From: an uncultured Gammaproteobacteria bacterium
GTDB taxonomy: Bacteria > Pseudomonadota > Gammaproteobacteria > JAURND01
Reading direction: 5' to 3'
Length of the DNA stretch: 64,000 bases
Assembly (NCBI GenBank): GCA_963714975.1
Contig: CAVQQD010000003.1
Span: forward strand, 64,001-128,000
Position 1 is the stretch's first letter; each line of letters opens with the position of its first letter. Below are positions 1 to 64,000 of the stretch, in pieces. The notes below the pieces were generated by a model. That model was not told where the DNA came from and searched no databases. It was given only the letters and a program-made list of their open reading frames with translations. The position numbers were made by a program, and so were the translations under genes.

Positions 1-20
1 CCCTGACAAAAATAAGAAAC

Positions 21-425
21 TTGGGTATGAGCATCAATATTTTATTGGTTGAGGACGAACCGATGGCGACCCGTGCGATCAAAGGTTCCTTTAAAGACCT
101 CGGTTGTCAGGTGGAGGTGGCCAATTGTGGCTTAGTTGCTTTAGAAAAGCTGCACAATCCTTTTCAGTTAATCATCTGTGATTTGGGACTGCCGGACTTA
201 AATGGCATGGAGGTTGCCCGCCAGTTTCGGCACAGCCCAGGCCCTAATAGCCAGACACCAATTCTCATTGCCACTGCGCATGGGGATAAAAAATTAAAAG
301 CTGAAGCGCGAGAATTAGGATTAACGGGTTTTCTCCATAAGCCCGTATTGTATGAATTGTGTGAGCAAATACTAAATAGATTAGTGTTGTCACAGCCACC
401 GGCCGGTTATTTTTTTGAGAATTAA
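21..425 (+). CDS. Single-domain response regulator (receiver), copy A; probably 5'-partial
   Basis: ILLVEDE, phospho-acceptor D in IICDLGLPD, ATAH, HKP. The frame is open to the window edge (LTKIRNLG matches LTKIKNFG of copy B). Confidence 0.9.
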   Translation: MGMSINILLVEDEPMATRAIKGSFKDLGCQVEVANCGLVALEKLHNPFQLIICDLGLPDLNGMEVARQFRHSPGPNSQTPILIATAHGDKKLKAEARELGLTGFLHKPVLYELCEQILNRLVLSQPPAGYFFEN

Positions 426-468
426 GAAAGACCGCCGTTCGTTGGCTGTGTAGTTGCTGGCTTCAATC

Positions 469-3400
469 CTAATTACAAACTGGTGCGACCCCGCCAGTTG
501 TATACTGGGGCGGTGGAGAGGAATGCTGTTGTTTAATTTTATAAGCAGCTACTGCAATAGCAATTACCGAAAGTCCGATCACTACGCTTGCATAATTGGG
601 GATATTAAGCACCGGGGTGTTGCTAGTTAAAAAGCCGAAGTCATTTTGGTAATCCACTCCAATACCGTAAGCGGCTAACCCTAACCCGCACACTCCGATG
701 AGGGCCGCAGTGTAAATGCGGCGATAGCTTACAGTCAGCTGCTGTAACAATCTAAAAAAATCATGGGCATTGAGTGGATGTTTGTAAGGGTGTTGCCTCG
801 GGTGCAAAAATGCTTCCACAAAGGCTTCAGCTTCGAATAAATTTCCCAATTGTTGTTGTGCGAGTGCAGTCCAAGAGGCCGGGGAAAAAGGAGGCACGGT
901 GATAATGTGCGAGCGATCGCGTAAAGCGGGTGACAGCGGAGTGGTGTCTTTTTCAGTGCCAAAATTTTGTTGGCCCAGTACCAGGAAGCCCGGATTTTCG
1001 TGGTTTATTTCGGTTAAACATTGCTCTAAATGGGATTTATCTATATCCGTCAAAAAATTGAATTGTTTAATGACCAATACCAGGCCTTGCCGATGAGCAT
1101 GGTCGACTAGGGTTTTGAAATTGCGCGCACCTGCACTAATAGTGATATGGGGAGTGTGATGTTGCTTGAGCATAGATTCAATCAGGCTCAACTTGCCACA
1201 TCCTGCCGCCCCTTGCAGAAGTACGCAGCGTTTAAAAGCCAGATTCGCGTTGCTACCTTTATGCTCTGTCAAAACATGATTTCTAATTAATAATGCCTGG
1301 GTTATGGCCTGCTTTGCATCCTGTAATTCTGCGGGAAATAATCGAGCATTAAGCTGAAAAGGTTTTGCAGTTTTTTCTAACCAGCGTGCTTCATCCAACA
1401 TAAGGACACGGATTAAATCCCTGCGGAAGTCGCGTTGCTTTTGGGGTTCTTCTATCCGCAGCGCAAATTCACCACAGAGCGCTTCAAATAGTAAATCTAC
1501 TTTTGGACGAGGTTCTGCGTTCTTTTCTAAAACTTTATAAAGCTGCATTAGATCTTGCAAATCACGCATCGAGTAGGAGGTCAGCGGTTCATATTTTTTA
1601 TACAGATCAGCACCCATTAAAGCCAGTTCAGCAATTTCCTTGGTCATTGTGCCAGTTAAATACTCTTGTAAGTATTCCTTGCCTGGCATTTTACATTGCA
1701 CAGTTTCACCGTAGAATCGCAATAACTCGTGATAATGCCGGCCGCTATACCATTCGGGGTTTACTGCGGCGACAATTTTACAATTCTTAAATTTCTCAGG
1801 TGGATAAAATTCGCCGCGAAAGAAAAGCGCACGATTTTTTTTAATGGCTTTTAATAAATGCAGTAGCTCGGGATCGTGCTTGTTGACCTCATCCAGCAGC
1901 AGCAATTTTATTTTATCTGCTGAACCATTTAGCCAATTTCCGATTTGGTCCAACCCGGAATAGCAATGATATTTCAAGGGAGTTTCATCATCAATCGCAA
2001 CCACCTTGTCGTCTGACATAACTACCTTGTTATCTCGAAAAATCTCATCATTCGGCAGGGACATCCCGTTCTCCCGCAGAGCCTCGTCTTTCTTAGCAAT
2101 ATCAGTTGCTTTTTTTTCTTCTCGTAATTCATTGAGAATATGAGTTTTACCCACTCCAGGCTCACCCTTCAGCACAATGAACTTAGTCACTTGATCCTCG
2201 TCAATAAGATAATCTAAGCGTTCTTTCATTTTGCTATATCGATCAAGATCCGTTTTGACACTACTTGCAGATTTTCGTTCAGGTGCAGAGCTTGCCTCAG
2301 CTTCCCGTTCTTTTAACTTCTCGAACATTTTGCTCCAGGTTTCACTGGTCCAGGAGTCGAACAAAGAGGTAGAAGATTGTTCTAGCCATTCTTCGCCCAG
2401 GAGTGCACGCAGTGTTTTGCCATCGCAGATATTTAATAAGCGCCAAGCGTGATTTTGATCTTTAGGAATTTCTTTAAATTTTTCCAGGCGAATGTTGGGA
2501 CCTTGTTCGGAATAGTCAAATAAAAATTTACCCAATACATTAAGAAATGCGTAATATTCACTGTCTGTAGTGTAATCATCCAGCATCAATCCTTTAATGG
2601 GATTGTGGGAATGCAGGTGGCGTTTGCGACGCAGCAGCACCTGCTGCATCGAATATAAGCGCTCCCAATTCATGCCAAAATCTTTAGGCATGGCCTGGCC
2701 CCGATGGGGATATTGCGCTGCTTTGAAAAACAATAATAACTTTTTGACTACTGCTTCCTTACTTTTAAATTCTTCTTTATTTTCCTTTAATAAATCCTGT
2801 TCATAATCTTTATCGGTAAAATCGCAGGAAATAGTCTGAAAAATAGCAGGAGGGGCCGATGCAGGCTGCACACTAATCAGGCGGCCTTCCTTAATTGCAA
2901 TGCGCTCATTATTAAATTCTAAATAAGGCTTTTCTAAAAAAAGAGCAGCGAACTCTTGTTGTAATCGCGGTGACAAGGTCCCATTGAGGATGACGGTTTT
3001 ATCTGCTTCCAAGGCTTTAAATACGGCTCGTTTCTTAATTGTAAAAAGCACTTCGTCTTGGTTAGAAGCTTTTCGTTCTTCTTTTGCTGCGGATTTACCG
3101 GGAGTTATGCTGACTAGTAATTCAGAGACGGTAAGATCGGAGGTCAAGTCAATAATAAACGCATCCCCTTTTTTTTCTGGATCATAAAGTTTCAATAATT
3201 TTTCCGCTAAATAATCCGGATCATTGCTGGTGAAACAACGAGAGGAGGGGACAGCTTGTAACTCTGCCGGATCGATTTTTTGCACTTTCGTTTCAGTGGG
3301 AGCAAGTTGAAATTGAAAATGGCTTTCTGGAAATTTTTCTTTAATATACACGGATAATTGCCGCCAATCTTCTTTGGGAATTTCCTGGGTAATGTAAAAG

Positions 3401-6400
3401 ATTACCTCTTGAGGATTATTCGCATATTGCGCCAGTTTCCCCAGTCTGCTGGAAATTGTGTTATCCGTTTCATTGTAATGAATCTCTTCGTATAGGGTGT
3501 CCCAATTGTTGAGATGCAGGCAAATTTTAGTAGCTGGTGTTAGATTCTTTTTTTCTTCCGTGATCAAGGACCAGGGCGGAGATTCGGCAGAAGAGGGTGG
3601 GGTTTTCTCAGCAGAAATGCGAACGGTGGTTTCTTTGGGCACATCTTTCCACTGACCGTTAAAATAAAAACGTCCTTCGGTGTTAATTTGTTGGAGTAAT
3701 TGCTGCAGCTGCGGATCTTCTGGCGGATTGTGAATAATTAAAGGACATTTATTTTTAATCGCTTGCAATAGTGAACCAGGCATTAATTTAATCTCACCTG
3801 GATTGAATTCAAAGCTCGCTAATAATTTTTCTTCCCAGTTGACTAAGGGGGATAAGTAGCAGTGAATAGCCTTTAGTTCGTCGTCCGGGCGTAAGTCCCC
3901 CTCTCCCCAACCCTCTCCCACCTTCCCTCGCTGACGCTCGGGCGGGGGAGAGGGAGTCCAAGTGCTCTCTCCCACCTTCCTTCGTTGACGCTCGGATGGA
4001 GGAGAGGGCACTTGGGCTGCCCCCCCTCTCCCCCGCCCGAGCGCCAGCGAGGGAAGGTGGGAGAGGGTTGGGGAGAGGGGGGCTTGGCAAAGTACACACC
4101 GTACAATCATTAACAAATGGACAGAGATTATCCTCATGAAGATAGCCAAGGATTTCAACCTTATTTCCAACGGCATGGTGATTCCAGCGTTTTTCCCGCC
4201 ATAACGATTGAAAATAAATCAGCTCTTTAGGGCTAAAAGCCGACCAATTAATTAATAATTTTCCACCGTTTTCGAAAATGTGCTGCAAAGGCCCCGGTAC
4301 TCGTACGCGTTTACCTGTTTCTTCTTGCACGGTCCAACTGTCCCAATAACGAGCAAAATCACTAGGATGATCAATACAGAGGAAATTTGGCCGCAGGACC
4401 TGCGTGCGGTTGCCACTGCTAATAATGGCTGCTTTTGCTTGTTCGGAAGTCATGCCTTTCGGCACCCGAATTAAAACTGGTTTGTTAGCGCTACACAATT
4501 TCCAAGCAAATTCGCGATGTTGATTGAGATACCGATGAATTTTATTTTCATAATCATTAGCTCTTTCCTCCAAGCGATTATCAATCGGAGAGTTATTCAG
4601 TTCAGCTTGTAATTGCTTAAGATTATGATTGCGTTTAGCAGTGGCCTTATCTTCCATTGCTCCGCCACCAAAATCGACACGACGCAATGAGCCCTTTTTA
4701 TCACGCACATCGCAATAATCATGGGTTTCATTGTGAATTAGGCATACCTCATCTTCTAATCCTAGGATACAGTGGGCTATCAACATAAAAGCTTCAGCCC
4801 GACCAGCACAAACCCCGACCTGTTGGGTAATCCGCGCCAATAATAGGTCCAAAGAACTCGTATAAGTTCCTTGCAAAGGTTTTTCAGATTCAGGCTTAAA
4901 ATTACTGCAATATGTCGTGAGTTGCGTAATTTTTTTGGTAATGCTGAGATTTTCATCAAATAAAAACGCTAATGGAGGATGAGCTTTTAATTTCGTTTCT
5001 ACTTTCGTAATTAAGTCAGTCGATGTTCTTCTTTTTTGTAACTTTAATTCCGCAATTTCAAGCAATGCAGCGGATTGATAGCTTGGATCGGGAATAAAAT
5101 CATAATAAAGTTTAACGGCTGCTGCATTGCGAGGTTTGTCTAAAATACGGATAAAATACTGCTGAGTGCTAGGATTTTGGTAAAAACCAAGTTTGACTTT
5201 AGAATTGGTATCGTCTTTGTAAATGCGCAGCGAATCTTTAATTGCGGGCGCAGTGAGTGGCAAAGGAAACTCTTGTCCAGCCTGCAATTCTCCCGTAATA
5301 ATAAGAACCCCACTATCAATTTTCGGGTCGATTCCTTTTCGGCGTTGCGTATAGGTTTGGTTAATCTCTTGAATTTTTTGAGGAGCATAACTTGAGCTTA
5401 GAAAGGAAACATGATCCGTTTTGGCTTCGTATTCAATATGATCATACACTTCGATCCGATAATCCCGCACTTGAATCGGAGTAAGGTCATGGTGTTTTAA
5501 GAATGCCGAGCATTGCCCTTCGCCAGTCGCCACGGGTTTGTCGACAGATTGTTGCGGACTAAGCGCTTTCCGCGGTGAAAAAAAGCTGATCCCCTGGATG
5601 GGTGCTTGCGGATTTGATTCTGAGGAGCGAAGGGTTGATTTGGTATCTAACGGGAACATGCCCTGCCCCAGCTTCTCACGTTCCACCTTGTCGTAGTCAA
5701 ATTTTCGTAATTTTCGATTTTTCGTTAAATCATCTCGTGAAAAAGAGCAATTAATATTACACAGATATAGATGCTCTAGTTCAGGACAATTTTCAATTAA
5801 CCGCTGCTCTATAACATCAACCTCATTCATTGAGGAATTTCCTTGTAAAAATAAGTATTTCAAGTTAGGCAGAGTCTCAAAGTTAATCTGCCATTTTTCC
5901 ATTAAGTAGGAATTTTTTTTTACTGATAAAGCATGCAATTGTGGACAGTTTTTTATAGAAAAATTCTCGGCATTTACTGCAATACAATCTTCTAAACAAG
6001 GCATGTCCTGTAAATGAACTATGTCATTATTTAGGATTTTTAAATATTTAAGTTCTGGGAAACGTTTGGCTATTTTTGGATAGTCTTCTTGAGTCAAATC
6101 GGGGCAAGTTATTATTAGCGCTTTTTCTTTACCAGGGCGTTCTTCCACACATTTTCCAAGTTGTTCAATGGTGTCAATAATTATTTCATGAGGTCTGACG
6201 ATATCGGTAAACTGCTGCTCTTCTTCGCTAGGAATCGCTTTAGATTCTTGTACCTGTTTAAAACCCTTGCCAGTGAGTGGAGGCGTAGCCGCTCGTTCGT
6301 CTGTTTTTTCAATGGCTAGCTCTAATTCTCCGTGGAGTACGGAAATTCCAATTGTTTCATAGCAACGACAGCCTAACTCTAGGGTCAATTTTTTAATTCC

Positions 6401-7213
6401 ATAGGTGCTTGCGAATGATAAATCAATATTTTTTTCTGAAGGGACAAAATCAGAGACATTTAATTCCTTGACATTATATCCTTGCAAATAAGGAATGAGT
6501 TTCTGGATCTCTTGACTGGTTGAGCGTTGGATTTTTAATGTATGCAAATTAGGAAAATTTTTTAAAATATACAGCAAGGCTTCTTGATTAGGGGCGTATA
6601 AATTAGCGGTGGTTATTAAGCTTAGATCTGCTCCCTGAAGCTCTTTTATAGTACGCTCCAGCCAAGACCGAGTCCCCATAATAAAAATCTCATGTTTTGG
6701 CCGCCCCCAGCGTGCCTCCCAAGCTTGTTTGTCTAAAACTATCCAGTCATCGAGAGCAATTTGTTGCTTAGTATTGATCAAGCTGGCTTTTATGCGGGCC
6801 GCATAATCAATTTTAATGGCCTCTCTTTGTTTAAAAAAATCTGCAAGGCTTTGTAAGGGGATGGCTTTAGCCAGGGTTTCTTCAGGCCCTTTCCATAAAT
6901 ATACTTCGTAATATTGAATAAGTTCGGAGAGAACTGCCAGCTCTCCCGCACGCAATTCATAATCAAAAGGATACGAGATGAGTATTTTCTTTTTACCGGT
7001 ATTGGCTTGGGGATGGTTATTGATAAAACAATCGGCATTGTCTCTAAGCAGGGCATTATGTTTATTGAGTTTATTCGGGCCTTTGTTGCTTGGCGTAGAG
7101 GATGGTGCTGATTCATGAACCACTTTTCCTAATAGCCATTGAGTCACTGCCTCTTCAGAATATAGAGGATCTCTTCTCGCGTCTCTTCTTGGAACTGTAG
7201 TTTCACTGGACAT
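469..7213 (-). pseudogene. Giant LRR / transglutaminase-like / multi-AAA+ / TM protein, copy A, split by a +1 frameshift (ORFs 3809-7213 and 469-4176)
   Basis: Colinear with the intact 11270-17959 ORF. The C-run at 4020-4026 has 7 C versus 6 C at 14764-14769. May be a sequencing error. Confidence 0.8.
3897..4082. repeat. Cluster of three REP-like palindromes (CCCTCTCC...GGAGAGGG) inside the coding sequence, copy A
   Basis: GC-rich inverted repeats; the same unit occurs at 14641-14825 and 19189-19249. Confidence 0.85.
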
Positions 7214-7247
7214 GGAAAATATTTAGCATGGTGGTTAACTTAGGTAT

Positions 7248-7280
7248 ATCTTACTTTGATAATATTAAGTGAATATTAAC
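7248..7280 (-). promoter_or_regulatory. PmrA-like box plus -10 element upstream of giant gene A
   Basis: Minus strand reads gTTAATATT-ca-CTTAATATT, 7 nt, TAAGAT, matching the Legionella/Coxiella cTTAAtatT tandem element. Confidence 0.75.
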
Positions 7281-7304
7281 TCGAGAGCCCTAAGTTCCAG
7301 CCAC

Positions 7305-7371
7305 CTCTGTAGGGGACAAAAATAATCCCTCCCTTTGGAAAAGGGAGGGATTATTTTTGTCCCCTACAGAG
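7305..7371. mobile_element. 67-bp perfectly palindromic mini-MITE with 9-bp target-site duplication
   Basis: 32-bp perfect arms with a 3-nt loop; TCCAGCCAC is repeated directly at 7296-7304 and 7372-7380. Confidence 0.85.
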
Positions 7372-7428
7372 TCCAGCCACAAAGGAAAAGTATGTAATCA
7401 TTCATTCATTACTTTTCAATCTGTAATA

Positions 7429-8085
7429 TTGACATCCTCTCCGGCATAAATGCCGGAGATTCCATACATGTGGCTGTGCCACGAGTATGAGGTTCTCGTT
7501 TCTACGCCGCACCCAACGCGCTTGCTCCACGAGCCATCACAGCATGCCCTGCTGCTAAAATATTTTTCGCCGCGTTCAAATCAGCATTTGCTGCATATCC
7601 GCACGATACACACGCAAATTCACCCCGGGATTTTGTAAGTCTCCCGATGCGGATCGACTCATATTTTTTACTTGCAAATCTTCCACAACCACTACCGCGT
7701 GGCTTTTGCTGATGCGGGTTGTAGTCTTGTGTAAAAAATCTCGTCTCATGTTCGATGCTTTTTGATGCAGTGCCTCTACTCGAGCCACTTGCTTCTTCCA
7801 TCGCCCAGAAAATTTTTGCTTCTTCGCTAATTTGCGCTGCTCTATCCCTAATCTTTTTTCTATCTGCCTAAAACTATTCAAGGATTCTATAGTGTCACCA
7901 TTGGATAGGGTCGCGAATTTTGCAATGCCTGCGTCTATACCTACGCTATCGACTGCTGTTGACTGCGAAGAGATGTCTTGTTGTACTTGGATACTGATAT
8001 ACCAATGTTTTCCTTGCCGCGATACCGTTACATTTCGTATGTCCCCTATGACCTCCTGGCTTCTTATTTAGCTCACTGATGAAGT
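7429..8085 (-). mobile_element. tnpB: IS200/IS605-family remnant: truncated, internally deleted tnpB with intact right end
   Basis: VGIDAG, RRDFLHK, VVVEDL, CVSCG..NADLNAAKNIL motifs in two frames; right end GGAATCTCCGGC-ATTTAT-GCCGGAGAGGATGTCAA. Confidence 0.9.
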
Positions 8086-8091
8086 TAAAAA

Positions 8092-8299
8092 GTAACCATT
8101 CACCACGATTTTGCCTCTCCCCTTGCGGGAGAGGCCGCCGCGCCGTAAGGCGCGCGGGTGAGGGGTAAGCAGCAGTTAGCATTTAGCTAATAAAATGCTC
8201 CTTGCTGATTCCAAGTTTACCCCTCATCCGCCCTTTCGGGCACCTTCTCCCACAAGGGGAGAAGGATTTTTACGCACAAAAAAGATGGTGAATGATTAC
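8092..8299 (+). mobile_element. MITE family 1 (TIR GTAAYCATTCACCA, internal REP-like hairpins), full copy
   Basis: Ends gtaaccattcacca...tggtgaatgattac; five related copies in the window. Confidence 0.85.
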
Positions 8300-8677
8300 A
8301 AATAATATAAGGCCATCTTAATAAAAAAGTTTGCTTTTAATAAAAAGCCGGCGAATAATAGCGATAACCGTGGGCAGTGCCCACGGCCGCGCCAAAAGGA
8401 TGCTCGAAACATTCTTGAGGCACTTCCGGCAACGAACCTTAGTGGAGGTCCGCAGTGGCTCTAGCAGCTTACTCGATTACGCGCTCGCGTAAAACTTTTT
8501 TCTGTGTGCTTGTCACTTTTTTTCACCCACATTGCGTTGGGCGGATGTTTTGCGCCTGGGGCAACAAATTCTTGCTGAATGATTTTCCTCGAATGCCACA
8601 GCGGTGTTGCTGGCATAAGGTAGGGATTTGCCGTGGGTTTTTTAGTGACTGGGATTCAGGGCAAGAGGAGGTAAGCT

Positions 8678-8825
8678 GGTAGCAGAGGAAATAGGTAGGG
8701 CGAACGAGCAGGTCATCCCGAGGAGCTTGCGACGAGGGATCTCTGTGCCAGTTGCAGGAGATCCCTCGCCGTTGCTCGGGATGACCGTGCCTGTTCGCCC
8801 TTGCCTATAAAAACCCTCTGCTGCC
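8678..8825. repeat. Long hairpin with a REP-like core (GTCATCCCGAG...CTCGGGATGAC, 8711-8786)
   Basis: Nested inverted repeats ggtagcagagg/cctctgctgcc, gggcgaac/gttcgccc and cgagggatctc/gagatccctcg. Confidence 0.75.
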
Positions 8826-8874
8826 GCTTCCTTGATTCGTTGTTCGTTTCTTCTATAAATCCAGGAGCACACCC

Positions 8875-9372
8875 ATGAATGATAATAACATCAAACCCGC
8901 TTTTAAATGCTTTCGTCAACCAGGGCATCGCCCTCCTCTCGTTGATACCCTGACAAAAATAAAAAACTTCGGTGTGACTATCCATATTTTATTGGTTGAG
9001 GACGAACCGATGGCGACCCGCGCCATCAGCGGCTCCTTTAAACAGCTTGGTTGTCATGTGGATATAGCCAATTGTGGGCTAGTCGCATTGGAGAAGCTGC
9101 ACAATCCTTTTCAGTTAATCATCTGCGATTTGGGACTTCCGGACATAAATGGCATGGAGGTTGCCCGCCAGTTTCGGCACAGCCCCGGTCCTAACAGCCA
9201 GACACCAATTCTCATTGCCACTGCGCATGGGGATAAAAAATTAAAAGCTGAAGCGCGAGAATTAGGATTAACGGGTTTTCTCCATAAGCCCGTATTATAT
9301 GAATTGTGTGAGCAAATACTAAATAGATTAGTGTTGTCACAGCCACCGGCCGGTTACTTTTTTGAGAATTAA
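8875..9372 (+). CDS. Single-domain response regulator (receiver), copy B
   Basis: Receiver motifs; RBS AGGAG 7 nt before ATG 8875; near-identical to 21-425. Confidence 0.9.
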   Translation: MNDNNIKPAFKCFRQPGHRPPLVDTLTKIKNFGVTIHILLVEDEPMATRAISGSFKQLGCHVDIANCGLVALEKLHNPFQLIICDLGLPDINGMEVARQFRHSPGPNSQTPILIATAHGDKKLKAEARELGLTGFLHKPVLYELCEQILNRLVLSQPPAGYFFEN

Positions 9373-9378
9373 GAAAGG

Positions 9379-9417
9379 CCGCCGTTCGTTGGCTGTGTAG
9401 TTGCTGGCTTCAATCCT
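9379..9417 (+). repeat. 39-bp direct repeat, left of the nuclease cassette
   Basis: ccgccgttcgttggctgtgtagttgctggcttcaatcct; also at 11233-11271 (2 mismatches) and as a single copy at 432-470. Confidence 0.9.
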
Positions 9418-9420
9418 TTC

Positions 9421-9451
9421 GCTCTACTTATCCAGGGTGGATAAGTAGAGC
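9421..9451. terminator. Perfect 14-bp hairpin between convergent genes
   Basis: gctctacttatcca-ggg-tggataagtagagc; no strong U-tract. Confidence 0.55.
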
Positions 9452-9473
9452 AAGATATTCATAACAACGCTCC

Positions 9474-11147
9474 CTATTTACTTGCAACAGCAACTTCTTT
9501 CTGCCGAAATGCTAACCCTAAGTGCAAAATTTGTTGAATTCCTTTGGCACGTAACACTTGTGCATAATTGCGGTCAAAAGTCTGTTGCAAGGCTTCTTGG
9601 GCCGCTGTAGCCAAGGGGATATCGGGGTTGTGGGCAGTTTTAAACTCCAGCACAATGCCCAAGTGCGCACGATCTTTCGGGATCAGCATCACATCATAGC
9701 GGCCAAAACCACTTTCTTTATTAGATTGGACTTCATGGGTGGTTTCTAAGCTGACCATCAATCCCAGTACAAAACCATGGTAAAACTTTTCTGGTTGGTG
9801 GCCAGTAACATCGAAAATACTCAAGGTAGTTTGCAAGCAACTTTGCAAACGCAGAGTAAATTCCTCCACCTTGCCTTCAGTTAAACTCTTTAAAAAATTT
9901 ACATAGTTGCTATATCCTAATGCATCGGAGAGCCAGGCTTGGACAATATCTCTGTAGAGAATTTTTACTTCATAATTAGGCGGCATAAGTAAACATTGCA
10001 AATGTGCACCAACACGCTCTGATTTTATAGCTTTTAAGTAACCACTGAATAACAACAAACTCCACAGGGCATGGTTATCTTTTTCCAAACTGCCAAATAC
10101 GGTTTTTTCATCAATTGATGCAGTAATTGGTTGATCCGCTAACAGCAATGCCAAGTCATTTTTTAATGCTTCATCACCTCTAGCTAGTAAATGGTGAATT
10201 AAATCATTACTGCTGGTATTGACCCAGTAGGGGCGGAGTGTGCCATGGCCATTGAGACATTCAGCGATTGACCACGGATTATAAATCACGGTATCGCCTA
10301 TCAAATAACCGTTGTACCAATGTCGGATTTCATCTGCTTGTTTCGTTAAATTTGCGCGTCTTAATAATTCAGTCGTTTCTGTTTCGGTAAAACCAAAGTA
10401 ATCAGCATATTCTCGGTCTAATAGTGTGTAAACTTTCACATTATTTAACCCAGAAAATAGGCTTTCTTTAGCAATCCGCAAAATGCCTGTGATTACTGCT
10501 TTTTCTAGATAAGGATTGGTTTTTAATACCGTACCAAACAAGCCACGAATTAAAGCAATCATCTCGGAATAATAGTCATGTAAAAATGCAGAGTGAATAG
10601 GCGTGTCATATTCGTCAATTAATAACCATACTTTAGTTTTATGATGTTTAAATAGGTAATTAGTTAGGCGATAGAGTGCTTCTTCCAGCTCGGATTGGTC
10701 CAGCGTACCTTCTCTAACTTGCATAAAGTAATTTTTTTCGGCTGGATCCAGAGACTCACTTTCTAGTAGGTAGTTATATTGACTATATAAATTCGATAAC
10801 AGCAAACTTAATTTTTTTAGCGAGTGCTGAAAAGAGAGATTACGTACTCCTTTCAGAGTGATAAAAATGACCGGATACTGGCCCTGATGTTGCATATAGA
10901 GCTCACCCGCTGCAGTAATTTTCAAGCCATCAAATAATCCTTGAGTTTTACGCTCATAGGCCTCTGCCGCAAAAAAGTACTGTAGCATGGACAAATTTAG
11001 GGTTTTGCCGAAACGGCGAGGGCGGGTAATCACAATTACTTTACTGACTTCTTCCAATACATCTCGAACGAACAATGACTTATCGACGAAATCAAACTTT
11101 CCGTCAATTAGCTCAGCAAAATTATCTTGACCGATCGGCAATCTCAT
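9474..11147 (-). CDS. AAA-ATPase-like + PD-(D/E)XK nuclease protein (PF09820/PF08011 type)
   Basis: LPIG..F, VDKS, TRPRRFGKT, LLIDEYDTP, YNPWS, SNKESGFGRYD...LEFK. Confidence 0.92.
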   Translation of the reverse strand: MRLPIGQDNFAELIDGKFDFVDKSLFVRDVLEEVSKVIVITRPRRFGKTLNLSMLQYFFAAEAYERKTQGLFDGLKITAAGELYMQHQGQYPVIFITLKGVRNLSFQHSLKKLSLLLSNLYSQYNYLLESESLDPAEKNYFMQVREGTLDQSELEEALYRLTNYLFKHHKTKVWLLIDEYDTPIHSAFLHDYYSEMIALIRGLFGTVLKTNPYLEKAVITGILRIAKESLFSGLNNVKVYTLLDREYADYFGFTETETTELLRRANLTKQADEIRHWYNGYLIGDTVIYNPWSIAECLNGHGTLRPYWVNTSSNDLIHHLLARGDEALKNDLALLLADQPITASIDEKTVFGSLEKDNHALWSLLLFSGYLKAIKSERVGAHLQCLLMPPNYEVKILYRDIVQAWLSDALGYSNYVNFLKSLTEGKVEEFTLRLQSCLQTTLSIFDVTGHQPEKFYHGFVLGLMVSLETTHEVQSNKESGFGRYDVMLIPKDRAHLGIVLEFKTAHNPDIPLATAAQEALQQTFDRNYAQVLRAKGIQQILHLGLAFRQKEVAVASK

Positions 11148-11184
11148 GAAGTTCTACTCACTATGAAGGACTAGAGGAGCTGGA

Positions 11185-11213
11185 AATATGCCTTTTTAGG
11201 CGGGAATTGTCAA
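11185..11213 (-). promoter_or_regulatory. Sigma70-like promoter inside the cassette
   Basis: TTGACA-17 nt-CATATT on the minus strand, upstream of ATG 11147. Confidence 0.55.
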
Positions 11214-11232
11214 TGCATTGTCCCTCAGAAAT

Positions 11233-11271
11233 CCGCCGTTCGTTGACTGTGTAGTTGCTAGCTTCAATCCT
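11233..11271 (+). repeat. 39-bp direct repeat, right of the nuclease cassette
   Basis: ccgccgttcgttgactgtgtagttgctagcttcaatcct; overlaps the stop codon of the giant gene. Confidence 0.9.
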
Positions 11272-14200
11272 AATTACAAGCTGGTGCGACCCCGCCAGTT
11301 GTATACTGGGGCGGTGGAGAGGAATGTTGTTGTTTAATTTTATAAGCAGCTGCTGCAATAGCAATTACCGAAAGTCCGATCACTACGCTTGCATAATTGG
11401 GGATATTAAGCACCGGGGTGTTGCTAGTTAAAAAACCAAAGTCATTTTGGTAATCCACTACAACACCGTAAGCGGCTAACCCTAACCCGCACACTCCGAT
11501 GAGGGCCGCAGTGTAAATGCGGCGATAGCTTACAGTGAGTTGCTGTAACAATCTAAAGAAATCATGGGCATTGAGTGGATGTTTGTAAGGGTGTTGCCTC
11601 GGGTGCAAAAATGCTTTCACCAAGGCTTCAGCTTCGAATGAATTTTCCAATTGCTGTTGTGCAAGTGCCGTCCAAGAGGCCGGGGAGAAGGGAGGAACGG
11701 TGATAATTTGCGAACGATTGCATAAAGCGGGTGATAGCGGAGCGCTGCCTTTTTCGGTGCTGAAATTCTGTTGAGCCAAAACCAGGAATCCTGGATTTTC
11801 GTCGTTTATTTCGGTTAAACGTTGGCCTAAATGTTTTTCATCTTTAGGCTCCAAAAAATTGAATTTTTCAATAATCAATACATAGCCATGCTGATGGGCA
11901 TAGTCGACTACTGCTCTGAAATTTGGTGCGCCTGCAGTCACAGTTAAATAGGGGGTGTTATGTTGCTTGAGCATGGATTCAATCAGGCGCAACTTGCCAC
12001 ATCCTGCCGCCCCTTGCAGAAGTACGCAGCGCTTAAAGGCTAGATTCGCGTTGCTGCCTTTATGCTCTGTCAAAACATGATTTCTAATTAATAATGCCTG
12101 GGTTATGGCCTGCTTTGCATCCTGTAATTCTGCTGGAAATAACCGACCGTCAAGCTGAAAAGGTTCGGCAGTTTTTTCTAACCAGCGAGAGTCATTCAAA
12201 TTAAGGGCACGGATTAAATCTCGGCGGAAATTGCTTTGCTTCGCGGGTTCTTCTATCCGCAGCGCAAATTCACCACAGAGCGCTTCAAATAGTAAATCTA
12301 CTTTTGGACGATGTTCTGCTCCCTTTGCTAAAACTTTATAAAGCTGCATTAGATCTTGCAAATCACGCATCGAATAGGAGATTAGCGGTTCGTATTTTTT
12401 ATACAGATCCGCTCCGATTAAGGCCAGTTCGGCAATTTCCTGAGTCATCGTGCCGGTTAAATAATTTCGTAAATACTCCTTGTCAGGCATTTTAAACTGT
12501 ACAGTTTCACCATAGAATCGCAATAACTCGTGATAATGCCGGCCGCTATACCATTCTGGGTTTACTGCGGCGACAATTTTGCAATTCTCAAATTTCGCAG
12601 ATGGATAAAATTTGCCGCGGAAGAAAATAGGACGGTTCTTTTTAATGGCTTTTAATAAATGCAGTAGCTCGGGATCGTGGATATTGACTTCATCCAACAG
12701 CAACAATTTTATTTTATCTGCTGGATCTTTCAGCCACTTGCCGATTTGGTCCAGCCCAGCATAGCAACGGTATTTCAAGGAAGTTTTGTCCTCGGGCAGA
12801 GCCACCTGGTCATCAACCAGAGGCACCTCGTCTTGCTTAGCAGTATCGGTTGTTTTTTTTGCTTGTTGCAATTCATTGAGGACATGAGTTTTACCCACCC
12901 CAGGCTCACCCTTTAGCACAATGAACTTAGTAAACTGGTCCTCGTCAATAAGATAATCTAAGCGTTCTTTCATTTTGCTATATTGATCAAGATCTGTCTT
13001 GACAATACTTGCAGATTTTCGTTCAGGTGCAGAGCTTGCCTCAGCTTCCCGTTCTTTTAACTTCTCGAACATTTTGCTCCAGGTTTCACTGGTCCAGGAG
13101 TCGAATAACGAGGTAGAAGATTGGTCTAGCCATTCTTCGCCCAGGAGAGCACGCAGTGTTTTGCCATCGCAGGTATTTAATAAGCGCCAGGCGTGATTTT
13201 GATCTTTAGGAATTTCTTTAAATTTTTCCAGGCGAATGTTGGGACCTTGTTCGGAATAGTCAAATAAGAATTTGCACATTACATTGAGAAACGCGTAATA
13301 TTCACTGTCTGTAGTGTAATCATCCAGCATCAATCCTTTAATAGGATTATGGGAATGCAGGTGACGTTTGCGACGCAGCAGCACCTGCTGCATCGAATAT
13401 AAACGCTCCCAATTCATGCCAAAATCTTTAGGCATTGCCTGGCCCCGATGGGGATATTGCGCTGCTTTGAAAAACAATAATAACTTTTTGACTACTGCTT
13501 CCTTACTTTTAAATTCTTCTTTATTTTCCTTTAATAAATCCTGTTCATAATCTTTATCGGTAAAATCGCAAGAAGTAGTCTGAAAAATAGCAGGAGGGGC
13601 CGACTTGGGCTGCACACTAATCAGGCGGCCTTCCTTAATTGCAATGCGCTCATTATTAAATTCTAAATAAGGCTTTTCTAAAAAAAGAGCAGCGAACTCT
13701 TGTTGTAATCGCGGTGACAAGGTCCCATTGAGGATGACGGTTTTATCTGCTTCCAAGGCTTTAAATACGGCTCGTTTCTTAATTGTAAAAAGCACTTCGT
13801 CTTGGTTAGAAGCTTTTCGTTCTTCTTTTGCTGCGGATTTACCGGGAGTTATGCTGACTAGTAATTCAGAGACGGTAAGATCGGAGGTCAAGTCAATAAT
13901 AAACGCATCCCCTTTTTTTTCTGGATCATAAAGTTTCAATAATTTTTCCGCTAAATAATCCGGATCATTGCTGGTGAAACAACGAGAGGAGGGGACAGCT
14001 TGTAACTCTGCCGGATCGATTTTTTGCACTTTCGTTTCAGTGGGAGCAAGTTGAAATTGAAAATGGCTGTCGGGAAATTTTTCTTTAATATACACGGATA
14101 ATTGCCGCCAGTCTTCTTTGGGAATTTCCTGGGTAATGTAAAAGATTACCTCTTGAGGCTTATTCGCATATTGCGCCAGTTTCCCCAGTCTGCTGGAAAT

Positions 14201-17200
14201 TGTGTTATCCGTTTCATTGTAATGAATCTCTTCGTATAGGGTGTCCCAATTGTTGAGATGCAGGCAAATTTTAGTAGCTGGTGTTAGATTCTTTTTTTCT
14301 TCCGTGATCAAGGACCAGGGCGGAGATTCGGCAGAAGAGGGTGGGGTTTTCTCAGCAGAAATGCGAACGGTGGTTTCTTTGGGCACATCTTTCCACTGAC
14401 CGTTAAAATAAAAACGTCCTTCGGTGTTAATTTGTTGGAGTAATTGCTGCAGCTGCGGATCTTCTGGCGGATTGTGAATAATTAAAGGACATTTATTTTT
14501 AATCGCTTGCAATAGTGAACCAGGCATTAATTTAATCTCACCTGGATTGAATTCAAAGCTCGCTAATAATTTTTCTTCCCAGTTGACTAAGGGGGATAAG
14601 TAGCAGTGAATAGCCTTTAGTTCGTCGTCCGGGCGTAAGTCCCCCTCTCCCCAACCCTCTCCCACCTTCCCTCGCTGACGCTCGGGCGGGGGAGAGGGAG
14701 TCCAAGTGCTCTCTCCCACCTTCCTTCGTTGACGCTCGGATGGAGGAGAGGGCACTTGGGCTGCCCCCCTCTCCCCCGCCCGAGCGCCAGCGAGGGAAGG
14801 TGGGAGAGGGTTGGGGAGAGGGGGGCTTGGCAAAGTACACACCGTACAATCATTAACAAATGGACAGAGATTATCCTCATGAAGATAGCCCAGGATTTGA
14901 ACCTTATTCCCAACGGCATGTCGATTCCAGCGTTTTTCCCGCCATAACGATTGAAAATAAATTAGCTCTTTAGGGCTAAAAGCGGACCAATTAATTAATA
15001 ATTTTCCGCCGTTTTCGAAAATGTACTGCAAAGGCCCCGGTACTCGTACGCGTTTACCTGTTTCTTCTTGCACGGTCCAACTGTCCCAATAACGAGCAAA
15101 ATCACTAGGATGATCAATACAGAGGAAATTTGGCGGCAGGACTTGCTTGCGGTTGCCACGGCCAATAATGGCTGCTTTTGCTTGTTCGGAAGTCATGCCT
15201 TTCGGCACCCGAATTAAAACTGGTTTGTTAGCGCTACACAATTTCCAAGCAAATTCGCGATGTTGATTTAGATACCGATGAATTTTATTTTCATAATCAT
15301 TAGCTCTTTCCTCCAAGCGATTATCAATTGGAGAGTTATTCAGTTCAGCTTGTAATTGCTTAAGATTATGATTGCGTTTAGCAGTGGCCTTATCTTCCAT
15401 GGCTCCGCCACCAAAATCGACACGACGCAATGAGCCCTTTTTATCACGCACATCGCAATAATCATGGGTTTCATTGTGAATTAGGCATACCTCATCTTCT
15501 AATCCGAGGATACAGTGGGCTATCAACATAAAAGCTTCAGCCCGACCAGCACAAACCCCGACCTGTTGGGTAATCCGCGCCAATAATAGGTCCAAAGAAC
15601 TCGTATAAGTTCCTTTCAAAGGTTTTTCAGATTCAGGCTTAAAATTACTGCAATATGTCGTGAGTTGCGTAATTTTTTTGGTAATGCTGAGATTTTCATC
15701 AAATAAAAACGCTAATGGAGGATGAGCTTTTAATTTCGTTTCTACTTTCGTAATTAAGTCAGTCGATGTTCTTCTTTTTTGTAACTTTAATTCCGCAATT
15801 TCAGGCAATGCAGCGGATTGATAGTTTGGATCGGGCAGAAAATCATAATAAAGTTTAACGGCTGCTGCATTGCGAGGTTTGTCTAAAATACGGATAAAAT
15901 ACTGCTGAGTGCTAGGATTTTGGTAAAAACCAAGTTTGACTTTAGAATTGGTATCGTCTTTGTAAATGCGCAGCGAATCTTTAATTGCGGGCGCAGTGAG
16001 TGGCAAAGGAAACTCTTGTCCAGCCTGCAATTCTCCCGTAATAATAAGAACCCCACTATCAATTTTCGGGTCGATTCCTTTTCGGCGTTGCGTATAGGTT
16101 TGGTTAATCTCTTGAATTTTTTGAGGAGCATAACTTGAGCTTAGAAAGGAAACATGATCCGTTTTGGCTTCGTATTCAATATGATCATACACTTCGATCC
16201 GATAATCCCGCACTTGAATCGGAGTAAGGTCATGGTGTTTTAATAATGCGGAGCATTGTCCTTCTCCAGTTGCCACAGGTTTGTCGACAGATTGTTGCGG
16301 ACTAAGCGCTTTCTGCCGTGAAAAAAAGCTGATCCCTTGGAGGGGTGCTTGCGGATTTGATTCTGGGGAGCGAAGGGTTGATTTGGTATCTAACGGGGAC
16401 ATGCCCTGCCCCAGCTTCTCACGTTCCGATTCCGAATTTACGCATTCCAATTCTCGTAATTTTCGATTTTTCGTTAAATCCTCTCGTGAAAAAGAGCAAT
16501 TAATATCACACAGAAATAGATGCTCTATTTCAGGACAATTTTCAATTAAACTCTGCTCTATAACATCAACCTCATTTTTTGGGGAATTTCCTGTTAGGAT
16601 TAAGTATTTTAAATTAGGCAGAGTCTCAAAGTTAATCTGCCATTTTGTCGTTAAGTCGTAATTTTTGTGTACTGCTAAAATATGCAATTGTGGACAGTTT
16701 TTTATAGAAAAATTCTCGGTATCTGCTGCAGTGCAATTTTCTAAACAAGGCATGTCCTGTAAATGAACCATGTTATGATCTAGGATTTTTAAATATTTAA
16801 GTTCGGGAAAACGTTTGGCTATTTTGGGATAGTCTTCTGGAGTCAAATCGGCGTCAGTTATTATTAGCGCTTTTTCTTTACCAGGGCGTTCTGCCACACA
16901 TTTTTCAAGTTGTTCAATGGTTTCAATAGTTGTTGTCTCAGGTCTGACGATATCGGTAAATTGCTGCTCTTCTTCGCTAGGAATCGCTTTGGATTCTTGT
17001 ACCTGTTTAAAACCCTTGCCAATGATTTGAGGCGTAGCCCGTTTGTCTGGGTTTTTAATGGCTAGCTCTAATTCCCCTTGGAGTACGGAAATTCCAATTG
17101 TTTCAAAGCGGCGGGAGTCTAACTCTAGGGTCAATTTTTTAATTCCATAGGTGCTTGCGAATGATAAATCAATATTTTTTTCTGAAGGGACAAAATCAGA

Positions 17201-17959
17201 GACATTTAATTCCTTGACATTATATCCTTGCAAATAAGGAATGAGTTTCTGGATCTCTTGACTGGTTGAGCGTTGGATTTTTAATGTATGCAAATTAGGA
17301 AAATTTTTTAAAATATACAGCAAGGCTTCTTGATTAGGGGCGTATAAATTAGCGGTGGTTATTAAGCTTAGATCTGCTCCCTGAAGCTCTTTTATAGTAC
17401 GCTCCAGCCAAGACCGAGTCCCCATAATAAAAATCTCATGTTTTGGCCGCCCCCAGCGTGCCTCCCAAGCTTGTTTGTCTAAAACTATCCAGTCATCGAG
17501 AGCAATTTGTTGCTTAGTATTGATCAAGCTGGCTTTTATGCGGGCCGCATAATCAATTTTAATGGCCTCTCTTTGTTTAAAAAAATCTGCAAGGCTTTGT
17601 AAGGGGATGGCTTTAGCCAGGGTTTCTTCAGGCCCTTTCCATAAATATACTTCGTAATATTGAATAAGTTCGGAGAGAACTGCCAGCTCTCCCACACGCA
17701 ATTCATAATCAAAAGGATACGAGATGAGTATTTTCTTTTTACCGGTATTGGCTTGGGGATGGTTATTGATAAAACAATCGGCATTGTCTCTAAGCAGGGC
17801 ATTATGTTTATTGAGTTTATTCGGGCCTTTGTTGCTTGGCGTAGAGGATGGTGCTGATTCATGAACAGCTGCTCCTAATAGCCATTGAGTCACTGTCTCT
17901 TCAGAATATAGAGGATCATTTTGCGCATCTCTTCTTGGAACTGTAGCTTCATGGGTCAT
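11270..17959 (-). CDS. 2229-aa LRR / transglutaminase-like / tandem AAA+ protein with C-terminal TM pair, copy B; putative Dot/Icm effector
   Basis: LRRs (FPNLHTLKI, FPELKYLKI, LPNLKYLIL); GVCAGRA...NETHDY...RVDFGG; GEPGVGKT/LLLLDE/AAVNP; GAAGCGK...LSPALCNR; two hydrophobic C-terminal helices. Confidence 0.85.
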   Translation of the reverse strand: MTHEATVPRRDAQNDPLYSEETVTQWLLGAAVHESAPSSTPSNKGPNKLNKHNALLRDNADCFINNHPQANTGKKKILISYPFDYELRVGELAVLSELIQYYEVYLWKGPEETLAKAIPLQSLADFFKQREAIKIDYAARIKASLINTKQQIALDDWIVLDKQAWEARWGRPKHEIFIMGTRSWLERTIKELQGADLSLITTANLYAPNQEALLYILKNFPNLHTLKIQRSTSQEIQKLIPYLQGYNVKELNVSDFVPSEKNIDLSFASTYGIKKLTLELDSRRFETIGISVLQGELELAIKNPDKRATPQIIGKGFKQVQESKAIPSEEEQQFTDIVRPETTTIETIEQLEKCVAERPGKEKALIITDADLTPEDYPKIAKRFPELKYLKILDHNMVHLQDMPCLENCTAADTENFSIKNCPQLHILAVHKNYDLTTKWQINFETLPNLKYLILTGNSPKNEVDVIEQSLIENCPEIEHLFLCDINCSFSREDLTKNRKLRELECVNSESEREKLGQGMSPLDTKSTLRSPESNPQAPLQGISFFSRQKALSPQQSVDKPVATGEGQCSALLKHHDLTPIQVRDYRIEVYDHIEYEAKTDHVSFLSSSYAPQKIQEINQTYTQRRKGIDPKIDSGVLIITGELQAGQEFPLPLTAPAIKDSLRIYKDDTNSKVKLGFYQNPSTQQYFIRILDKPRNAAAVKLYYDFLPDPNYQSAALPEIAELKLQKRRTSTDLITKVETKLKAHPPLAFLFDENLSITKKITQLTTYCSNFKPESEKPLKGTYTSSLDLLLARITQQVGVCAGRAEAFMLIAHCILGLEDEVCLIHNETHDYCDVRDKKGSLRRVDFGGGAMEDKATAKRNHNLKQLQAELNNSPIDNRLEERANDYENKIHRYLNQHREFAWKLCSANKPVLIRVPKGMTSEQAKAAIIGRGNRKQVLPPNFLCIDHPSDFARYWDSWTVQEETGKRVRVPGPLQYIFENGGKLLINWSAFSPKELIYFQSLWREKRWNRHAVGNKVQILGYLHEDNLCPFVNDCTVCTLPSPPLPNPLPPSLAGARAGERGAAQVPSPPSERQRRKVGESTWTPSPPPERQRGKVGEGWGEGDLRPDDELKAIHCYLSPLVNWEEKLLASFEFNPGEIKLMPGSLLQAIKNKCPLIIHNPPEDPQLQQLLQQINTEGRFYFNGQWKDVPKETTVRISAEKTPPSSAESPPWSLITEEKKNLTPATKICLHLNNWDTLYEEIHYNETDNTISSRLGKLAQYANKPQEVIFYITQEIPKEDWRQLSVYIKEKFPDSHFQFQLAPTETKVQKIDPAELQAVPSSRCFTSNDPDYLAEKLLKLYDPEKKGDAFIIDLTSDLTVSELLVSITPGKSAAKEERKASNQDEVLFTIKKRAVFKALEADKTVILNGTLSPRLQQEFAALFLEKPYLEFNNERIAIKEGRLISVQPKSAPPAIFQTTSCDFTDKDYEQDLLKENKEEFKSKEAVVKKLLLFFKAAQYPHRGQAMPKDFGMNWERLYSMQQVLLRRKRHLHSHNPIKGLMLDDYTTDSEYYAFLNVMCKFLFDYSEQGPNIRLEKFKEIPKDQNHAWRLLNTCDGKTLRALLGEEWLDQSSTSLFDSWTSETWSKMFEKLKEREAEASSAPERKSASIVKTDLDQYSKMKERLDYLIDEDQFTKFIVLKGEPGVGKTHVLNELQQAKKTTDTAKQDEVPLVDDQVALPEDKTSLKYRCYAGLDQIGKWLKDPADKIKLLLLDEVNIHDPELLHLLKAIKKNRPIFFRGKFYPSAKFENCKIVAAVNPEWYSGRHYHELLRFYGETVQFKMPDKEYLRNYLTGTMTQEIAELALIGADLYKKYEPLISYSMRDLQDLMQLYKVLAKGAEHRPKVDLLFEALCGEFALRIEEPAKQSNFRRDLIRALNLNDSRWLEKTAEPFQLDGRLFPAELQDAKQAITQALLIRNHVLTEHKGSNANLAFKRCVLLQGAAGCGKLRLIESMLKQHNTPYLTVTAGAPNFRAVVDYAHQHGYVLIIEKFNFLEPKDEKHLGQRLTEINDENPGFLVLAQQNFSTEKGSAPLSPALCNRSQIITVPPFSPASWTALAQQQLENSFEAEALVKAFLHPRQHPYKHPLNAHDFFRLLQQLTVSYRRIYTAALIGVCGLGLAAYGVVVDYQNDFGFLTSNTPVLNIPNYASVVIGLSVIAIAAAAYKIKQQHSSPPPQYTTGGVAPACN
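14641..14825. repeat. In-frame REP-like palindrome cluster, copy B
   Basis: Encodes [20 protein letters not shown]...PSPPPERQRGKVGEGWGEG. Confidence 0.85.
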
Positions 17960-17993
17960 GGAAAATAGTTAGCGTAGTGATTCAGTTATGTAT

Positions 17994-18026
17994 ATCTTAC
18001 TTTGGTAATGTTAAGTGAATATTAAA
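17994..18026 (-). promoter_or_regulatory. PmrA-like box plus -10 element upstream of giant gene B
   Basis: tTTAATATT-ca-CTTAACATT, 7 nt, TAAGAT. Confidence 0.75.
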
Positions 18027-18044
18027 GGGGTTGCTTGCTAATTT

Positions 18045-18264
18045 GTAATCATTCACCATATATGGACCCTCCATCTTTGTGCGTAAAAATCCTTCTCCCC
18101 TTGTGGGAGAAGGTGCCCGAAAGGGCGGATGAGGGGTAAACTTGGAATCAGCAAGGAGCATTTTGTTAGCTAAATGCTAACTGCTGCTTACCCCTCACCC
18201 GCGCGCCTTACGGCGCGGCGGCCTCTCCCACAAGGGGAGAGGCAAAATCGTGGTGAATGGTTAC
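18045..18264 (-). mobile_element. MITE family 1, full copy (inverted)
   Basis: Near reverse complement of 8092-8299 with both TIRs. Confidence 0.85.
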
Positions 18265-18438
18265 GATAAAATCACGGTATTGCCTTGGCAAGAGCTTGGA
18301 GATATTTTTGAATCCAATTCCTGCTATTTTTGAGTTGCATAATTTTTTAAAACCTGTTGAGTAAATAAGGGGAGCACTTAAAGCCCATATTGACAAAGTT
18401 ATGTGTGGGGGGATTGTCAATGGCTTGGGCAGAGGGAT

Positions 18439-19185
18439 TTACGCGGCGCCTCGCTGCCGTACTGCTTCAAATACGCATATGCCTGTGGCTACTGAGACAT
18501 TTAAGCTACTGACTGTACCCTGCATCGGAATACGCAGTAATTGGTCGCAATGCTCGCGCGTTAACCGGCGTAGCCCTTCCCCTTCAGCCCCCAATACCAG
18601 GGCAATATTGCCTTGTAATTTCTCTTGGTACAGGGATTTCTCCGCGTCGTCGCTCAGGCCATAAACCCAAATGCCACGAGCTTGTAAGTTGCGCAACACC
18701 CGCGATAGGTTGGTCACCAGAAAAATGGCGGTCATTTCTATAGCGCCACTGGCTACCTTGTGGACAGTAGGGGTTAGGCTGGCGGATTTATCCTTGGGGA
18801 TAATGACACCATGTACCCCAGCGGCATTGGCGGTACGCAAGCAAGCACCTAAATTATGGGGATCTTGCAAGCCATCTAGGACCAATAAAAAAATCGGGGT
18901 GGTAATATTCTCCAAAAAAGGCTCTAGTTCTGCTTCAGTACCAGGAGCATATGGCACCACTTGGGCAACGATCCCTTGATGTACCGCCTGAGCAGTCCAA
19001 TGATCCAGGCTGCGATGAGAAGCTATTTGCACGGAAATATCGTGTTTTTCTGCCAAATCAATCAGCACTTGGGTACGAGGATCCCGACGTCCTTCTTGCA
19101 CAAACAACTGCCGTACCCGCTGGGGATTATTTTCTAGTACAGCGGTGATGGTATGAATACCGTATAAAAAACTAGATTTTGTCAT
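18439..19185 (-). CDS. rlmB: 23S rRNA Gm2251 methyltransferase
   Basis: YGIH, HQG, LDGLQDPHNLGACLR, GAEGEG, SSLNVSVA (SpoU family). Confidence 0.95.
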   Translation of the reverse strand: MTKSSFLYGIHTITAVLENNPQRVRQLFVQEGRRDPRTQVLIDLAEKHDISVQIASHRSLDHWTAQAVHQGIVAQVVPYAPGTEAELEPFLENITTPIFLLVLDGLQDPHNLGACLRTANAAGVHGVIIPKDKSASLTPTVHKVASGAIEMTAIFLVTNLSRVLRNLQARGIWVYGLSDDAEKSLYQEKLQGNIALVLGAEGEGLRRLTREHCDQLLRIPMQGTVSSLNVSVATGICVFEAVRQRGAA

Positions 19186-19188
19186 AAG

Positions 19189-19249
19189 TCCCCCTCTCCC
19201 TAACCCTCTCCCACCTTCCCTCGCTGGCGCTCGGGCGGAGGAGAGGGGA
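19189..19249. repeat. REP-like palindrome forming the C-terminus and stop of the DedA gene and the RBS of rlmB
   Basis: Same unit as in 14641-14700; encodes PSPPPERQRGKVGEG*. Confidence 0.8.
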
Positions 19250-21281
19250 TTTTTATCATAATCAGCCTCCCATCCCAGTGCAAAGACTGCATGATGGGCG
19301 GTTGTTGATTTGCGGGTACGGTGATTGTTTTATGCGGAAGGGAGCCAAGATCCTGAGTGAAAATAGCCTGGGCTTGCTCATACAACAGCCGAATTTGTTC
19401 GGGAGTTAACGATACGGCTTGCTTATGTGGTCGGGGAATATAATAACTTAAATTACCCAACCATAAGAATTCCTTAGCATCGGTTAACAATACATTCGAC
19501 TTCCATAACACAAAATTAATTTGCCGCTGCTGCGAATCCAATTTGGTCATCATCAGTACGGGAATTTGGTTTTGGTACAAGGGCAAGAATAAAGGGAGAT
19601 GCTGAACGGTATTTTTAGTATTCAGGCGGCGCAAGGTGCCTTGTAAGTCGCTATTTAAAGGATGAGTTTTCCAACCCTGGGCACTGAGTAATGCTTGAAT
19701 TTCGGGAAGTGAGCCCAGCCATTGCACATTGAGAACCGCATTAGGCTTTGCTAAACGTGATACCACGAACAAAGGAATTTCCTGAGTTTCATGTTTCCAC
19801 CAGACTGAAGTGGCCATGGATAGCTTGGGCCAATAGGGCGTATAGGCATCTTGCAAATTGCGAAAAGAAAAGCTGCCATAAACGGAGGCGATACTTAAAA
19901 TAACCACAGTAGCAAGGATACTAAGCGCCGGGCTAGTGACTGGTGTACTAGGACGAGCAAAATAAGCGATGGCTAGCGCGAGAATACAGGCCAAAGCCAA
20001 AAAAGCGCCGCCGAGTACATCGGTCAGCCAATGGGCCCCCAGATAAATACGCGAAAGTCCCACTAAGCTGACAATAATCGCCGCAGTGAGATAGGCTAAG
20101 TGGCGTCGTGTTGGCAGCCAGGTGCGAGCTACTAAGATAGCGAGGAAACCATACACCGCAACACTTAAAACCACATGGCCGCTAGGAAAAGAAGAGCTTA
20201 AATCCAGCGCTAAAATCCCTCCAGGACGAGGGGAGTAGTAGAGATATTTGATCAAATAAGCTAAAGATCCACTTAAGCTCAGAGCTGCCAGCCAATGCCA
20301 AGCCGCTCGATAATAACGCTGCCACAGTAACCATACGAAAATAATAGCGCCTGCGGGCAGTAATACCTTCTTCTCACCCAACAGCGTGGCAGCGATCATT
20401 ACATTGTTGCCGACCTGGGTGTGAATACTGCTCAATAATTGCGAGACCGGCTGGCTCAGATGCACAATGCCAAAATTGAGCACTACGCTGATAAAGATCC
20501 AGGCGAACAGCCCAAGGAATAACAGCACGAACGTCAGCAAAATAAGTTGCCGATGTCGATCTGGATCAGCAGGATTTCCCAAGAGGTGGGTAAAGCCCCG
20601 GGTCTTGGCGCATAGCTCTAAACGCTGCCAGATTTTTTGCGCCAGGACATCAATGCCTTGGGCAACTTTCTTAAATGACAGATGAATCATCACAACAAAA
20701 ATCCAGCCAAAGGCAACTAGAGCGAGTATTGATAAAATAAATTTCGTCGCAGTCGCAGGAGGTAATTCAAGAGACAAAGCGCCTACTAAAATGCCAGGAC
20801 CGACGTAAACCAATGACCACAAAAAGGCCGAGGGCAAAGCGGCAAGAATAAAGCGCAGGAGCTGCATGTGCATCAGTCCAGCAATCAGCGGCACCACGCT
20901 ACGTACCGGGCCAACGAAACGCCCGATAATGATACTCTTGCCGCCATGCTTGTAGAAAAAAGATTCCCCTAAACTAATCCAATGCGGATATTTGCGAAAA
21001 GGCCAAATATTGCGAATGCGCTCGTTATAATAACTACCGAGCCAAAAGCTAAACAAATCACCGGTGAATGCACCCAATACTGACCATGAAAAGGTCGAAA
21101 CTAGCGGCATTGCCCCACTACCAATCAAAGCGCCAATCGCTGTCATGGTCACGGAACCCGGAATGACAGTCCCTAATAATGGCAGGGATTCAGAAAAGGC
21201 AATGATGAACACCAGCAACCAACCAATATGGGGATGCTGATGCAGGTAACTTACTAAATTATGGACGATGGGAAACTCCAT
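19200..21281 (-). CDS. DedA/VTT + PAP2 phosphatase membrane protein (LssY-like)
   Basis: FSES..G.VIPG, GRFVGPVR, SFPSGH, SRIYLGAHWLTDV. Confidence 0.9.
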   Translation of the reverse strand: MEFPIVHNLVSYLHQHPHIGWLLVFIIAFSESLPLLGTVIPGSVTMTAIGALIGSGAMPLVSTFSWSVLGAFTGDLFSFWLGSYYNERIRNIWPFRKYPHWISLGESFFYKHGGKSIIIGRFVGPVRSVVPLIAGLMHMQLLRFILAALPSAFLWSLVYVGPGILVGALSLELPPATATKFILSILALVAFGWIFVVMIHLSFKKVAQGIDVLAQKIWQRLELCAKTRGFTHLLGNPADPDRHRQLILLTFVLLFLGLFAWIFISVVLNFGIVHLSQPVSQLLSSIHTQVGNNVMIAATLLGEKKVLLPAGAIIFVWLLWQRYYRAAWHWLAALSLSGSLAYLIKYLYYSPRPGGILALDLSSSFPSGHVVLSVAVYGFLAILVARTWLPTRRHLAYLTAAIIVSLVGLSRIYLGAHWLTDVLGGAFLALACILALAIAYFARPSTPVTSPALSILATVVILSIASVYGSFSFRNLQDAYTPYWPKLSMATSVWWKHETQEIPLFVVSRLAKPNAVLNVQWLGSLPEIQALLSAQGWKTHPLNSDLQGTLRRLNTKNTVQHLPLFLPLYQNQIPVLMMTKLDSQQRQINFVLWKSNVLLTDAKEFLWLGNLSYYIPRPHKQAVSLTPEQIRLLYEQAQAIFTQDLGSLPHKTITVPANQQPPIMQSLHWDGRLIMIKIPSPPPERQRGKVGEG

Positions 21282-21283
21282 GC

Positions 21284-22216
21284 TTACGAGACCTTTTCCC
21301 CAGCAGCTTGTCTATCTGCATGATAAGAAGAACGTACTAATGGCCCGCTGGCGACTTGTGAAAAGCCCAGGTTTTGGGCTAGTTCGCCGAGTGCTGCAAA
21401 TTCGGCCGGAGTCACATAACGCAGCACAGGGGCATGATAGCGGCTTGGTGCTAAATATTGGCCAATGGTCAGCATGTCCACTTGGTGAGCACGTAGATCC
21501 GCCAAGGTTTGTTCTACCTCTTGCAGTGTTTCCCCGAGGCCCAACATAATCCCTGATTTGGTGGGAATATGTGGGAACAAGCGTTTGTGTTCCTGTAATA
21601 GCTGTAGCGACCAGGCGTAATCGGAACCCGGGCGAATTGCTTTGTAGAGTCGAGGAACGGTTTCGATATTATGGTTCAATACATCGGCCGGGGCTTTAGC
21701 TAATTCTTCCAGTGCCTTGGCCATGCGGCCACGAAAATCAGGCACGAGGGTTTCAATTTTGATGCCAGGACTCTGGAGTCGTACTGCACGCACGCACGCT
21801 GCAAAGTGGGCCGCGCCACCATCACGCAGATCATCACGATCGACGGAGGTAATCACGACATATTTTAATTCCATGGCTAGGATGGTTTGGGCCAAATTAT
21901 CTGGCTCCTTGGGATCTAGAGGGTCAGGACGGCCATGGGCCACATCACAAAACGCGCAACGGCGGGTACATTTGTCGCCCATAATCATAAAAGTGGCGGT
22001 ACCATGGCTAAAACATTCCGGTAAGTTGGGGCAAGAGGCCTCTTCACACACGGTCTTGAGGTGATTGGCGCGCAGCAATTTTTTGAGACGAGGAATGCTA
22101 TTATCCAGCGGCAATTTAACCCGCAACCAAAGCGGCTTTTTGAGCGGTGGATCATCAGAGGAGATAATTTTTACTGGAATACGTCGGAGTTTGTCTGCTG
22201 CTCGTTGTTTAGTCAT
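21284..22216 (-). CDS. lipA: Lipoyl synthase
   Basis: [27 protein letters not shown]; start reset to MTKQ. Confidence 0.96.
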
Positions 22217-22223
22217 AAAAACC

Positions 22224-22892
22224 TCAAGTCCCCTCTCCCCCAACCGTTTTTGTTGGTGGGAGAGGGTTAGGGAGAGGGGTATACCCAAAATTAGCCATAA
22301 TATGCTTAAGTAATCCAGGTGCTACGGCTGCTATTTCGATTTTGCCAATGAGCTCGCTGAGCTGAGTAATACGTAAATTTTTGTAGCCGCAGGGGTTAAT
22401 CCGCTGAAAAGGTTCTAAATCCATATTTATATTAAACGCGATTCCATGATATGAACAGCCTTTTCGCACTCGTAAGCCGATAGAACAAATTTTGGCTCCC
22501 TGCACATACACTCCAGGGGCCGCTTCGTTGTTTTCTGCCTGAATAGTATAATCGGCCAGGAGGTCGATGATCGATTTTTCTAACCTACGCACCATCTGCC
22601 GAATGCCGATTTTTAAGCGCCGTAAATCAAGTAGCGCATAGGCCACCAGTTGGCCTGGCCCATGATAAGTCACCTGCCCACCTCGATCAGTCGCAATGAC
22701 CGGAATTGATCCAGGATTTAAGACATGCTCTGCTTTTCCCGCCAGCCCTTGGGTGAATACCGCCGGATGCTCAAGCAGCCAGAGTTCGTCCGGGGTTTGT
22801 GCATCACGCTGTTCGGTGAAATCTTGCATTCGTTGGCAAGTCTGCTGGTAATCTTGCAGACCAAGGCGGCGAATAATAAGCTTGTGGGTCAT
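22224..22892 (-). CDS. lipB: Octanoyltransferase
   Basis: [29 protein letters not shown]; start reset to MTHK. The C-terminal [16 protein letters not shown] is encoded by a palindrome (22229-22280). Confidence 0.95.
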
Positions 22893-22928
22893 ATCACTGC
22901 ATCCTTCAAGCCGCGCTAAACAAGTAGC

Positions 22929-23052
22929 GGCGCGGGGGGCCATAGCCAAAGGGGTGACCCGCGCAGGGTCAACAACGCCGCGCGCAGCGTGCGAGCACGG
23001 CGGGTTGCCCGCGCGGCAGGACCCCGAAGGCGGGCGGGTGGTGCCCCGCGCC
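22929..23052. repeat. GC-rich structured intergenic element (GGGTGAC...GGCAGGACCC core family)
   Basis: Outer arms ggcgcgggg/ccccgcgcc; core shared with 49280, 50943 and 56254. Confidence 0.7.
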
Positions 23053-23055
23053 AGG

Positions 23056-23922
23056 TTATGAAGCGGAGGTATTCTTATACCCCTGATAAAGCTGTAACAT
23101 CCGCAACGAGATTGGTCCGACCTTGCCGTTTCCGATCACCGAATTATTGATGCGCACGATGGGTAAGACTTCTTTGATGGAACCGGTCATCCATACCTCG
23201 TCTGCTGCAAACAAACTGGCTTCAGGAATAGACTCTTCACGGAAGGGCAAATGATTTTTTTCTGCCAACTGCAGCAACAAATTACGAGTGACTCCAGGTA
23301 AAATCTCATGCGTAGTTGGGGGAGTGATAATGACGCCCTCTTTGACGATGAATAAATTACTAATGGCACCCTCTATTGCCATCCCGTCGCGAATTAAAAT
23401 AGCTTCTTTGGCATGGGCTGCTTTGGCCTGTTGGGCCAACAGTACATTGGGCAATAAGGAAATAGCTTTAATATGACACCACTGCCAACGAATATCTGGC
23501 ACGGTAATAGCCCGGGCGCCTTTCTCTAATTCTGCTGCTGTGCTTGGGCTGGTCTCTGAACATTGCATAAAAAATGTCGGCGGCACTTTGACTGGAAAAC
23601 AATGCTCGCGATTTTCAGCAGCTCCGCGGGTTATTTGAATATAAATAGCGCGGTCAGCCCCTTGTTCTGGATTGCGCAGCATGAGTTGCTGGCACAAGGA
23701 AATAATCTGCCCATCCTCTTGGCCAAATGGCAGATTAATTGCCGCTAAACTGTTACGCAAGCGTTGCAAATGTTCCTTGGCCAAAAACAGCTGATGATTA
23801 AATACTGGAATTATTTCGTAAACGCCATCGCCAAATAAAAAGCCACGATCCATCACCGAAATATACGCTTTATCTACGGGTAAAAATTCCCCGTTTAAAA
23901 AAACTATGCGTGACGTGGTCAT
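23056..23922 (-). CDS. dat: D-amino-acid aminotransferase (class IV PLP)
   Basis: DRGFLFGDGVYE, IKAISLL, ILPGVTR; adjacent to dacA. Confidence 0.85.
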   Translation of the reverse strand: MTTSRIVFLNGEFLPVDKAYISVMDRGFLFGDGVYEIIPVFNHQLFLAKEHLQRLRNSLAAINLPFGQEDGQIISLCQQLMLRNPEQGADRAIYIQITRGAAENREHCFPVKVPPTFFMQCSETSPSTAAELEKGARAITVPDIRWQWCHIKAISLLPNVLLAQQAKAAHAKEAILIRDGMAIEGAISNLFIVKEGVIITPPTTHEILPGVTRNLLLQLAEKNHLPFREESIPEASLFAADEVWMTGSIKEVLPIVRINNSVIGNGKVGPISLRMLQLYQGYKNTSAS

Positions 23923-25322
23923 GCTGAATGAAACCAGCGTTGAAACAGCAGTGAAACATGGTCAAATAACCGACTTAACATCCACGCTTGGGGATTGTTT
24001 TGCAGTGCCACCAAGGGTTGTGAAGAGATGACTTGGTTATTGAGTACCACATCCATTTGGCCATAGCCCTGTCCCTTGATAATCGGGGCACTAAAGGGTT
24101 TGGCCACATTGGCTACTGTATTCACTTGCTTGATATCTTGTCCCACCGGTAGGGTGACATAAAGGTCTTGAGCTAAACCCAGGGGGGTATTTTTGTCTTT
24201 TCCATACCAAGTGCGTTGGTTCACTACCTGGGTATTTTGGGCATAAAGTTTGCGGGTTTGGAAGAAACGAAATCCGTAATTAAATAAGGCTTCAATATCG
24301 TTAGCGCGTTGCTTGGTGCTGGGGGAACCCATGACGACCGCGATCAGGCGCATATTGCCTCGTTTAGCAGACGCAACTAAACAATAGCCAGCGTCATCAG
24401 TAAAACCAGTTTTTAAACCGTCAACCGAAGGATCTCGCCACAATAAGAGATTGCGATTGGGCTGTTTGATATTGTTATAGAACATCCATTTTTGGCTATA
24501 CCATTTATAGTCGTTCGGGTAATTTTGGATAATGGCGCGAGATAAAATGGCCAAATCGAAAGGGCTAGTATAGTTTTGGGGATCAGGTAACCCAGTCGCA
24601 TCGGCATAGTGAGTTTTCTGCATACCCAGTTGAGCTGCGGTTTTATTCATCAGGTCGACAAAAGAGCCTTCAGTGCCAGCAATATGCTCGGCAAGCGCAA
24701 TCGAGGCGTCATTTCCGGAAGCGACCACGATGCCATTGACTAAGTCACTGACCGGAACTTGGGTGCCAACTTGAATAAACATCCGTGACCCGCCGGTACG
24801 CCAAGCATTTTCGCTGGTCATCACTAAGTCAGTTAATTTGACGCGCCCACTTTTTATTACTCCCGAGACGACGTACATGGTCATCAGCTTGGTTAAACTG
24901 GCCGGTGGCGCCGGGACATCAGCATTTTTTTGGGTGATGATGTAGCCGCTATCCGCATCAATCAGTAAGTAATTTCTCGCATTGACTTGCGGTGGGATGG
25001 GGACAATGTTCGGTGTTTTAGCCTTGGGAACGGGAGTTGCAGCGGGCACAGGGGCTTGGAAGCTCTTGGCCGCAGGGGAAGGAACAAAGGCGGCAGTAGG
25101 CGCTGGAGCCGCGGAGGCTGTCGCTAACTTTGCGTCTGTTGGTTTTGTTTCGGCTGATGTTGATTCTGAGGCGTCCGGAGCTTTCGCCCCGCTGCTCCCA
25201 CTGAGCATCGGTAAAATACCAGCGCCGCCGCTAGAAGATGAGGAGGGTTGGGTTTCAGCCAAGGTGCTAAAACTCATTAAGCCAGCCAGACAGGCCACGC
25301 CGAGTATCTTGATAACTTTCAT
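23919..25322 (-). CDS. dacA: D-Ala-D-Ala carboxypeptidase (PBP5/6) with Ala/Pro/Ser-rich N-terminal extension
   Basis: PASLTK, SGN, KTG motifs; signal peptide. Confidence 0.92.
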   Translation of the reverse strand: MKVIKILGVACLAGLMSFSTLAETQPSSSSSGGAGILPMLSGSSGAKAPDASESTSAETKPTDAKLATASAAPAPTAAFVPSPAAKSFQAPVPAATPVPKAKTPNIVPIPPQVNARNYLLIDADSGYIITQKNADVPAPPASLTKLMTMYVVSGVIKSGRVKLTDLVMTSENAWRTGGSRMFIQVGTQVPVSDLVNGIVVASGNDASIALAEHIAGTEGSFVDLMNKTAAQLGMQKTHYADATGLPDPQNYTSPFDLAILSRAIIQNYPNDYKWYSQKWMFYNNIKQPNRNLLLWRDPSVDGLKTGFTDDAGYCLVASAKRGNMRLIAVVMGSPSTKQRANDIEALFNYGFRFFQTRKLYAQNTQVVNQRTWYGKDKNTPLGLAQDLYVTLPVGQDIKQVNTVANVAKPFSAPIIKGQGYGQMDVVLNNQVISSQPLVALQNNPQAWMLSRLFDHVSLLFQRWFHSA

Positions 25323-25340
25323 ATTGGAGATCCTTTTAGA

Positions 25341-25859
25341 TTAAATAGCGGTCACCCGCACGTAGGCAGTTCCTTTACTGGTATAACCAAGTTGTTTTGC
25401 TGCTGCATAAGAAAGATCGATGATGCGTTGGGAATGAAAGGGGCCTCGATCATTGATTTTGACCACCACGCTGCGTCCGTTTTCTAAGTTGGTCACTCGT
25501 ACATAGGAAGGGATGGGTAGCGTAGTGCTAGCGGCGGTCAGGCTGTACATATTATAGCGCTCTCTGCTGGAGGTACGATGGCCATGGAATCTATTGCCAT
25601 ACCAAGAGGCATAACCTTTTCGATCGTAGCCCTTGGCATTGTTCATCACATAATAACGCTTGCGCCCAACTCGGTAGGAGGTGGGGTTACCGTATTTGCC
25701 GCGAGGCTCTGCTTTGGGAACTGCACCGGGGATAGCTTGAGCATTAAAATAACCCGATGTGCCGTAACCATTGATGCTACTACAACCACTTATCAGCAGC
25801 ACCGTCAAGGCAAAAATCACCAAACCACGCAGTTTCACGAAGGCTCTTTTAATTTTCAT
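25341..25859 (-). CDS. rlpA: RlpA-family lytic transglycosylase lipoprotein (start uncertain)
   Basis: Lipobox ISGC, GYASWYG, INDRGPF, RIIDLS. Confidence 0.9.
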   Translation of the reverse strand: MKIKRAFVKLRGLVIFALTVLLISGCSSINGYGTSGYFNAQAIPGAVPKAEPRGKYGNPTSYRVGRKRYYVMNNAKGYDRKGYASWYGNRFHGHRTSSRERYNMYSLTAASTTLPIPSYVRVTNLENGRSVVVKINDRGPFHSQRIIDLSYAAAKQLGYTSKGTAYVRVTAI

Positions 25860-25915
25860 GGAGCCAAAAGATAAAGGTTCTTGCGCCAAAGGTCAAGTCT
25901 CATGTCGAAGAGGGG

Positions 25916-26875
25916 CTAAGCCCTAACGCCGTATTTCATTAACCGTTCATAGCGGCGCTCCAGCAAATCTTTGGTGCTTAAGCGCTGTAAGTTTGCAATG
26001 CTCGAGGATAAAACTCCCTTCAAAGTTTGTGCCATTTGTTCTATATCGCGATGCGCTCCGCCTAAGGGTTCTTTGATGATTTTATCAATGAGTCCTAATT
26101 TACTGAGACGTTCGGCCGTCACACCCATATTTTCAGCGGCTTCAGGGGCTCGATCGGCACTTTTCCATAAAATAGATGCACAACCTTCCGGAGAAATAAC
26201 TGAATAAATGCTGTATTCCAACATGAAAAGGCTATCACCAAAGCCAATCGCTAAAGCTCCCCCAGAACCGCCTTCGCCAGTGACCACACAAATAATCGGG
26301 GTTTTTAAGCGTGAGATGACAAATAAATTGCGGGCGATTGCTTCACTTTGGTTGCGTTCTTCAGCATCAATGCCTGGGTAGGCGCCTGGAGTATCGATAA
26401 AAGTAATGACCGGCAGCTTGAAGCGTTCTGCCAGCTCCATGAGACGTAATGCCTTGCGATAATCCTCAGGCTTGGGCATACCAAAATTACGCTCTACCTT
26501 TTCTTTGGTCGTGCGCCCTTTTTGGTGTCCTAGTATCATCACTGGCTCACATTCCAGCCGTGCCAAACCGCCGACGATGGTAAATCCGCTAGAAAAATGG
26601 CGATCCCCATGCAGTTCGTCGAAATCAGTAAAAATGCGGGCGACATATTCTAAAAAATTGGGGCGTAAGGGATGGCGTGCCATTTGGACAATTTGTGCTG
26701 AGGTGAGTTGCGCAAATATGCTGCGAGTTAAATCTCTGCTCTTGGCTTCCAGGCGGGAGATTTCTTCGTAAATATTGATTTCGGAGTCAGCACCCACATG
26801 GCGCAGCTCTTCGATCTTGGCTTCCAGCTCAGCAATTGGCCGCTCAAAATCGAGGAAATTTAAATTATTCATCAT
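25916..26875 (-). CDS. accA: Acetyl-CoA carboxylase carboxyltransferase alpha
   Basis: [25 protein letters not shown]; RBS GGAG before 26875. Confidence 0.96.
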
Positions 26876-26960
26876 TACTGCTCCCATTTTATAAGGGCGG
26901 TATGATAGCATTGTGGTCGTTGAATTGTCACTTGCGCAATGGGAAAGCACCAGGTTTGGC

Positions 26961-27010
26961 TCACCTCTCATCCGGCCTGCGGTCACCTTCTCCCACAAGG
27001 GGAGGAAGAA
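26961..27010. repeat. REP-like palindrome between accA and hldE
   Basis: cctctcatccggcctgcggtcaccttctcccacaaggggaggaag. Confidence 0.7.
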
Positions 27011-27043
27011 TAATGTCGATGGTTTATATGTTGGAATTTTTTT

Positions 27044-28480
27044 ATGCGAATTGAGATTCCTCATTATGATGATGTACGCATCCTAGTTATTGGCGATGTG
27101 ATGCTGGACCGCTATTGGCATGGCCAAGCGGGGCGCATTTCTCCTGAAGCGCCAGTACCGGTATTGCATGTGACCCATCAGCTAGAACGAGCCGGGGGTG
27201 CAGGTAATGTCGCATTGAATCTGCACGCGCTAGGCTGTCACGTGAAATTGCTGAGTATCATCGGTGATGACCATGCCGGCGCCATATTGAAAAATGAACT
27301 ACAACAAGCGGGAATTGATTATACCCTGGAGCCGGTGGCCGGATGGGATACGATCACCAAAGTTCGGGTGTTGGGGCGCAATCAACAATTAGTCCGGGTT
27401 GATTTTGAACAACCCATAAAAGCGGCCAAAACAGACTGTTTACTCACCTATGCTCAAGCTCACATCCACGACGCCAATATATTGGTGTTATCGGATTATG
27501 CTAAGGGCGCCTTGCAACAAGCTCCCGCCATGATTGCCTTGGCTAAAGCGGCCGGTGTGCCAATTTTAATTGATCCCAAGAGTAGCGACTTCAGTGTGTA
27601 TCGGGGCGCGACTTTAGTGACCCCTAATTTAAAAGAATTTGAAGCGGTGGTGGGCTCCTGTGCTAACCAGCAGGATTTGATAGAAAAGGGTTATGCCTTA
27701 ATGCGAGCCCATGATATCAATGCCCTGCTAGTGACCCAAGGTGAACAGGGCATGACTTTGTTGCAACAAGGCCAACTGCCTGTTTACCTACCCACCCGCG
27801 CGCAAGAAGTATATGACGTCACGGGAGCTGGCGATACCGTAATTGCGGTTTTGGCTGCTAGCCTAGCTGCGGGGGAATCTTTAGAAATTAGTGCCACGCT
27901 AGCTAACATTGCCGCAGGAATTGTCATTCGAAAACTCGGGGCTGCGAGTGTTTCTGTACCTGAATTGCGTCGAGCCTTACAGCGCTTGCAAGGCTCGGCT
28001 TTTGGGATATTAAAAGAAGAAGAATTATTAATTGCTGTCGAAGATGCCCGTGCCCATGGCGAAAAAATTGTCATGACTAATGGCTGTTTTGATATCTTAC
28101 ATGCCGGCCATATTGAGTATTTAGAGCAAGCGCGGGAGCTTGGGCATCGCCTCATTGTGGCCATTAATGATGATGCTTCAGTGCAGCGACTGAAAGGATC
28201 TTCGCGCCCGATTAATCCTTTGGCGGCACGAATGGCGGTGATTTCAGCATTACGCGCGGTCGACTGGGTAGTGCCTTTTACTGAAGATACTCCACAGCGC
28301 TTAATTTCCTGCGTCAAGCCAGATATTTTGGTCAAAGGTGCGGATTACCAAATTCACGAAATTGCTGGAGCTGCCGAAGTTATTGCGGCTGGTGGTATCG
28401 TTAAGACTTTGCCTTTAAAACCTGATCATTCGACTTCGGGGATTATTCGGAGAGTCCAAGCGGGGGGGTATTATATTTGA
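27044..28480 (+). CDS. hldE: Bifunctional heptose-7-P kinase / heptose-1-P adenylyltransferase
   Basis: [38 protein letters not shown]. Confidence 0.96.
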
Positions 28481-29271
28481 AACTCCGAAAAAACCCCTTC
28501 TGCAACCCACTGCCTTAAATTTTCTGCAGCAAACAAAACGACCTTATCTTCCTCCATAAATTGGCATAAGGTATCGCAGACCTCGGCAAAAGTTTGGCCC
28601 CCCTGGACAGCCGTCAACATCCGATATTGTTCTGGCGATAAAGAGCGAAATAGTACCCGAAGATCAAAGCGCCAAATTAACCAGGGCTCTGGAGAGTCGG
28701 TATGGATTAGTTCGGGTCTTGCTACGGTTGCTTGCTCTTCTTCCTCTTCGGCTTCTTTTTGTAAAGCATTGACGAGCTCGGGGGTTGGATAAGCGAAGCC
28801 GAGGATTTGTGTAGAAGGATGCAATTTTAAGCTCAATTGCCCCCAACTTTCCGGGTTCAATTTCGCTAATTCATCAAAGGTTAAATGAGGCCCGTCTGCT
28901 GCATCCATCGAGTTTTCAATCGCCCATTCATAGGCTGTTATTTCAACCAATAGTGGATCGGAGTCAGGATGAGTGGTTAAAAATTTACTAAAATGGCGAC
29001 CAAAATAACGGATAGAAAAATGGTTAGAGGGATAGCTGCTAATATAATCGCGGCCAAAACGTTCAAATAATTCATCCCCCACAAAAGTGTGGAGAGCGCC
29101 GAAATTTTTGTATAGCAGTTCAAGCAAACGTAAAGAATAACCCTCGTGATACACGTCCATGCGTCGCTGACGAAATGCTTGATCTTCTCCCGCGATTTCT
29201 GCGGTGATGGTGTTTTCTTTATCTAATACATAGGATTGGAACTGTTCAAAAGTCTCCTGTAAGCGACTCAT
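28471..29271 (-). CDS. MNIO partner protein (DUF2063, BufC/HvfC-like)
   Basis: R..VY...Y..RL...L...F pattern, VGDELF, FG..F..FL, LHPS; translationally coupled to the DUF692 gene. Confidence 0.85.
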
Positions 29272-30110
29272 GCGACCTCCACGGGTTTTTCCAAAACTTT
29301 TCGTGCTAGAGATCGTGCTTGGTTAAGTTCCAGCAATAATTCTTCAAGAGGGGGGATGTTATCGTCGCGCTCAATCAAAGTAGAGACCGGGCCAAAATGT
29401 TTTAATGCTACTTCGTAGAGGCTCCAGACGTCAGGAATAATCGGTTCATCATGGGTATCGACAATATGGGTTCCACAGTTCGTATGGCCTGCCAAATGAA
29501 ATTGTTTCACTCGATGTGCAGGCACGCCTTTAATAAATTCAACTGGGTCAAAATGATGGTTAAAGGAGCTGACAAAAATATTGTTTATATCCAATAAAAG
29601 ATTGCAATCGGCTTGCTCGCTCACTGCGGTGATAAACTCCCACTCAGTCATGGTCGATTGTGCATAGGTCACATAAGTGGAAACATTTTCTAAGAGAATT
29701 TGTCGCCCCAGAAAATCTTGTACTTGTGAGATGCGACTTACCAAGTGTTTGATGGATTCTTCTGTATAAGGTATGGGTAGTAAATCATGTAAATTAATAC
29801 CGTGGGCGCCTGTCCAACAAAAGTGATCTGAGATCCATGCTGGTTGAATACGATCGGCTAAATTTCGTACCTGTTGCAAGTAATCTCGATCCAGTGGATC
29901 TATCCCACCAATAGAAAGAGAAACTCCGTGCATCACGATAGGATAGCGTTCACGAACACGATTGAGATAATAAATGGGTCTGCCGCCAGGAACTAAAAAA
30001 TCTTCAGTGATAATTTCAAACCAATCAATCGGGGACTCGGTATTGAGAATGTCTTGATAGTGTGAAGGTCTTAATCCTAAGCCAAAACCAAGATAGGGAA
30101 AATTTTGCAT
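29268..30110 (-). CDS. Multinuclear non-heme iron oxidative enzyme (DUF692/MNIO, BufB/HvfB-like)
   Basis: [40 protein letters not shown]. Confidence 0.95.
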
Positions 30111-30137
30111 GAAATTATCTTAACAAGGTACGGAAAT

Positions 30138-30169
30138 AAAAGCCGGATATCATAAGATACCCGGCTTTT
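30138..30169 (-). terminator. Intrinsic terminator/attenuator between precursor and MNIO genes
   Basis: Minus strand gccgggtatc-ttat-gatatccggc followed by TTTTATTT. Confidence 0.65.
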
Positions 30170-30207
30170 CAAACAGGCACTTGCCTGTTTTTAACTTAAA
30201 GCTATCT

Positions 30208-30450
30208 TTATTGCTGACCACCATCAACAGGAGCTACAGGAGGTGTGTTGGTATACACTCTTTTGTAGACCTTGGTGCCCTTGCAACTATGCACTTTGCA
30301 GGTTGCCCTTCCTTTACAGGTTTCAAGAGCAGCACAGTTAGTGGGTAAGTTAGCCACAGTAGCTTCACCTGATTGTTGTGTAGCGCAACCAGTTGCACCT
30401 AAGGCGACAAAAGCAACGCCGACAGTGGCAGCAAGAAATTTAGAACTCAT
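30208..30450 (-). CDS. 80-aa Cys-rich lipoprotein, putative MNIO RiPP precursor
   Basis: RBS GAGGGA; signal ending LGATG-C; core CAALETCKGRATCKVHSCKG; first gene of the DUF692 operon. Confidence 0.8.
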   Translation of the reverse strand: MSSKFLAATVGVAFVALGATGCATQQSGEATVANLPTNCAALETCKGRATCKVHSCKGTKVYKRVYTNTPPVAPVDGGQQ

Positions 30451-30592
30451 ATTTGTATCCCTCGTTGTTGTTGATTGAATCCCACGCATGGGTTTAAAAC
30501 CAAACAGCGAAAAGCGCCTAGCCAGGCCCTTACCAAGGGGGTTATTACCATCATAGATGGGATTCCGTCCCCGCTCTGCTTGGCACCCGCAT

Positions 30593-30621
30593 AATGTAGA
30601 CATTATGATTTAAAAATGCAA
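30593..30621 (-). promoter_or_regulatory. Sigma70-like promoter of the MNIO operon
   Basis: TTGCAT-17 nt-TACATT on the minus strand. Confidence 0.55.
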
Positions 30622-30653
30622 GCGCTTTCGTCATTACAAGCGCAACTGCGTCA

Positions 30654-33600
30654 TTATGATCCCGCCAAAGCCAACAACTGATTAATTGCCACGGTTAGCA
30701 TCGAATACTCAAAGCTGGTACTTGCTTTCATTTCAGTAAATAAAACTTGCCAACGCTCCACTAAAGCTTGATGAGCTTCCAGCCAAAGCGCCAATTTTTT
30801 CTGGGGATCTTTAGTTTTGGTTGGGAATTTTGAGATAGCAAGGGTAAGCCGGCGTTGTATCCAATCCAAATCTCCCTTACTGGCAGAACGAGCTAGCACC
30901 ATGGAATGGGTGTCAGTGGGGTAATTGTCAATTAATTCACGGAATTCCCCTAAGCCGAGCTGATCAATGAGAGCGAAATAAATAGTCGCTACTTCGTAGA
31001 GATTTAAGTGATGCGGGGTTGCGGATTCAATGATATTTAATGCCGAGGTCATTATCCCGGTTATCGCGATACGATAGGCCATTTTCGCTGGAACTCCAGA
31101 CTCTTGCAGGGTCTCTGCTTGTTCTTCGATCGCGTATTTTTCCGCATCGGTCAATAATTCTGGTAGTTTTTTTTGAATCTGGTTAATTCCCTGGCTAAAA
31201 CGTTCAATGACATTTTGTATATCCTTGGCCTTGGGGGGGTTACGTAAAAACCAGCGCACGGAACGGCGAATCAGCCGTACTACAACCAAGGTGATTTCAT
31301 TCATTAAGGGGCCTGGAATTGACAAAGATTCCATGTCATCCCAATACTGCTGTAGGCCAAAAGCCTCTCGAGAAATGATATAGGCACGGGTGATGTCGAC
31401 CGCGGAAGCACGGGTTTCATCATACATTTGGTAGGCAAAGGTCACTCCCATATCGGTAATTAAAAGATTACTCAGCTGAGTCGCAATAATTTGGGTACGC
31501 AGGCGATGGTGTTCCATGGCAGCTGCATAGCGCTGACGTAATAATTTAGGAAAGGCTAGTTGAATGTATTTAAATATATAAGGATCTTCAGGCAGTTCAG
31601 AATGGGCTAATTCCGCTTTTAAAATAATTTTGCTATAGGCTTGCAGCACAGCAATCTCTGGTCGAGTAAGCCCTTTTCCGGCGGCTTTTCTCGCCATTAA
31701 AGCATCATCATCGGGTAAAAATTCCAGACTGCGATCAATTTTCCCTTGTTTGCTATAGTCTTTTAAAAAGCGCGTATAAAGATTTAAATAATCAATTGAT
31801 TGCGCCGTAGCGATACTAATCGCGCGCACTTGCCGATAATTATTGTGGATGACTAATTGGGCGACATTATCGGTCATTTGGGCTAATAAACGATTGCGAC
31901 GCAGCTCAGTTAAGGATCCTGTCGAAACGATATGGTCCAATAAAATTTTAATATTCACTTCATGGTCTGAACAATCGACGCCACCTGAGTTATCAATAAA
32001 ATCCGTGTTAATTCTGCCACCGCATAGTTCATATTCAATGCGGGCCAATTGGGTAAAACCTAAATTCCCGCCTTCGGCCACCACTAAGCAATTTAATTCA
32101 TCAGCATTTACTCGAATCGCATCATTCGTTCTATCGCCAACGTCACCATGTGATTCTTTGCTTGCTTTAACAAAGGTACCAATTCCACCATTCCATAACA
32201 AATCCACAGGAGCGGTTAATAAAGCTTGAATGAGTTCATTGGGTGATAATTGATCTTTTTTAATATCTAAACGCGTTTTAATTTCAGGTGACAGTTTGAT
32301 GGATTTAAGCGTGCGAGCGAAAACACCGCCGCCAGTTGAAATAAATTCAAGACTATAATCTTCCCAGGTGGATCGAGGTAAGCTGAACAGACGATTACGT
32401 TCTGCAAAACTGATGGTGGGATCGGGGTCTGGATCGAGAAAAATATGCACGTTATTAAAAGCGGCAATCAATTTGATTTGCTTAGATTGTAATAGGCCAT
32501 TACCAAATACATCGCCTGCCATGTCTCCGATGCCAATGACGGTAAAGGGGTGTTCGTTAATGTCTTTCCCAAGATCTTGAAAGTGTTGTTTCACCGACTC
32601 CCAAGCGCCTCGCGCCGTAATGCCGATTTTTTTATGATCGTAGCCAGTAGATCCACCGGAAGCAAAAGCATCGCCTAACCAAAAATGATATTCCTTGGAA
32701 ATAGCATTGGCGATATCTGAAAAGGAGGCTGTTCCTTTGTCGGCTGCTACCACGAGATAAGGATCAGGTGGGTCGTGACATACTGTATCTGCAGGAGCAA
32801 TCACTTTTTTGTCGAGTAAATTATCGGTTAAATCTAATAAACCACGCATGAAATTTTGATAGCAGCAAATGCCAATGCTTAATAAAGTTTCTCGATTACA
32901 ATCCGCTGGTACGAGCTTAGTAACAAATCCGCCTTTGGCGCCGGCAGGAACAATGATGGCATTTTTGACTTGTTGTGCCTTCATTAACCCTAGCACTTCA
33001 CGACGGAAATCTTCGCGCCGATCGGACCAACGAATTCCTCCGCGAGCCACGTTATTAGCACGCAAGTGCAATCCTTCAAATTCATGCGAGTAAACGAAAA
33101 TTTCATGCTCAGGATGAGGAAATGGTAAATTATGAATGAGTTGTGGATTAAATTTAAAGGCGAGGTAAGGTTTGTAATGAGCCGTCCCGACGGCTTGCTG
33201 AAAATAATTAGTGCGTACAGTGGCCTGAATTAAATTCCAAAACATGCGTAAAATGCGGTCTTGATCTAAGTTAGCTACATTATCTAAGGATTTGCTAAAA
33301 TTATTTTCCAACTCTGACAGCTGCGTCTCTTGACCCTTGCCAGCAAGTGCCGGATCAAAGCGAGCATAGAAAAGTTGGATCAGCAAATTCGCAACTTTGG
33401 AATTACCAGCGATGGCTTGCTCCATATAGTCTTGGCTAAAAGTGGATTCAATTTGTTTTAAATATTTTGCATAAGCGCGTAATACGGTGATTTTCCGCCA
33501 ATGCAAGTTAGCGCTAATGACCAAGGCGTTGAATCCATCATCTTCTGATTCACCATACCAAATTTTTTTAAATGCTTCTTGTAAGTGTTCCCGGTTTTGG

Positions 33601-35486
33601 CTGAGCTCAAAGACACTATATCCAGGAAGTTGCATCAGAAAATCATTAATCCAAATAGTTTTTTGGTTTCTAGGATTAATTTGAAACGGTTGTTCACCGA
33701 TCACCCGCAAGCCCATGGTTTCTAAAATCGGAATGACATCCGACAACGGTACGGTTTCCTTAAGATGAAATAATTTCATGCGAACCATAGTTCCAGGCAA
33801 GCTGGCACTACGATATAGATTCATTTCTAAATTATTTTTTTCCGACAGACGCTCCATATGTGCAATGTCTGAAACGGCTTCTTGTGAGGAATAAACTTCT
33901 TTATAACTAGCAGGAAACGCGTAACTATAAATAATAGCTAAAGAATTGCCTCGTTCTTCACCAAACGTATAAGTAAGGTATTCATGCAGCAAGTCTTTCC
34001 AGGAAAGTGCTACTTGAATTAATTTATTTTCGATCTCTTTGAGGTTATAGATATGCAGCGTTTTAGGATCGATACGAATGGTAAAGTGAATGCGTGCTAA
34101 AATGGCATCAAAAAAATGCGTGCTGTAAGAGATTTCTAACCCATAAAAAGAGGCCAATAAAATCTCTTGCATGTGGGAACATAGTTCCATACTAAAGTCG
34201 TCACGCGGTACGTAAACTAAACAAGAAATAAATCGCCCAAAAACATCTTTACGGGCGAATAAGCGCACGCAGCGTCGATCTTGTAATTGCAAAATTCCCA
34301 TGCCTAGGGCAGATAATTCATCGAAGTTAGCATGAAACAAATCATCTCTGGGTAAACTTTCTAAGATGTGAGTTAAGGTTTTATAGGCATGGCCATTTTC
34401 GGGCAGCCCTGAGCGCTTTAAGACAGCACTGACCTTGAGTCTAACTAACGGGATGGTTCGCGGACTTTCCGTATAGACCGAACTGGTATAAAGGCCGACG
34501 AACCAGCGCTCGCCGACAATCGCCCCTTGTTTGTTGAAACGTTTAACACTCACAAAATCGGTATAACGTCGGCCATGGACCGTGGATAAGGTGTTAGTTT
34601 TAGCTAATTCAATTAGTTGGCTAGATTCTGCCAATTTGCGTGCTTCGAGGGGCAAGTCGGCATAGTAACGAATTGTTTTACTTTTGGGCGTGGTGCTCAG
34701 CACCCCTAGGCCACTATCGGGAATAATTTTTAGGCCTTTCTTTTCCCCTTGGCCGACAGTGGAATAGGCACGAAACCCAAGGAAAGTGAAATGATTATCC
34801 AGTAACCAGTAGAGAAAATTTTTAGATTCTACGATTTCATCTTGCGAAGTGGGCGGAGGATTTTTTTCTATATCCGCCAAAGTTTGATGAACTTCGGATT
34901 GCATTTTTTTCCAATCTTTGACCACTATTTGGGCGTCATTTAATACCGCATCCAGATCATGGCCTAGTTTTTCGAGTACGGCAGGATTAGTTTGCTTGTC
35001 GATTTCAATGTAAATAGGCGCTTCTGAAATGGCTTTGGGATGAGAAGATTCAAATGATAATACTTTGGTAATTGTACCGGCAGCATTGCGCAGTAGTTTT
35101 AATCCGCCTAAGTGGACCATAAAGTGTACGGTTAATCCTTGGCGATTGATTTCAGTGGTGAGCGTGTCGACTAAAAAAGGTTGATCGTTGAGAATATATT
35201 GGATCACGGTGTGGCTGGTTTCCCAGCCATCGGTGGCTAACGTAGGATTGAAGATTCTGCACTTGCGCTCCCCGGGTTGTCTTTGATACATGAGCTCCCA
35301 ATGAGAAAGAATGGCGCCAAATAAGGTTTTGATCGGCCGAGTAATGACGTCATCAAGTGAAGTGTAGGCATAATATTGCTCGATGAAAGGTGTCAGCAGT
35401 GCTAGCTGCTTGGGTGAGAGGCCCTTTTTAGCAGAATCAAGGAGCTGTTGTAGGATTTTCGGGTGTGCGCTATCAATGTTTATCAT
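30654..35486 (-). CDS. gdhB: Large NAD-specific glutamate dehydrogenase
   Basis: 1610 aa; ARGGIRWSDRREDFR, LVVAADKGTA, GIGDMAGDVFGNG, GGVDCSDHEVNIKI. Confidence 0.95.
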   Translation of the reverse strand: MINIDSAHPKILQQLLDSAKKGLSPKQLALLTPFIEQYYAYTSLDDVITRPIKTLFGAILSHWELMYQRQPGERKCRIFNPTLATDGWETSHTVIQYILNDQPFLVDTLTTEINRQGLTVHFMVHLGGLKLLRNAAGTITKVLSFESSHPKAISEAPIYIEIDKQTNPAVLEKLGHDLDAVLNDAQIVVKDWKKMQSEVHQTLADIEKNPPPTSQDEIVESKNFLYWLLDNHFTFLGFRAYSTVGQGEKKGLKIIPDSGLGVLSTTPKSKTIRYYADLPLEARKLAESSQLIELAKTNTLSTVHGRRYTDFVSVKRFNKQGAIVGERWFVGLYTSSVYTESPRTIPLVRLKVSAVLKRSGLPENGHAYKTLTHILESLPRDDLFHANFDELSALGMGILQLQDRRCVRLFARKDVFGRFISCLVYVPRDDFSMELCSHMQEILLASFYGLEISYSTHFFDAILARIHFTIRIDPKTLHIYNLKEIENKLIQVALSWKDLLHEYLTYTFGEERGNSLAIIYSYAFPASYKEVYSSQEAVSDIAHMERLSEKNNLEMNLYRSASLPGTMVRMKLFHLKETVPLSDVIPILETMGLRVIGEQPFQINPRNQKTIWINDFLMQLPGYSVFELSQNREHLQEAFKKIWYGESEDDGFNALVISANLHWRKITVLRAYAKYLKQIESTFSQDYMEQAIAGNSKVANLLIQLFYARFDPALAGKGQETQLSELENNFSKSLDNVANLDQDRILRMFWNLIQATVRTNYFQQAVGTAHYKPYLAFKFNPQLIHNLPFPHPEHEIFVYSHEFEGLHLRANNVARGGIRWSDRREDFRREVLGLMKAQQVKNAIIVPAGAKGGFVTKLVPADCNRETLLSIGICCYQNFMRGLLDLTDNLLDKKVIAPADTVCHDPPDPYLVVAADKGTASFSDIANAISKEYHFWLGDAFASGGSTGYDHKKIGITARGAWESVKQHFQDLGKDINEHPFTVIGIGDMAGDVFGNGLLQSKQIKLIAAFNNVHIFLDPDPDPTISFAERNRLFSLPRSTWEDYSLEFISTGGGVFARTLKSIKLSPEIKTRLDIKKDQLSPNELIQALLTAPVDLLWNGGIGTFVKASKESHGDVGDRTNDAIRVNADELNCLVVAEGGNLGFTQLARIEYELCGGRINTDFIDNSGGVDCSDHEVNIKILLDHIVSTGSLTELRRNRLLAQMTDNVAQLVIHNNYRQVRAISIATAQSIDYLNLYTRFLKDYSKQGKIDRSLEFLPDDDALMARKAAGKGLTRPEIAVLQAYSKIILKAELAHSELPEDPYIFKYIQLAFPKLLRQRYAAAMEHHRLRTQIIATQLSNLLITDMGVTFAYQMYDETRASAVDITRAYIISREAFGLQQYWDDMESLSIPGPLMNEITLVVVRLIRRSVRWFLRNPPKAKDIQNVIERFSQGINQIQKKLPELLTDAEKYAIEEQAETLQESGVPAKMAYRIAITGIMTSALNIIESATPHHLNLYEVATIYFALIDQLGLGEFRELIDNYPTDTHSMVLARSASKGDLDWIQRRLTLAISKFPTKTKDPQKKLALWLEAHQALVERWQVLFTEMKASTSFEYSMLTVAINQLLALAGS

Positions 35487-35599
35487 AGAGTCGACCTCTT
35501 TCCATGTTTGTCAGTAATGATTTCCTCATATTATGGCAAAGAATACCCTAAGTTTTGATGTTTTGCAGCCCCCTTTCTCCCCAAGCCTATCCGATGCAC

Positions 35600-36607
35600 C
35601 TAAATCCTCGCACATTCACCCACCAATGCTGGTCCCCCATAAATAAGACCGGTATAAAGTTGAACTAAGCTGGCTCCTGCTTGCAACATGGCCTGTGCAT
35701 CAGCAGCAGTCATAATGCCGCCGCAGGCAATAATAGGAATTTTCCCTTGCAATTGTTGATATAAGGTGCTGACTACCCAGTGCGATTTGCTGAACAAGGG
35801 CTTGCCGCTCAAACCTCCTGCTTGGTTGCCCTCATGCAGCTGCGCGACTCCCTGACGAGAAAGCGTGGTGTTGGTAGCAATAATGCCATCAATCTCGTGC
35901 TCAAGGCAAACCTGAGCGAGCTGGGTGAGCTCATTAGCATTAAGATCGGGCGATATTTTAATGACCAGGGGTACATATTTTTGCTGCTGGTTTGCTAGCT
36001 CAGCCCGTTTTTGTTGCAAAGCGATGATCAGTGCCTGCAATGCTTGCGCATGTTGGAGCTCGCGCAATTGCGGGGTGTTGGGTGAGGAAATATTAATGAC
36101 AACATAACTAGCAAGCGCATAAACTCGATCAAGACAGCAGAGATAATCGTCTAGCGCATTGTTAAGTGGGGTGTCGAAATTCTTACCGATATTGATGCCT
36201 AAAATGCCATGAAATTGAGCTTTTTGTACCCTGTCGACCAGATGATCTACCCCTAGGTTATTAAATCCCATGCGATTGATTAGCGCTTGGGCTTGGGGCA
36301 GACGAAATAAACGGGGCTGTGGATTGCCTGTTTGTGGACGAGGAGTCACCGTACCAATTTCAATAAAACCAAAGCCTAATGCGGCGAGAGCATTAATGTA
36401 GTCACCATTTTTGTCTAATCCTGCTGCCAGGCCAACCGGATTAGGGAAATCTAAGCCCATGATCTGTCGTCGCGCATTGGGAGTAGTGGGTACACGCTGT
36501 CGCCAGCCGCAGCGCTGGGCTAACGCCAGGGATTGCAGTGTCCAGTGATGTGCCGTTTCTGGATTGAGTTGAAATAATAGTGGGCGAAGTAATGAGTAAA
36601 AAGCCAT
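35600..36607 (-). CDS. pyrD: Quinone-dependent dihydroorotate dehydrogenase
   Basis: NPVGLAAGLDKN, NRMGFNN, NISSPNTP, GGLSG; start reset to MAFY. Confidence 0.95.
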   Translation of the reverse strand: MAFYSLLRPLLFQLNPETAHHWTLQSLALAQRCGWRQRVPTTPNARRQIMGLDFPNPVGLAAGLDKNGDYINALAALGFGFIEIGTVTPRPQTGNPQPRLFRLPQAQALINRMGFNNLGVDHLVDRVQKAQFHGILGINIGKNFDTPLNNALDDYLCCLDRVYALASYVVINISSPNTPQLRELQHAQALQALIIALQQKRAELANQQQKYVPLVIKISPDLNANELTQLAQVCLEHEIDGIIATNTTLSRQGVAQLHEGNQAGGLSGKPLFSKSHWVVSTLYQQLQGKIPIIACGGIMTAADAQAMLQAGASLVQLYTGLIYGGPALVGECARI

Positions 36608-36608
36608 T

Positions 36609-37553
36609 TCAATCACCATCATCCGGCCTTCGGCCACCTTCTCCCGCAAGCGGGAGAAGGGATTCATAAGTTAATAAAAACACCCCTTGGCCACCTGTTT
36701 TTAATTCAAGCCAGAGAAAATTTAGTTCAGGAAAACCAGCTTCTAAAGCGGTGGCGCTTACTCCTACCTCGACCAGCAAAATCCCCTGGGGTGTGAGGTA
36801 TTGGGCTGCCTCAGCCAGTATTCGCCTCACCACATCGAGACCGTCTTCACCTGCCGCCAAAGCTAAGCCTGGTTCGTGCTGATATTCTGCGGGGAGTTGT
36901 GCCATTTCTGCTGCGCTGACATAGGGGGGATTACTAATAATCAAGTCATAACGCTGGGTGGGAAGCTGGGTGAAAAGGTCGGATTCAATTAAATGGACGG
37001 AATGTTCCAGTTGGTAATGAGCTACATTTTTTCTTGCTACCGCTAGCGCTTCAGGCGAAATATCGACAGCAGCCACTTCGGCCTGCGGAAAGGCCAAAGC
37101 ACAAGCAATCGCAATACAAGCACTTCCGGTGCAAAGATCTAAGATATGACTGATCGAAGCTTCCTCGAGCCAGGGGGTAAAACCTTGGGCAATTAATTCG
37201 GCAATGGGCGAGCGGGGAATAATCACGCGTGAGTCGACATAAAAAGGCAAGCCAGCAAACCAGGCTTCATGAGTTAAATAAGCCGCTGGGATATGCTCCT
37301 GAATTCTGCGCTGAAACAACTCGGCAATTTCCTGGCGTTCGCTCGAGAGCAGGCGTACATCGGCAATTTTGTTATCTTCTTCTGGCGATAAATGTAGCAC
37401 ATGGCGGGCCAAGCACAGGGCTTCGTCCCAAGCATTGTCATTGCCATGACCAAAACAAAGCTGAGCGGCATTAAATTCACTTGCCCCCCAACGGACTAGG
37501 TCCCGTAAGGTTCTCAGCTCATGAACCGCCAATTTAAGTGTGCTAGACTTCAT
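36609..37553 (-). CDS. prmB: Ribosomal protein L3 glutamine methyltransferase
   Basis: FGHG.DNAWDEA, PRSPIAELI, LDLCTGS, NPPY. The C-terminal LLPLAGEGGRRPDDG is REP-encoded. Confidence 0.95.
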   Translation of the reverse strand: MKSSTLKLAVHELRTLRDLVRWGASEFNAAQLCFGHGNDNAWDEALCLARHVLHLSPEEDNKIADVRLLSSERQEIAELFQRRIQEHIPAAYLTHEAWFAGLPFYVDSRVIIPRSPIAELIAQGFTPWLEEASISHILDLCTGSACIAIACALAFPQAEVAAVDISPEALAVARKNVAHYQLEHSVHLIESDLFTQLPTQRYDLIISNPPYVSAAEMAQLPAEYQHEPGLALAAGEDGLDVVRRILAEAAQYLTPQGILLVEVGVSATALEAGFPELNFLWLELKTGGQGVFLLTYESLLPLAGEGGRRPDDGD

Positions 37554-37573
37554 GATTGAATCCTCGATTTCGA

Positions 37574-37660
37574 TCCCTTCTCCCGCTTGCGGGAGAAGGT
37601 GGCTGCAGGGCTTCCTCGCGATCCCCGGGAGCAGGTGGCCGCAGGCCGGATGAGGGATTC
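37574..37660. repeat. REP-like palindrome with internal insertion between prmB and the smr gene
   Basis: cccttctcccgcttgcgggagaaggtggc...ggccgcaggccggatgaggg. Confidence 0.7.
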
Positions 37661-37703
37661 TTTAATTAGCTTTCAGCAAGCAAGAGTGTAGAGAGAGAGC
37701 CGT

Positions 37704-38249
37704 ATGCATTCCACCATTACTGAAGAAGAACATAAATTATTCCAGGCCGAGATGCATAAGCAAGGGGTAGTATCCATCCACCAGCAATCCCCTCCCCCCC
37801 CAAAACCCGCAAAAATCACCTCAACACCTCCGCCCAAGAGGCGAGCGATTCTAACACAACCGCAAACGCAAAGCTTCTCTCCGTTGCCCCAGGTGTCTTC
37901 GGAGGATTTTTTGGAATTCAGAAGGCCTGGGTTGCAAAATCGCGTCATGCAAAAACTACGCCGGGGCGATTTTCCGATGGAGGCGGTGTTAGATTTACAT
38001 GGCTATACCGTAATGCAAGCAGAACAAATGTTGGAACAATTTCTGCTCCACGCCAGAACCCATAGTTGGCACTCCGTATTGATTGTGCATGGCAAAGGCA
38101 AAACCACCCGAGGTGAAAGTACGCTGCCTATTTTAAAAAATCGTGTCAATCAATGGTTACGCGAAGACCCCAATGTGCTAGGTTTTTGCAGCGCCAAGCA
38201 AAGCCATGGCGGGGTCGGCGCTGTTTATGTATTATTACGGAAATCCTAA
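37704..38249 (+). CDS. Smr/MutS-domain endonuclease (SmrA/SmrB-like)
   Basis: LDLHG, IVHGKG, HGGVGAVYVLL; divergent from prmB. Confidence 0.9.
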   Translation: MHSTITEEEHKLFQAEMHKQGVVSIHQQSPPPPKPAKITSTPPPKRRAILTQPQTQSFSPLPQVSSEDFLEFRRPGLQNRVMQKLRRGDFPMEAVLDLHGYTVMQAEQMLEQFLLHARTHSWHSVLIVHGKGKTTRGESTLPILKNRVNQWLREDPNVLGFCSAKQSHGGVGAVYVLLRKS

Positions 38250-38349
38250 ACAGGAAATTTTTCATACTCTGCAGGGAGAGGACAAAAATAATTTCCCACT
38301 TTGAAAAAGGGGGATTTAAAAAGATCAGGATATTAATGTTATTTTCGTT

Positions 38350-38526
38350 GTAACTTCACCACGGTTTTGCCTCTCCCCTTGTGGGAGAGGCCGCCGCGCC
38401 GTAAGGCGCGCGGGTGAGGGGTAAGCAGCAGTTAGCATTTAGCTAATAAAATACTCCTTGCTGGTTTCAAGCTTACCCCTCATCCGCCCTTTCGGGCACC
38501 TTCTCCCACAAGGGGAGAAGGATTTT
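38350..38526 (+). mobile_element. MITE family 1, right end eroded
   Basis: Near-identical to 8092-8270. Confidence 0.8.
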
Positions 38527-38702
38527 AGAGAATTTTCATACAAAAAGATCAATATCCTAATAATTTCTTAAGAAAAGTATGGTTAAATGGTACGCACTTA
38601 TTACTGAAATATAAACGTGCCCGATTGCGTGCCCGGACTTAAACGATGATGCACTTTGGTGCTGATGATTACATAAAATCCTAAACTACAGAGACTTAGC
38701 TT

Positions 38703-41700
38703 ATGGGAACCCAAACTACAGAAGTACAGTTAACGGAGTGGAAGAAACAACTTTCAGCACTCGAAAAAATGATAGATGCTGATGGCAATCTTCTTGATCC
38801 TGCTGCAGTTAATACTTTTAAAGAGCAAGGTAGAGCATTTCTCAATTTATGGACTGATTTAAATGGTCAATCAAAAGAATCAGAACAATTAATGCAAAAA
38901 GAGGGGGGGTGGGCCACACTTTCCATTTGCCGATATTGGGCTGAATATGTTAAGCATGAGTATGCAGGTGCAAATGACAAAGAACCGTGGAAACAAACTT
39001 GTGTATTCTTTAGGGATTGGTTTGAGTACGTAGGACATACCGATCAAAATGACCAAACATATCTTAAGGCAAAAGAAGCTGTAGATACTGCAACCGACGC
39101 AATGGGGCTCCCCAAATCAGAGAGTACAGTGTCAGAAACTACATCCTTTACTTCTCCCTCAAATTCATTACCCTTCGAGAAAAAAAATCTAACACATGAA
39201 GAATTTCCTGATCCTAACCAAGAAACGAAAAAAACCCGACCTAAAACCGTGCTTGAAGAGCTTGCAGCATTTAGTTTGCAGCTAGCAAAACTCGAAACAT
39301 TAGTTAATGAAAGGAAGTCTGTAGCAAATTTTGATCAAGTTTTTTCCGAGCAATGGGAAGTTTTTACCGCTGAATATCGCCAATGGCAGATGTCGCCTAG
39401 GGAGAAAGAGACACTCCTTGAGAGTAAGCCACAAAGAGAGGATCTGGAAAATAGGGCAAACAAAATCGCTCCGTTCTATTACCCGGCGCAACTGCAGGCT
39501 ATTCTCAAAGAATATAAAGAATATAAGGCAGAATATAAGAAGGCGCTGGAACAACAATCTCCCATTCCCACAGATTTTGTCGGACGCAAAACAGAATTAC
39601 AGGGCCGTTTTGCAGATATTCGTGGAGACCTTGACACTGTTGGCAAATCCTTAGGAAGACAATTTGATGCTCCTATGTATACTCCGGTGCGGAAACTATG
39701 TGAAAGCGTAGAAGTAACCCTGTTCTTAAACGATATAGACAGTCAAGGGCATTCTGTTAATGAAAGAAAAATTTATCATTCATTAACGCAAGAAGTGCAG
39801 ATTCTGGAAAATTTCATCGATAACCGAGGCAAGATACCCGAAGCGCAGCAATCAGAATTTATTCAGGGTGCTAAAACCTTTTTACCAAAAATAAATCTTT
39901 ATAGAAATTTATGGAATGATAAAGATCGCCCCCGTATTGTTAATGAATTAATTCATAGGGTACACACGATTCAACTGCATTATTACATGCTGTATATGAG
40001 GAATATTTCAGGCCCTCCAACAAACACCAACCCAGAGGGTCAAAAAGCATTGGAAGCTTTTAAGGAGTGTTGGAATCAATTAAGTCAGGAAGAGCGAAAT
40101 CAGTCTAAATATGAATCAGTCAGAAGTTTTATCTCACAAAGGCAGCTTTTCCCCCTTGAAGAAGTAAAAGTAACGGAGCAGAAGAAAGAAGTAGAAGAAG
40201 TAAAGGAGTGGAAGGTAGATGTTTCTGCCCAATCTGCCAATCCCCCTCTCAGTATTAATGCACTTAGGGACATTAATAAAAGCATCGAAGTACTTGAAGC
40301 AAAAGAAGCCTGGTCTAGCGAGGCTGGTTCCGCTTCAGGCGTTTTAAAGAAAGTAATCCCCACCCTAGGGTTTAGTACTCTTGCTATTCTTGCATTGATT
40401 GATCCCACTAAAACTAAAGGCACTGCCATTGGCTTGGGCACGAATTCGGTAAATTGGGTGCAAGAAAATCCCATGAATACGATGTTTTTTGCTGGAGTTC
40501 TTTTGCTTGGCCTATTGATTTATCGAAAATATAGCAAGTGGAATGAAAACTCAAATATTAAGAGTGCACAAAAGGAGATTGCGACAGAAGCTAGCTGGTT
40601 TAACCTACAAACCCCACTGCCTACATTAGCTGACACGCTGGGTGAGCTTTTGCAGCAAGATCACCAGGAAGCGAAGCTCAAGGAAGCGAAACAAGATCCT
40701 AGGGAAGCGACGCAATATACTAGGAAAGCAGGAGATATTGTAAGAGGGGCAGCGGAAAATGGAGTGGAATTGACGAAGGTTGTTTCGGTCATTCAATCAT
40801 TAGCTCTAAGACAAGGAGCTATTTTAGCAGCCCAGGCTTTGTTGCGTTTAAGTAAAGCTGCTGGAGATCCTGATAAGGGACTGGAGATAACGGCAGAAAT
40901 TCTGACTAACCTTGAATATCGCGATAAAACAAACTGGAGCATTCGTGATAACTTACGTCAGCTGGACCCTAAGCACTATGCCAAGATTCGGACAAAATGC
41001 ATCGACAAATTGCAGGCAGAAACAAGCTCCCAGCGCGTCTTTATTCCTGCGGAATTTGCCATACGTCGTGTTAAACCCTCCTACGATATTCCCCAATTAC
41101 TCGAACATGCCCACCCCTCGTTGCTACCTGAGGTGGTGAGGATTGTGGACCGCATTGATGGGGGATGGAGACAAGGTCCGTTTGATACCAATAGCCTTTA
41201 CGGCGCGCTTCATTTATATGAATTACAGGGTTCAAATCAAGCAATATTTAATGAGATCAATGCTCATTTAAGTGACCCACATAGAGCAGGTTCTGAAGCC
41301 TTGCAGCGCTTGATTCTAGGTTGCCCAGAGCAAGCGGCGCATTTGCTGGGAGTGGCCTTAGGTCATCAGCAACCCCAAAATCCTGCTCCTACCCTCTTGG
41401 ATAAAATCGCTGCCTGTTTGTTAGATGTGAGCACACGATCCGGTGTTAACGAGTCCGTGGCTAGATTATTACTGGTGCTGAGTGATAGCAATCCCGTATC
41501 GGTCACTACGTTTTTAACTGCGTGGGGTCCAAAAGGCGATTCAATTCGTGCCGCCATGCAGGTCCAAGACCCCGAAAGATCGCAGCGTATTGATCAAAGA
41601 GTAGAAGAAGCGACTGCAAAATTTCTAGCTACAGTAGCTCCCCAGGAAACTTTGGAAAATACTTTCAATTCTTTGATTCGCTCCAAAAAATCCGCAGAGC

Positions 41701-44700
41701 TAGCGTACCTGTTGAGTACAGTATTGGCGCAAGATGAGGGTGATTTCGCCGTTTATTCCCGGGTAAGAAATCAGTTACAACCATGGACGACAAAAGATCC
41801 CAAGACTGTTGGCGATGTCTTGCTTGAGTTAGAAAAATTTAATCCTCAGCCCATGGGGCGAGATGCTGGATATGCAGCGAAATTATTATCCATTTGGTTC
41901 AAAGGCGAGGACTCGGTTTGTGAGGCGATGAGGGCAAAAGATGCTACTAGTTTTAGAAAAATTAGGGCAGAAGCGATCGAAGTAGCAAATCAACGAGATG
42001 ACTCCGTGCAGTTAAATAAATTCGTTAATCTGCTCACTCAGGAGCAACCATCTGAGGCTGCAAAATTAATAGTGCAACTAAGTCAACGAGATGTTGCATT
42101 GGCGGCAAAATTGTTTCTCCAGTTAACCTATAAACCGGGTGTAGATATTCTTTCCGAATCAGGAATAATTGGTTCATTGCGTAAGGAAGCTGGGGAACAA
42201 TATCCAAAAATTAAGCAGCAAAGTATCGAGCAATATCGACAGACTGTGAGAGAAAGTAAAGATAGGGTTGAGGAATTGGGAGTTACTCCTACCTGGCTAT
42301 TACCCCAGGCTGCAGAATTTTTCCCAGAAGAGGTTGATGCACCTTTGAGAGTACAGCTGAGAGCACAGTTCCCTCGTGCGTATTATAAAATTCACTTGCA
42401 TTTTATCTGTACTCTCTCGGATTCGGGAATGAAGGAGGAAATCAATAAAGTTCTGAAAGATGCGAATAACCCTTATGTCCATGAGGCATTGCGGGAGTTG
42501 ATCAAATTCTTCCCCCAACGAGCAGCTTCCTTGATCCACGCTGCTTTACAGGATAAGCAGGCACGTGGTGATAATTTTCCAAGAATTCTTTCCGTGCTGC
42601 AGGAACTTTGTCAGGAACCTGAGGGCAATACCCAAGTAGCTAAGTTGCTGCTCAAATTGGGTTATTCTGTTAATGATGCAAGTTATCCTGCCGCCTTTTT
42701 GGCGCATTGGGGAGAGGGAAGTGAGGGGGTACGTAACGCAATAAAGACGCAAGATCCTGCTGCAAGTCAAATCATTACTCAGCGGGCGAAGAGCAGTTTT
42801 GCCTATGCTATCCGAGAAACAAAAGCAGTTACTGTGGAATTTTTAGGTGAGGCACATAGTGATTTTGTCCCCAAAGTAGCTGATTTTGTGCAAACTCATG
42901 CTGATATGCGAGATTCTTTGCACCAACGCTATCCACAGCGTTTTCCTGCAGTAGAATTGTATCGATTAAGTAAGACGCAATGGACCGATTCGACTGAGAT
43001 TGAGTCTTTACATACTTTATTTCCGACGGAAGAAAAAAATATTACGGGCTCTAGTCATCCTGATTTATTTCCGACGGAAGAAAAAGACACTACGGGCTCT
43101 ACTGATGCAGCAACTGCTTTAATTTTCTTGGCAAAACATCATCCTAAGCAAGCAGAAGCTTTAATCTCCCGGCTAAGTTATAGTACCAACGACCTAGCTA
43201 AGCCTATCATGCAGAAGATTCTGACTCGTGTGGGTCAACAGGACTTAAGAGTTTTACAGCAATTAAAGAACTATGTTCCAGCGGAAAAGAGAAGTTATTT
43301 TGGCGTTACAGCTTATAAACTAGAATTGTCTCAGCTGCCTCGTGCCAGTTATCCTCCAGACGAGGCTCCCGGCTTCCCTCAAAGCAATGAAGAATTTAAC
43401 CAGGCATTGGCAGAGCTAATCAAGGAGAATCCAAAGGAAGCTATCAGTGTATGCAAACTTGCCATGAGAGTTGAGCCTCCCCAGGTTAACGAAAATTCAC
43501 CGATCTTAGTTGCTGCTTTAAAAGAACTGTCACGGCAAGTGCAAGGTGAAACGCTTGTCGCCAAATTTTTGGTAGCTTATCAAGATCAGGTAAGCGGACG
43601 TAATTATGAAAAAACCGCAACATTTTTGGCTCTTTGGGGCGAGGGTAATGAGCGTATTCGTGCCGCCATTAGAATAGAAGATGCTTACGCTTATCAAGCC
43701 ATATTGGAAGAAGAGCCGGAAAGACTGCAGAGAATACTTTCGGAAGGTACAGATGAATCTAACTTCGATTCCCAAGTTTCGCTGCTAGGTTCCACGAATA
43801 TAGTGCATTTGCCATTTGTGGTTGATGCGCTGATGGAAGGTATAAACAAACCAATCTACAGAGAAATGTACCACGCTGGTTCTAGTAATGTCCCTAAAGA
43901 TTTAGCTGAACAAGAACTAAACGCATTGAAAGAGGACTATCCGCAACGTTGTATTGAAGTCATCTTGTATAGTCTTGCTGTGTGTAAAAGTAAAACAGAT
44001 TCTCCAGCTAAAAATGCCCATACGTTCCTGAAACAGTTCGATATGCCAGAACATAAAGATTTCTCTACAAGCGAAAACAATCCAGCTGTTGACCCGGTAA
44101 GTGCCGCGATAGCTAACCTCACTCTGTATTACCCTGAGGAGATGCTGAAGTTGGTGAAGCAAAGAAGCCTCATATCCGAGGACCCGATATTGCTGAATTT
44201 AATAATCAAAGGTCCCAGAGAAGTAGGTGCATTAGTTAATAAAATTTTTTTAGAGGAAGACCAGCCCCGTAGACACAAAAATTTATTACACTTGACGGGG
44301 ATATTGAGAAACTTAGTGCAGCAATCGCCGGAAAACGCTCGACCTGTAGCTATTTTCTTACTGAACCTAGAGATAAAGAGTTCAAATGCGGCGACGATTT
44401 TGACCTACTGGGGAAGAAGCAGCCAAAAAGTTTGGAAATTTTTACAAGAACAAAATCCCCATTTATATGAAGTAATTCAGAAAAAACATGAAGAACTTTG
44501 GAAACAACATGAACAAAGGATATTCAAAAAGTTAGAGACAATGGAACCAGAGCAAGCAGGAGTTTTTAGTGGGGAATTTTTGGATAAAGCATCTATTGAG
44601 TTTTTACCTCAAGCGGCTGCTTGTGTGCAAAGGGATGCAACTTTGAAAGATGATTTGCGAATATACTATCCGCAACGCTATGCTGAAATAGAATTGTATC

Positions 44701-45179
44701 GATTAAGTCAGAAAAACTTAAGTGATCCGGGTGCAATCGAGCACTTAGATGCTTTATTTCCGGCGGAAATAAAGCATACCCAAGATATCCTTTGTTCTAA
44801 TAATGCAGCAGCTGCTTTAATCGCTATTCAAAAACACTATCCCAAGCAAGCGGAAGATTTAATAGTTCGACTAAGCCATAGCACCCAGCACCTGGCTAAG
44901 CCTATCATGCAGAATATTTTGGAAAGTGTGGCTCAACGGGATTCAGGAGTTTTACAGCAACTAAAGAACTATATTCCAGCGGAAAAAAGGAAGGATTTTG
45001 ATTTGCAATCCGCACCACAGGGAGCATTTACACACTTCGGGGCCCGATCGCCTAACGAGACACCGTCGTCTCAGGTTCTTATTGATCGGAGGCAGTCGTC
45101 TATAGACGGTAACGATAGAAAGCCGCGAAGTAACAAAATCAATGTTTCTTATACTTCTTTCGATATAGTAATTCGGTAA
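38703..45179 (+). CDS. 2158-aa helical-repeat protein with a TM pair; putative effector
   Basis: Long uninterrupted ORF; hydrophobic pair near aa 550-610; internal repeats; no recognisable catalytic motif. Confidence 0.75.
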   Translation: MGTQTTEVQLTEWKKQLSALEKMIDADGNLLDPAAVNTFKEQGRAFLNLWTDLNGQSKESEQLMQKEGGWATLSICRYWAEYVKHEYAGANDKEPWKQTCVFFRDWFEYVGHTDQNDQTYLKAKEAVDTATDAMGLPKSESTVSETTSFTSPSNSLPFEKKNLTHEEFPDPNQETKKTRPKTVLEELAAFSLQLAKLETLVNERKSVANFDQVFSEQWEVFTAEYRQWQMSPREKETLLESKPQREDLENRANKIAPFYYPAQLQAILKEYKEYKAEYKKALEQQSPIPTDFVGRKTELQGRFADIRGDLDTVGKSLGRQFDAPMYTPVRKLCESVEVTLFLNDIDSQGHSVNERKIYHSLTQEVQILENFIDNRGKIPEAQQSEFIQGAKTFLPKINLYRNLWNDKDRPRIVNELIHRVHTIQLHYYMLYMRNISGPPTNTNPEGQKALEAFKECWNQLSQEERNQSKYESVRSFISQRQLFPLEEVKVTEQKKEVEEVKEWKVDVSAQSANPPLSINALRDINKSIEVLEAKEAWSSEAGSASGVLKKVIPTLGFSTLAILALIDPTKTKGTAIGLGTNSVNWVQENPMNTMFFAGVLLLGLLIYRKYSKWNENSNIKSAQKEIATEASWFNLQTPLPTLADTLGELLQQDHQEAKLKEAKQDPREATQYTRKAGDIVRGAAENGVELTKVVSVIQSLALRQGAILAAQALLRLSKAAGDPDKGLEITAEILTNLEYRDKTNWSIRDNLRQLDPKHYAKIRTKCIDKLQAETSSQRVFIPAEFAIRRVKPSYDIPQLLEHAHPSLLPEVVRIVDRIDGGWRQGPFDTNSLYGALHLYELQGSNQAIFNEINAHLSDPHRAGSEALQRLILGCPEQAAHLLGVALGHQQPQNPAPTLLDKIAACLLDVSTRSGVNESVARLLLVLSDSNPVSVTTFLTAWGPKGDSIRAAMQVQDPERSQRIDQRVEEATAKFLATVAPQETLENTFNSLIRSKKSAELAYLLSTVLAQDEGDFAVYSRVRNQLQPWTTKDPKTVGDVLLELEKFNPQPMGRDAGYAAKLLSIWFKGEDSVCEAMRAKDATSFRKIRAEAIEVANQRDDSVQLNKFVNLLTQEQPSEAAKLIVQLSQRDVALAAKLFLQLTYKPGVDILSESGIIGSLRKEAGEQYPKIKQQSIEQYRQTVRESKDRVEELGVTPTWLLPQAAEFFPEEVDAPLRVQLRAQFPRAYYKIHLHFICTLSDSGMKEEINKVLKDANNPYVHEALRELIKFFPQRAASLIHAALQDKQARGDNFPRILSVLQELCQEPEGNTQVAKLLLKLGYSVNDASYPAAFLAHWGEGSEGVRNAIKTQDPAASQIITQRAKSSFAYAIRETKAVTVEFLGEAHSDFVPKVADFVQTHADMRDSLHQRYPQRFPAVELYRLSKTQWTDSTEIESLHTLFPTEEKNITGSSHPDLFPTEEKDTTGSTDAATALIFLAKHHPKQAEALISRLSYSTNDLAKPIMQKILTRVGQQDLRVLQQLKNYVPAEKRSYFGVTAYKLELSQLPRASYPPDEAPGFPQSNEEFNQALAELIKENPKEAISVCKLAMRVEPPQVNENSPILVAALKELSRQVQGETLVAKFLVAYQDQVSGRNYEKTATFLALWGEGNERIRAAIRIEDAYAYQAILEEEPERLQRILSEGTDESNFDSQVSLLGSTNIVHLPFVVDALMEGINKPIYREMYHAGSSNVPKDLAEQELNALKEDYPQRCIEVILYSLAVCKSKTDSPAKNAHTFLKQFDMPEHKDFSTSENNPAVDPVSAAIANLTLYYPEEMLKLVKQRSLISEDPILLNLIIKGPREVGALVNKIFLEEDQPRRHKNLLHLTGILRNLVQQSPENARPVAIFLLNLEIKSSNAATILTYWGRSSQKVWKFLQEQNPHLYEVIQKKHEELWKQHEQRIFKKLETMEPEQAGVFSGEFLDKASIEFLPQAAACVQRDATLKDDLRIYYPQRYAEIELYRLSQKNLSDPGAIEHLDALFPAEIKHTQDILCSNNAAAALIAIQKHYPKQAEDLIVRLSHSTQHLAKPIMQNILESVAQRDSGVLQQLKNYIPAEKRKDFDLQSAPQGAFTHFGARSPNETPSSQVLIDRRQSSIDGNDRKPRSNKINVSYTSFDIVIR

Positions 45180-45311
45180 TCATTCACCAGCTTTGTGCGT
45201 AAAAATTCTTCTCCCCTTGTGGGAGAAGGTGCCGAAGGCGGATGAGGGGTAAACTTGAAATCAGCAAGGAGCATTTTATTAGCTAATGCTAACTGCTGCT
45301 TACCCCTCACC
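45176..45311 (-). mobile_element. MITE family 1, partial, inverted; its TIR supplies the TAA stop of the 2158-aa gene
   Basis: gTAAtcattcacca begins at 45176. Confidence 0.8.
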
Positions 45312-45338
45312 AGTTTATTTTAATCTAGCAATTGTTTT

Positions 45339-46256
45339 TTATGACAATTTATCTCCGGACAGGTTTCTAATCTCATTTAACGACAAATCCATCAGCCCGG
45401 CAATTTCTTCTAGCGTTAAACCTTTAGCCTGTAACTTGTGTACCAAGGCTTGTTGGGTTTGAAAGCTACCTTCCTCTCGCCCCTTTTCTTGGCCGATCAC
45501 TATGCCTTTCTCTAAACCAATCACTTCCCCCTGTGCCATTCCGCTCCGATGGGCAGCATTTACCAAGGTTTTTTCAATACTAATGGCATCCCAATAGCGA
45601 TCATAGTCTTCCAGTTCAGCCGGTGTATAGGCGGCTTCTTCCGCCAGGTCGAGGGCTAGTTTAATTTCAGGTTCCTCCAGCCAATCGCTAGGGGCTTGGT
45701 TAACTTTTTCATTTAGCTCTGACAAAAAACGCAGCCACAGCACTTTCAGTTTTTTCTCCGGATAATTTTTGGCTTTGAATTTAGGCAGCTCAATAAATAC
45801 TAATTGTAAATCTTTAATCTCAACCACAGGCTTTTGCACATTCACAATTTTATAGTGATGGTACCAATGCTCTTCATCAGGATCGAAGGTCGTGTTAATC
45901 AGACCCAGCCCATACACTGGTCGTAGTAATTCGTAGTCTTCTCCTTTTTCTAATTGCCGTATATAAGCTTTGCTGACGTTAAATAACAGACGTTGTTTAA
46001 AGCTATCCGTCCATTGGATTTGCATTTCCACAATAAACACTCGACCTTGCTCATCAGTACACTTCACATCTACCACAGTGTATTTAAAGGCAGGAATTGT
46101 GGGCACTTGTTCACTAGGTAAGTACTCTAGTCTGTCGATTAACCCTTTTTCAGGCAGCGGCAAGATTGAGTTAAGAAAGCTTTTGAGTAGTTCAGGATGT
46201 TCGCCAAAAATTTTTTTAAAAACAATATCGGTTTTAGGATCTAGGTAGCGTGGCAT
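45339..46256 (-). CDS. Rpn-family / PD-(D/E)XK nuclease (PDDEXK_2), array copy 4
   Basis: YLDPKTDIVFKKIFG, VVDVKC.D..G..FIVEMQ, FIELPKF, G.EEG repeats, C-terminal HTH. Confidence 0.92.
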   Translation of the reverse strand: MPRYLDPKTDIVFKKIFGEHPELLKSFLNSILPLPEKGLIDRLEYLPSEQVPTIPAFKYTVVDVKCTDEQGRVFIVEMQIQWTDSFKQRLLFNVSKAYIRQLEKGEDYELLRPVYGLGLINTTFDPDEEHWYHHYKIVNVQKPVVEIKDLQLVFIELPKFKAKNYPEKKLKVLWLRFLSELNEKVNQAPSDWLEEPEIKLALDLAEEAAYTPAELEDYDRYWDAISIEKTLVNAAHRSGMAQGEVIGLEKGIVIGQEKGREEGSFQTQQALVHKLQAKGLTLEEIAGLMDLSLNEIRNLSGDKLS

Positions 46257-46271
46257 AGAGTTTCTCCGGTA

Positions 46272-47197
46272 CTAAAGTTTATCTTGAGACAAGTTTCTGA
46301 CCTCATTTAACGACAGATCCATCAACCCGGCAATTTCTTCTAGCGTCAAACCTTTAGCCATTAACGTGTGTACCAAGGCTTGCTGGGTTTTAAAGCTACC
46401 TTCTCCACGCCCCTCCTCTCGCCCTTTTTCTTGGCCGATCACTATGCCTTTCTCTAAACCAATCACTTCCCCCTGTGCCATTCCGCTCCGATGGGCAGCA
46501 TTTACCAAGGTTTTTTCCACACTAACGGCATCCCAATAGCGATCATAGTCTTCCAGTTCGGCTGGTGTATAGGCGGCTTCTTCCGCCAGGTCGAGGGCTA
46601 GTTTAATTTCAGGTTCCTCCAGCCAATCGCTAGGGGCTTGGTTAACATTTCATTTAGCTCTGACAAAAAACGCAGCCACAGCACTTTCAGTTTTTTCTCC
46701 GGATAATTTTTGGCTTTGAATTTAGGCAGCTCAATAAATACTAATTGTAAATCTTTAATCTCAACCACAGGCTTTTGCACATTCACAATTTTATAGTGAT
46801 GGTACCAATGCTCTTCATCAGGATCGAAGGTCGTATTAATCAGACCCAGCCCATACACTGGCCGTAGTAATTCGTAGTCTTCTCCTTTTTCTAATTGACG
46901 TATATAAGCTTTGCTGACGTTAAATAACAGACGTTGTTTAAAGCTATCCGTCCATTGGATTTGCATTTCCACAATAAACACTCGACCTTGCTCATCAGTA
47001 CACTTCACATCTACCACGGTGTATTTAAAGGCAGGAATTGTGGGCACTTGTTCACTAGGTAAGTACTCTAGTCTGTCGATTAAACCTTTTTCAGGCAGCG
47101 GCAAGATTGAGTTAAGAAAGCTTTTGAGTAGTTCAGGATGTTCGCCAAAAATTTTTTTAAAAACAATATCAGTTTTAGGATCTAGGTAGCGTGGCAT
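46272..47197 (-). pseudogene. Rpn-family nuclease, array copy 3, 1-bp frameshift near 46647
   Basis: ggttaac-attt-cat here versus ggttaac-ttttt-cat in the three other copies. Confidence 0.8.
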
Positions 47198-47212
47198 AGA
47201 GTTTCTCCGGTA

Positions 47213-48175
47213 CTAAAGTTTATCTTGAGACAGGTTTCTGACCTCATTTAACGACAAATCCATCAGCTCGGCAATTTTTTCTAGCGTCAAACCTTTAGCC
47301 ATTAACTTGTGTACCAAGGCTTGTTGGGTTTGAAAGCTACCTTCCTCTCGCCCCTTTCCTTGGCCGATCACAATACCTTCTCCACGCCCCTCCTCTCGCC
47401 CTTTTTCTTGGCCGATCACTATGCCTTTCTCTAAACCAATCACTTCCCCCTGTGCCATTCCGCTCCGATGGGCAGCATTTACCAAGGTTTTTTCCACACT
47501 AACGGCATCCCAATAGCGATCATAGTCTTCCAGTTCGGCTGGTGTATAGGCGGCTTCTTCCGCTAAATCGAGTGCTAGTTTAATTTCAGGTTCCTCCAGC
47601 CAGTCGCTAGGGGCTTGGTTAACTTTTTCATTTAGCTCTGACAAAAAACGCAGCCACAGCACTTTCAGTTTTTTCTCTGGATAATTTTTGGCTTTGAATT
47701 TAGGCAGCTCAATAAATACTAATTGTAAATCTTTAATCTCAACCACAGGCTTTTGCACATTCACAATTTTATAGTGATGGTACCAATGCTCTTCATCAGG
47801 ATCGAAGGTCGTGTTAATCAGACCCAGCCCATACACTGGTCGTAGTAATTCGTAGTCTTCTCCTTTTTCTAATTGCCGTATATAAGCTTTGCTGACGTTA
47901 AATAACAGACGTTGTTTAAAGCTATCCGTCCATTGGATTTGCATTTCCACAATAAACACTCGACCTTGCTCATCAGTACACTTCACATCTACCACAGTGT
48001 ATTTAAAGGCAGGAATTGTGGGCACTTGTTCACTAGGTAAGTACTCTAGTCTGTCGATTAACCCTTTTTCAGGCAGCGGCAAGATTGAGTTAAGAAAGCT
48101 TTTGAGTAGTTCAGGATGTTCGCCAAAAATTTTTTTAAAAACAATATCAGTTTTAGGATCTAGGTAGCGTGGCAT
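47213..48175 (-). CDS. Rpn-family nuclease, array copy 2 (320 aa)
   Basis: Same motifs as copy 4; longest repeat tract. Confidence 0.92.
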   Translation of the reverse strand: MPRYLDPKTDIVFKKIFGEHPELLKSFLNSILPLPEKGLIDRLEYLPSEQVPTIPAFKYTVVDVKCTDEQGRVFIVEMQIQWTDSFKQRLLFNVSKAYIRQLEKGEDYELLRPVYGLGLINTTFDPDEEHWYHHYKIVNVQKPVVEIKDLQLVFIELPKFKAKNYPEKKLKVLWLRFLSELNEKVNQAPSDWLEEPEIKLALDLAEEAAYTPAELEDYDRYWDAVSVEKTLVNAAHRSGMAQGEVIGLEKGIVIGQEKGREEGRGEGIVIGQGKGREEGSFQTQQALVHKLMAKGLTLEKIAELMDLSLNEVRNLSQDKL

Positions 48176-48190
48176 AGAGTTTCTCCGGTA

Positions 48191-49093
48191 CTAAAGTTTA
48201 TCTTGAGACAAGTTTCTGACCTCATTTAACGACAAATCCATCAACCCGGCAATTTCTTCTAGCGTCAAACCTTTAGCCATTAACTTGTGTACCAAGGCTT
48301 GCTGGGTTTTAAAGCTACTTTCTTCACGCCCAATTCCTTTGCCTTTTTCCAGGCCAATCACTTCCCCCTCTGCCATTCCGCTCCGATGGGCAGCATTTAC
48401 CAAGGTTTTTTCCACACTAACGGCATCCCAATAGCGATCATAGTCTTCCAGTTCGGCTGGTGTATAGGCGGCTTCTTCAGCCAAATCGAGTGCTAGTTTA
48501 ATTTCAGGTTCCTCCAGCCAATCGCTAGGGGCTTGGTTAACTTTTTCATTTAGCTCTGACAAAAAACGCAGCCACAGCACTTTCAGTTTTTTCTCCGGAT
48601 AATTTTTGGCTTTGAATTTAGGCAGCTCAATAAATACTAATTGTAAATCTTTAATCTCAACCACAGGCTTTTGCACATTCACAATTTTATAGTGATGGTA
48701 CCAATGCTCTTCATCAGGATCGAAGGTCGTGTTAATCAGACCCAGCCCATACACTGGCCGTAGTAATTCGTAGTCTTCTCCTTTTTCTAATTGGCGCACA
48801 TAGGCTTTGCTGACGTTAAATAACAGACGTTGTTTAAAGCTATCCGTCCATTGGAGCTGCATTTCCACGATAAACACTCGACCTTGCTCATCAGTACACT
48901 TCACATCTACCACAGTGTATTTAAAGGCAGGAATTGTGGGCACTTGTTCACTAGGTAAGTACTCTAGTCTGTCGATTAAACCTTTTTCAGGCAGCGGCAA
49001 GATTGAGTTAAGAAAGCTTTTGAGTAGTTCAGGATGTTCGCCAAAAATTTTTTTAAAAACAATATCGGTTTTAGGATCTAGGTAGCGTGGCAT
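48191..49093 (-). CDS. Rpn-family nuclease, array copy 1 (300 aa)
   Basis: Start reset to MPRY (RBS GGAGA as in the other copies); shortest repeat tract. Confidence 0.92.
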   Translation of the reverse strand: MPRYLDPKTDIVFKKIFGEHPELLKSFLNSILPLPEKGLIDRLEYLPSEQVPTIPAFKYTVVDVKCTDEQGRVFIVEMQLQWTDSFKQRLLFNVSKAYVRQLEKGEDYELLRPVYGLGLINTTFDPDEEHWYHHYKIVNVQKPVVEIKDLQLVFIELPKFKAKNYPEKKLKVLWLRFLSELNEKVNQAPSDWLEEPEIKLALDLAEEAAYTPAELEDYDRYWDAVSVEKTLVNAAHRSGMAEGEVIGLEKGKGIGREESSFKTQQALVHKLMAKGLTLEEIAGLMDLSLNEVRNLSQDKL

Positions 49094-49279
49094 AGAGTTT
49101 CTCCGGTGATGTAACAACCCAACCATAGCAAAATGCTTTTGACTGAGCAATACAGTATAGTATCCGATACAGAGCAGCCTCATTAAAGTTAAGCTTACTT
49201 GTTTAGGGCTCAGCCATCTCGGTGAACATGCAAATTTCACTGCTGTAGTGTGGGGGGGCGAGGCAAGACGCAGCTGAAG

Positions 49280-49372
49280 GGGTGACGTGGAGGCGGGGAG
49301 ACCCATCGCGCGCCCCGACGGGTGCCGCAGCGGCAGGCCCCGTCGGGGATCAGGGCATCAGCGGGAATTGCT
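49280..49372 (+). repeat. ~93-bp direct repeat, left of the IS remnant (MITE family 2, right part)
   Basis: Matches 50943-51036 apart from one indel; ends AGCGGGAATTGCT. Confidence 0.9.
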
Positions 49373-49379
49373 CTTTGCT

Positions 49380-50913
49380 CAGCAATTCCCGGTGAATTAA
49401 AATCGCCTTAATTTTCGCAGTAGCGAGACTGTGAAATAAATTTTTGTACAATGTGCATTTTCTTGAATGGTATTCCATCCCCTCAGTTTTATAAGGAAAT
49501 GGCACATTGCTAAAAAAACATTTAAATTCAACAGCTTAAGACAAAAAGCGTCAGAAACATTCCAAAAAGTACCTGATTGGCGACAACAGTCTAAGGTCGC
49601 TATTAGCATCCATGATGCTATGCTAAGTGGTTTAGCGTGCATGTACTTCAGGATTCTTCGTTATTACAGTTCAAAAGCGCTTACAGGAAGAACAACATCG
49701 TAATAATCTGACACAGCTGTTTAAGGTGGAGGCGATTCCTAAAGAAAGCCAAATGCGTGAGATCATAGATGAGGTCGACAGTGAGTATTTTCGCCCAATA
49801 TTCAAGACTTCTATTTGCGCTTACAACGAGGTAAACATTTAGAACAATTTCAAATTTTTCCAAGCATGTATTATTTTCCAATAGATGGATCACAATTTTT
49901 TAGTTCTGAAGAAATCAGCTGCGATCAATGCCTGACGAAAGAGCACAGTTCTGGAAAAAAAAGTTATTCCCACCAGGTGCTCCAAGGCGGCATCATGCAT
50001 CCAGACTGTGCCCAAGTAATTCCATTTATGCCAGAGCAAATTGTGAACCTAGATGGTCCAAATAAACAAGATTGTGAAATGAATGCTGCCAAACGATTTA
50101 TAAAAAAGTTACGCGCAAGTTTTCCGCAATTAGGTTTATTGATAGGTGGAGATGCGTTATTTTCTAAACAACCGATTATTGAAGAAACTTTGAGGCATAA
50201 TATGCATTATTATTGCAGCCAAACCTGCTGATCATAAATATATGATGGATTGGCTTGCCGCGTATGATCAATTGCATGAAATAGTATTACTGACGAAAAA
50301 GGAAGACATCATCACTATGAATGGATGAATGATGTTCCATTACACGGCAGTAAAGAAAGTATTCGGGTTAATTATTGCGCTGTACTATCCGCGCTGAAAA
50401 TAAAAAAGGGGAAGATGAAATTGTCTATAAAAACGCCTGGGTTAGTGATATTTGATATCTACACAGAATATAAAGACACTGGTTGCGGCAGGGCGCTGTC
50501 GCTGGAAAAATGAAAATGAGTGCTCAATGTTATGAAGAACCATGGCTACTGTATGGAGCACAATTACGGACATGGTATAAAGCATTAGCGTTCAATTTTA
50601 TTATTGACCTTATTGGCATTCGTTGCATCAAATTTGAATTAACCAACAGAAATCAAGCCTGCAGGAAAAAATTGGGCAGTAAGAAGCATTGGGAACATGT
50701 GGTTACATCAAGATTATTGTTTTTGACACATGGGAATCGCTACTTGAATTTGTGCTTTCTCCTCTCGTATGGTTTATTGCCATTAAGTGATACTGGATAA
50801 TGAAAGATGGTTTTAGAAATATGTACGCTATTCATTGATTGTCATTGATCCGTGTTAATTCAGCCCAAAAACAATAAGAATTGAGAGGAAATCGCAAAAT
50901 CAGGAGTGGGAGT
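49380..50913 (+). mobile_element. Degraded DDE transposase IS (ISNCY/IS4-like), many single-base indels
   Basis: Fragments PDWRQQSK..SIHDAMLSGLACM, PIDGSQFFSS..I.C.QCL, KQDCEMNAAKR, GDALFS; left end CAGCAATTCCCG. Right boundary uncertain. Confidence 0.75.
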
Positions 50914-51037
50914 CAACAATTCCGCTCTGAGCCATTGACGACGGGTGACGTGGAGGCGGGGAGACCCATCGCGCGCCCCGACGGGTGCCGCAGCGGCAGG
51001 ACCCCGTCGGGGATCAGGGCATCAGCGGGAATTGCTG
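50914..51037 (+). mobile_element. MITE family 2 (TIR ~CAGCAATTCCCGCT)
   Basis: caacaattccgct...agcgggaattgctg; contains the GGGTGAC/GGCAGGACCC core. Confidence 0.75.
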
Positions 51038-51054
51038 CTTTTTGCTAGGCGGGC

Positions 51055-51083
51055 TTGCGGTGTCCAAAGAATCAGCTTATACT
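51055..51083 (+). promoter_or_regulatory. Sigma70 promoter of the atp operon
   Basis: TTGCGG-17 nt-TATACT, 30 nt before the atpI GTG. Confidence 0.6.
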
Positions 51084-51113
51084 CCCGCCACTGTATTTGG
51101 AGCGGGAAAAAGT

Positions 51114-52285
<1,172 letters not shown>

Positions 52286-52353
52286 AGGCTGTTACAATTC
52301 TACTATGCTGGCGAATTGTAAGCAGCCTCTGGGTAGCTAATTTAATAACATAG

Positions 52354-52665
<312 letters not shown>

Positions 52666-52666
52666 G

Positions 52667-53143
52667 ATGGATATTAATGCCACCCTTATTGGTCAGATGA
52701 TCACATTTGCTGTGTTCGTCATTTTTACTATGAAATATGTCTGGCCACCGCTTACTAAAGCTTTACAAGACCGAGAAAAAAAAATAGCTGATGGCTTGGC
52801 GGCAGCAGAGCGGGGCGAGCATAGTTTGCAATTAGCGCAGCATAAGGCGGTAGAAATCTTACAGCAAGCGAGAGAGTCTGCGGCTAAAATCGCGGAGGAT
52901 GCGCAAAGCCATGCGGCAGACATTATTAGCAAAGCTAAAGATAGCGCTGATGTGCAGGCCAAGCATATTATCGCGAATGCCCAGGCTGATATAAAACTCC
53001 AAATTACCCAAGCCCAGCAACAATTACAAAAAGAGACGGTGGACTTAGGCCTGGAAATTGCCAAGAAGGTGGTCGGTGACCAGATGAGACTTGATGAAGA
53101 TGCGCAGAGAAAATTCGTGGAAAAATTGGTCGAGCGATTATGA
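52667..53143 (+). CDS. atpF: ATP synthase subunit b
   Basis: [21 protein letters not shown]. Confidence 0.96.
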
Positions 53144-53673
53144 TAGAAAATTCTGCAGTCCGACCCTATGCTAAAGCGGCTTTTGAATTTGCCCAACAGC
53201 ATCAGGTGCAAGCCCAATGGACGATTATGCTCGACACCATGGCCAAGTTTATTGCTCAAACTGAAGTGCAGCAATTTTTGAAAAATCCTCGCTATACCGC
53301 GGCAGAACGTTTACAGATGTGCCTCAGTTTGGGCGAGTCCTGCCTTGATGAGCCGGGCGCCAATTTTATACGCATTTTAGCTGCGAATAATCGTTTGGCA
53401 ATTTTACCTAGTATTGCCGAGCAATTTGCTGCTTATCAAGCAGCGGCTGAGAAAGTGTTGCCGGTGCGGGTTAAGTCTGCTGTACCCTTGAATGAAGCTA
53501 TTTTAGAAAAATTAAGCGCAAAATTAGCAGCGAAACAACAAAGTCGAATTAGCTTAAAAAATGAAGTTGATCCTAATTTGCTGGGGGGCTTAATGATTTA
53601 TTTGGGGGATCGGGTGATTGATGACTCCTTATTAGGGCAATTTGCTCGCCTGCGCGAGACGGTAATAACATAA
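53140..53673 (+). CDS. atpH: ATP synthase subunit delta
   Basis: [21 protein letters not shown]. Confidence 0.95.
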
Positions 53674-53696
53674 CGATTTGCAACGAAGAGGTATCT

Positions 53697-55251
53697 ATGC
53701 AACTGAGTTCTGCTGAAATCAGTGAAATTATTAAACAACGCATTGCTAGTTTTGAACCTGGACCGGAAATTCGCACCGAGGGGAGCATTCTCAGTATCAA
53801 AGACGGCATTATCCGTATTTATGGTCTTTCCGATGTTATGCTGGGAGAAATGATCGAGTTCCCTGGCGATGAGAAAAACGAACGCATTTATGGTTTGGCT
53901 TTGAATTTGCAACGTGATTCAGTGGGTTCTGTGGTGCTGGGTCCTTATGAACACCTCGAGGAAGGGCAGATAGTTAAGTGCACTGGGCGCATTCTGGAAG
54001 TTCCAGTGGGCGAAGCGTTATTAGGTCGGGTGGTCGATGCGTTGGGTAATCCTATCGATGGTAAGGGTCCGATTAATGCCCAACAAACCTCCCCGATTGA
54101 AAAAGTAGCGCCTGGGGTGATTGCCCGCCAATCGGTTAGCCAGCCAGTACAGACCGGTCTGAAGTCGATTGATTCTATGGTGCCGATTGGTCGCGGGCAG
54201 CGTGAGTTCATTATTGGCGATCGCCAAACCGGTAAAACTGCAGTGGCAATCGATACGATTATTAATCAAAGGGGTACGGGAATAAAATGCATTTATGTGG
54301 CGATAGGGCAAAAGGCTTCGTCGATTGCATCCGTGGTGCGTCGCCTTGAAGAACATGGAGCTATGGAGCACACCGTTGTGGTTTCGGCCACCGCCTCAGA
54401 TCCCGCGGCGTTGCAATTTATTGCTCCGTACTCGGGTTGCGCCATGGGCGAATATTTTCGTGACAATGGGCAAGATGCCTTAATCATTTATGATGATCTC
54501 ACTAAGCAAGCTTGGGCTTATCGGCAAATTTCCTTGCTATTAAAGCGTCCACCCGGGCGAGAAGCCTATCCGGGTGACATTTTTTATTTACATTCACGCT
54601 TATTGGAGCGTGCTGCGCGAGTGAATAAAGAATATGTGGCAAAATTCACTGATGGCAAGGTGACAGATAAAACCGGTTCCTTAACCGCATTGCCCATTAT
54701 TGAAACCCAAGCTGGCGACGTTTCTGCTTTCGTGCCGACTAATGTTATTTCTATTACCGATGGTCAAATTTTCTTGGAAACGGATCTTATTTAATGCCGG
54801 TATTCGTCCCGCCATTAATGCTGGGCTTTCAGTATCTCGGGTCGGTGGCGCCGCGCAAACTAAGATTATTCGTAAACTTGGCGGTACGGTACGTTTGGCC
54901 TTAGCGCAATTTCGTGAACTCGAAGCCTTTTCTCAGTTTGCCTCGGATTTGGATGAAGCCACGCGTAAACAATTAGAGCGCGGGCAGCGTGTCACTGAAA
55001 TGTTGAAGCAGCCCCAATATCATCCTTTAAGTGTGGCGGAAATTGCCATTAGTTTATTTTGTGTCAACGAAGGTTATTTAGACGATGTGGAATTAAAAAA
55101 AGTGGTCGATTTTGAGCGTTCGCTACATGAATTTTTGCGCGCTAAATATGCAGATTTTATGCAAGAAGTTAACGAAAATCCGGTGTATTCTGATGAGGTA
55201 GCGCAGAAGTTTACACAAATTTTGAAGGAATTTAAGAAGACACAAGGGTAA
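53697..55251 (+). CDS. atpA: ATP synthase subunit alpha (apparent +1 frameshift near 54786, likely sequence error)
   Basis: [19 protein letters not shown]; FLETD|[11 protein letters not shown] is restored by removing one base. Confidence 0.93.
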
Positions 55252-55260
55252 CTAATCACT

Positions 55261-55316
55261 CCATCGTCCCGCGGACAATCCCGCGATCAAGTCGTGGGAG
55301 CGGGATGACGGGATGG
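55261..55316. repeat. Palindromic REP-like element between atpA and atpG
   Basis: ccatcgtcccgc..tcccgcga tcaag tcgtggga gcgggatgacgggatgg. Confidence 0.6.
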
Positions 55317-55324
55317 AGAAAGAG

Positions 55325-56185
55325 ATGGCTGGTAGAGAAATTCGCACAAAGATTGCGTCCATCAAAAGCACCAAAAAAATTACCAAAGCGATGGAATTGG
55401 TGGCGGCAAGTAAGATGCGTAAAGCACAATTGCGGATGAGCGCTTCTCGCCCCTATGCCCAAAAAATGCGTCAGGTCATCGGACATGTTGCGGCTAGTCA
55501 TTCTGAATATCGCCATCCTTATTTAAATAAGCGGGCCCAAGTCAAACGAGTTGGATTTATTGTGATATCCAGTGATCGAGGCTTGTGTGGCAGTTTAAAT
55601 GTTAATTTATTTAAAGAGTTATTGCAGACGGTACGTGATTGGCATGAAAAAGATGTTCCAATCGATTTATGCCTGATTGGAACTAAGGCGGAGAGTTTTT
55701 TTGGCCGCTTCCACATGAATATTACGGCAACAGCTCAGCATTTGGGGGATGCTCCCAAAATTACTGACTTGATTGGTGTCGTGAAACTCATGCTCGATGC
55801 CTATGACCAAGGGCAAATTGATGCACTGTACCTAGGGTTTAATCGTTTTGTGAACTCGATGATGCAGGAGCCGGTTATTGAGCAATTATTGCCGTTGGAA
55901 GTGGGAGCTGGGGATGAAAGGATGGGTTACTGGGATTATATTTACGAGCCGGAAGCACGCGATGTATTGGAGCTATTGTTAGTACGTTATATCGAAACCC
56001 AGGTTTATCAAGCGGTAGTAGAAAATGTGGCCTGCGAACAAGCAGCGCGAATGGTGGCGATGAAAAATGCGACAGACAATGCAGCTCAATTAATTGACGA
56101 GTTGCAACTGGTGTATAACAAAGCCCGTCAAGCTTCCATTACGCGTGAAATTGCAGAAATTACTGCGGGGGCAGAGGCGGTGTGA
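55325..56185 (+). CDS. atpG: ATP synthase subunit gamma
   Basis: [33 protein letters not shown]. Confidence 0.96.
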
Positions 56186-56221
56186 CACGCATCGGTTCTT
56201 TCTCCCTTATTGGAATAAAAT

Positions 56222-57760
<1,539 letters not shown>

Positions 57761-57768
57761 GCTTCGGC

Positions 57769-57908
57769 TAATCCTTCTCCCCTGGTGGGAGAAGGTGGCC
57801 GAAAGCCGGATGAGGGGTAATGTCGAGGGTTTATGAGAGGGGTGCTTGATCAAGCTCGCCCCTCATCCGGCCTTCGGCCATCTTCTCCCACCAGGGGAGA
57901 AGGATTAA
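57769..57908. repeat. Inverted REP doublet between atpD and atpC
   Basis: taatccttctcccctggtgggagaagg...ggatgagggg and its inverted copy. Confidence 0.85.
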
Positions 57909-57945
57909 TGTCTGAGGTTTATAAGAGAGAGGGGGTACACACCCT

Positions 57946-58374
57946 ATGGCAGCAATGACATTTCATCTTGATATCGTAAGTGCCGAAGCGCAAATTTTTT
58001 CCGGACTAGTGGAAATGATCGTAGCGACAGGTACTTTAGGCGAGTTGGGAATTTATCCTGGGCATACTCCTTTGATTACCGGCTTAAAGCCTGGATTTAT
58101 TCGGGTAATCAAGCAAGGGGGCGAGGAAGAAATATTCTACATTTCAGGGGGAATGCTAGAAGTGCAGCCCACCGTAGTGATGGTATTGGCTGATACAGTG
58201 GAACGGGCAGATCATCTAGACGAAGCGGCTGCTTTAGAGGCCAAGGCCCATGCCGAAAAAATGTTATCGGATAAAACCGCAACTTTAGAATATGCACAAG
58301 CGCTGGCAGAGCTGGCCGAAGCTGCTGCTCGACTAAAAGCGATTAGTCAATTAAGAAAAAAAATCAAACGTTAA
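57946..58374 (+). CDS. atpC: ATP synthase subunit epsilon
   Basis: [26 protein letters not shown]. Confidence 0.96.
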
Positions 58375-58394
58375 GGTGGACGCAGGCATTGAAA

Positions 58395-58481
58395 CCCTTC
58401 TTCCCTGGTGGGAGAAGGTGCCGCAGGCGTAGAAATCCCTTCTCCCCTGGTGGGAGAAGGTGCCGCAGGCGGATGAGGGGG
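58395..58481. repeat. Tandem REP units; the last supplies the GAGG RBS of glmU
   Basis: ccctggtgggagaaggtgccgcaggc occurs twice, followed by ggatgagggg. Confidence 0.8.
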
Positions 58482-58489
58482 ATATTAAT

Positions 58490-59863
58490 ATGTCATTAAG
58501 TATCGTAATTCTCGCAGCAGGTAAAGGCAAACGGATGCGTAGCGGCTTACCCAAGGTGTTACATCCCTTAGCCGGGGTGACCTTGCTGGAGCGCGTGGTG
58601 CACACTGCCGAAAGCTTAGGGCCAGAAACAATTTATGTGGTCTATGGCAATGGCGGGCAACGCATCAAATCGGAAATGACGCATCTTCCCGTACATTGGG
58701 TAGAGCAAAAAGAGCAATTAGGTACCGGACATGCGGTGCAACAAGTATTACCCCAGTTACGGGCAGAGGATCAAGTATTAGTTTTGTATGGCGATGTGCC
58801 CCTCATTTCCAAAGAAACATTACACCAGCTGCTCGCGAATACCCCCAAAAATGCCCTCGGTTTAGTGGTTGCAAAATTCAAAGATCCCACGGGGTTTGGT
58901 CGTATTATCCGCAATCGCATGGGTAACATCATTGCTATCGTCGAAGAAAAAGATGCGGATCCTTTGCAAAAAAATGTGCAAGAAATTAATACCGGTATTT
59001 TGACAACTTCGGCGGCGCATTTACAAGAGTGGTTGCCGTGCTTATCTCAAGATAATTCCCAGCAGGAATTTTATTTGACCGACATCATTTCTATGGCCGT
59101 TGCCAATGGCTATTCGGTGGGAGGGATTTGGGCGCATCAATCTGAAGAAGTGCGTGGGGTCAATAACTTATATGAATTAGCAAATTTAGAACGATTTTAT
59201 CAATATCAAAAAGCAACGGAATTTATGTTAAATGGTGTGACCATTTTGGACCCGTATCGCTTTGATTTGCGTGGCGATGCGGATTTGGCCGTGGATGTCA
59301 CTATCGATATTAATGTGATCTTAGAAGGCCAGGTTTCTATTGGTGCTAACACTAGCATTGGCGCCAACACCATTTTGCGCAATGTAAAAATTGGTGAGAA
59401 CGTAAGAGTGGAATCCAATTGCGTCATCGAAGACAGCATTTTGGATGATTATTGCATGGTCGGGCCCTTTGCCCGCATTCGTCCTGGTACGCATATTGCC
59501 CGTGGCGCTAAAGTAGGAAATTTTGTTGAAATCAAAAATACTTTATTGGGCGAAAACAGCAAAGCTCCGCATTTAAGTTACTTAGGTGATGCAACGATTG
59601 GTAAAAATGTGAATTTAGGCGCCGGTACCATCACTGTAAACTATGATGGCGCTAATAAACACCGAACTATTATTGAAGACGGGGCTTTTGTCGGTTGTGA
59701 TTCCCAGTTAATTGCCCCGGTGACTATTGGTGAGGGCGCTTATATTGCTGCGGGCTCCACTATCACCAGTAGTGCCCCCCCGCATCAATTGACGGTTGCA
59801 CGCGCTAGGCAAAGGACAGTTGAAGGCTGGCAACGTAAACGTCGAAAATTACCTGCGACGTAA
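58490..59863 (+). CDS. glmU: Bifunctional GlcNAc-1-P uridyltransferase/acetyltransferase
   Basis: ILAAGKGKRM, LGTGHA, hexapeptide repeats, HLSYLGD. Confidence 0.97.
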   Translation: MSLSIVILAAGKGKRMRSGLPKVLHPLAGVTLLERVVHTAESLGPETIYVVYGNGGQRIKSEMTHLPVHWVEQKEQLGTGHAVQQVLPQLRAEDQVLVLYGDVPLISKETLHQLLANTPKNALGLVVAKFKDPTGFGRIIRNRMGNIIAIVEEKDADPLQKNVQEINTGILTTSAAHLQEWLPCLSQDNSQQEFYLTDIISMAVANGYSVGGIWAHQSEEVRGVNNLYELANLERFYQYQKATEFMLNGVTILDPYRFDLRGDADLAVDVTIDINVILEGQVSIGANTSIGANTILRNVKIGENVRVESNCVIEDSILDDYCMVGPFARIRPGTHIARGAKVGNFVEIKNTLLGENSKAPHLSYLGDATIGKNVNLGAGTITVNYDGANKHRTIIEDGAFVGCDSQLIAPVTIGEGAYIAAGSTITSSAPPHQLTVARARQRTVEGWQRKRRKLPAT

Positions 59864-59905
59864 GCCAATGCGGGGAGAAGGATCATACGAACCTGTTAGG
59901 GCAAG

Positions 59906-61129
59906 ATGATGATATTAAACAAAACTGAGATAGCAGATTCTTTAGCCTTACTCAAACGGGGTACGGTAGAAATCTTGTTGGAACAAGAGTTAGTAGAGCG
60001 TCTTAGTAGTGGCACGCCATTGCGAGTAAAGCTTGGCCTGGATCCCACAGCACCAGATTTGCATTTGGGCCACACCGTGGTGATTAATAAATTAAAACAA
60101 TTTCAAGATTTAGGTCATGAAGTTCTGTTTTTAATTGGTGATTTTACCGGGCGGATTGGCGATCCATCAGGTAAAGATGAAACTCGCAAGCCGCTCACTG
60201 AGGAACAAGTGCTGGCTAATGCCAAAACTTATGAACAGCAAATTTTTAAAATTCTCGATACAGAAAAAACTCAAATTTTATTTAATTCAATGTGGATGAA
60301 AGAAAAATCAGCCGCAGATTTGATTCAATTAGCAGCAACGCATACCGTAGCCCGCATGTTAGAGCGAGATGATTTTAGTAAGCGTTTTGCCGCGCACCAA
60401 CCCATTGCTATTCACGAATTTATTTATCCATTATTGCAAGGTTATGATTCTGTCGCGATGCAGGCGGATGTGGAATTAGGTGGTAACGATCAAAAATTTA
60501 ATTTACTGATGGGTCGCGAGTTGCAAAAACATTTTGGTCAAAAACCCCAAATAATTTTAACGACGCCATTATTAGAAGGATTAGATGGCGTACAGAAAAT
60601 GTCGAAGTCGTTGGGAAATTATATTGGCATTGCAGAACCTGCAGATGACATGTTTGGAAAATTAATGTCGATTTCTGATGAGTTAATGTGGCGGTATTTA
60701 GAGTTACTCAGTTTCCGTTCTATCGCCGAAATTAATCATTGGCGTGCAGAAGTACAATCAGGCGCCAACCCGCGCGATATTAAAGTTGCATTGGCCATGG
60801 AAATTGTCACGCGCTTTCATGATTCGACCACAGCTGAGCAAGCCTACCAAAATTTTGTCGCCCGTTTTCAACGCCACGAAATTCCAGCAGATCTTCCTGA
60901 GCAAGTTATTACCTGTAAAGAAGAATGTTTTATCTCGCAGTTGTTAAAGCAAGCAGGTTTGGTCAGCAGTACTTCCGAAGCTATTCGCTTGATCCAACAA
61001 GGAGGTGTTAAAATGGATGGGGAGCGCATTGAAGATCCTCAGTGTCGCATTTCTTTTAATGAAGCGCATGTGTATCAAGTAGGGAAAAGACGCTTTGCGC
61101 GGATTAAAGCACTGGAGAAAAAAATATGA
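59906..61129 (+). CDS. tyrS: Tyrosyl-tRNA synthetase
   Basis: [17 protein letters not shown]-terminal S4 domain. Confidence 0.97.
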
Positions 61130-61327
61130 AAAACTTGGGTATTAGGCGTTGCTATTGGTTTAGGGATTGGGCTGTACAAAGCGAAGCAAGCAACCGCGCC
61201 AGAACCTTTGCTTAGGTCTGCTCTGACCTAGCGAGCGGCGGAACTGTGGTAAATCGCGTTCTAAGAAAGTACGGATAAAATCCTGGCGCCAGGGCACACT
61301 CTAATTAAATTAGCGAGGAGAGAAAAG

Positions 61328-61807
61328 ATGTCAGAATGTATAAGTGAGGTATTTAAAACAACCCCTGGGAGTGGAATTGGTGCAATAACGTCTGGGGCTA
61401 CTATGATGTGTTTTGTTGGTTTGGCCATGAAATATGATGAAGCGTTTTTTTTCTTGGGGGCTTTTTTGGCCGGTTTTATCTTTTATGCTCTTGCTAAAAT
61501 GGCTGCAGATAAGCTACTGAATAAGTGTATCCCTGAAAACACTTCTCAAAAGGACAAAGAAAATCAAGAAAATTTTTTTTCTGGGTCTAGCTTCATAGTG
61601 GTAATATCTGGAGCAGCTTTGGGAGCGATTGGCCTAGTAGGGCTGAGAGGAAGCGAAGCAGGTTATATTTTTTCTGAGGGTGATCTTTGCTTGCTTTATG
61701 CTGGAGTTTTGGCTTTAAGCGCTGTCATTGGTTTAGCGGTAGGGCTTTATAAAGCAGCAGGTCAGGTGCGAGAAGCAGCGTCACCAGAAAGCCCTCTACT
61801 AAAGTGA
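61328..61807 (+). CDS. Hypothetical four-TM membrane protein
   Basis: Strong RBS GAGGAG; four hydrophobic segments. Confidence 0.7.
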   Translation: MSECISEVFKTTPGSGIGAITSGATMMCFVGLAMKYDEAFFFLGAFLAGFIFYALAKMAADKLLNKCIPENTSQKDKENQENFFSGSSFIVVISGAALGAIGLVGLRGSEAGYIFSEGDLCLLYAGVLALSAVIGLAVGLYKAAGQVREAASPESPLLK

Positions 61808-61809
61808 TG

Positions 61810-61928
61810 CACCACGATTTTGCCTCTCCCCTTTTGCTGATTTCAAGTTTACCCCTCATCCGCCCTTTCGGGCACCTTCTCCCACAAGGGGAGAAGGATT
61901 TTTACGCACAAAGATGGTGAATGATTAC
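61810..61928 (+). mobile_element. MITE family 1, internally deleted copy
   Basis: caccacgattttgcctctcccc joined to the right half ending tggtgaatgattac. Confidence 0.8.
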
Positions 61929-61930
61929 AA

Positions 61931-63292
61931 TTACATCGTTATGTCGCTACTAGGAGGGGAAGTAGGGATTTTTTCAAGACTAGAACCACCAAAAGGCGAA
62001 CTAGTAGAATAATATATCCTTGGGTTTGCGTTCAAAGGGCTTGTAGGTTCTACATAACCAGGGGGTAGCTTTGGGGTCACTGGGGTGGGTGTAGATGTTG
62101 AGCGAATATCTTCTTCTGAATTAGTTGTTGTGAGTGATGCAATTAACGGTTTTGTTTCCTCTTTGTGCATTTGCTTATGCAATGGAGGGGCAAGCTTCTC
62201 CTGCCGATTATAAATAATCGCATTACCCGTACGTGAACCTGCCGCAGCGCCGCCAATAAATCCGGTAAAGATAAAAATAATTGCTCCGCCAATTTCCAGA
62301 TGCGCTATGCTGAGCAAAGCGGGTTTTAACAGGAAAACGGCCAGGGTCCCCCCGCCAATGGATAGACCAATGATGGCTCCGAGTACAGTTCCCCAATATT
62401 CCTCATGACGATCAACCAGCGGATCATCTGTACACCCAATCCCAATCACTCGGTCGTATAACTGTTGATTTTGTTCGGGCAATGTGTCGCGCATTTTGCG
62501 CATTTTCCAATAGTGGCAAACACAAAACTCACTCACTTTGACCACATAATCACTAACCGAGCCAGCAAAGCTGATAAAGGTGGGAAAAAATACCGCCGCT
62601 ATTGGCATGAAGCTAAGATTGCTGATATAGACACCAATAAAGCCAGGCACGCCCAATGTGGGCAAGATATTGCCATAAAATAGCGCAAGCGCAATCCCGG
62701 TTCCTAACAAGACACCAATACGCATCCCCCATTTTTCATAGAGTGGCCTGCCTTTTGCCACCATACGATTGGTGAGGCCAGATCCCCAGGCAATTCCAGT
62801 AAGGACGCAGAGAAAATAGGCCACGTAATTAAAATGATCTTGTTTGAGTTCTTTGTCGAACGGATCGACCAGCATGGCAATGGAAACTACAACCCCCAAT
62901 AATGCGCCACATAAGGTCCAAATTGCATTAAGCCAGGCTAATTTTTGTTCGTCCTTCAGAGCTAATTCTTCTTTTAGGCTTAAGGTAATTTTTTTACTTG
63001 TCGATAGTTCAAGAGTTTCTTGCGCCTTCAATGCTTGTTCGACTGATTGAATAACTCGACTAATATAGGTAAATCCAGACAACAGCAATGTGATATAAAA
63101 AGGGGCAAGAAAAGCAGCGCCAATAATATCGAGCCATGTTTTAGCGCCTAAAGCGTAGGCAATCGCGGCATAGCTGACATCGGCAATGCACAGCAGCAGG
63201 CTAAAACCCCAGGCAAACAAAACTGCATGATAGTAATGGCGATGGGAGCGGTCGAAGGAGGTGTTCATTTTTTTTATAGTTGGCATGGGCAA
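61931..63292 (-). CDS. Hypothetical multi-TM protein with Ser/Pro/Thr-rich tail; effector-like
   Basis: About eight hydrophobic helices in pairs; low-complexity C-terminus. Confidence 0.7.
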   Translation of the reverse strand: MPMPTIKKMNTSFDRSHRHYYHAVLFAWGFSLLLCIADVSYAAIAYALGAKTWLDIIGAAFLAPFYITLLLSGFTYISRVIQSVEQALKAQETLELSTSKKITLSLKEELALKDEQKLAWLNAIWTLCGALLGVVVSIAMLVDPFDKELKQDHFNYVAYFLCVLTGIAWGSGLTNRMVAKGRPLYEKWGMRIGVLLGTGIALALFYGNILPTLGVPGFIGVYISNLSFMPIAAVFFPTFISFAGSVSDYVVKVSEFCVCHYWKMRKMRDTLPEQNQQLYDRVIGIGCTDDPLVDRHEEYWGTVLGAIIGLSIGGGTLAVFLLKPALLSIAHLEIGGAIIFIFTGFIGGAAAGSRTGNAIIYNRQEKLAPPLHKQMHKEETKPLIASLTTTNSEEDIRSTSTPTPVTPKLPPGYVEPTSPLNANPRIYYSTSSPFGGSSLEKIPTSPPSSDITM

Positions 63293-63336
63293 ATATAACT
63301 GAAGGTGGTTCGCTTAGGATGTAATCGCTACGCAGA

Positions 63337-63714
63337 TCAAGCCATAAACGTTGAGTCTTCACGAGTTTGATCAGGATCATACCTAGTTTCTTCATGGTTT
63401 TCATCTTGCTGGCGCAGTTCCATAATTCGAAAGGCACTAGGGAGAAAATTCCAAAGAGCAGTTAGGATAAAAAAAATACCTAGAACTATTCCCGGGGTGG
63501 GGCGCATTGGTCCCCAATCCAATTTTTGTTGAGCAAAATAATTAATTTCGGAAAAAACTGGTTGATTGAGTATTAGTTTCGCTTTCCCTTGCGAGGCGGC
63601 AATCAAATCGGCACTTAGCAGAAAAAGTAAGGTAGCAAGAAAGACGGTTACTTCATGTTTACCATAACGAGAAAGATGCGCGCAGATTTTTTGGCATTGC
63701 ATTTGAGGCCTCAC
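63337..63714 (-). CDS. Hypothetical two-TM protein with acidic C-terminus
   Basis: 125-aa ORF co-oriented with the downstream gene. Confidence 0.55.
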   Translation of the reverse strand: MRPQMQCQKICAHLSRYGKHEVTVFLATLLFLLSADLIAASQGKAKLILNQPVFSEINYFAQQKLDWGPMRPTPGIVLGIFFILTALWNFLPSAFRIMELRQQDENHEETRYDPDQTREDSTFMA

Positions 63715-63845
63715 TTATGATTGTTTTTAGTTGTAAGTCCTTTTTACGCAAGTAATTTTTTTAAGGGGTGATTATTTCATCTTAATGCAATTGTGACAAT
63801 ACTGTACTAAGATGTGACAGTTGTCGCTATTAACGGAAGTTTTTT

Positions 63846-64000
63846 ATGCCGCATATTGAAAAACACCGGACCTCTTCTGCTACTTTGCGTGATTTTGTGC
63901 TTGGCATGTCCGATGGCTTAACGGTTCCCTTTGCCTTAGCTGCTGGCTTGAGTGGTGCATTAAACTCTGCGTCGATTATCGTGTTGGCGGGATTAGCAGA
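63846..64000 (+). CDS. VIT1/CCC1-family Fe/Mn transporter, 3'-partial
   Basis: Manual translation MPHIEKH...LRDFVLGMSDGLTVPFALAAGLSG. Confidence 0.9.
   Translation, partial: MPHIEKHRTSSATLRDFVLGMSDGLTVPFALAAGLSGALNSASIIVLAGLA

Follow-up and report, generated by a model that had tools for sequence, protein, structure and literature searches.

A tandem pair of giant genes

The window (the whole stretch of 64,000 nucleotides analysed here) opens on a tandem segmental duplication, the features of which are collected in Table 1. Each unit carries a single-domain receiver gene convergent to a giant gene of about 2,230 codons. In a self-BLAST of the window, positions 1-470 match 8948-9417 (93.0% identity), 425-1985 match 11227-12786 (89.2%) and 2082-7279 match 12826-18025 (96.35%), with E = 0 throughout. 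Window 1-7279 is repeated directly as 8948-9417 plus 11227-18025, at 89-96% identity. The first-pass annotation of this DNA had aligned 1-7280 to 8948-9417 plus 11233-18026, and the self-BLAST bears it out, with the second segment starting at 11227. A global alignment of the two giant genes covers 6824 aligned bases, with 399 differences (94.15% identity) and four indels of 3, 6, 1 and 57 nt.

It had also been noted that the homology runs off the left edge and that the array might be larger. The homology does continue: window 8302-9417 matches C3:63355-64470 (contig coordinates) at 93.0% over 1119 columns and then ends. Duplicated unit 1 begins at C3:63355, 646 bp beyond the left window edge. 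A larger array was not borne out, as the search of the upstream contig for further units returned just a 62-bp relic of a 3′ end; the array is two copies, no more. Unit 2 is longer than unit 1 (9.7 kb against ~7.9 kb) because of a 1.8-kb insertion. The gene within this insertion is a member of a multi-copy family in the genome, the other copies of which have 70-79% nucleotide identity.

Table 1. Features of the duplicated locus (window positions; aa, residues of the giant protein; C3, contig coordinates)
Feature	Position	Strand	Remarks
Receiver gene, copy 1	1-425 (full gene C3:63928-64425)	+	5′ end 72 bp left of window
Giant gene, copy 1	469-7213	-	Two overlapping ORFs, 3809-7213 and 469-4176
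Compound palindromic repeat element, copy 1	3893-4085		About 192 bp; translated in frame; holds the frameshifting G run
Variable zone, copy 1	5681-6373	-	End of LRR block 1, linker and LRR block 2
Spacer between units	7280-8301		IS605-type TnpB relic and dispersed repeat
IS605-type TnpB relic	ORFs 7502-7881	-	Pfam OrfB_IS605 (E 3e-17) and Cas12f1-like_TNB
Dispersed repeat, about 190-210 bp	8092-8301		In spacer; self-BLAST copies
Unit 2, left part	8302-9417	+	573-bp upstream region, receiver copy 2, 39-bp direct repeat
Receiver gene, copy 2	8875-9372	+	Pfam Response_reg
39-bp direct repeat in unit 2	9379-9417		After receiver copy 2
Insertion exclusive to unit 2	9418-11226	-	Flanked by 39-46-bp direct repeats
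Insertion gene, 557 aa	9474-11147	-	AAA-ATPase_like and PDDEXK_9 (Pfam E 3.9e-44, 2.2e-15)
Giant gene, copy 2 (P0001)	11270-17959	-	Intact, 2229 aa
Two C-terminal hydrophobic segments	11357-11518	-	aa 2148-2166 and 2183-2201; hydropathy scan
AAA+ chain, MoxR/dynein-like	11540-14635	-	aa 1109-2140
AAA+ module 4	about aa 1655-1950		Walker A and B intact
AAA+ module 5	about aa 1955-2140		Walker B degenerate in all three paralogues of the genome
Palindromic element, copy 2	14637-14828		In frame, aa 1044-1108
Transglutaminase-like core	15395-15577	-	aa 795-855; Cys803, His832, Asp847
LRR block 2, copy 2	16424-16876	-	aa 362-512, seven repeats; chief site of non-synonymous divergence
Variable zone, copy 2	16424-17119	-	aa 281-512
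LRR block 1	aa ~195-280		No difference between copies
Inverted copy of the 8092-8280 repeat	18076-18264		98.9% identical; just past right end of unit 2

Domain architecture of the giant protein

The giant protein consists of an N-terminal domain, two LRR blocks, a transglutaminase-like (TGL) Cys-His-Asp core, an AAA+ chain and two hydrophobic helices, in that order. Its N-terminal part is an alpha/beta domain with no family assigned. The repeats of LRR block 2 start at aa 362, 387, 406, 425, 450, 478 and 501, and the AlphaFold model has a strand at p3-p7 in each of the seven. Foldseek matches of the N-terminal model include LRRC8A, TLRs and internalin (E 1e-3 to 1e-5), with NRC2 also listed, and the family profile finds LGR4 in the PDB (E 2e-11). 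Pfam LRR_8 and LRR_At5g56370 match P0001 below cut-off only (E 6e-4 to 2e-3). By its repeat motifs, model strands and fold matches, the giant protein belongs with the proteins predicted to contain an LRR solenoid.

The transglutaminase-like core is accompanied by a beta-rich domain. Its residues are identical in the alignment of the two copies, and its Cys and His are invariant in 20/20 family members. Nine of 20 relatives match Pfam Transglut_core, for which P0001 itself gave no match at E up to 1; the fold matches TgpA (6g49/6g4h, TM 0.44-0.46). The core of P0002, the third paralogue in the same genome, is without the Cys and His. As judged from these residues, the core carries the Cys-His-Asp triad of the TGL superfamily, of the TgpA/YebA type, and enzymatic action is predicted.

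Within the AAA+ chain, the GEPGVGKT and LLLDEVN motifs of module 4 are present in each copy and throughout the family. Module 5 keeps the Walker A lysine and has lost the Walker B acidic pair in the three paralogues of this genome. Matches to Pfam AAA_5 reach 26.8-32.5 bits, above the cut-off of 22. The C-terminal model (pTM 0.58) matches the dynein motor, with a Foldseek E of 6e-20 and a VIA Z of about 20 over 560-620 residues at 4-5 Å, and also the Mdn1 ring (Z 17.3). In these superpositions, three to four of its modules fall on dynein AAA2-AAA4 and on the Mdn1 ring. In hhalign comparisons, M4 and M5 are related at 96% and M1 and M3 at 91.5%, with candidate modules M0 and M2 at no more than 12%. 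The models point to at least four concatenated MoxR-clade modules, in a predicted arrangement like that of dynein AAA2-AAA4.

The C-terminal hydrophobic segments of P0001 are conserved in copy 1 and were seen in 0/6 other family members scanned. Pfam searches detected no vWA domain in the giant protein. Both giant genes have 66 bp of upstream sequence in common, in which no sigma-70-like promoter turned up.

Divergence on one face of the second LRR block

Substitutions between the copies had been described as clustered in the LRR block and the last two AAA modules. They do concentrate in the variable zone (54/230 residues differ) and in aa 1651-2140 (91/490). However, 19 of the 54 zone changes fall outside the LRR repeats, at aa 281-361, where LRR block 1 ends and a linker of partly low confidence follows. 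Nor does variation extend across the LRRs as a whole, LRR block 1 being without any change. All five motif pairs that had been quoted as evidence (LEDCIAVN/LENCTAAD and so on) are present as written.

Within LRR block 2, 11 of 20 outward strand residues (p3/5/7) have changed, against one of 13 inward (p4/6); the ascending loop (p8-14) has 20 changes at 47 sites and the convex/descending side two at 55. The first-pass annotation had the scaffold kept and the x positions changed. The scaffold is kept (p1/4/6, 2/20 changed), but the variable set is the strand plus the following loop, not strictly alternating x positions. Concave x positions chosen a priori (p2, 3, 5, 7, 8) changed at 16/34 sites against 17/95 for other non-scaffold sites (Fisher p 0.0023). 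The register was assigned manually and compared only with the DSSP strands of a model (mean pLDDT 66), so that the concave face is a predicted one. A register-shift control at +2, +3 and +6 gives counts of 16-17, as high as the true register. In a p2-p14 class defined after this control had been seen, outward strand plus ascending loop changed at 31/67 sites against 2/55 on the convex side (p 3e-8), with Nd:Sd of 39:4 and 2:5, respectively (p 0.001).

Pairwise codon-model omega is 1.10 for aa 281-512, 0.22 for aa 513-1650 and 0.38 for aa 1651-2229. Equality of the first and last values is rejected (LRT p 0.0009), and omega of the whole zone shows no difference from 1 (p 0.73). For the repeat halves of LRR block 2, omega is about 2.7 on the strand/loop side (p 0.035, in a partly post hoc test), as against 0.08 for the convex half. 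At the concave x positions, pN is 0.24 against a zone pS of 0.127 (p 0.04). The selection tests compare two sequences, and omega above 1 is marginal in them (p 0.035-0.04). Of the diversifying selection that had been proposed, the non-random and mostly non-synonymous character of the change stands, and an omega above 1 stands only marginally. Diversification of the LRR block 2 binding face is thus supported, short of proof from two sequences, and the face-specific amino-acid changes suggest that the two copies recognise different targets.

A genome search for the LRR zone found no other copy, and there are therefore no silent donor cassettes. The zone was also considered as the target of a diversity-generating retroelement. 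This was rejected: the genome holds no template repeat, and the differences are not adenine-specific (A is involved in 48/77 nucleotide differences in the zone and 105/203 in the C-terminal block).

The state of copy 1

In copy 1, a G run near 4026 differs in length by one base and interrupts the gene. The run lies within the palindromic element, the copy 2 version of which folds as DNA at -105.6 kcal/mol (z -15.8) and has arms common to 57 loci in the genome. The frameshift could reflect a recent loss of function, a mistake in the assembly or a switch between on and off states. We give somewhat less than an even chance to its being simply a homopolymer error, which would be compatible with the explanation of the locus that we favour below.

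The whole pattern could also be one of relaxed constraint, with a redundant copy 1 decaying, the LRR-zone excess reflecting drift at tolerant sites, and the frameshift as the latest step. When differences are polarised with the third paralogue as outgroup (115 sites unpolarised), 46 derived residues fall in copy 1 and 22 in copy 2 (p 0.005). Because copy 1 combines this excess with the frameshift, some relaxation of constraint in it is likely. The omega of the zone, no different from 1, would agree with decay, and drift under structural constraint also yields a conserved scaffold and a variable surface. As an account of the locus, however, this is improbable. Read with X at the break, copy 1 runs through 2247 codons with no further stop. 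Omega stays at 0.22-0.38 beyond the LRR zone and at 0.08 in the convex half of LRR block 2, and most divergence therefore arose under constraint. Further, general relaxation would not be expected to spare the solvent-exposed convex side relative to the strand and loop. Neither the triad nor the module-4 ATP site differs between the copies, and Walker A and B of module 4 are intact in both.

A mosaic of identity along the giant gene

Along the giant gene, dS switches between 0-0.06 and 0.12-0.36. It is 0 at aa 32-280, 0.12-0.16 at aa 281-570, 0.02-0.04 at aa 571-1500, 0.16 at aa 1501-1650, 0.32-0.36 at aa 1651-2140 and 0.06 at aa 2141-2229. The aa 1651-2140 block is the oldest divergent one. 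The duplication itself is old, as judged by a dS of 0.2 for the receiver and of 0.32-0.36 for AAA modules 4-5.

The almost identical stretches remarked on earlier are real. Identical tracts of 731, 575, 461 and 405 nt (approximately aa 1022-1265, 89-281, 1296-1449 and 571-705) compare with a longest tract of 291 nt in 5000 permutations. Runs free of synonymous differences extend over 258 and 250 codons, against a permutation maximum of 167. With tracts beyond all permutations, by synonymous differences too, and an alternating dS, the earlier proposal of homogenisation by gene conversion or recombination holds up well. Repeated conversion since the duplication would have wiped out differences over about 57% of the giant gene.

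A mosaic pattern alone cannot say which blocks are derived, and foreign-allele recombination could have imported the divergent blocks from other strains, with no homogenisation of the similar ones. We consider this quite unlikely. In every block, each copy has by far its closest match in the other; the next nearest proteins found share 53-54% identity (C-terminal half). The palindromic element is common to both copies at 99.5% identity and without counterpart in six aligned relatives. Several alternating blocks would, moreover, require several separate imports.

The receiver genes

Both receivers match Pfam Response_reg (E 9e-21 and 2e-21; copy 1, 1.8e-21). Both translations contain LLVEDE, ICDLGLPD and HKP, which we take to be the receiver motifs of the acidic pocket, the phospho-acceptor Asp and the conserved Lys. 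The first-pass annotation had treated receiver and giant gene as a unit. In such a partnership, a two-component signal would activate the giant protein and both genes would have been duplicated as one regulatory module. Two intact receivers differing at 11/165 aa under purifying selection (dN 0.036, dS 0.20) would agree with this, as would the PFNA cluster, in which, according to a passage in PMC8430577, a kinase is paired with a MoxR/binding/transglutaminase-like trio.

A functional pair is nevertheless quite unlikely, and the claim was not upheld. The genes converge: 44 bp separate their stops in unit 1, and in unit 2 the inserted gene lies between them. No receiver lies within 6 kb at any of seven homologous giant-gene loci (0/7) and none is near the third paralogue. 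Near-identical receiver genes (about 87.6% nt) are dispersed at three unrelated loci in the genome, which holds many stand-alone receivers.

That two strain haplotypes of a single-copy locus were joined in the metagenome assembly, with the frameshift as a homopolymer error, would suit a three-contig assembly from an uncultured organism and a break of one base in a G run, but is scarcely credible given the structural differences (the 1.8-kb insertion with direct repeats, the 57-nt indel and the 1-kb spacer with an IS relic), the single, unduplicated flanking genes, a dS of 0.36 in one block and 0 in others, unlike co-existing strains, and a family that is multi-copy elsewhere, with one more paralogue in this genome and a pair of copies in each of two others.

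Two proposed specificities on a shared chassis

We favour, at slightly better than even confidence, an explanation in which an old duplication was followed by repeated gene conversion and by selection for two specificities on a shared chassis. The strand-plus-ascending-loop face of LRR block 2 has stayed different, through near-exclusively amino-acid-changing substitutions, with its opposite side strongly conserved. This combination fits selection for two binding specificities on a common catalytic and motor chassis. In the mechanism we propose, LRR block 2 would pick a protein target, and the AAA+ chain, in which one ATP site (module 4) is fully canonical, would grip or remodel it. The thiol-enzyme core would cleave or modify the target, and the hydrophobic tail would anchor the machine at a membrane.

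Comparison with known systems

Plant NLR clusters typically combine non-synonymous change at LRR strand and loop positions with exchange between tandem paralogues, and the tandem pair resembles plant NLR/LRR immune receptors in both respects. Unlike plant NLRs, the giant protein has no STAND NTPase, and the earlier label of an immune-type receptor falls with this, the NTPase part being a MoxR/dynein-like AAA+ chain by predicted fold. We tried and rejected a STAND/NLR-type receptor: NACHT, nSTAND3, nSTAND6 and NB-ARC matches cover the P-loop only (20-50 residues), below cut-off, and the structural model matches the dynein motor. No PADLOC defence model gave a significant match, the best being VakA (E 3.8e-5 over 27 residues, P-loop only), with others weaker.

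The division of labour proposed here, a variable LRR and a conserved catalytic part, is also that of the IpaH/SspH-type effectors, a paralogue family in which, as a passage in PMC9046306 describes, substrate specificity resides in the variable N-terminal LRR, alongside a highly conserved enzymatic part. The enzyme there, a NEL E3 ligase, is unrelated to the one predicted here, a transglutaminase-like core with an AAA+ chain; size and secretion system also differ.

A close parallel in composition is the trio of MoxR AAA+, vWA (DUF58) and membrane transglutaminase-like protein (YebA, TgpA), which a passage in Zhang & Aravind 2012 (PMC3495828) proposes as a membrane-proximal protein-processing system. 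It offers a precedent for joint action of a MoxR AAA+ and a membrane-linked transglutaminase-like peptidase. In the bifidobacterial PFNA cluster, the trio is joined by a kinase and a species-specific binding protein, as the relevant passage of PMC8430577 has it. Like the trio, the giant protein is predicted to combine MoxR-clade AAA+, a membrane-held Cys-His-Asp domain and a separate binding module. Fold matches of its N-terminal model include TgpA 6g49, and the family profile hits NorQ at module 5. It differs in fusing everything into one polypeptide of about 2,230 residues, in having a multi-module AAA+ chain where the trio has a single module forming a homo-hexamer, and in an LRR array that replaces the vWA/DUF58 or FN3 binding protein. 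The hydrophobic helices occur in the tandem pair only, at the C-terminus.

Concatenation, in the wording of a passage in Gleave et al. [quoted passage not shown] With dynein, midasin (Rea1/Mdn1) and RNF213, all eukaryotic giants, the giant protein shares several AAA+ modules per chain, only some of them with ATP-site motifs, and a predicted superposition on dynein and Mdn1. In contrast to them, it is bacterial and much shorter, without linker, stalk, MIDAS or E3 module. By sequence its modules are nearer NorQ/MoxR than dynein, NorQ being the sole AAA+ match in the PDB-sequence profile search. Against the dynein ring of six, hhalign links only M4-M5 and M1-M3, and the arrangement comes from the pTM 0.58 model.

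Distribution and wider meaning

The giant protein belongs to an uncharacterised family with 127 library representatives at E up to 1e-30. Among the genomes examined, it is found only in those with a Dot/Icm-type secretion gene: DotI/IcmL (PF11393) is above cut-off in the genome of the window and in 7/7 other family-holding genomes, against a background of 20/61 relatives, kin that are not independent. An ORF with a SidE_PDE domain lies 6 kb upstream of the window.

We speculate, with more doubt than conviction, that these proteins form an unrecognised bacterial family of single-chain, dynein/midasin-like multi-AAA+ machines with a TGL thiol enzyme and LRR aiming, confined to Dot/Icm bacteria and directed against host proteins. 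The tandem pair would then be two aiming variants kept uniform by conversion, and the G run could be a slippage switch choosing the variant. On this reading, a bacterial origin of the family would make it a surviving example of the MoxR-plus-TGL fusion proposed, in a passage of Zhang & Aravind (PMC3495828), as the root of the dynein-ciliary TGL link.

Duplication of a receiver and giant-gene unit

The window opens with a direct duplication of a segment that carries a receiver gene and a giant gene, as first recognised from the sequence and now confirmed by three BLAST segments in a comparison of the window with itself. Positions 1-470 match 8948-9417 at 93.0% identity, 425-1985 match 11227-12786 at 89.2%, and 2082-7279 match 12826-18025 at 96.35%. 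The first two segments overlap by 46 bp because unit 2, the right-hand duplicate, contains an insertion with flanking direct repeats. Within each unit, the giant gene is convergent to the receiver gene. The insertion carries an AAA-ATPase_like + PDDEXK_9 gene, of which ~20 diverged copies or fragments are scattered across the genome G000 (a 2.56-Mb assembly in three contigs, of which the window covers C3:64001-128000). The flanking repeats and the genome-wide copies suggest that it is a mobile or selfish gene.

Homology between the units does run past the left edge of the window, by 646 bp, and then stops (window 8302-9417 corresponds to C3:63355-64470). The larger array proposed on this basis is not supported by the upstream contig, where unit 1 is preceded by a DUF4143 ATPase gene, an ATPase_2 gene, citrate synthase and an ORF with a SidE phosphodiesterase domain. 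A tblastn search with P0001, the protein of giant gene copy 2, found no further giant gene in 23 kb upstream or 46 kb downstream, apart from a relic beside citrate synthase. The relic comprises 62 bp with 96.8% identity to the giant-gene 3′ end, and protein-level similarity covers the last 44 codons of the gene (C3:59767-59899). It may mark where the giant gene once stood, or be what is left of a former copy. The SidE-domain ORF (681 aa, E 3.5e-29) lies 6 kb left of the window; its domain is known from Legionella SidE-family effectors.

In the spacer between the units lie an IS605 TnpB relic and a dispersed ~190-bp repeat, whose copies are 93-99% identical. Inverted copies lie on both sides of unit 2, one of them just past it, and one copy of the repeat includes a terminator-like hairpin. 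Further into the window lie a second giant ORF (2158 aa), which matches nothing in Pfam at E up to 0.001 and by tblastn is unrelated to the duplicated gene, and four tandem PD-(D/E)XK 'transposase' genes (PDDEXK_2, Rpn-type) that are ~1 kb apart and 94-97% identical, some of them shortened.

Coordinates of features in the window, on contig C3 and in L023, the stretch to the left of the window
Feature	Position	Strand	Remarks
Receiver gene		+	One per unit; Response_reg, E about 1e-21
Giant gene copy 1	window 469-7213	-	Two overlapping ORFs
Giant gene copy 2	window 11270-17959	-	Intact, 2229 aa
Insertion unique to unit 2	window 9418-11226		1.8 kb; edges are 39-46-bp direct repeats
AAA-ATPase_like + PDDEXK_9 gene	window 9474-11147	-	Carried by the insertion
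Dispersed ~190-bp repeat	window 8092-8301, 18071-18264, 38350-38526, 45176-45311, 61834-61930; C3:61535-61723		
Palindromic element	window 3893-4085 (copy 1), 14637-14828 (copy 2)		Short relative at 19185-19247
Second giant ORF	window 38703-45179	+	
PDDEXK_2 genes	window 45339-49306	-	
SidE-domain ORF	C3:55596-57638 (L023:5596-7638)	-	
Giant-gene relic	C3:59767-59828 (L023:9767-9828)		
Distant paralogue P0002	C3:717649-724341		650 kb from the pair; 35-54% identity

The receiver does not appear to be a partner of the giant gene, since none of seven homologous loci has a receiver within 6 kb. Near-identical receiver genes occur at three unrelated places in G000. Among the many stand-alone receiver ORFs of this genome, 18 match the window receiver with E below 1e-26; four relatives are near full-length, mutually close copies, and a fifth is broken. 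A consensus scan, itself weak evidence, found no common promoter for the giant genes in the 66 bp over which their upstream regions are homologous and placed terminator-like hairpins upstream of both copies.

Divergence on one face of the leucine-rich repeats

Between the giant proteins, 54 of 230 residues differ in the LRR zone at aa 281-512 (P0001 numbering), with Nd 63.8 and Sd 18.2. A pairwise codon model gives this zone an omega of 1.10, no different from 1 (p 0.73), and yields 0.22 for aa 513-1650 and 0.38 for aa 1651-2229. The LRR zone and the C-terminal block differ significantly in omega (p 0.0009). LRR block 1 (aa ~195-280) has zero changes, and the linker at aa 281-361 holds 19 of the 54, which leaves 35 changed residues for LRR block 2. 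These runs of changed residues are single-base substitutions at codon positions 1 and 2, so compensated frameshifts are rejected as their origin.

LRR block 2 (aa 362-512) was divided by its motifs into seven repeats, with position 1 (p1) at aa 362, 387, 406, 425, 450, 478 and 501. The strands of an AlphaFold model coincide with p3-p7 in every repeat, and our assignment of a concave face rests on this motif register and the DSSP strands of the model. In the class defined a priori, the concave x positions p2, 3, 5, 7 and 8, 16 of 34 residues have changed, against 17 of 95 other non-scaffold sites (p 0.0023); scaffold positions account for 2 of 20. The pN at the x positions is 0.24, compared with a zone pS of 0.127 (p 0.04). 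Shifting the register by +2, +3 or +6 produces counts of 16-17, as high as the true register, and shifts of -1 to -9 produce counts of 1-9. Because shifted registers score equally, the variability spans the strand and the following loop, weakening the claim for exact x positions. Indeed, changes affect 11 of 20 outward strand residues (p3/5/7) and 20 of 47 in the ascending loop (p8-14), compared with 1 of 13 inward strand residues (p4/6) and 2 of 55 on the convex or descending side. Nd:Sd is 39:4 for outward strand plus loop versus 2:5 for the convex side (p 0.001). For p2-p14, a class picked after the register control, omega is 2.7 (p 0.035 against 1), and for the rest of the block 0.08.

The first-pass annotation had read the substitutions as diversifying selection on the x positions of a concave binding face. 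The changes are face-specific and predominantly non-synonymous, neither random in position nor mostly silent; the case for exact x positions is weakened, and positive selection on this face is marginal. Simple decay is hard to square with repeats whose convex side has scarcely changed next to a highly variable side of strand and loop. Judged from the two sequences compared, the pattern fits diversifying, or at least directional, change on a putative binding face.

Features of copy 1 count against this favoured diversification reading. Its two ORFs result from a G run one base longer than the copy 2 equivalent; read with an X at the break, the gene has 2247 codons and no other stop. The G run sits within a compound palindromic element of 192 bp (DNA fold z -15.8), which occurs in both giant genes and whose in-frame translation forms aa 1044-1108. 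This element is missing from all six aligned relatives, and its 60-bp arms are members of a repeat family found at 57 G000 loci. With P0002, a third and distant paralogue, as outgroup, copy 1 also has more derived residues than copy 2 (46 vs 22, p 0.005, with 115 sites unpolarised), the excess being greatest in modules 4-5 of the AAA+ chain (25 vs 11).

Mosaic identity and probable gene conversion

The giant gene copies differ at 399 of 6824 aligned bases, and these differences are unevenly spread. The longest identical tracts (731, 575, 461 and 405 nt) exceed the maximum of 291 nt in 5000 permutations, and runs of 258 and 250 codons lack any synonymous difference, against a permutation maximum of 167 (also 5000). 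Along the protein, dS is 0.12 at aa 1-31, 0 at aa 32-280, 0.12-0.16 at aa 281-570, 0.02-0.04 at aa 571-1500, 0.16 at aa 1501-1650, 0.32-0.36 at aa 1651-2140 and 0.06 at aa 2141-2229; the receiver gene has 0.20. Since constraint cannot erase synonymous differences, this mosaic requires that, following an old duplication, the two copies exchanged sequence; this supports the earlier proposal of homogenisation by gene conversion. P0002 is an unlikely donor, as it shares a single 216-bp stretch at 75% nucleotide identity. As far as tested, neither silent donor cassettes nor a DGR account for the divergence.

Architecture of the giant protein

Pfam returns weak LRR matches and P-loop/AAA matches only, and a search of P0001 in eight pieces at E up to 1 finds nothing in aa 60-200, 760-1043 and 1109-1330. 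NCBIfam matches are limited to the P-loop level, PADLOC models give no meaningful match, and a single-sequence search of PDB sequences gives chance matches only (E 0.04 or worse). For the N-terminal domain (aa 70-200), the ESM Atlas offers a best score of 0.84 and no family. The immune-receptor reading of this protein is not supported.

AlphaFold models of the two halves, built on shallow alignments of 12 and 15 sequences, have mean pLDDT of 66 (N-terminal) and 69 (C-terminal, pTM 0.58). The N-terminal model resembles LRR proteins and also the transglutaminase-like protein TgpA in its periplasmic domain. The C-terminal model matches the dynein motor (Foldseek E 6e-20; VIA-align Z about 20, with 560-620 residues at 4-5 A spanning dynein AAA2-AAA4) and the Mdn1 ring (Z 17.3). 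An arrangement of several AAA+ modules strung along one polypeptide is considered characteristic of dynein, midasin and RNF213. The family sequence profile matches the MoxR-type ATPase NorQ as well as many LRR proteins. By alignment, both copies carry a thiol-enzyme triad (Cys803, His832, Asp847), its Cys and His invariant in 20 of 20 relatives, and the Walker A and Walker B motifs of module 4 are canonical. The Walker B acidic pair of module 5 is gone in all three G000 paralogues and kept in relatives elsewhere. Because hhalign relates M4-M5 (96%) and M1-M3 (91.5%) and leaves two other candidate modules without support, we claim at least four modules; a closed six-module ring is not confirmed. 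Two C-terminal hydrophobic helices are peculiar to the tandem pair. P0002 is without them and has lost the catalytic Cys and His.

Distribution of the family

A word-indexed protein search yielded seven relatives. An exhaustive search far exceeds this: 534 representatives reach E 0.001 or better, 127 of them E 1e-30 or better, and the nearest protein shows 53% identity. We have therefore dropped the idea that the family is rare. Most representatives are 2,000-2,900 aa long and match in their C-terminal half. Among 20 members, Pfam detects AAA_5 in 12, Transglut_core in nine and LRR families in several. The seven loci found in species-representative genomes all belong to uncultured gammaproteobacterial or Pseudomonadota MAGs, and one of 60 relatives of the window's genome has the family. 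DotI/IcmL scores above cut-off in eight of eight family-holding genomes against a background of 20 of 61 relatives; the kin are not independent, so this association is context and no proof of translocation. G000 itself has three DotI/IcmL genes.

Significance

Tandem LRR paralogues with a diverging binding face and a conversion-homogenised remainder are a familiar pattern, so the evolutionary finding is a clean bacterial example and no new principle. In IpaH effectors, a variable LRR likewise accompanies a constant enzyme across multi-copy paralogues (PMC9046306). Overall, the duplication is confirmed and its first interpretation is partly supported.

The protein is more notable than its evolution, in that one polypeptide joins an AAA+ chain to a catalytic core of transglutaminase-like type and to a presumed LRR selector. 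Among known systems, the closest in function is MoxR-vWA-TGL (YebA/TgpA); Zhang & Aravind (PMC3495828) proposed that it processes proteins close to the membrane and that the link between dynein and TGL goes back to it. In bifidobacteria, its PFNA variant also includes a binding protein that is species-specific (PMC8430577). Unlike MoxR-vWA-TGL, the giant family has the binding module, thiol enzyme and multi-module AAA+ chain fused in a single polypeptide. Having AAA+ modules strung together in one chain is described as a feature that sets dynein apart (PMC4047620). Our search of full-text literature (main texts) found no description of the LRR + TGL + multi-AAA+ architecture. The locus combines known kinds in a new form.

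The giant family has no name and merits study for its own sake. By uniting binding module, motor and thiol enzyme in a single molecule, the protein offers a testable model of how MoxR-TGL systems operate. Further, two natural variants that differ almost only in their presumed binding face provide a ready-made specificity-swap experiment.
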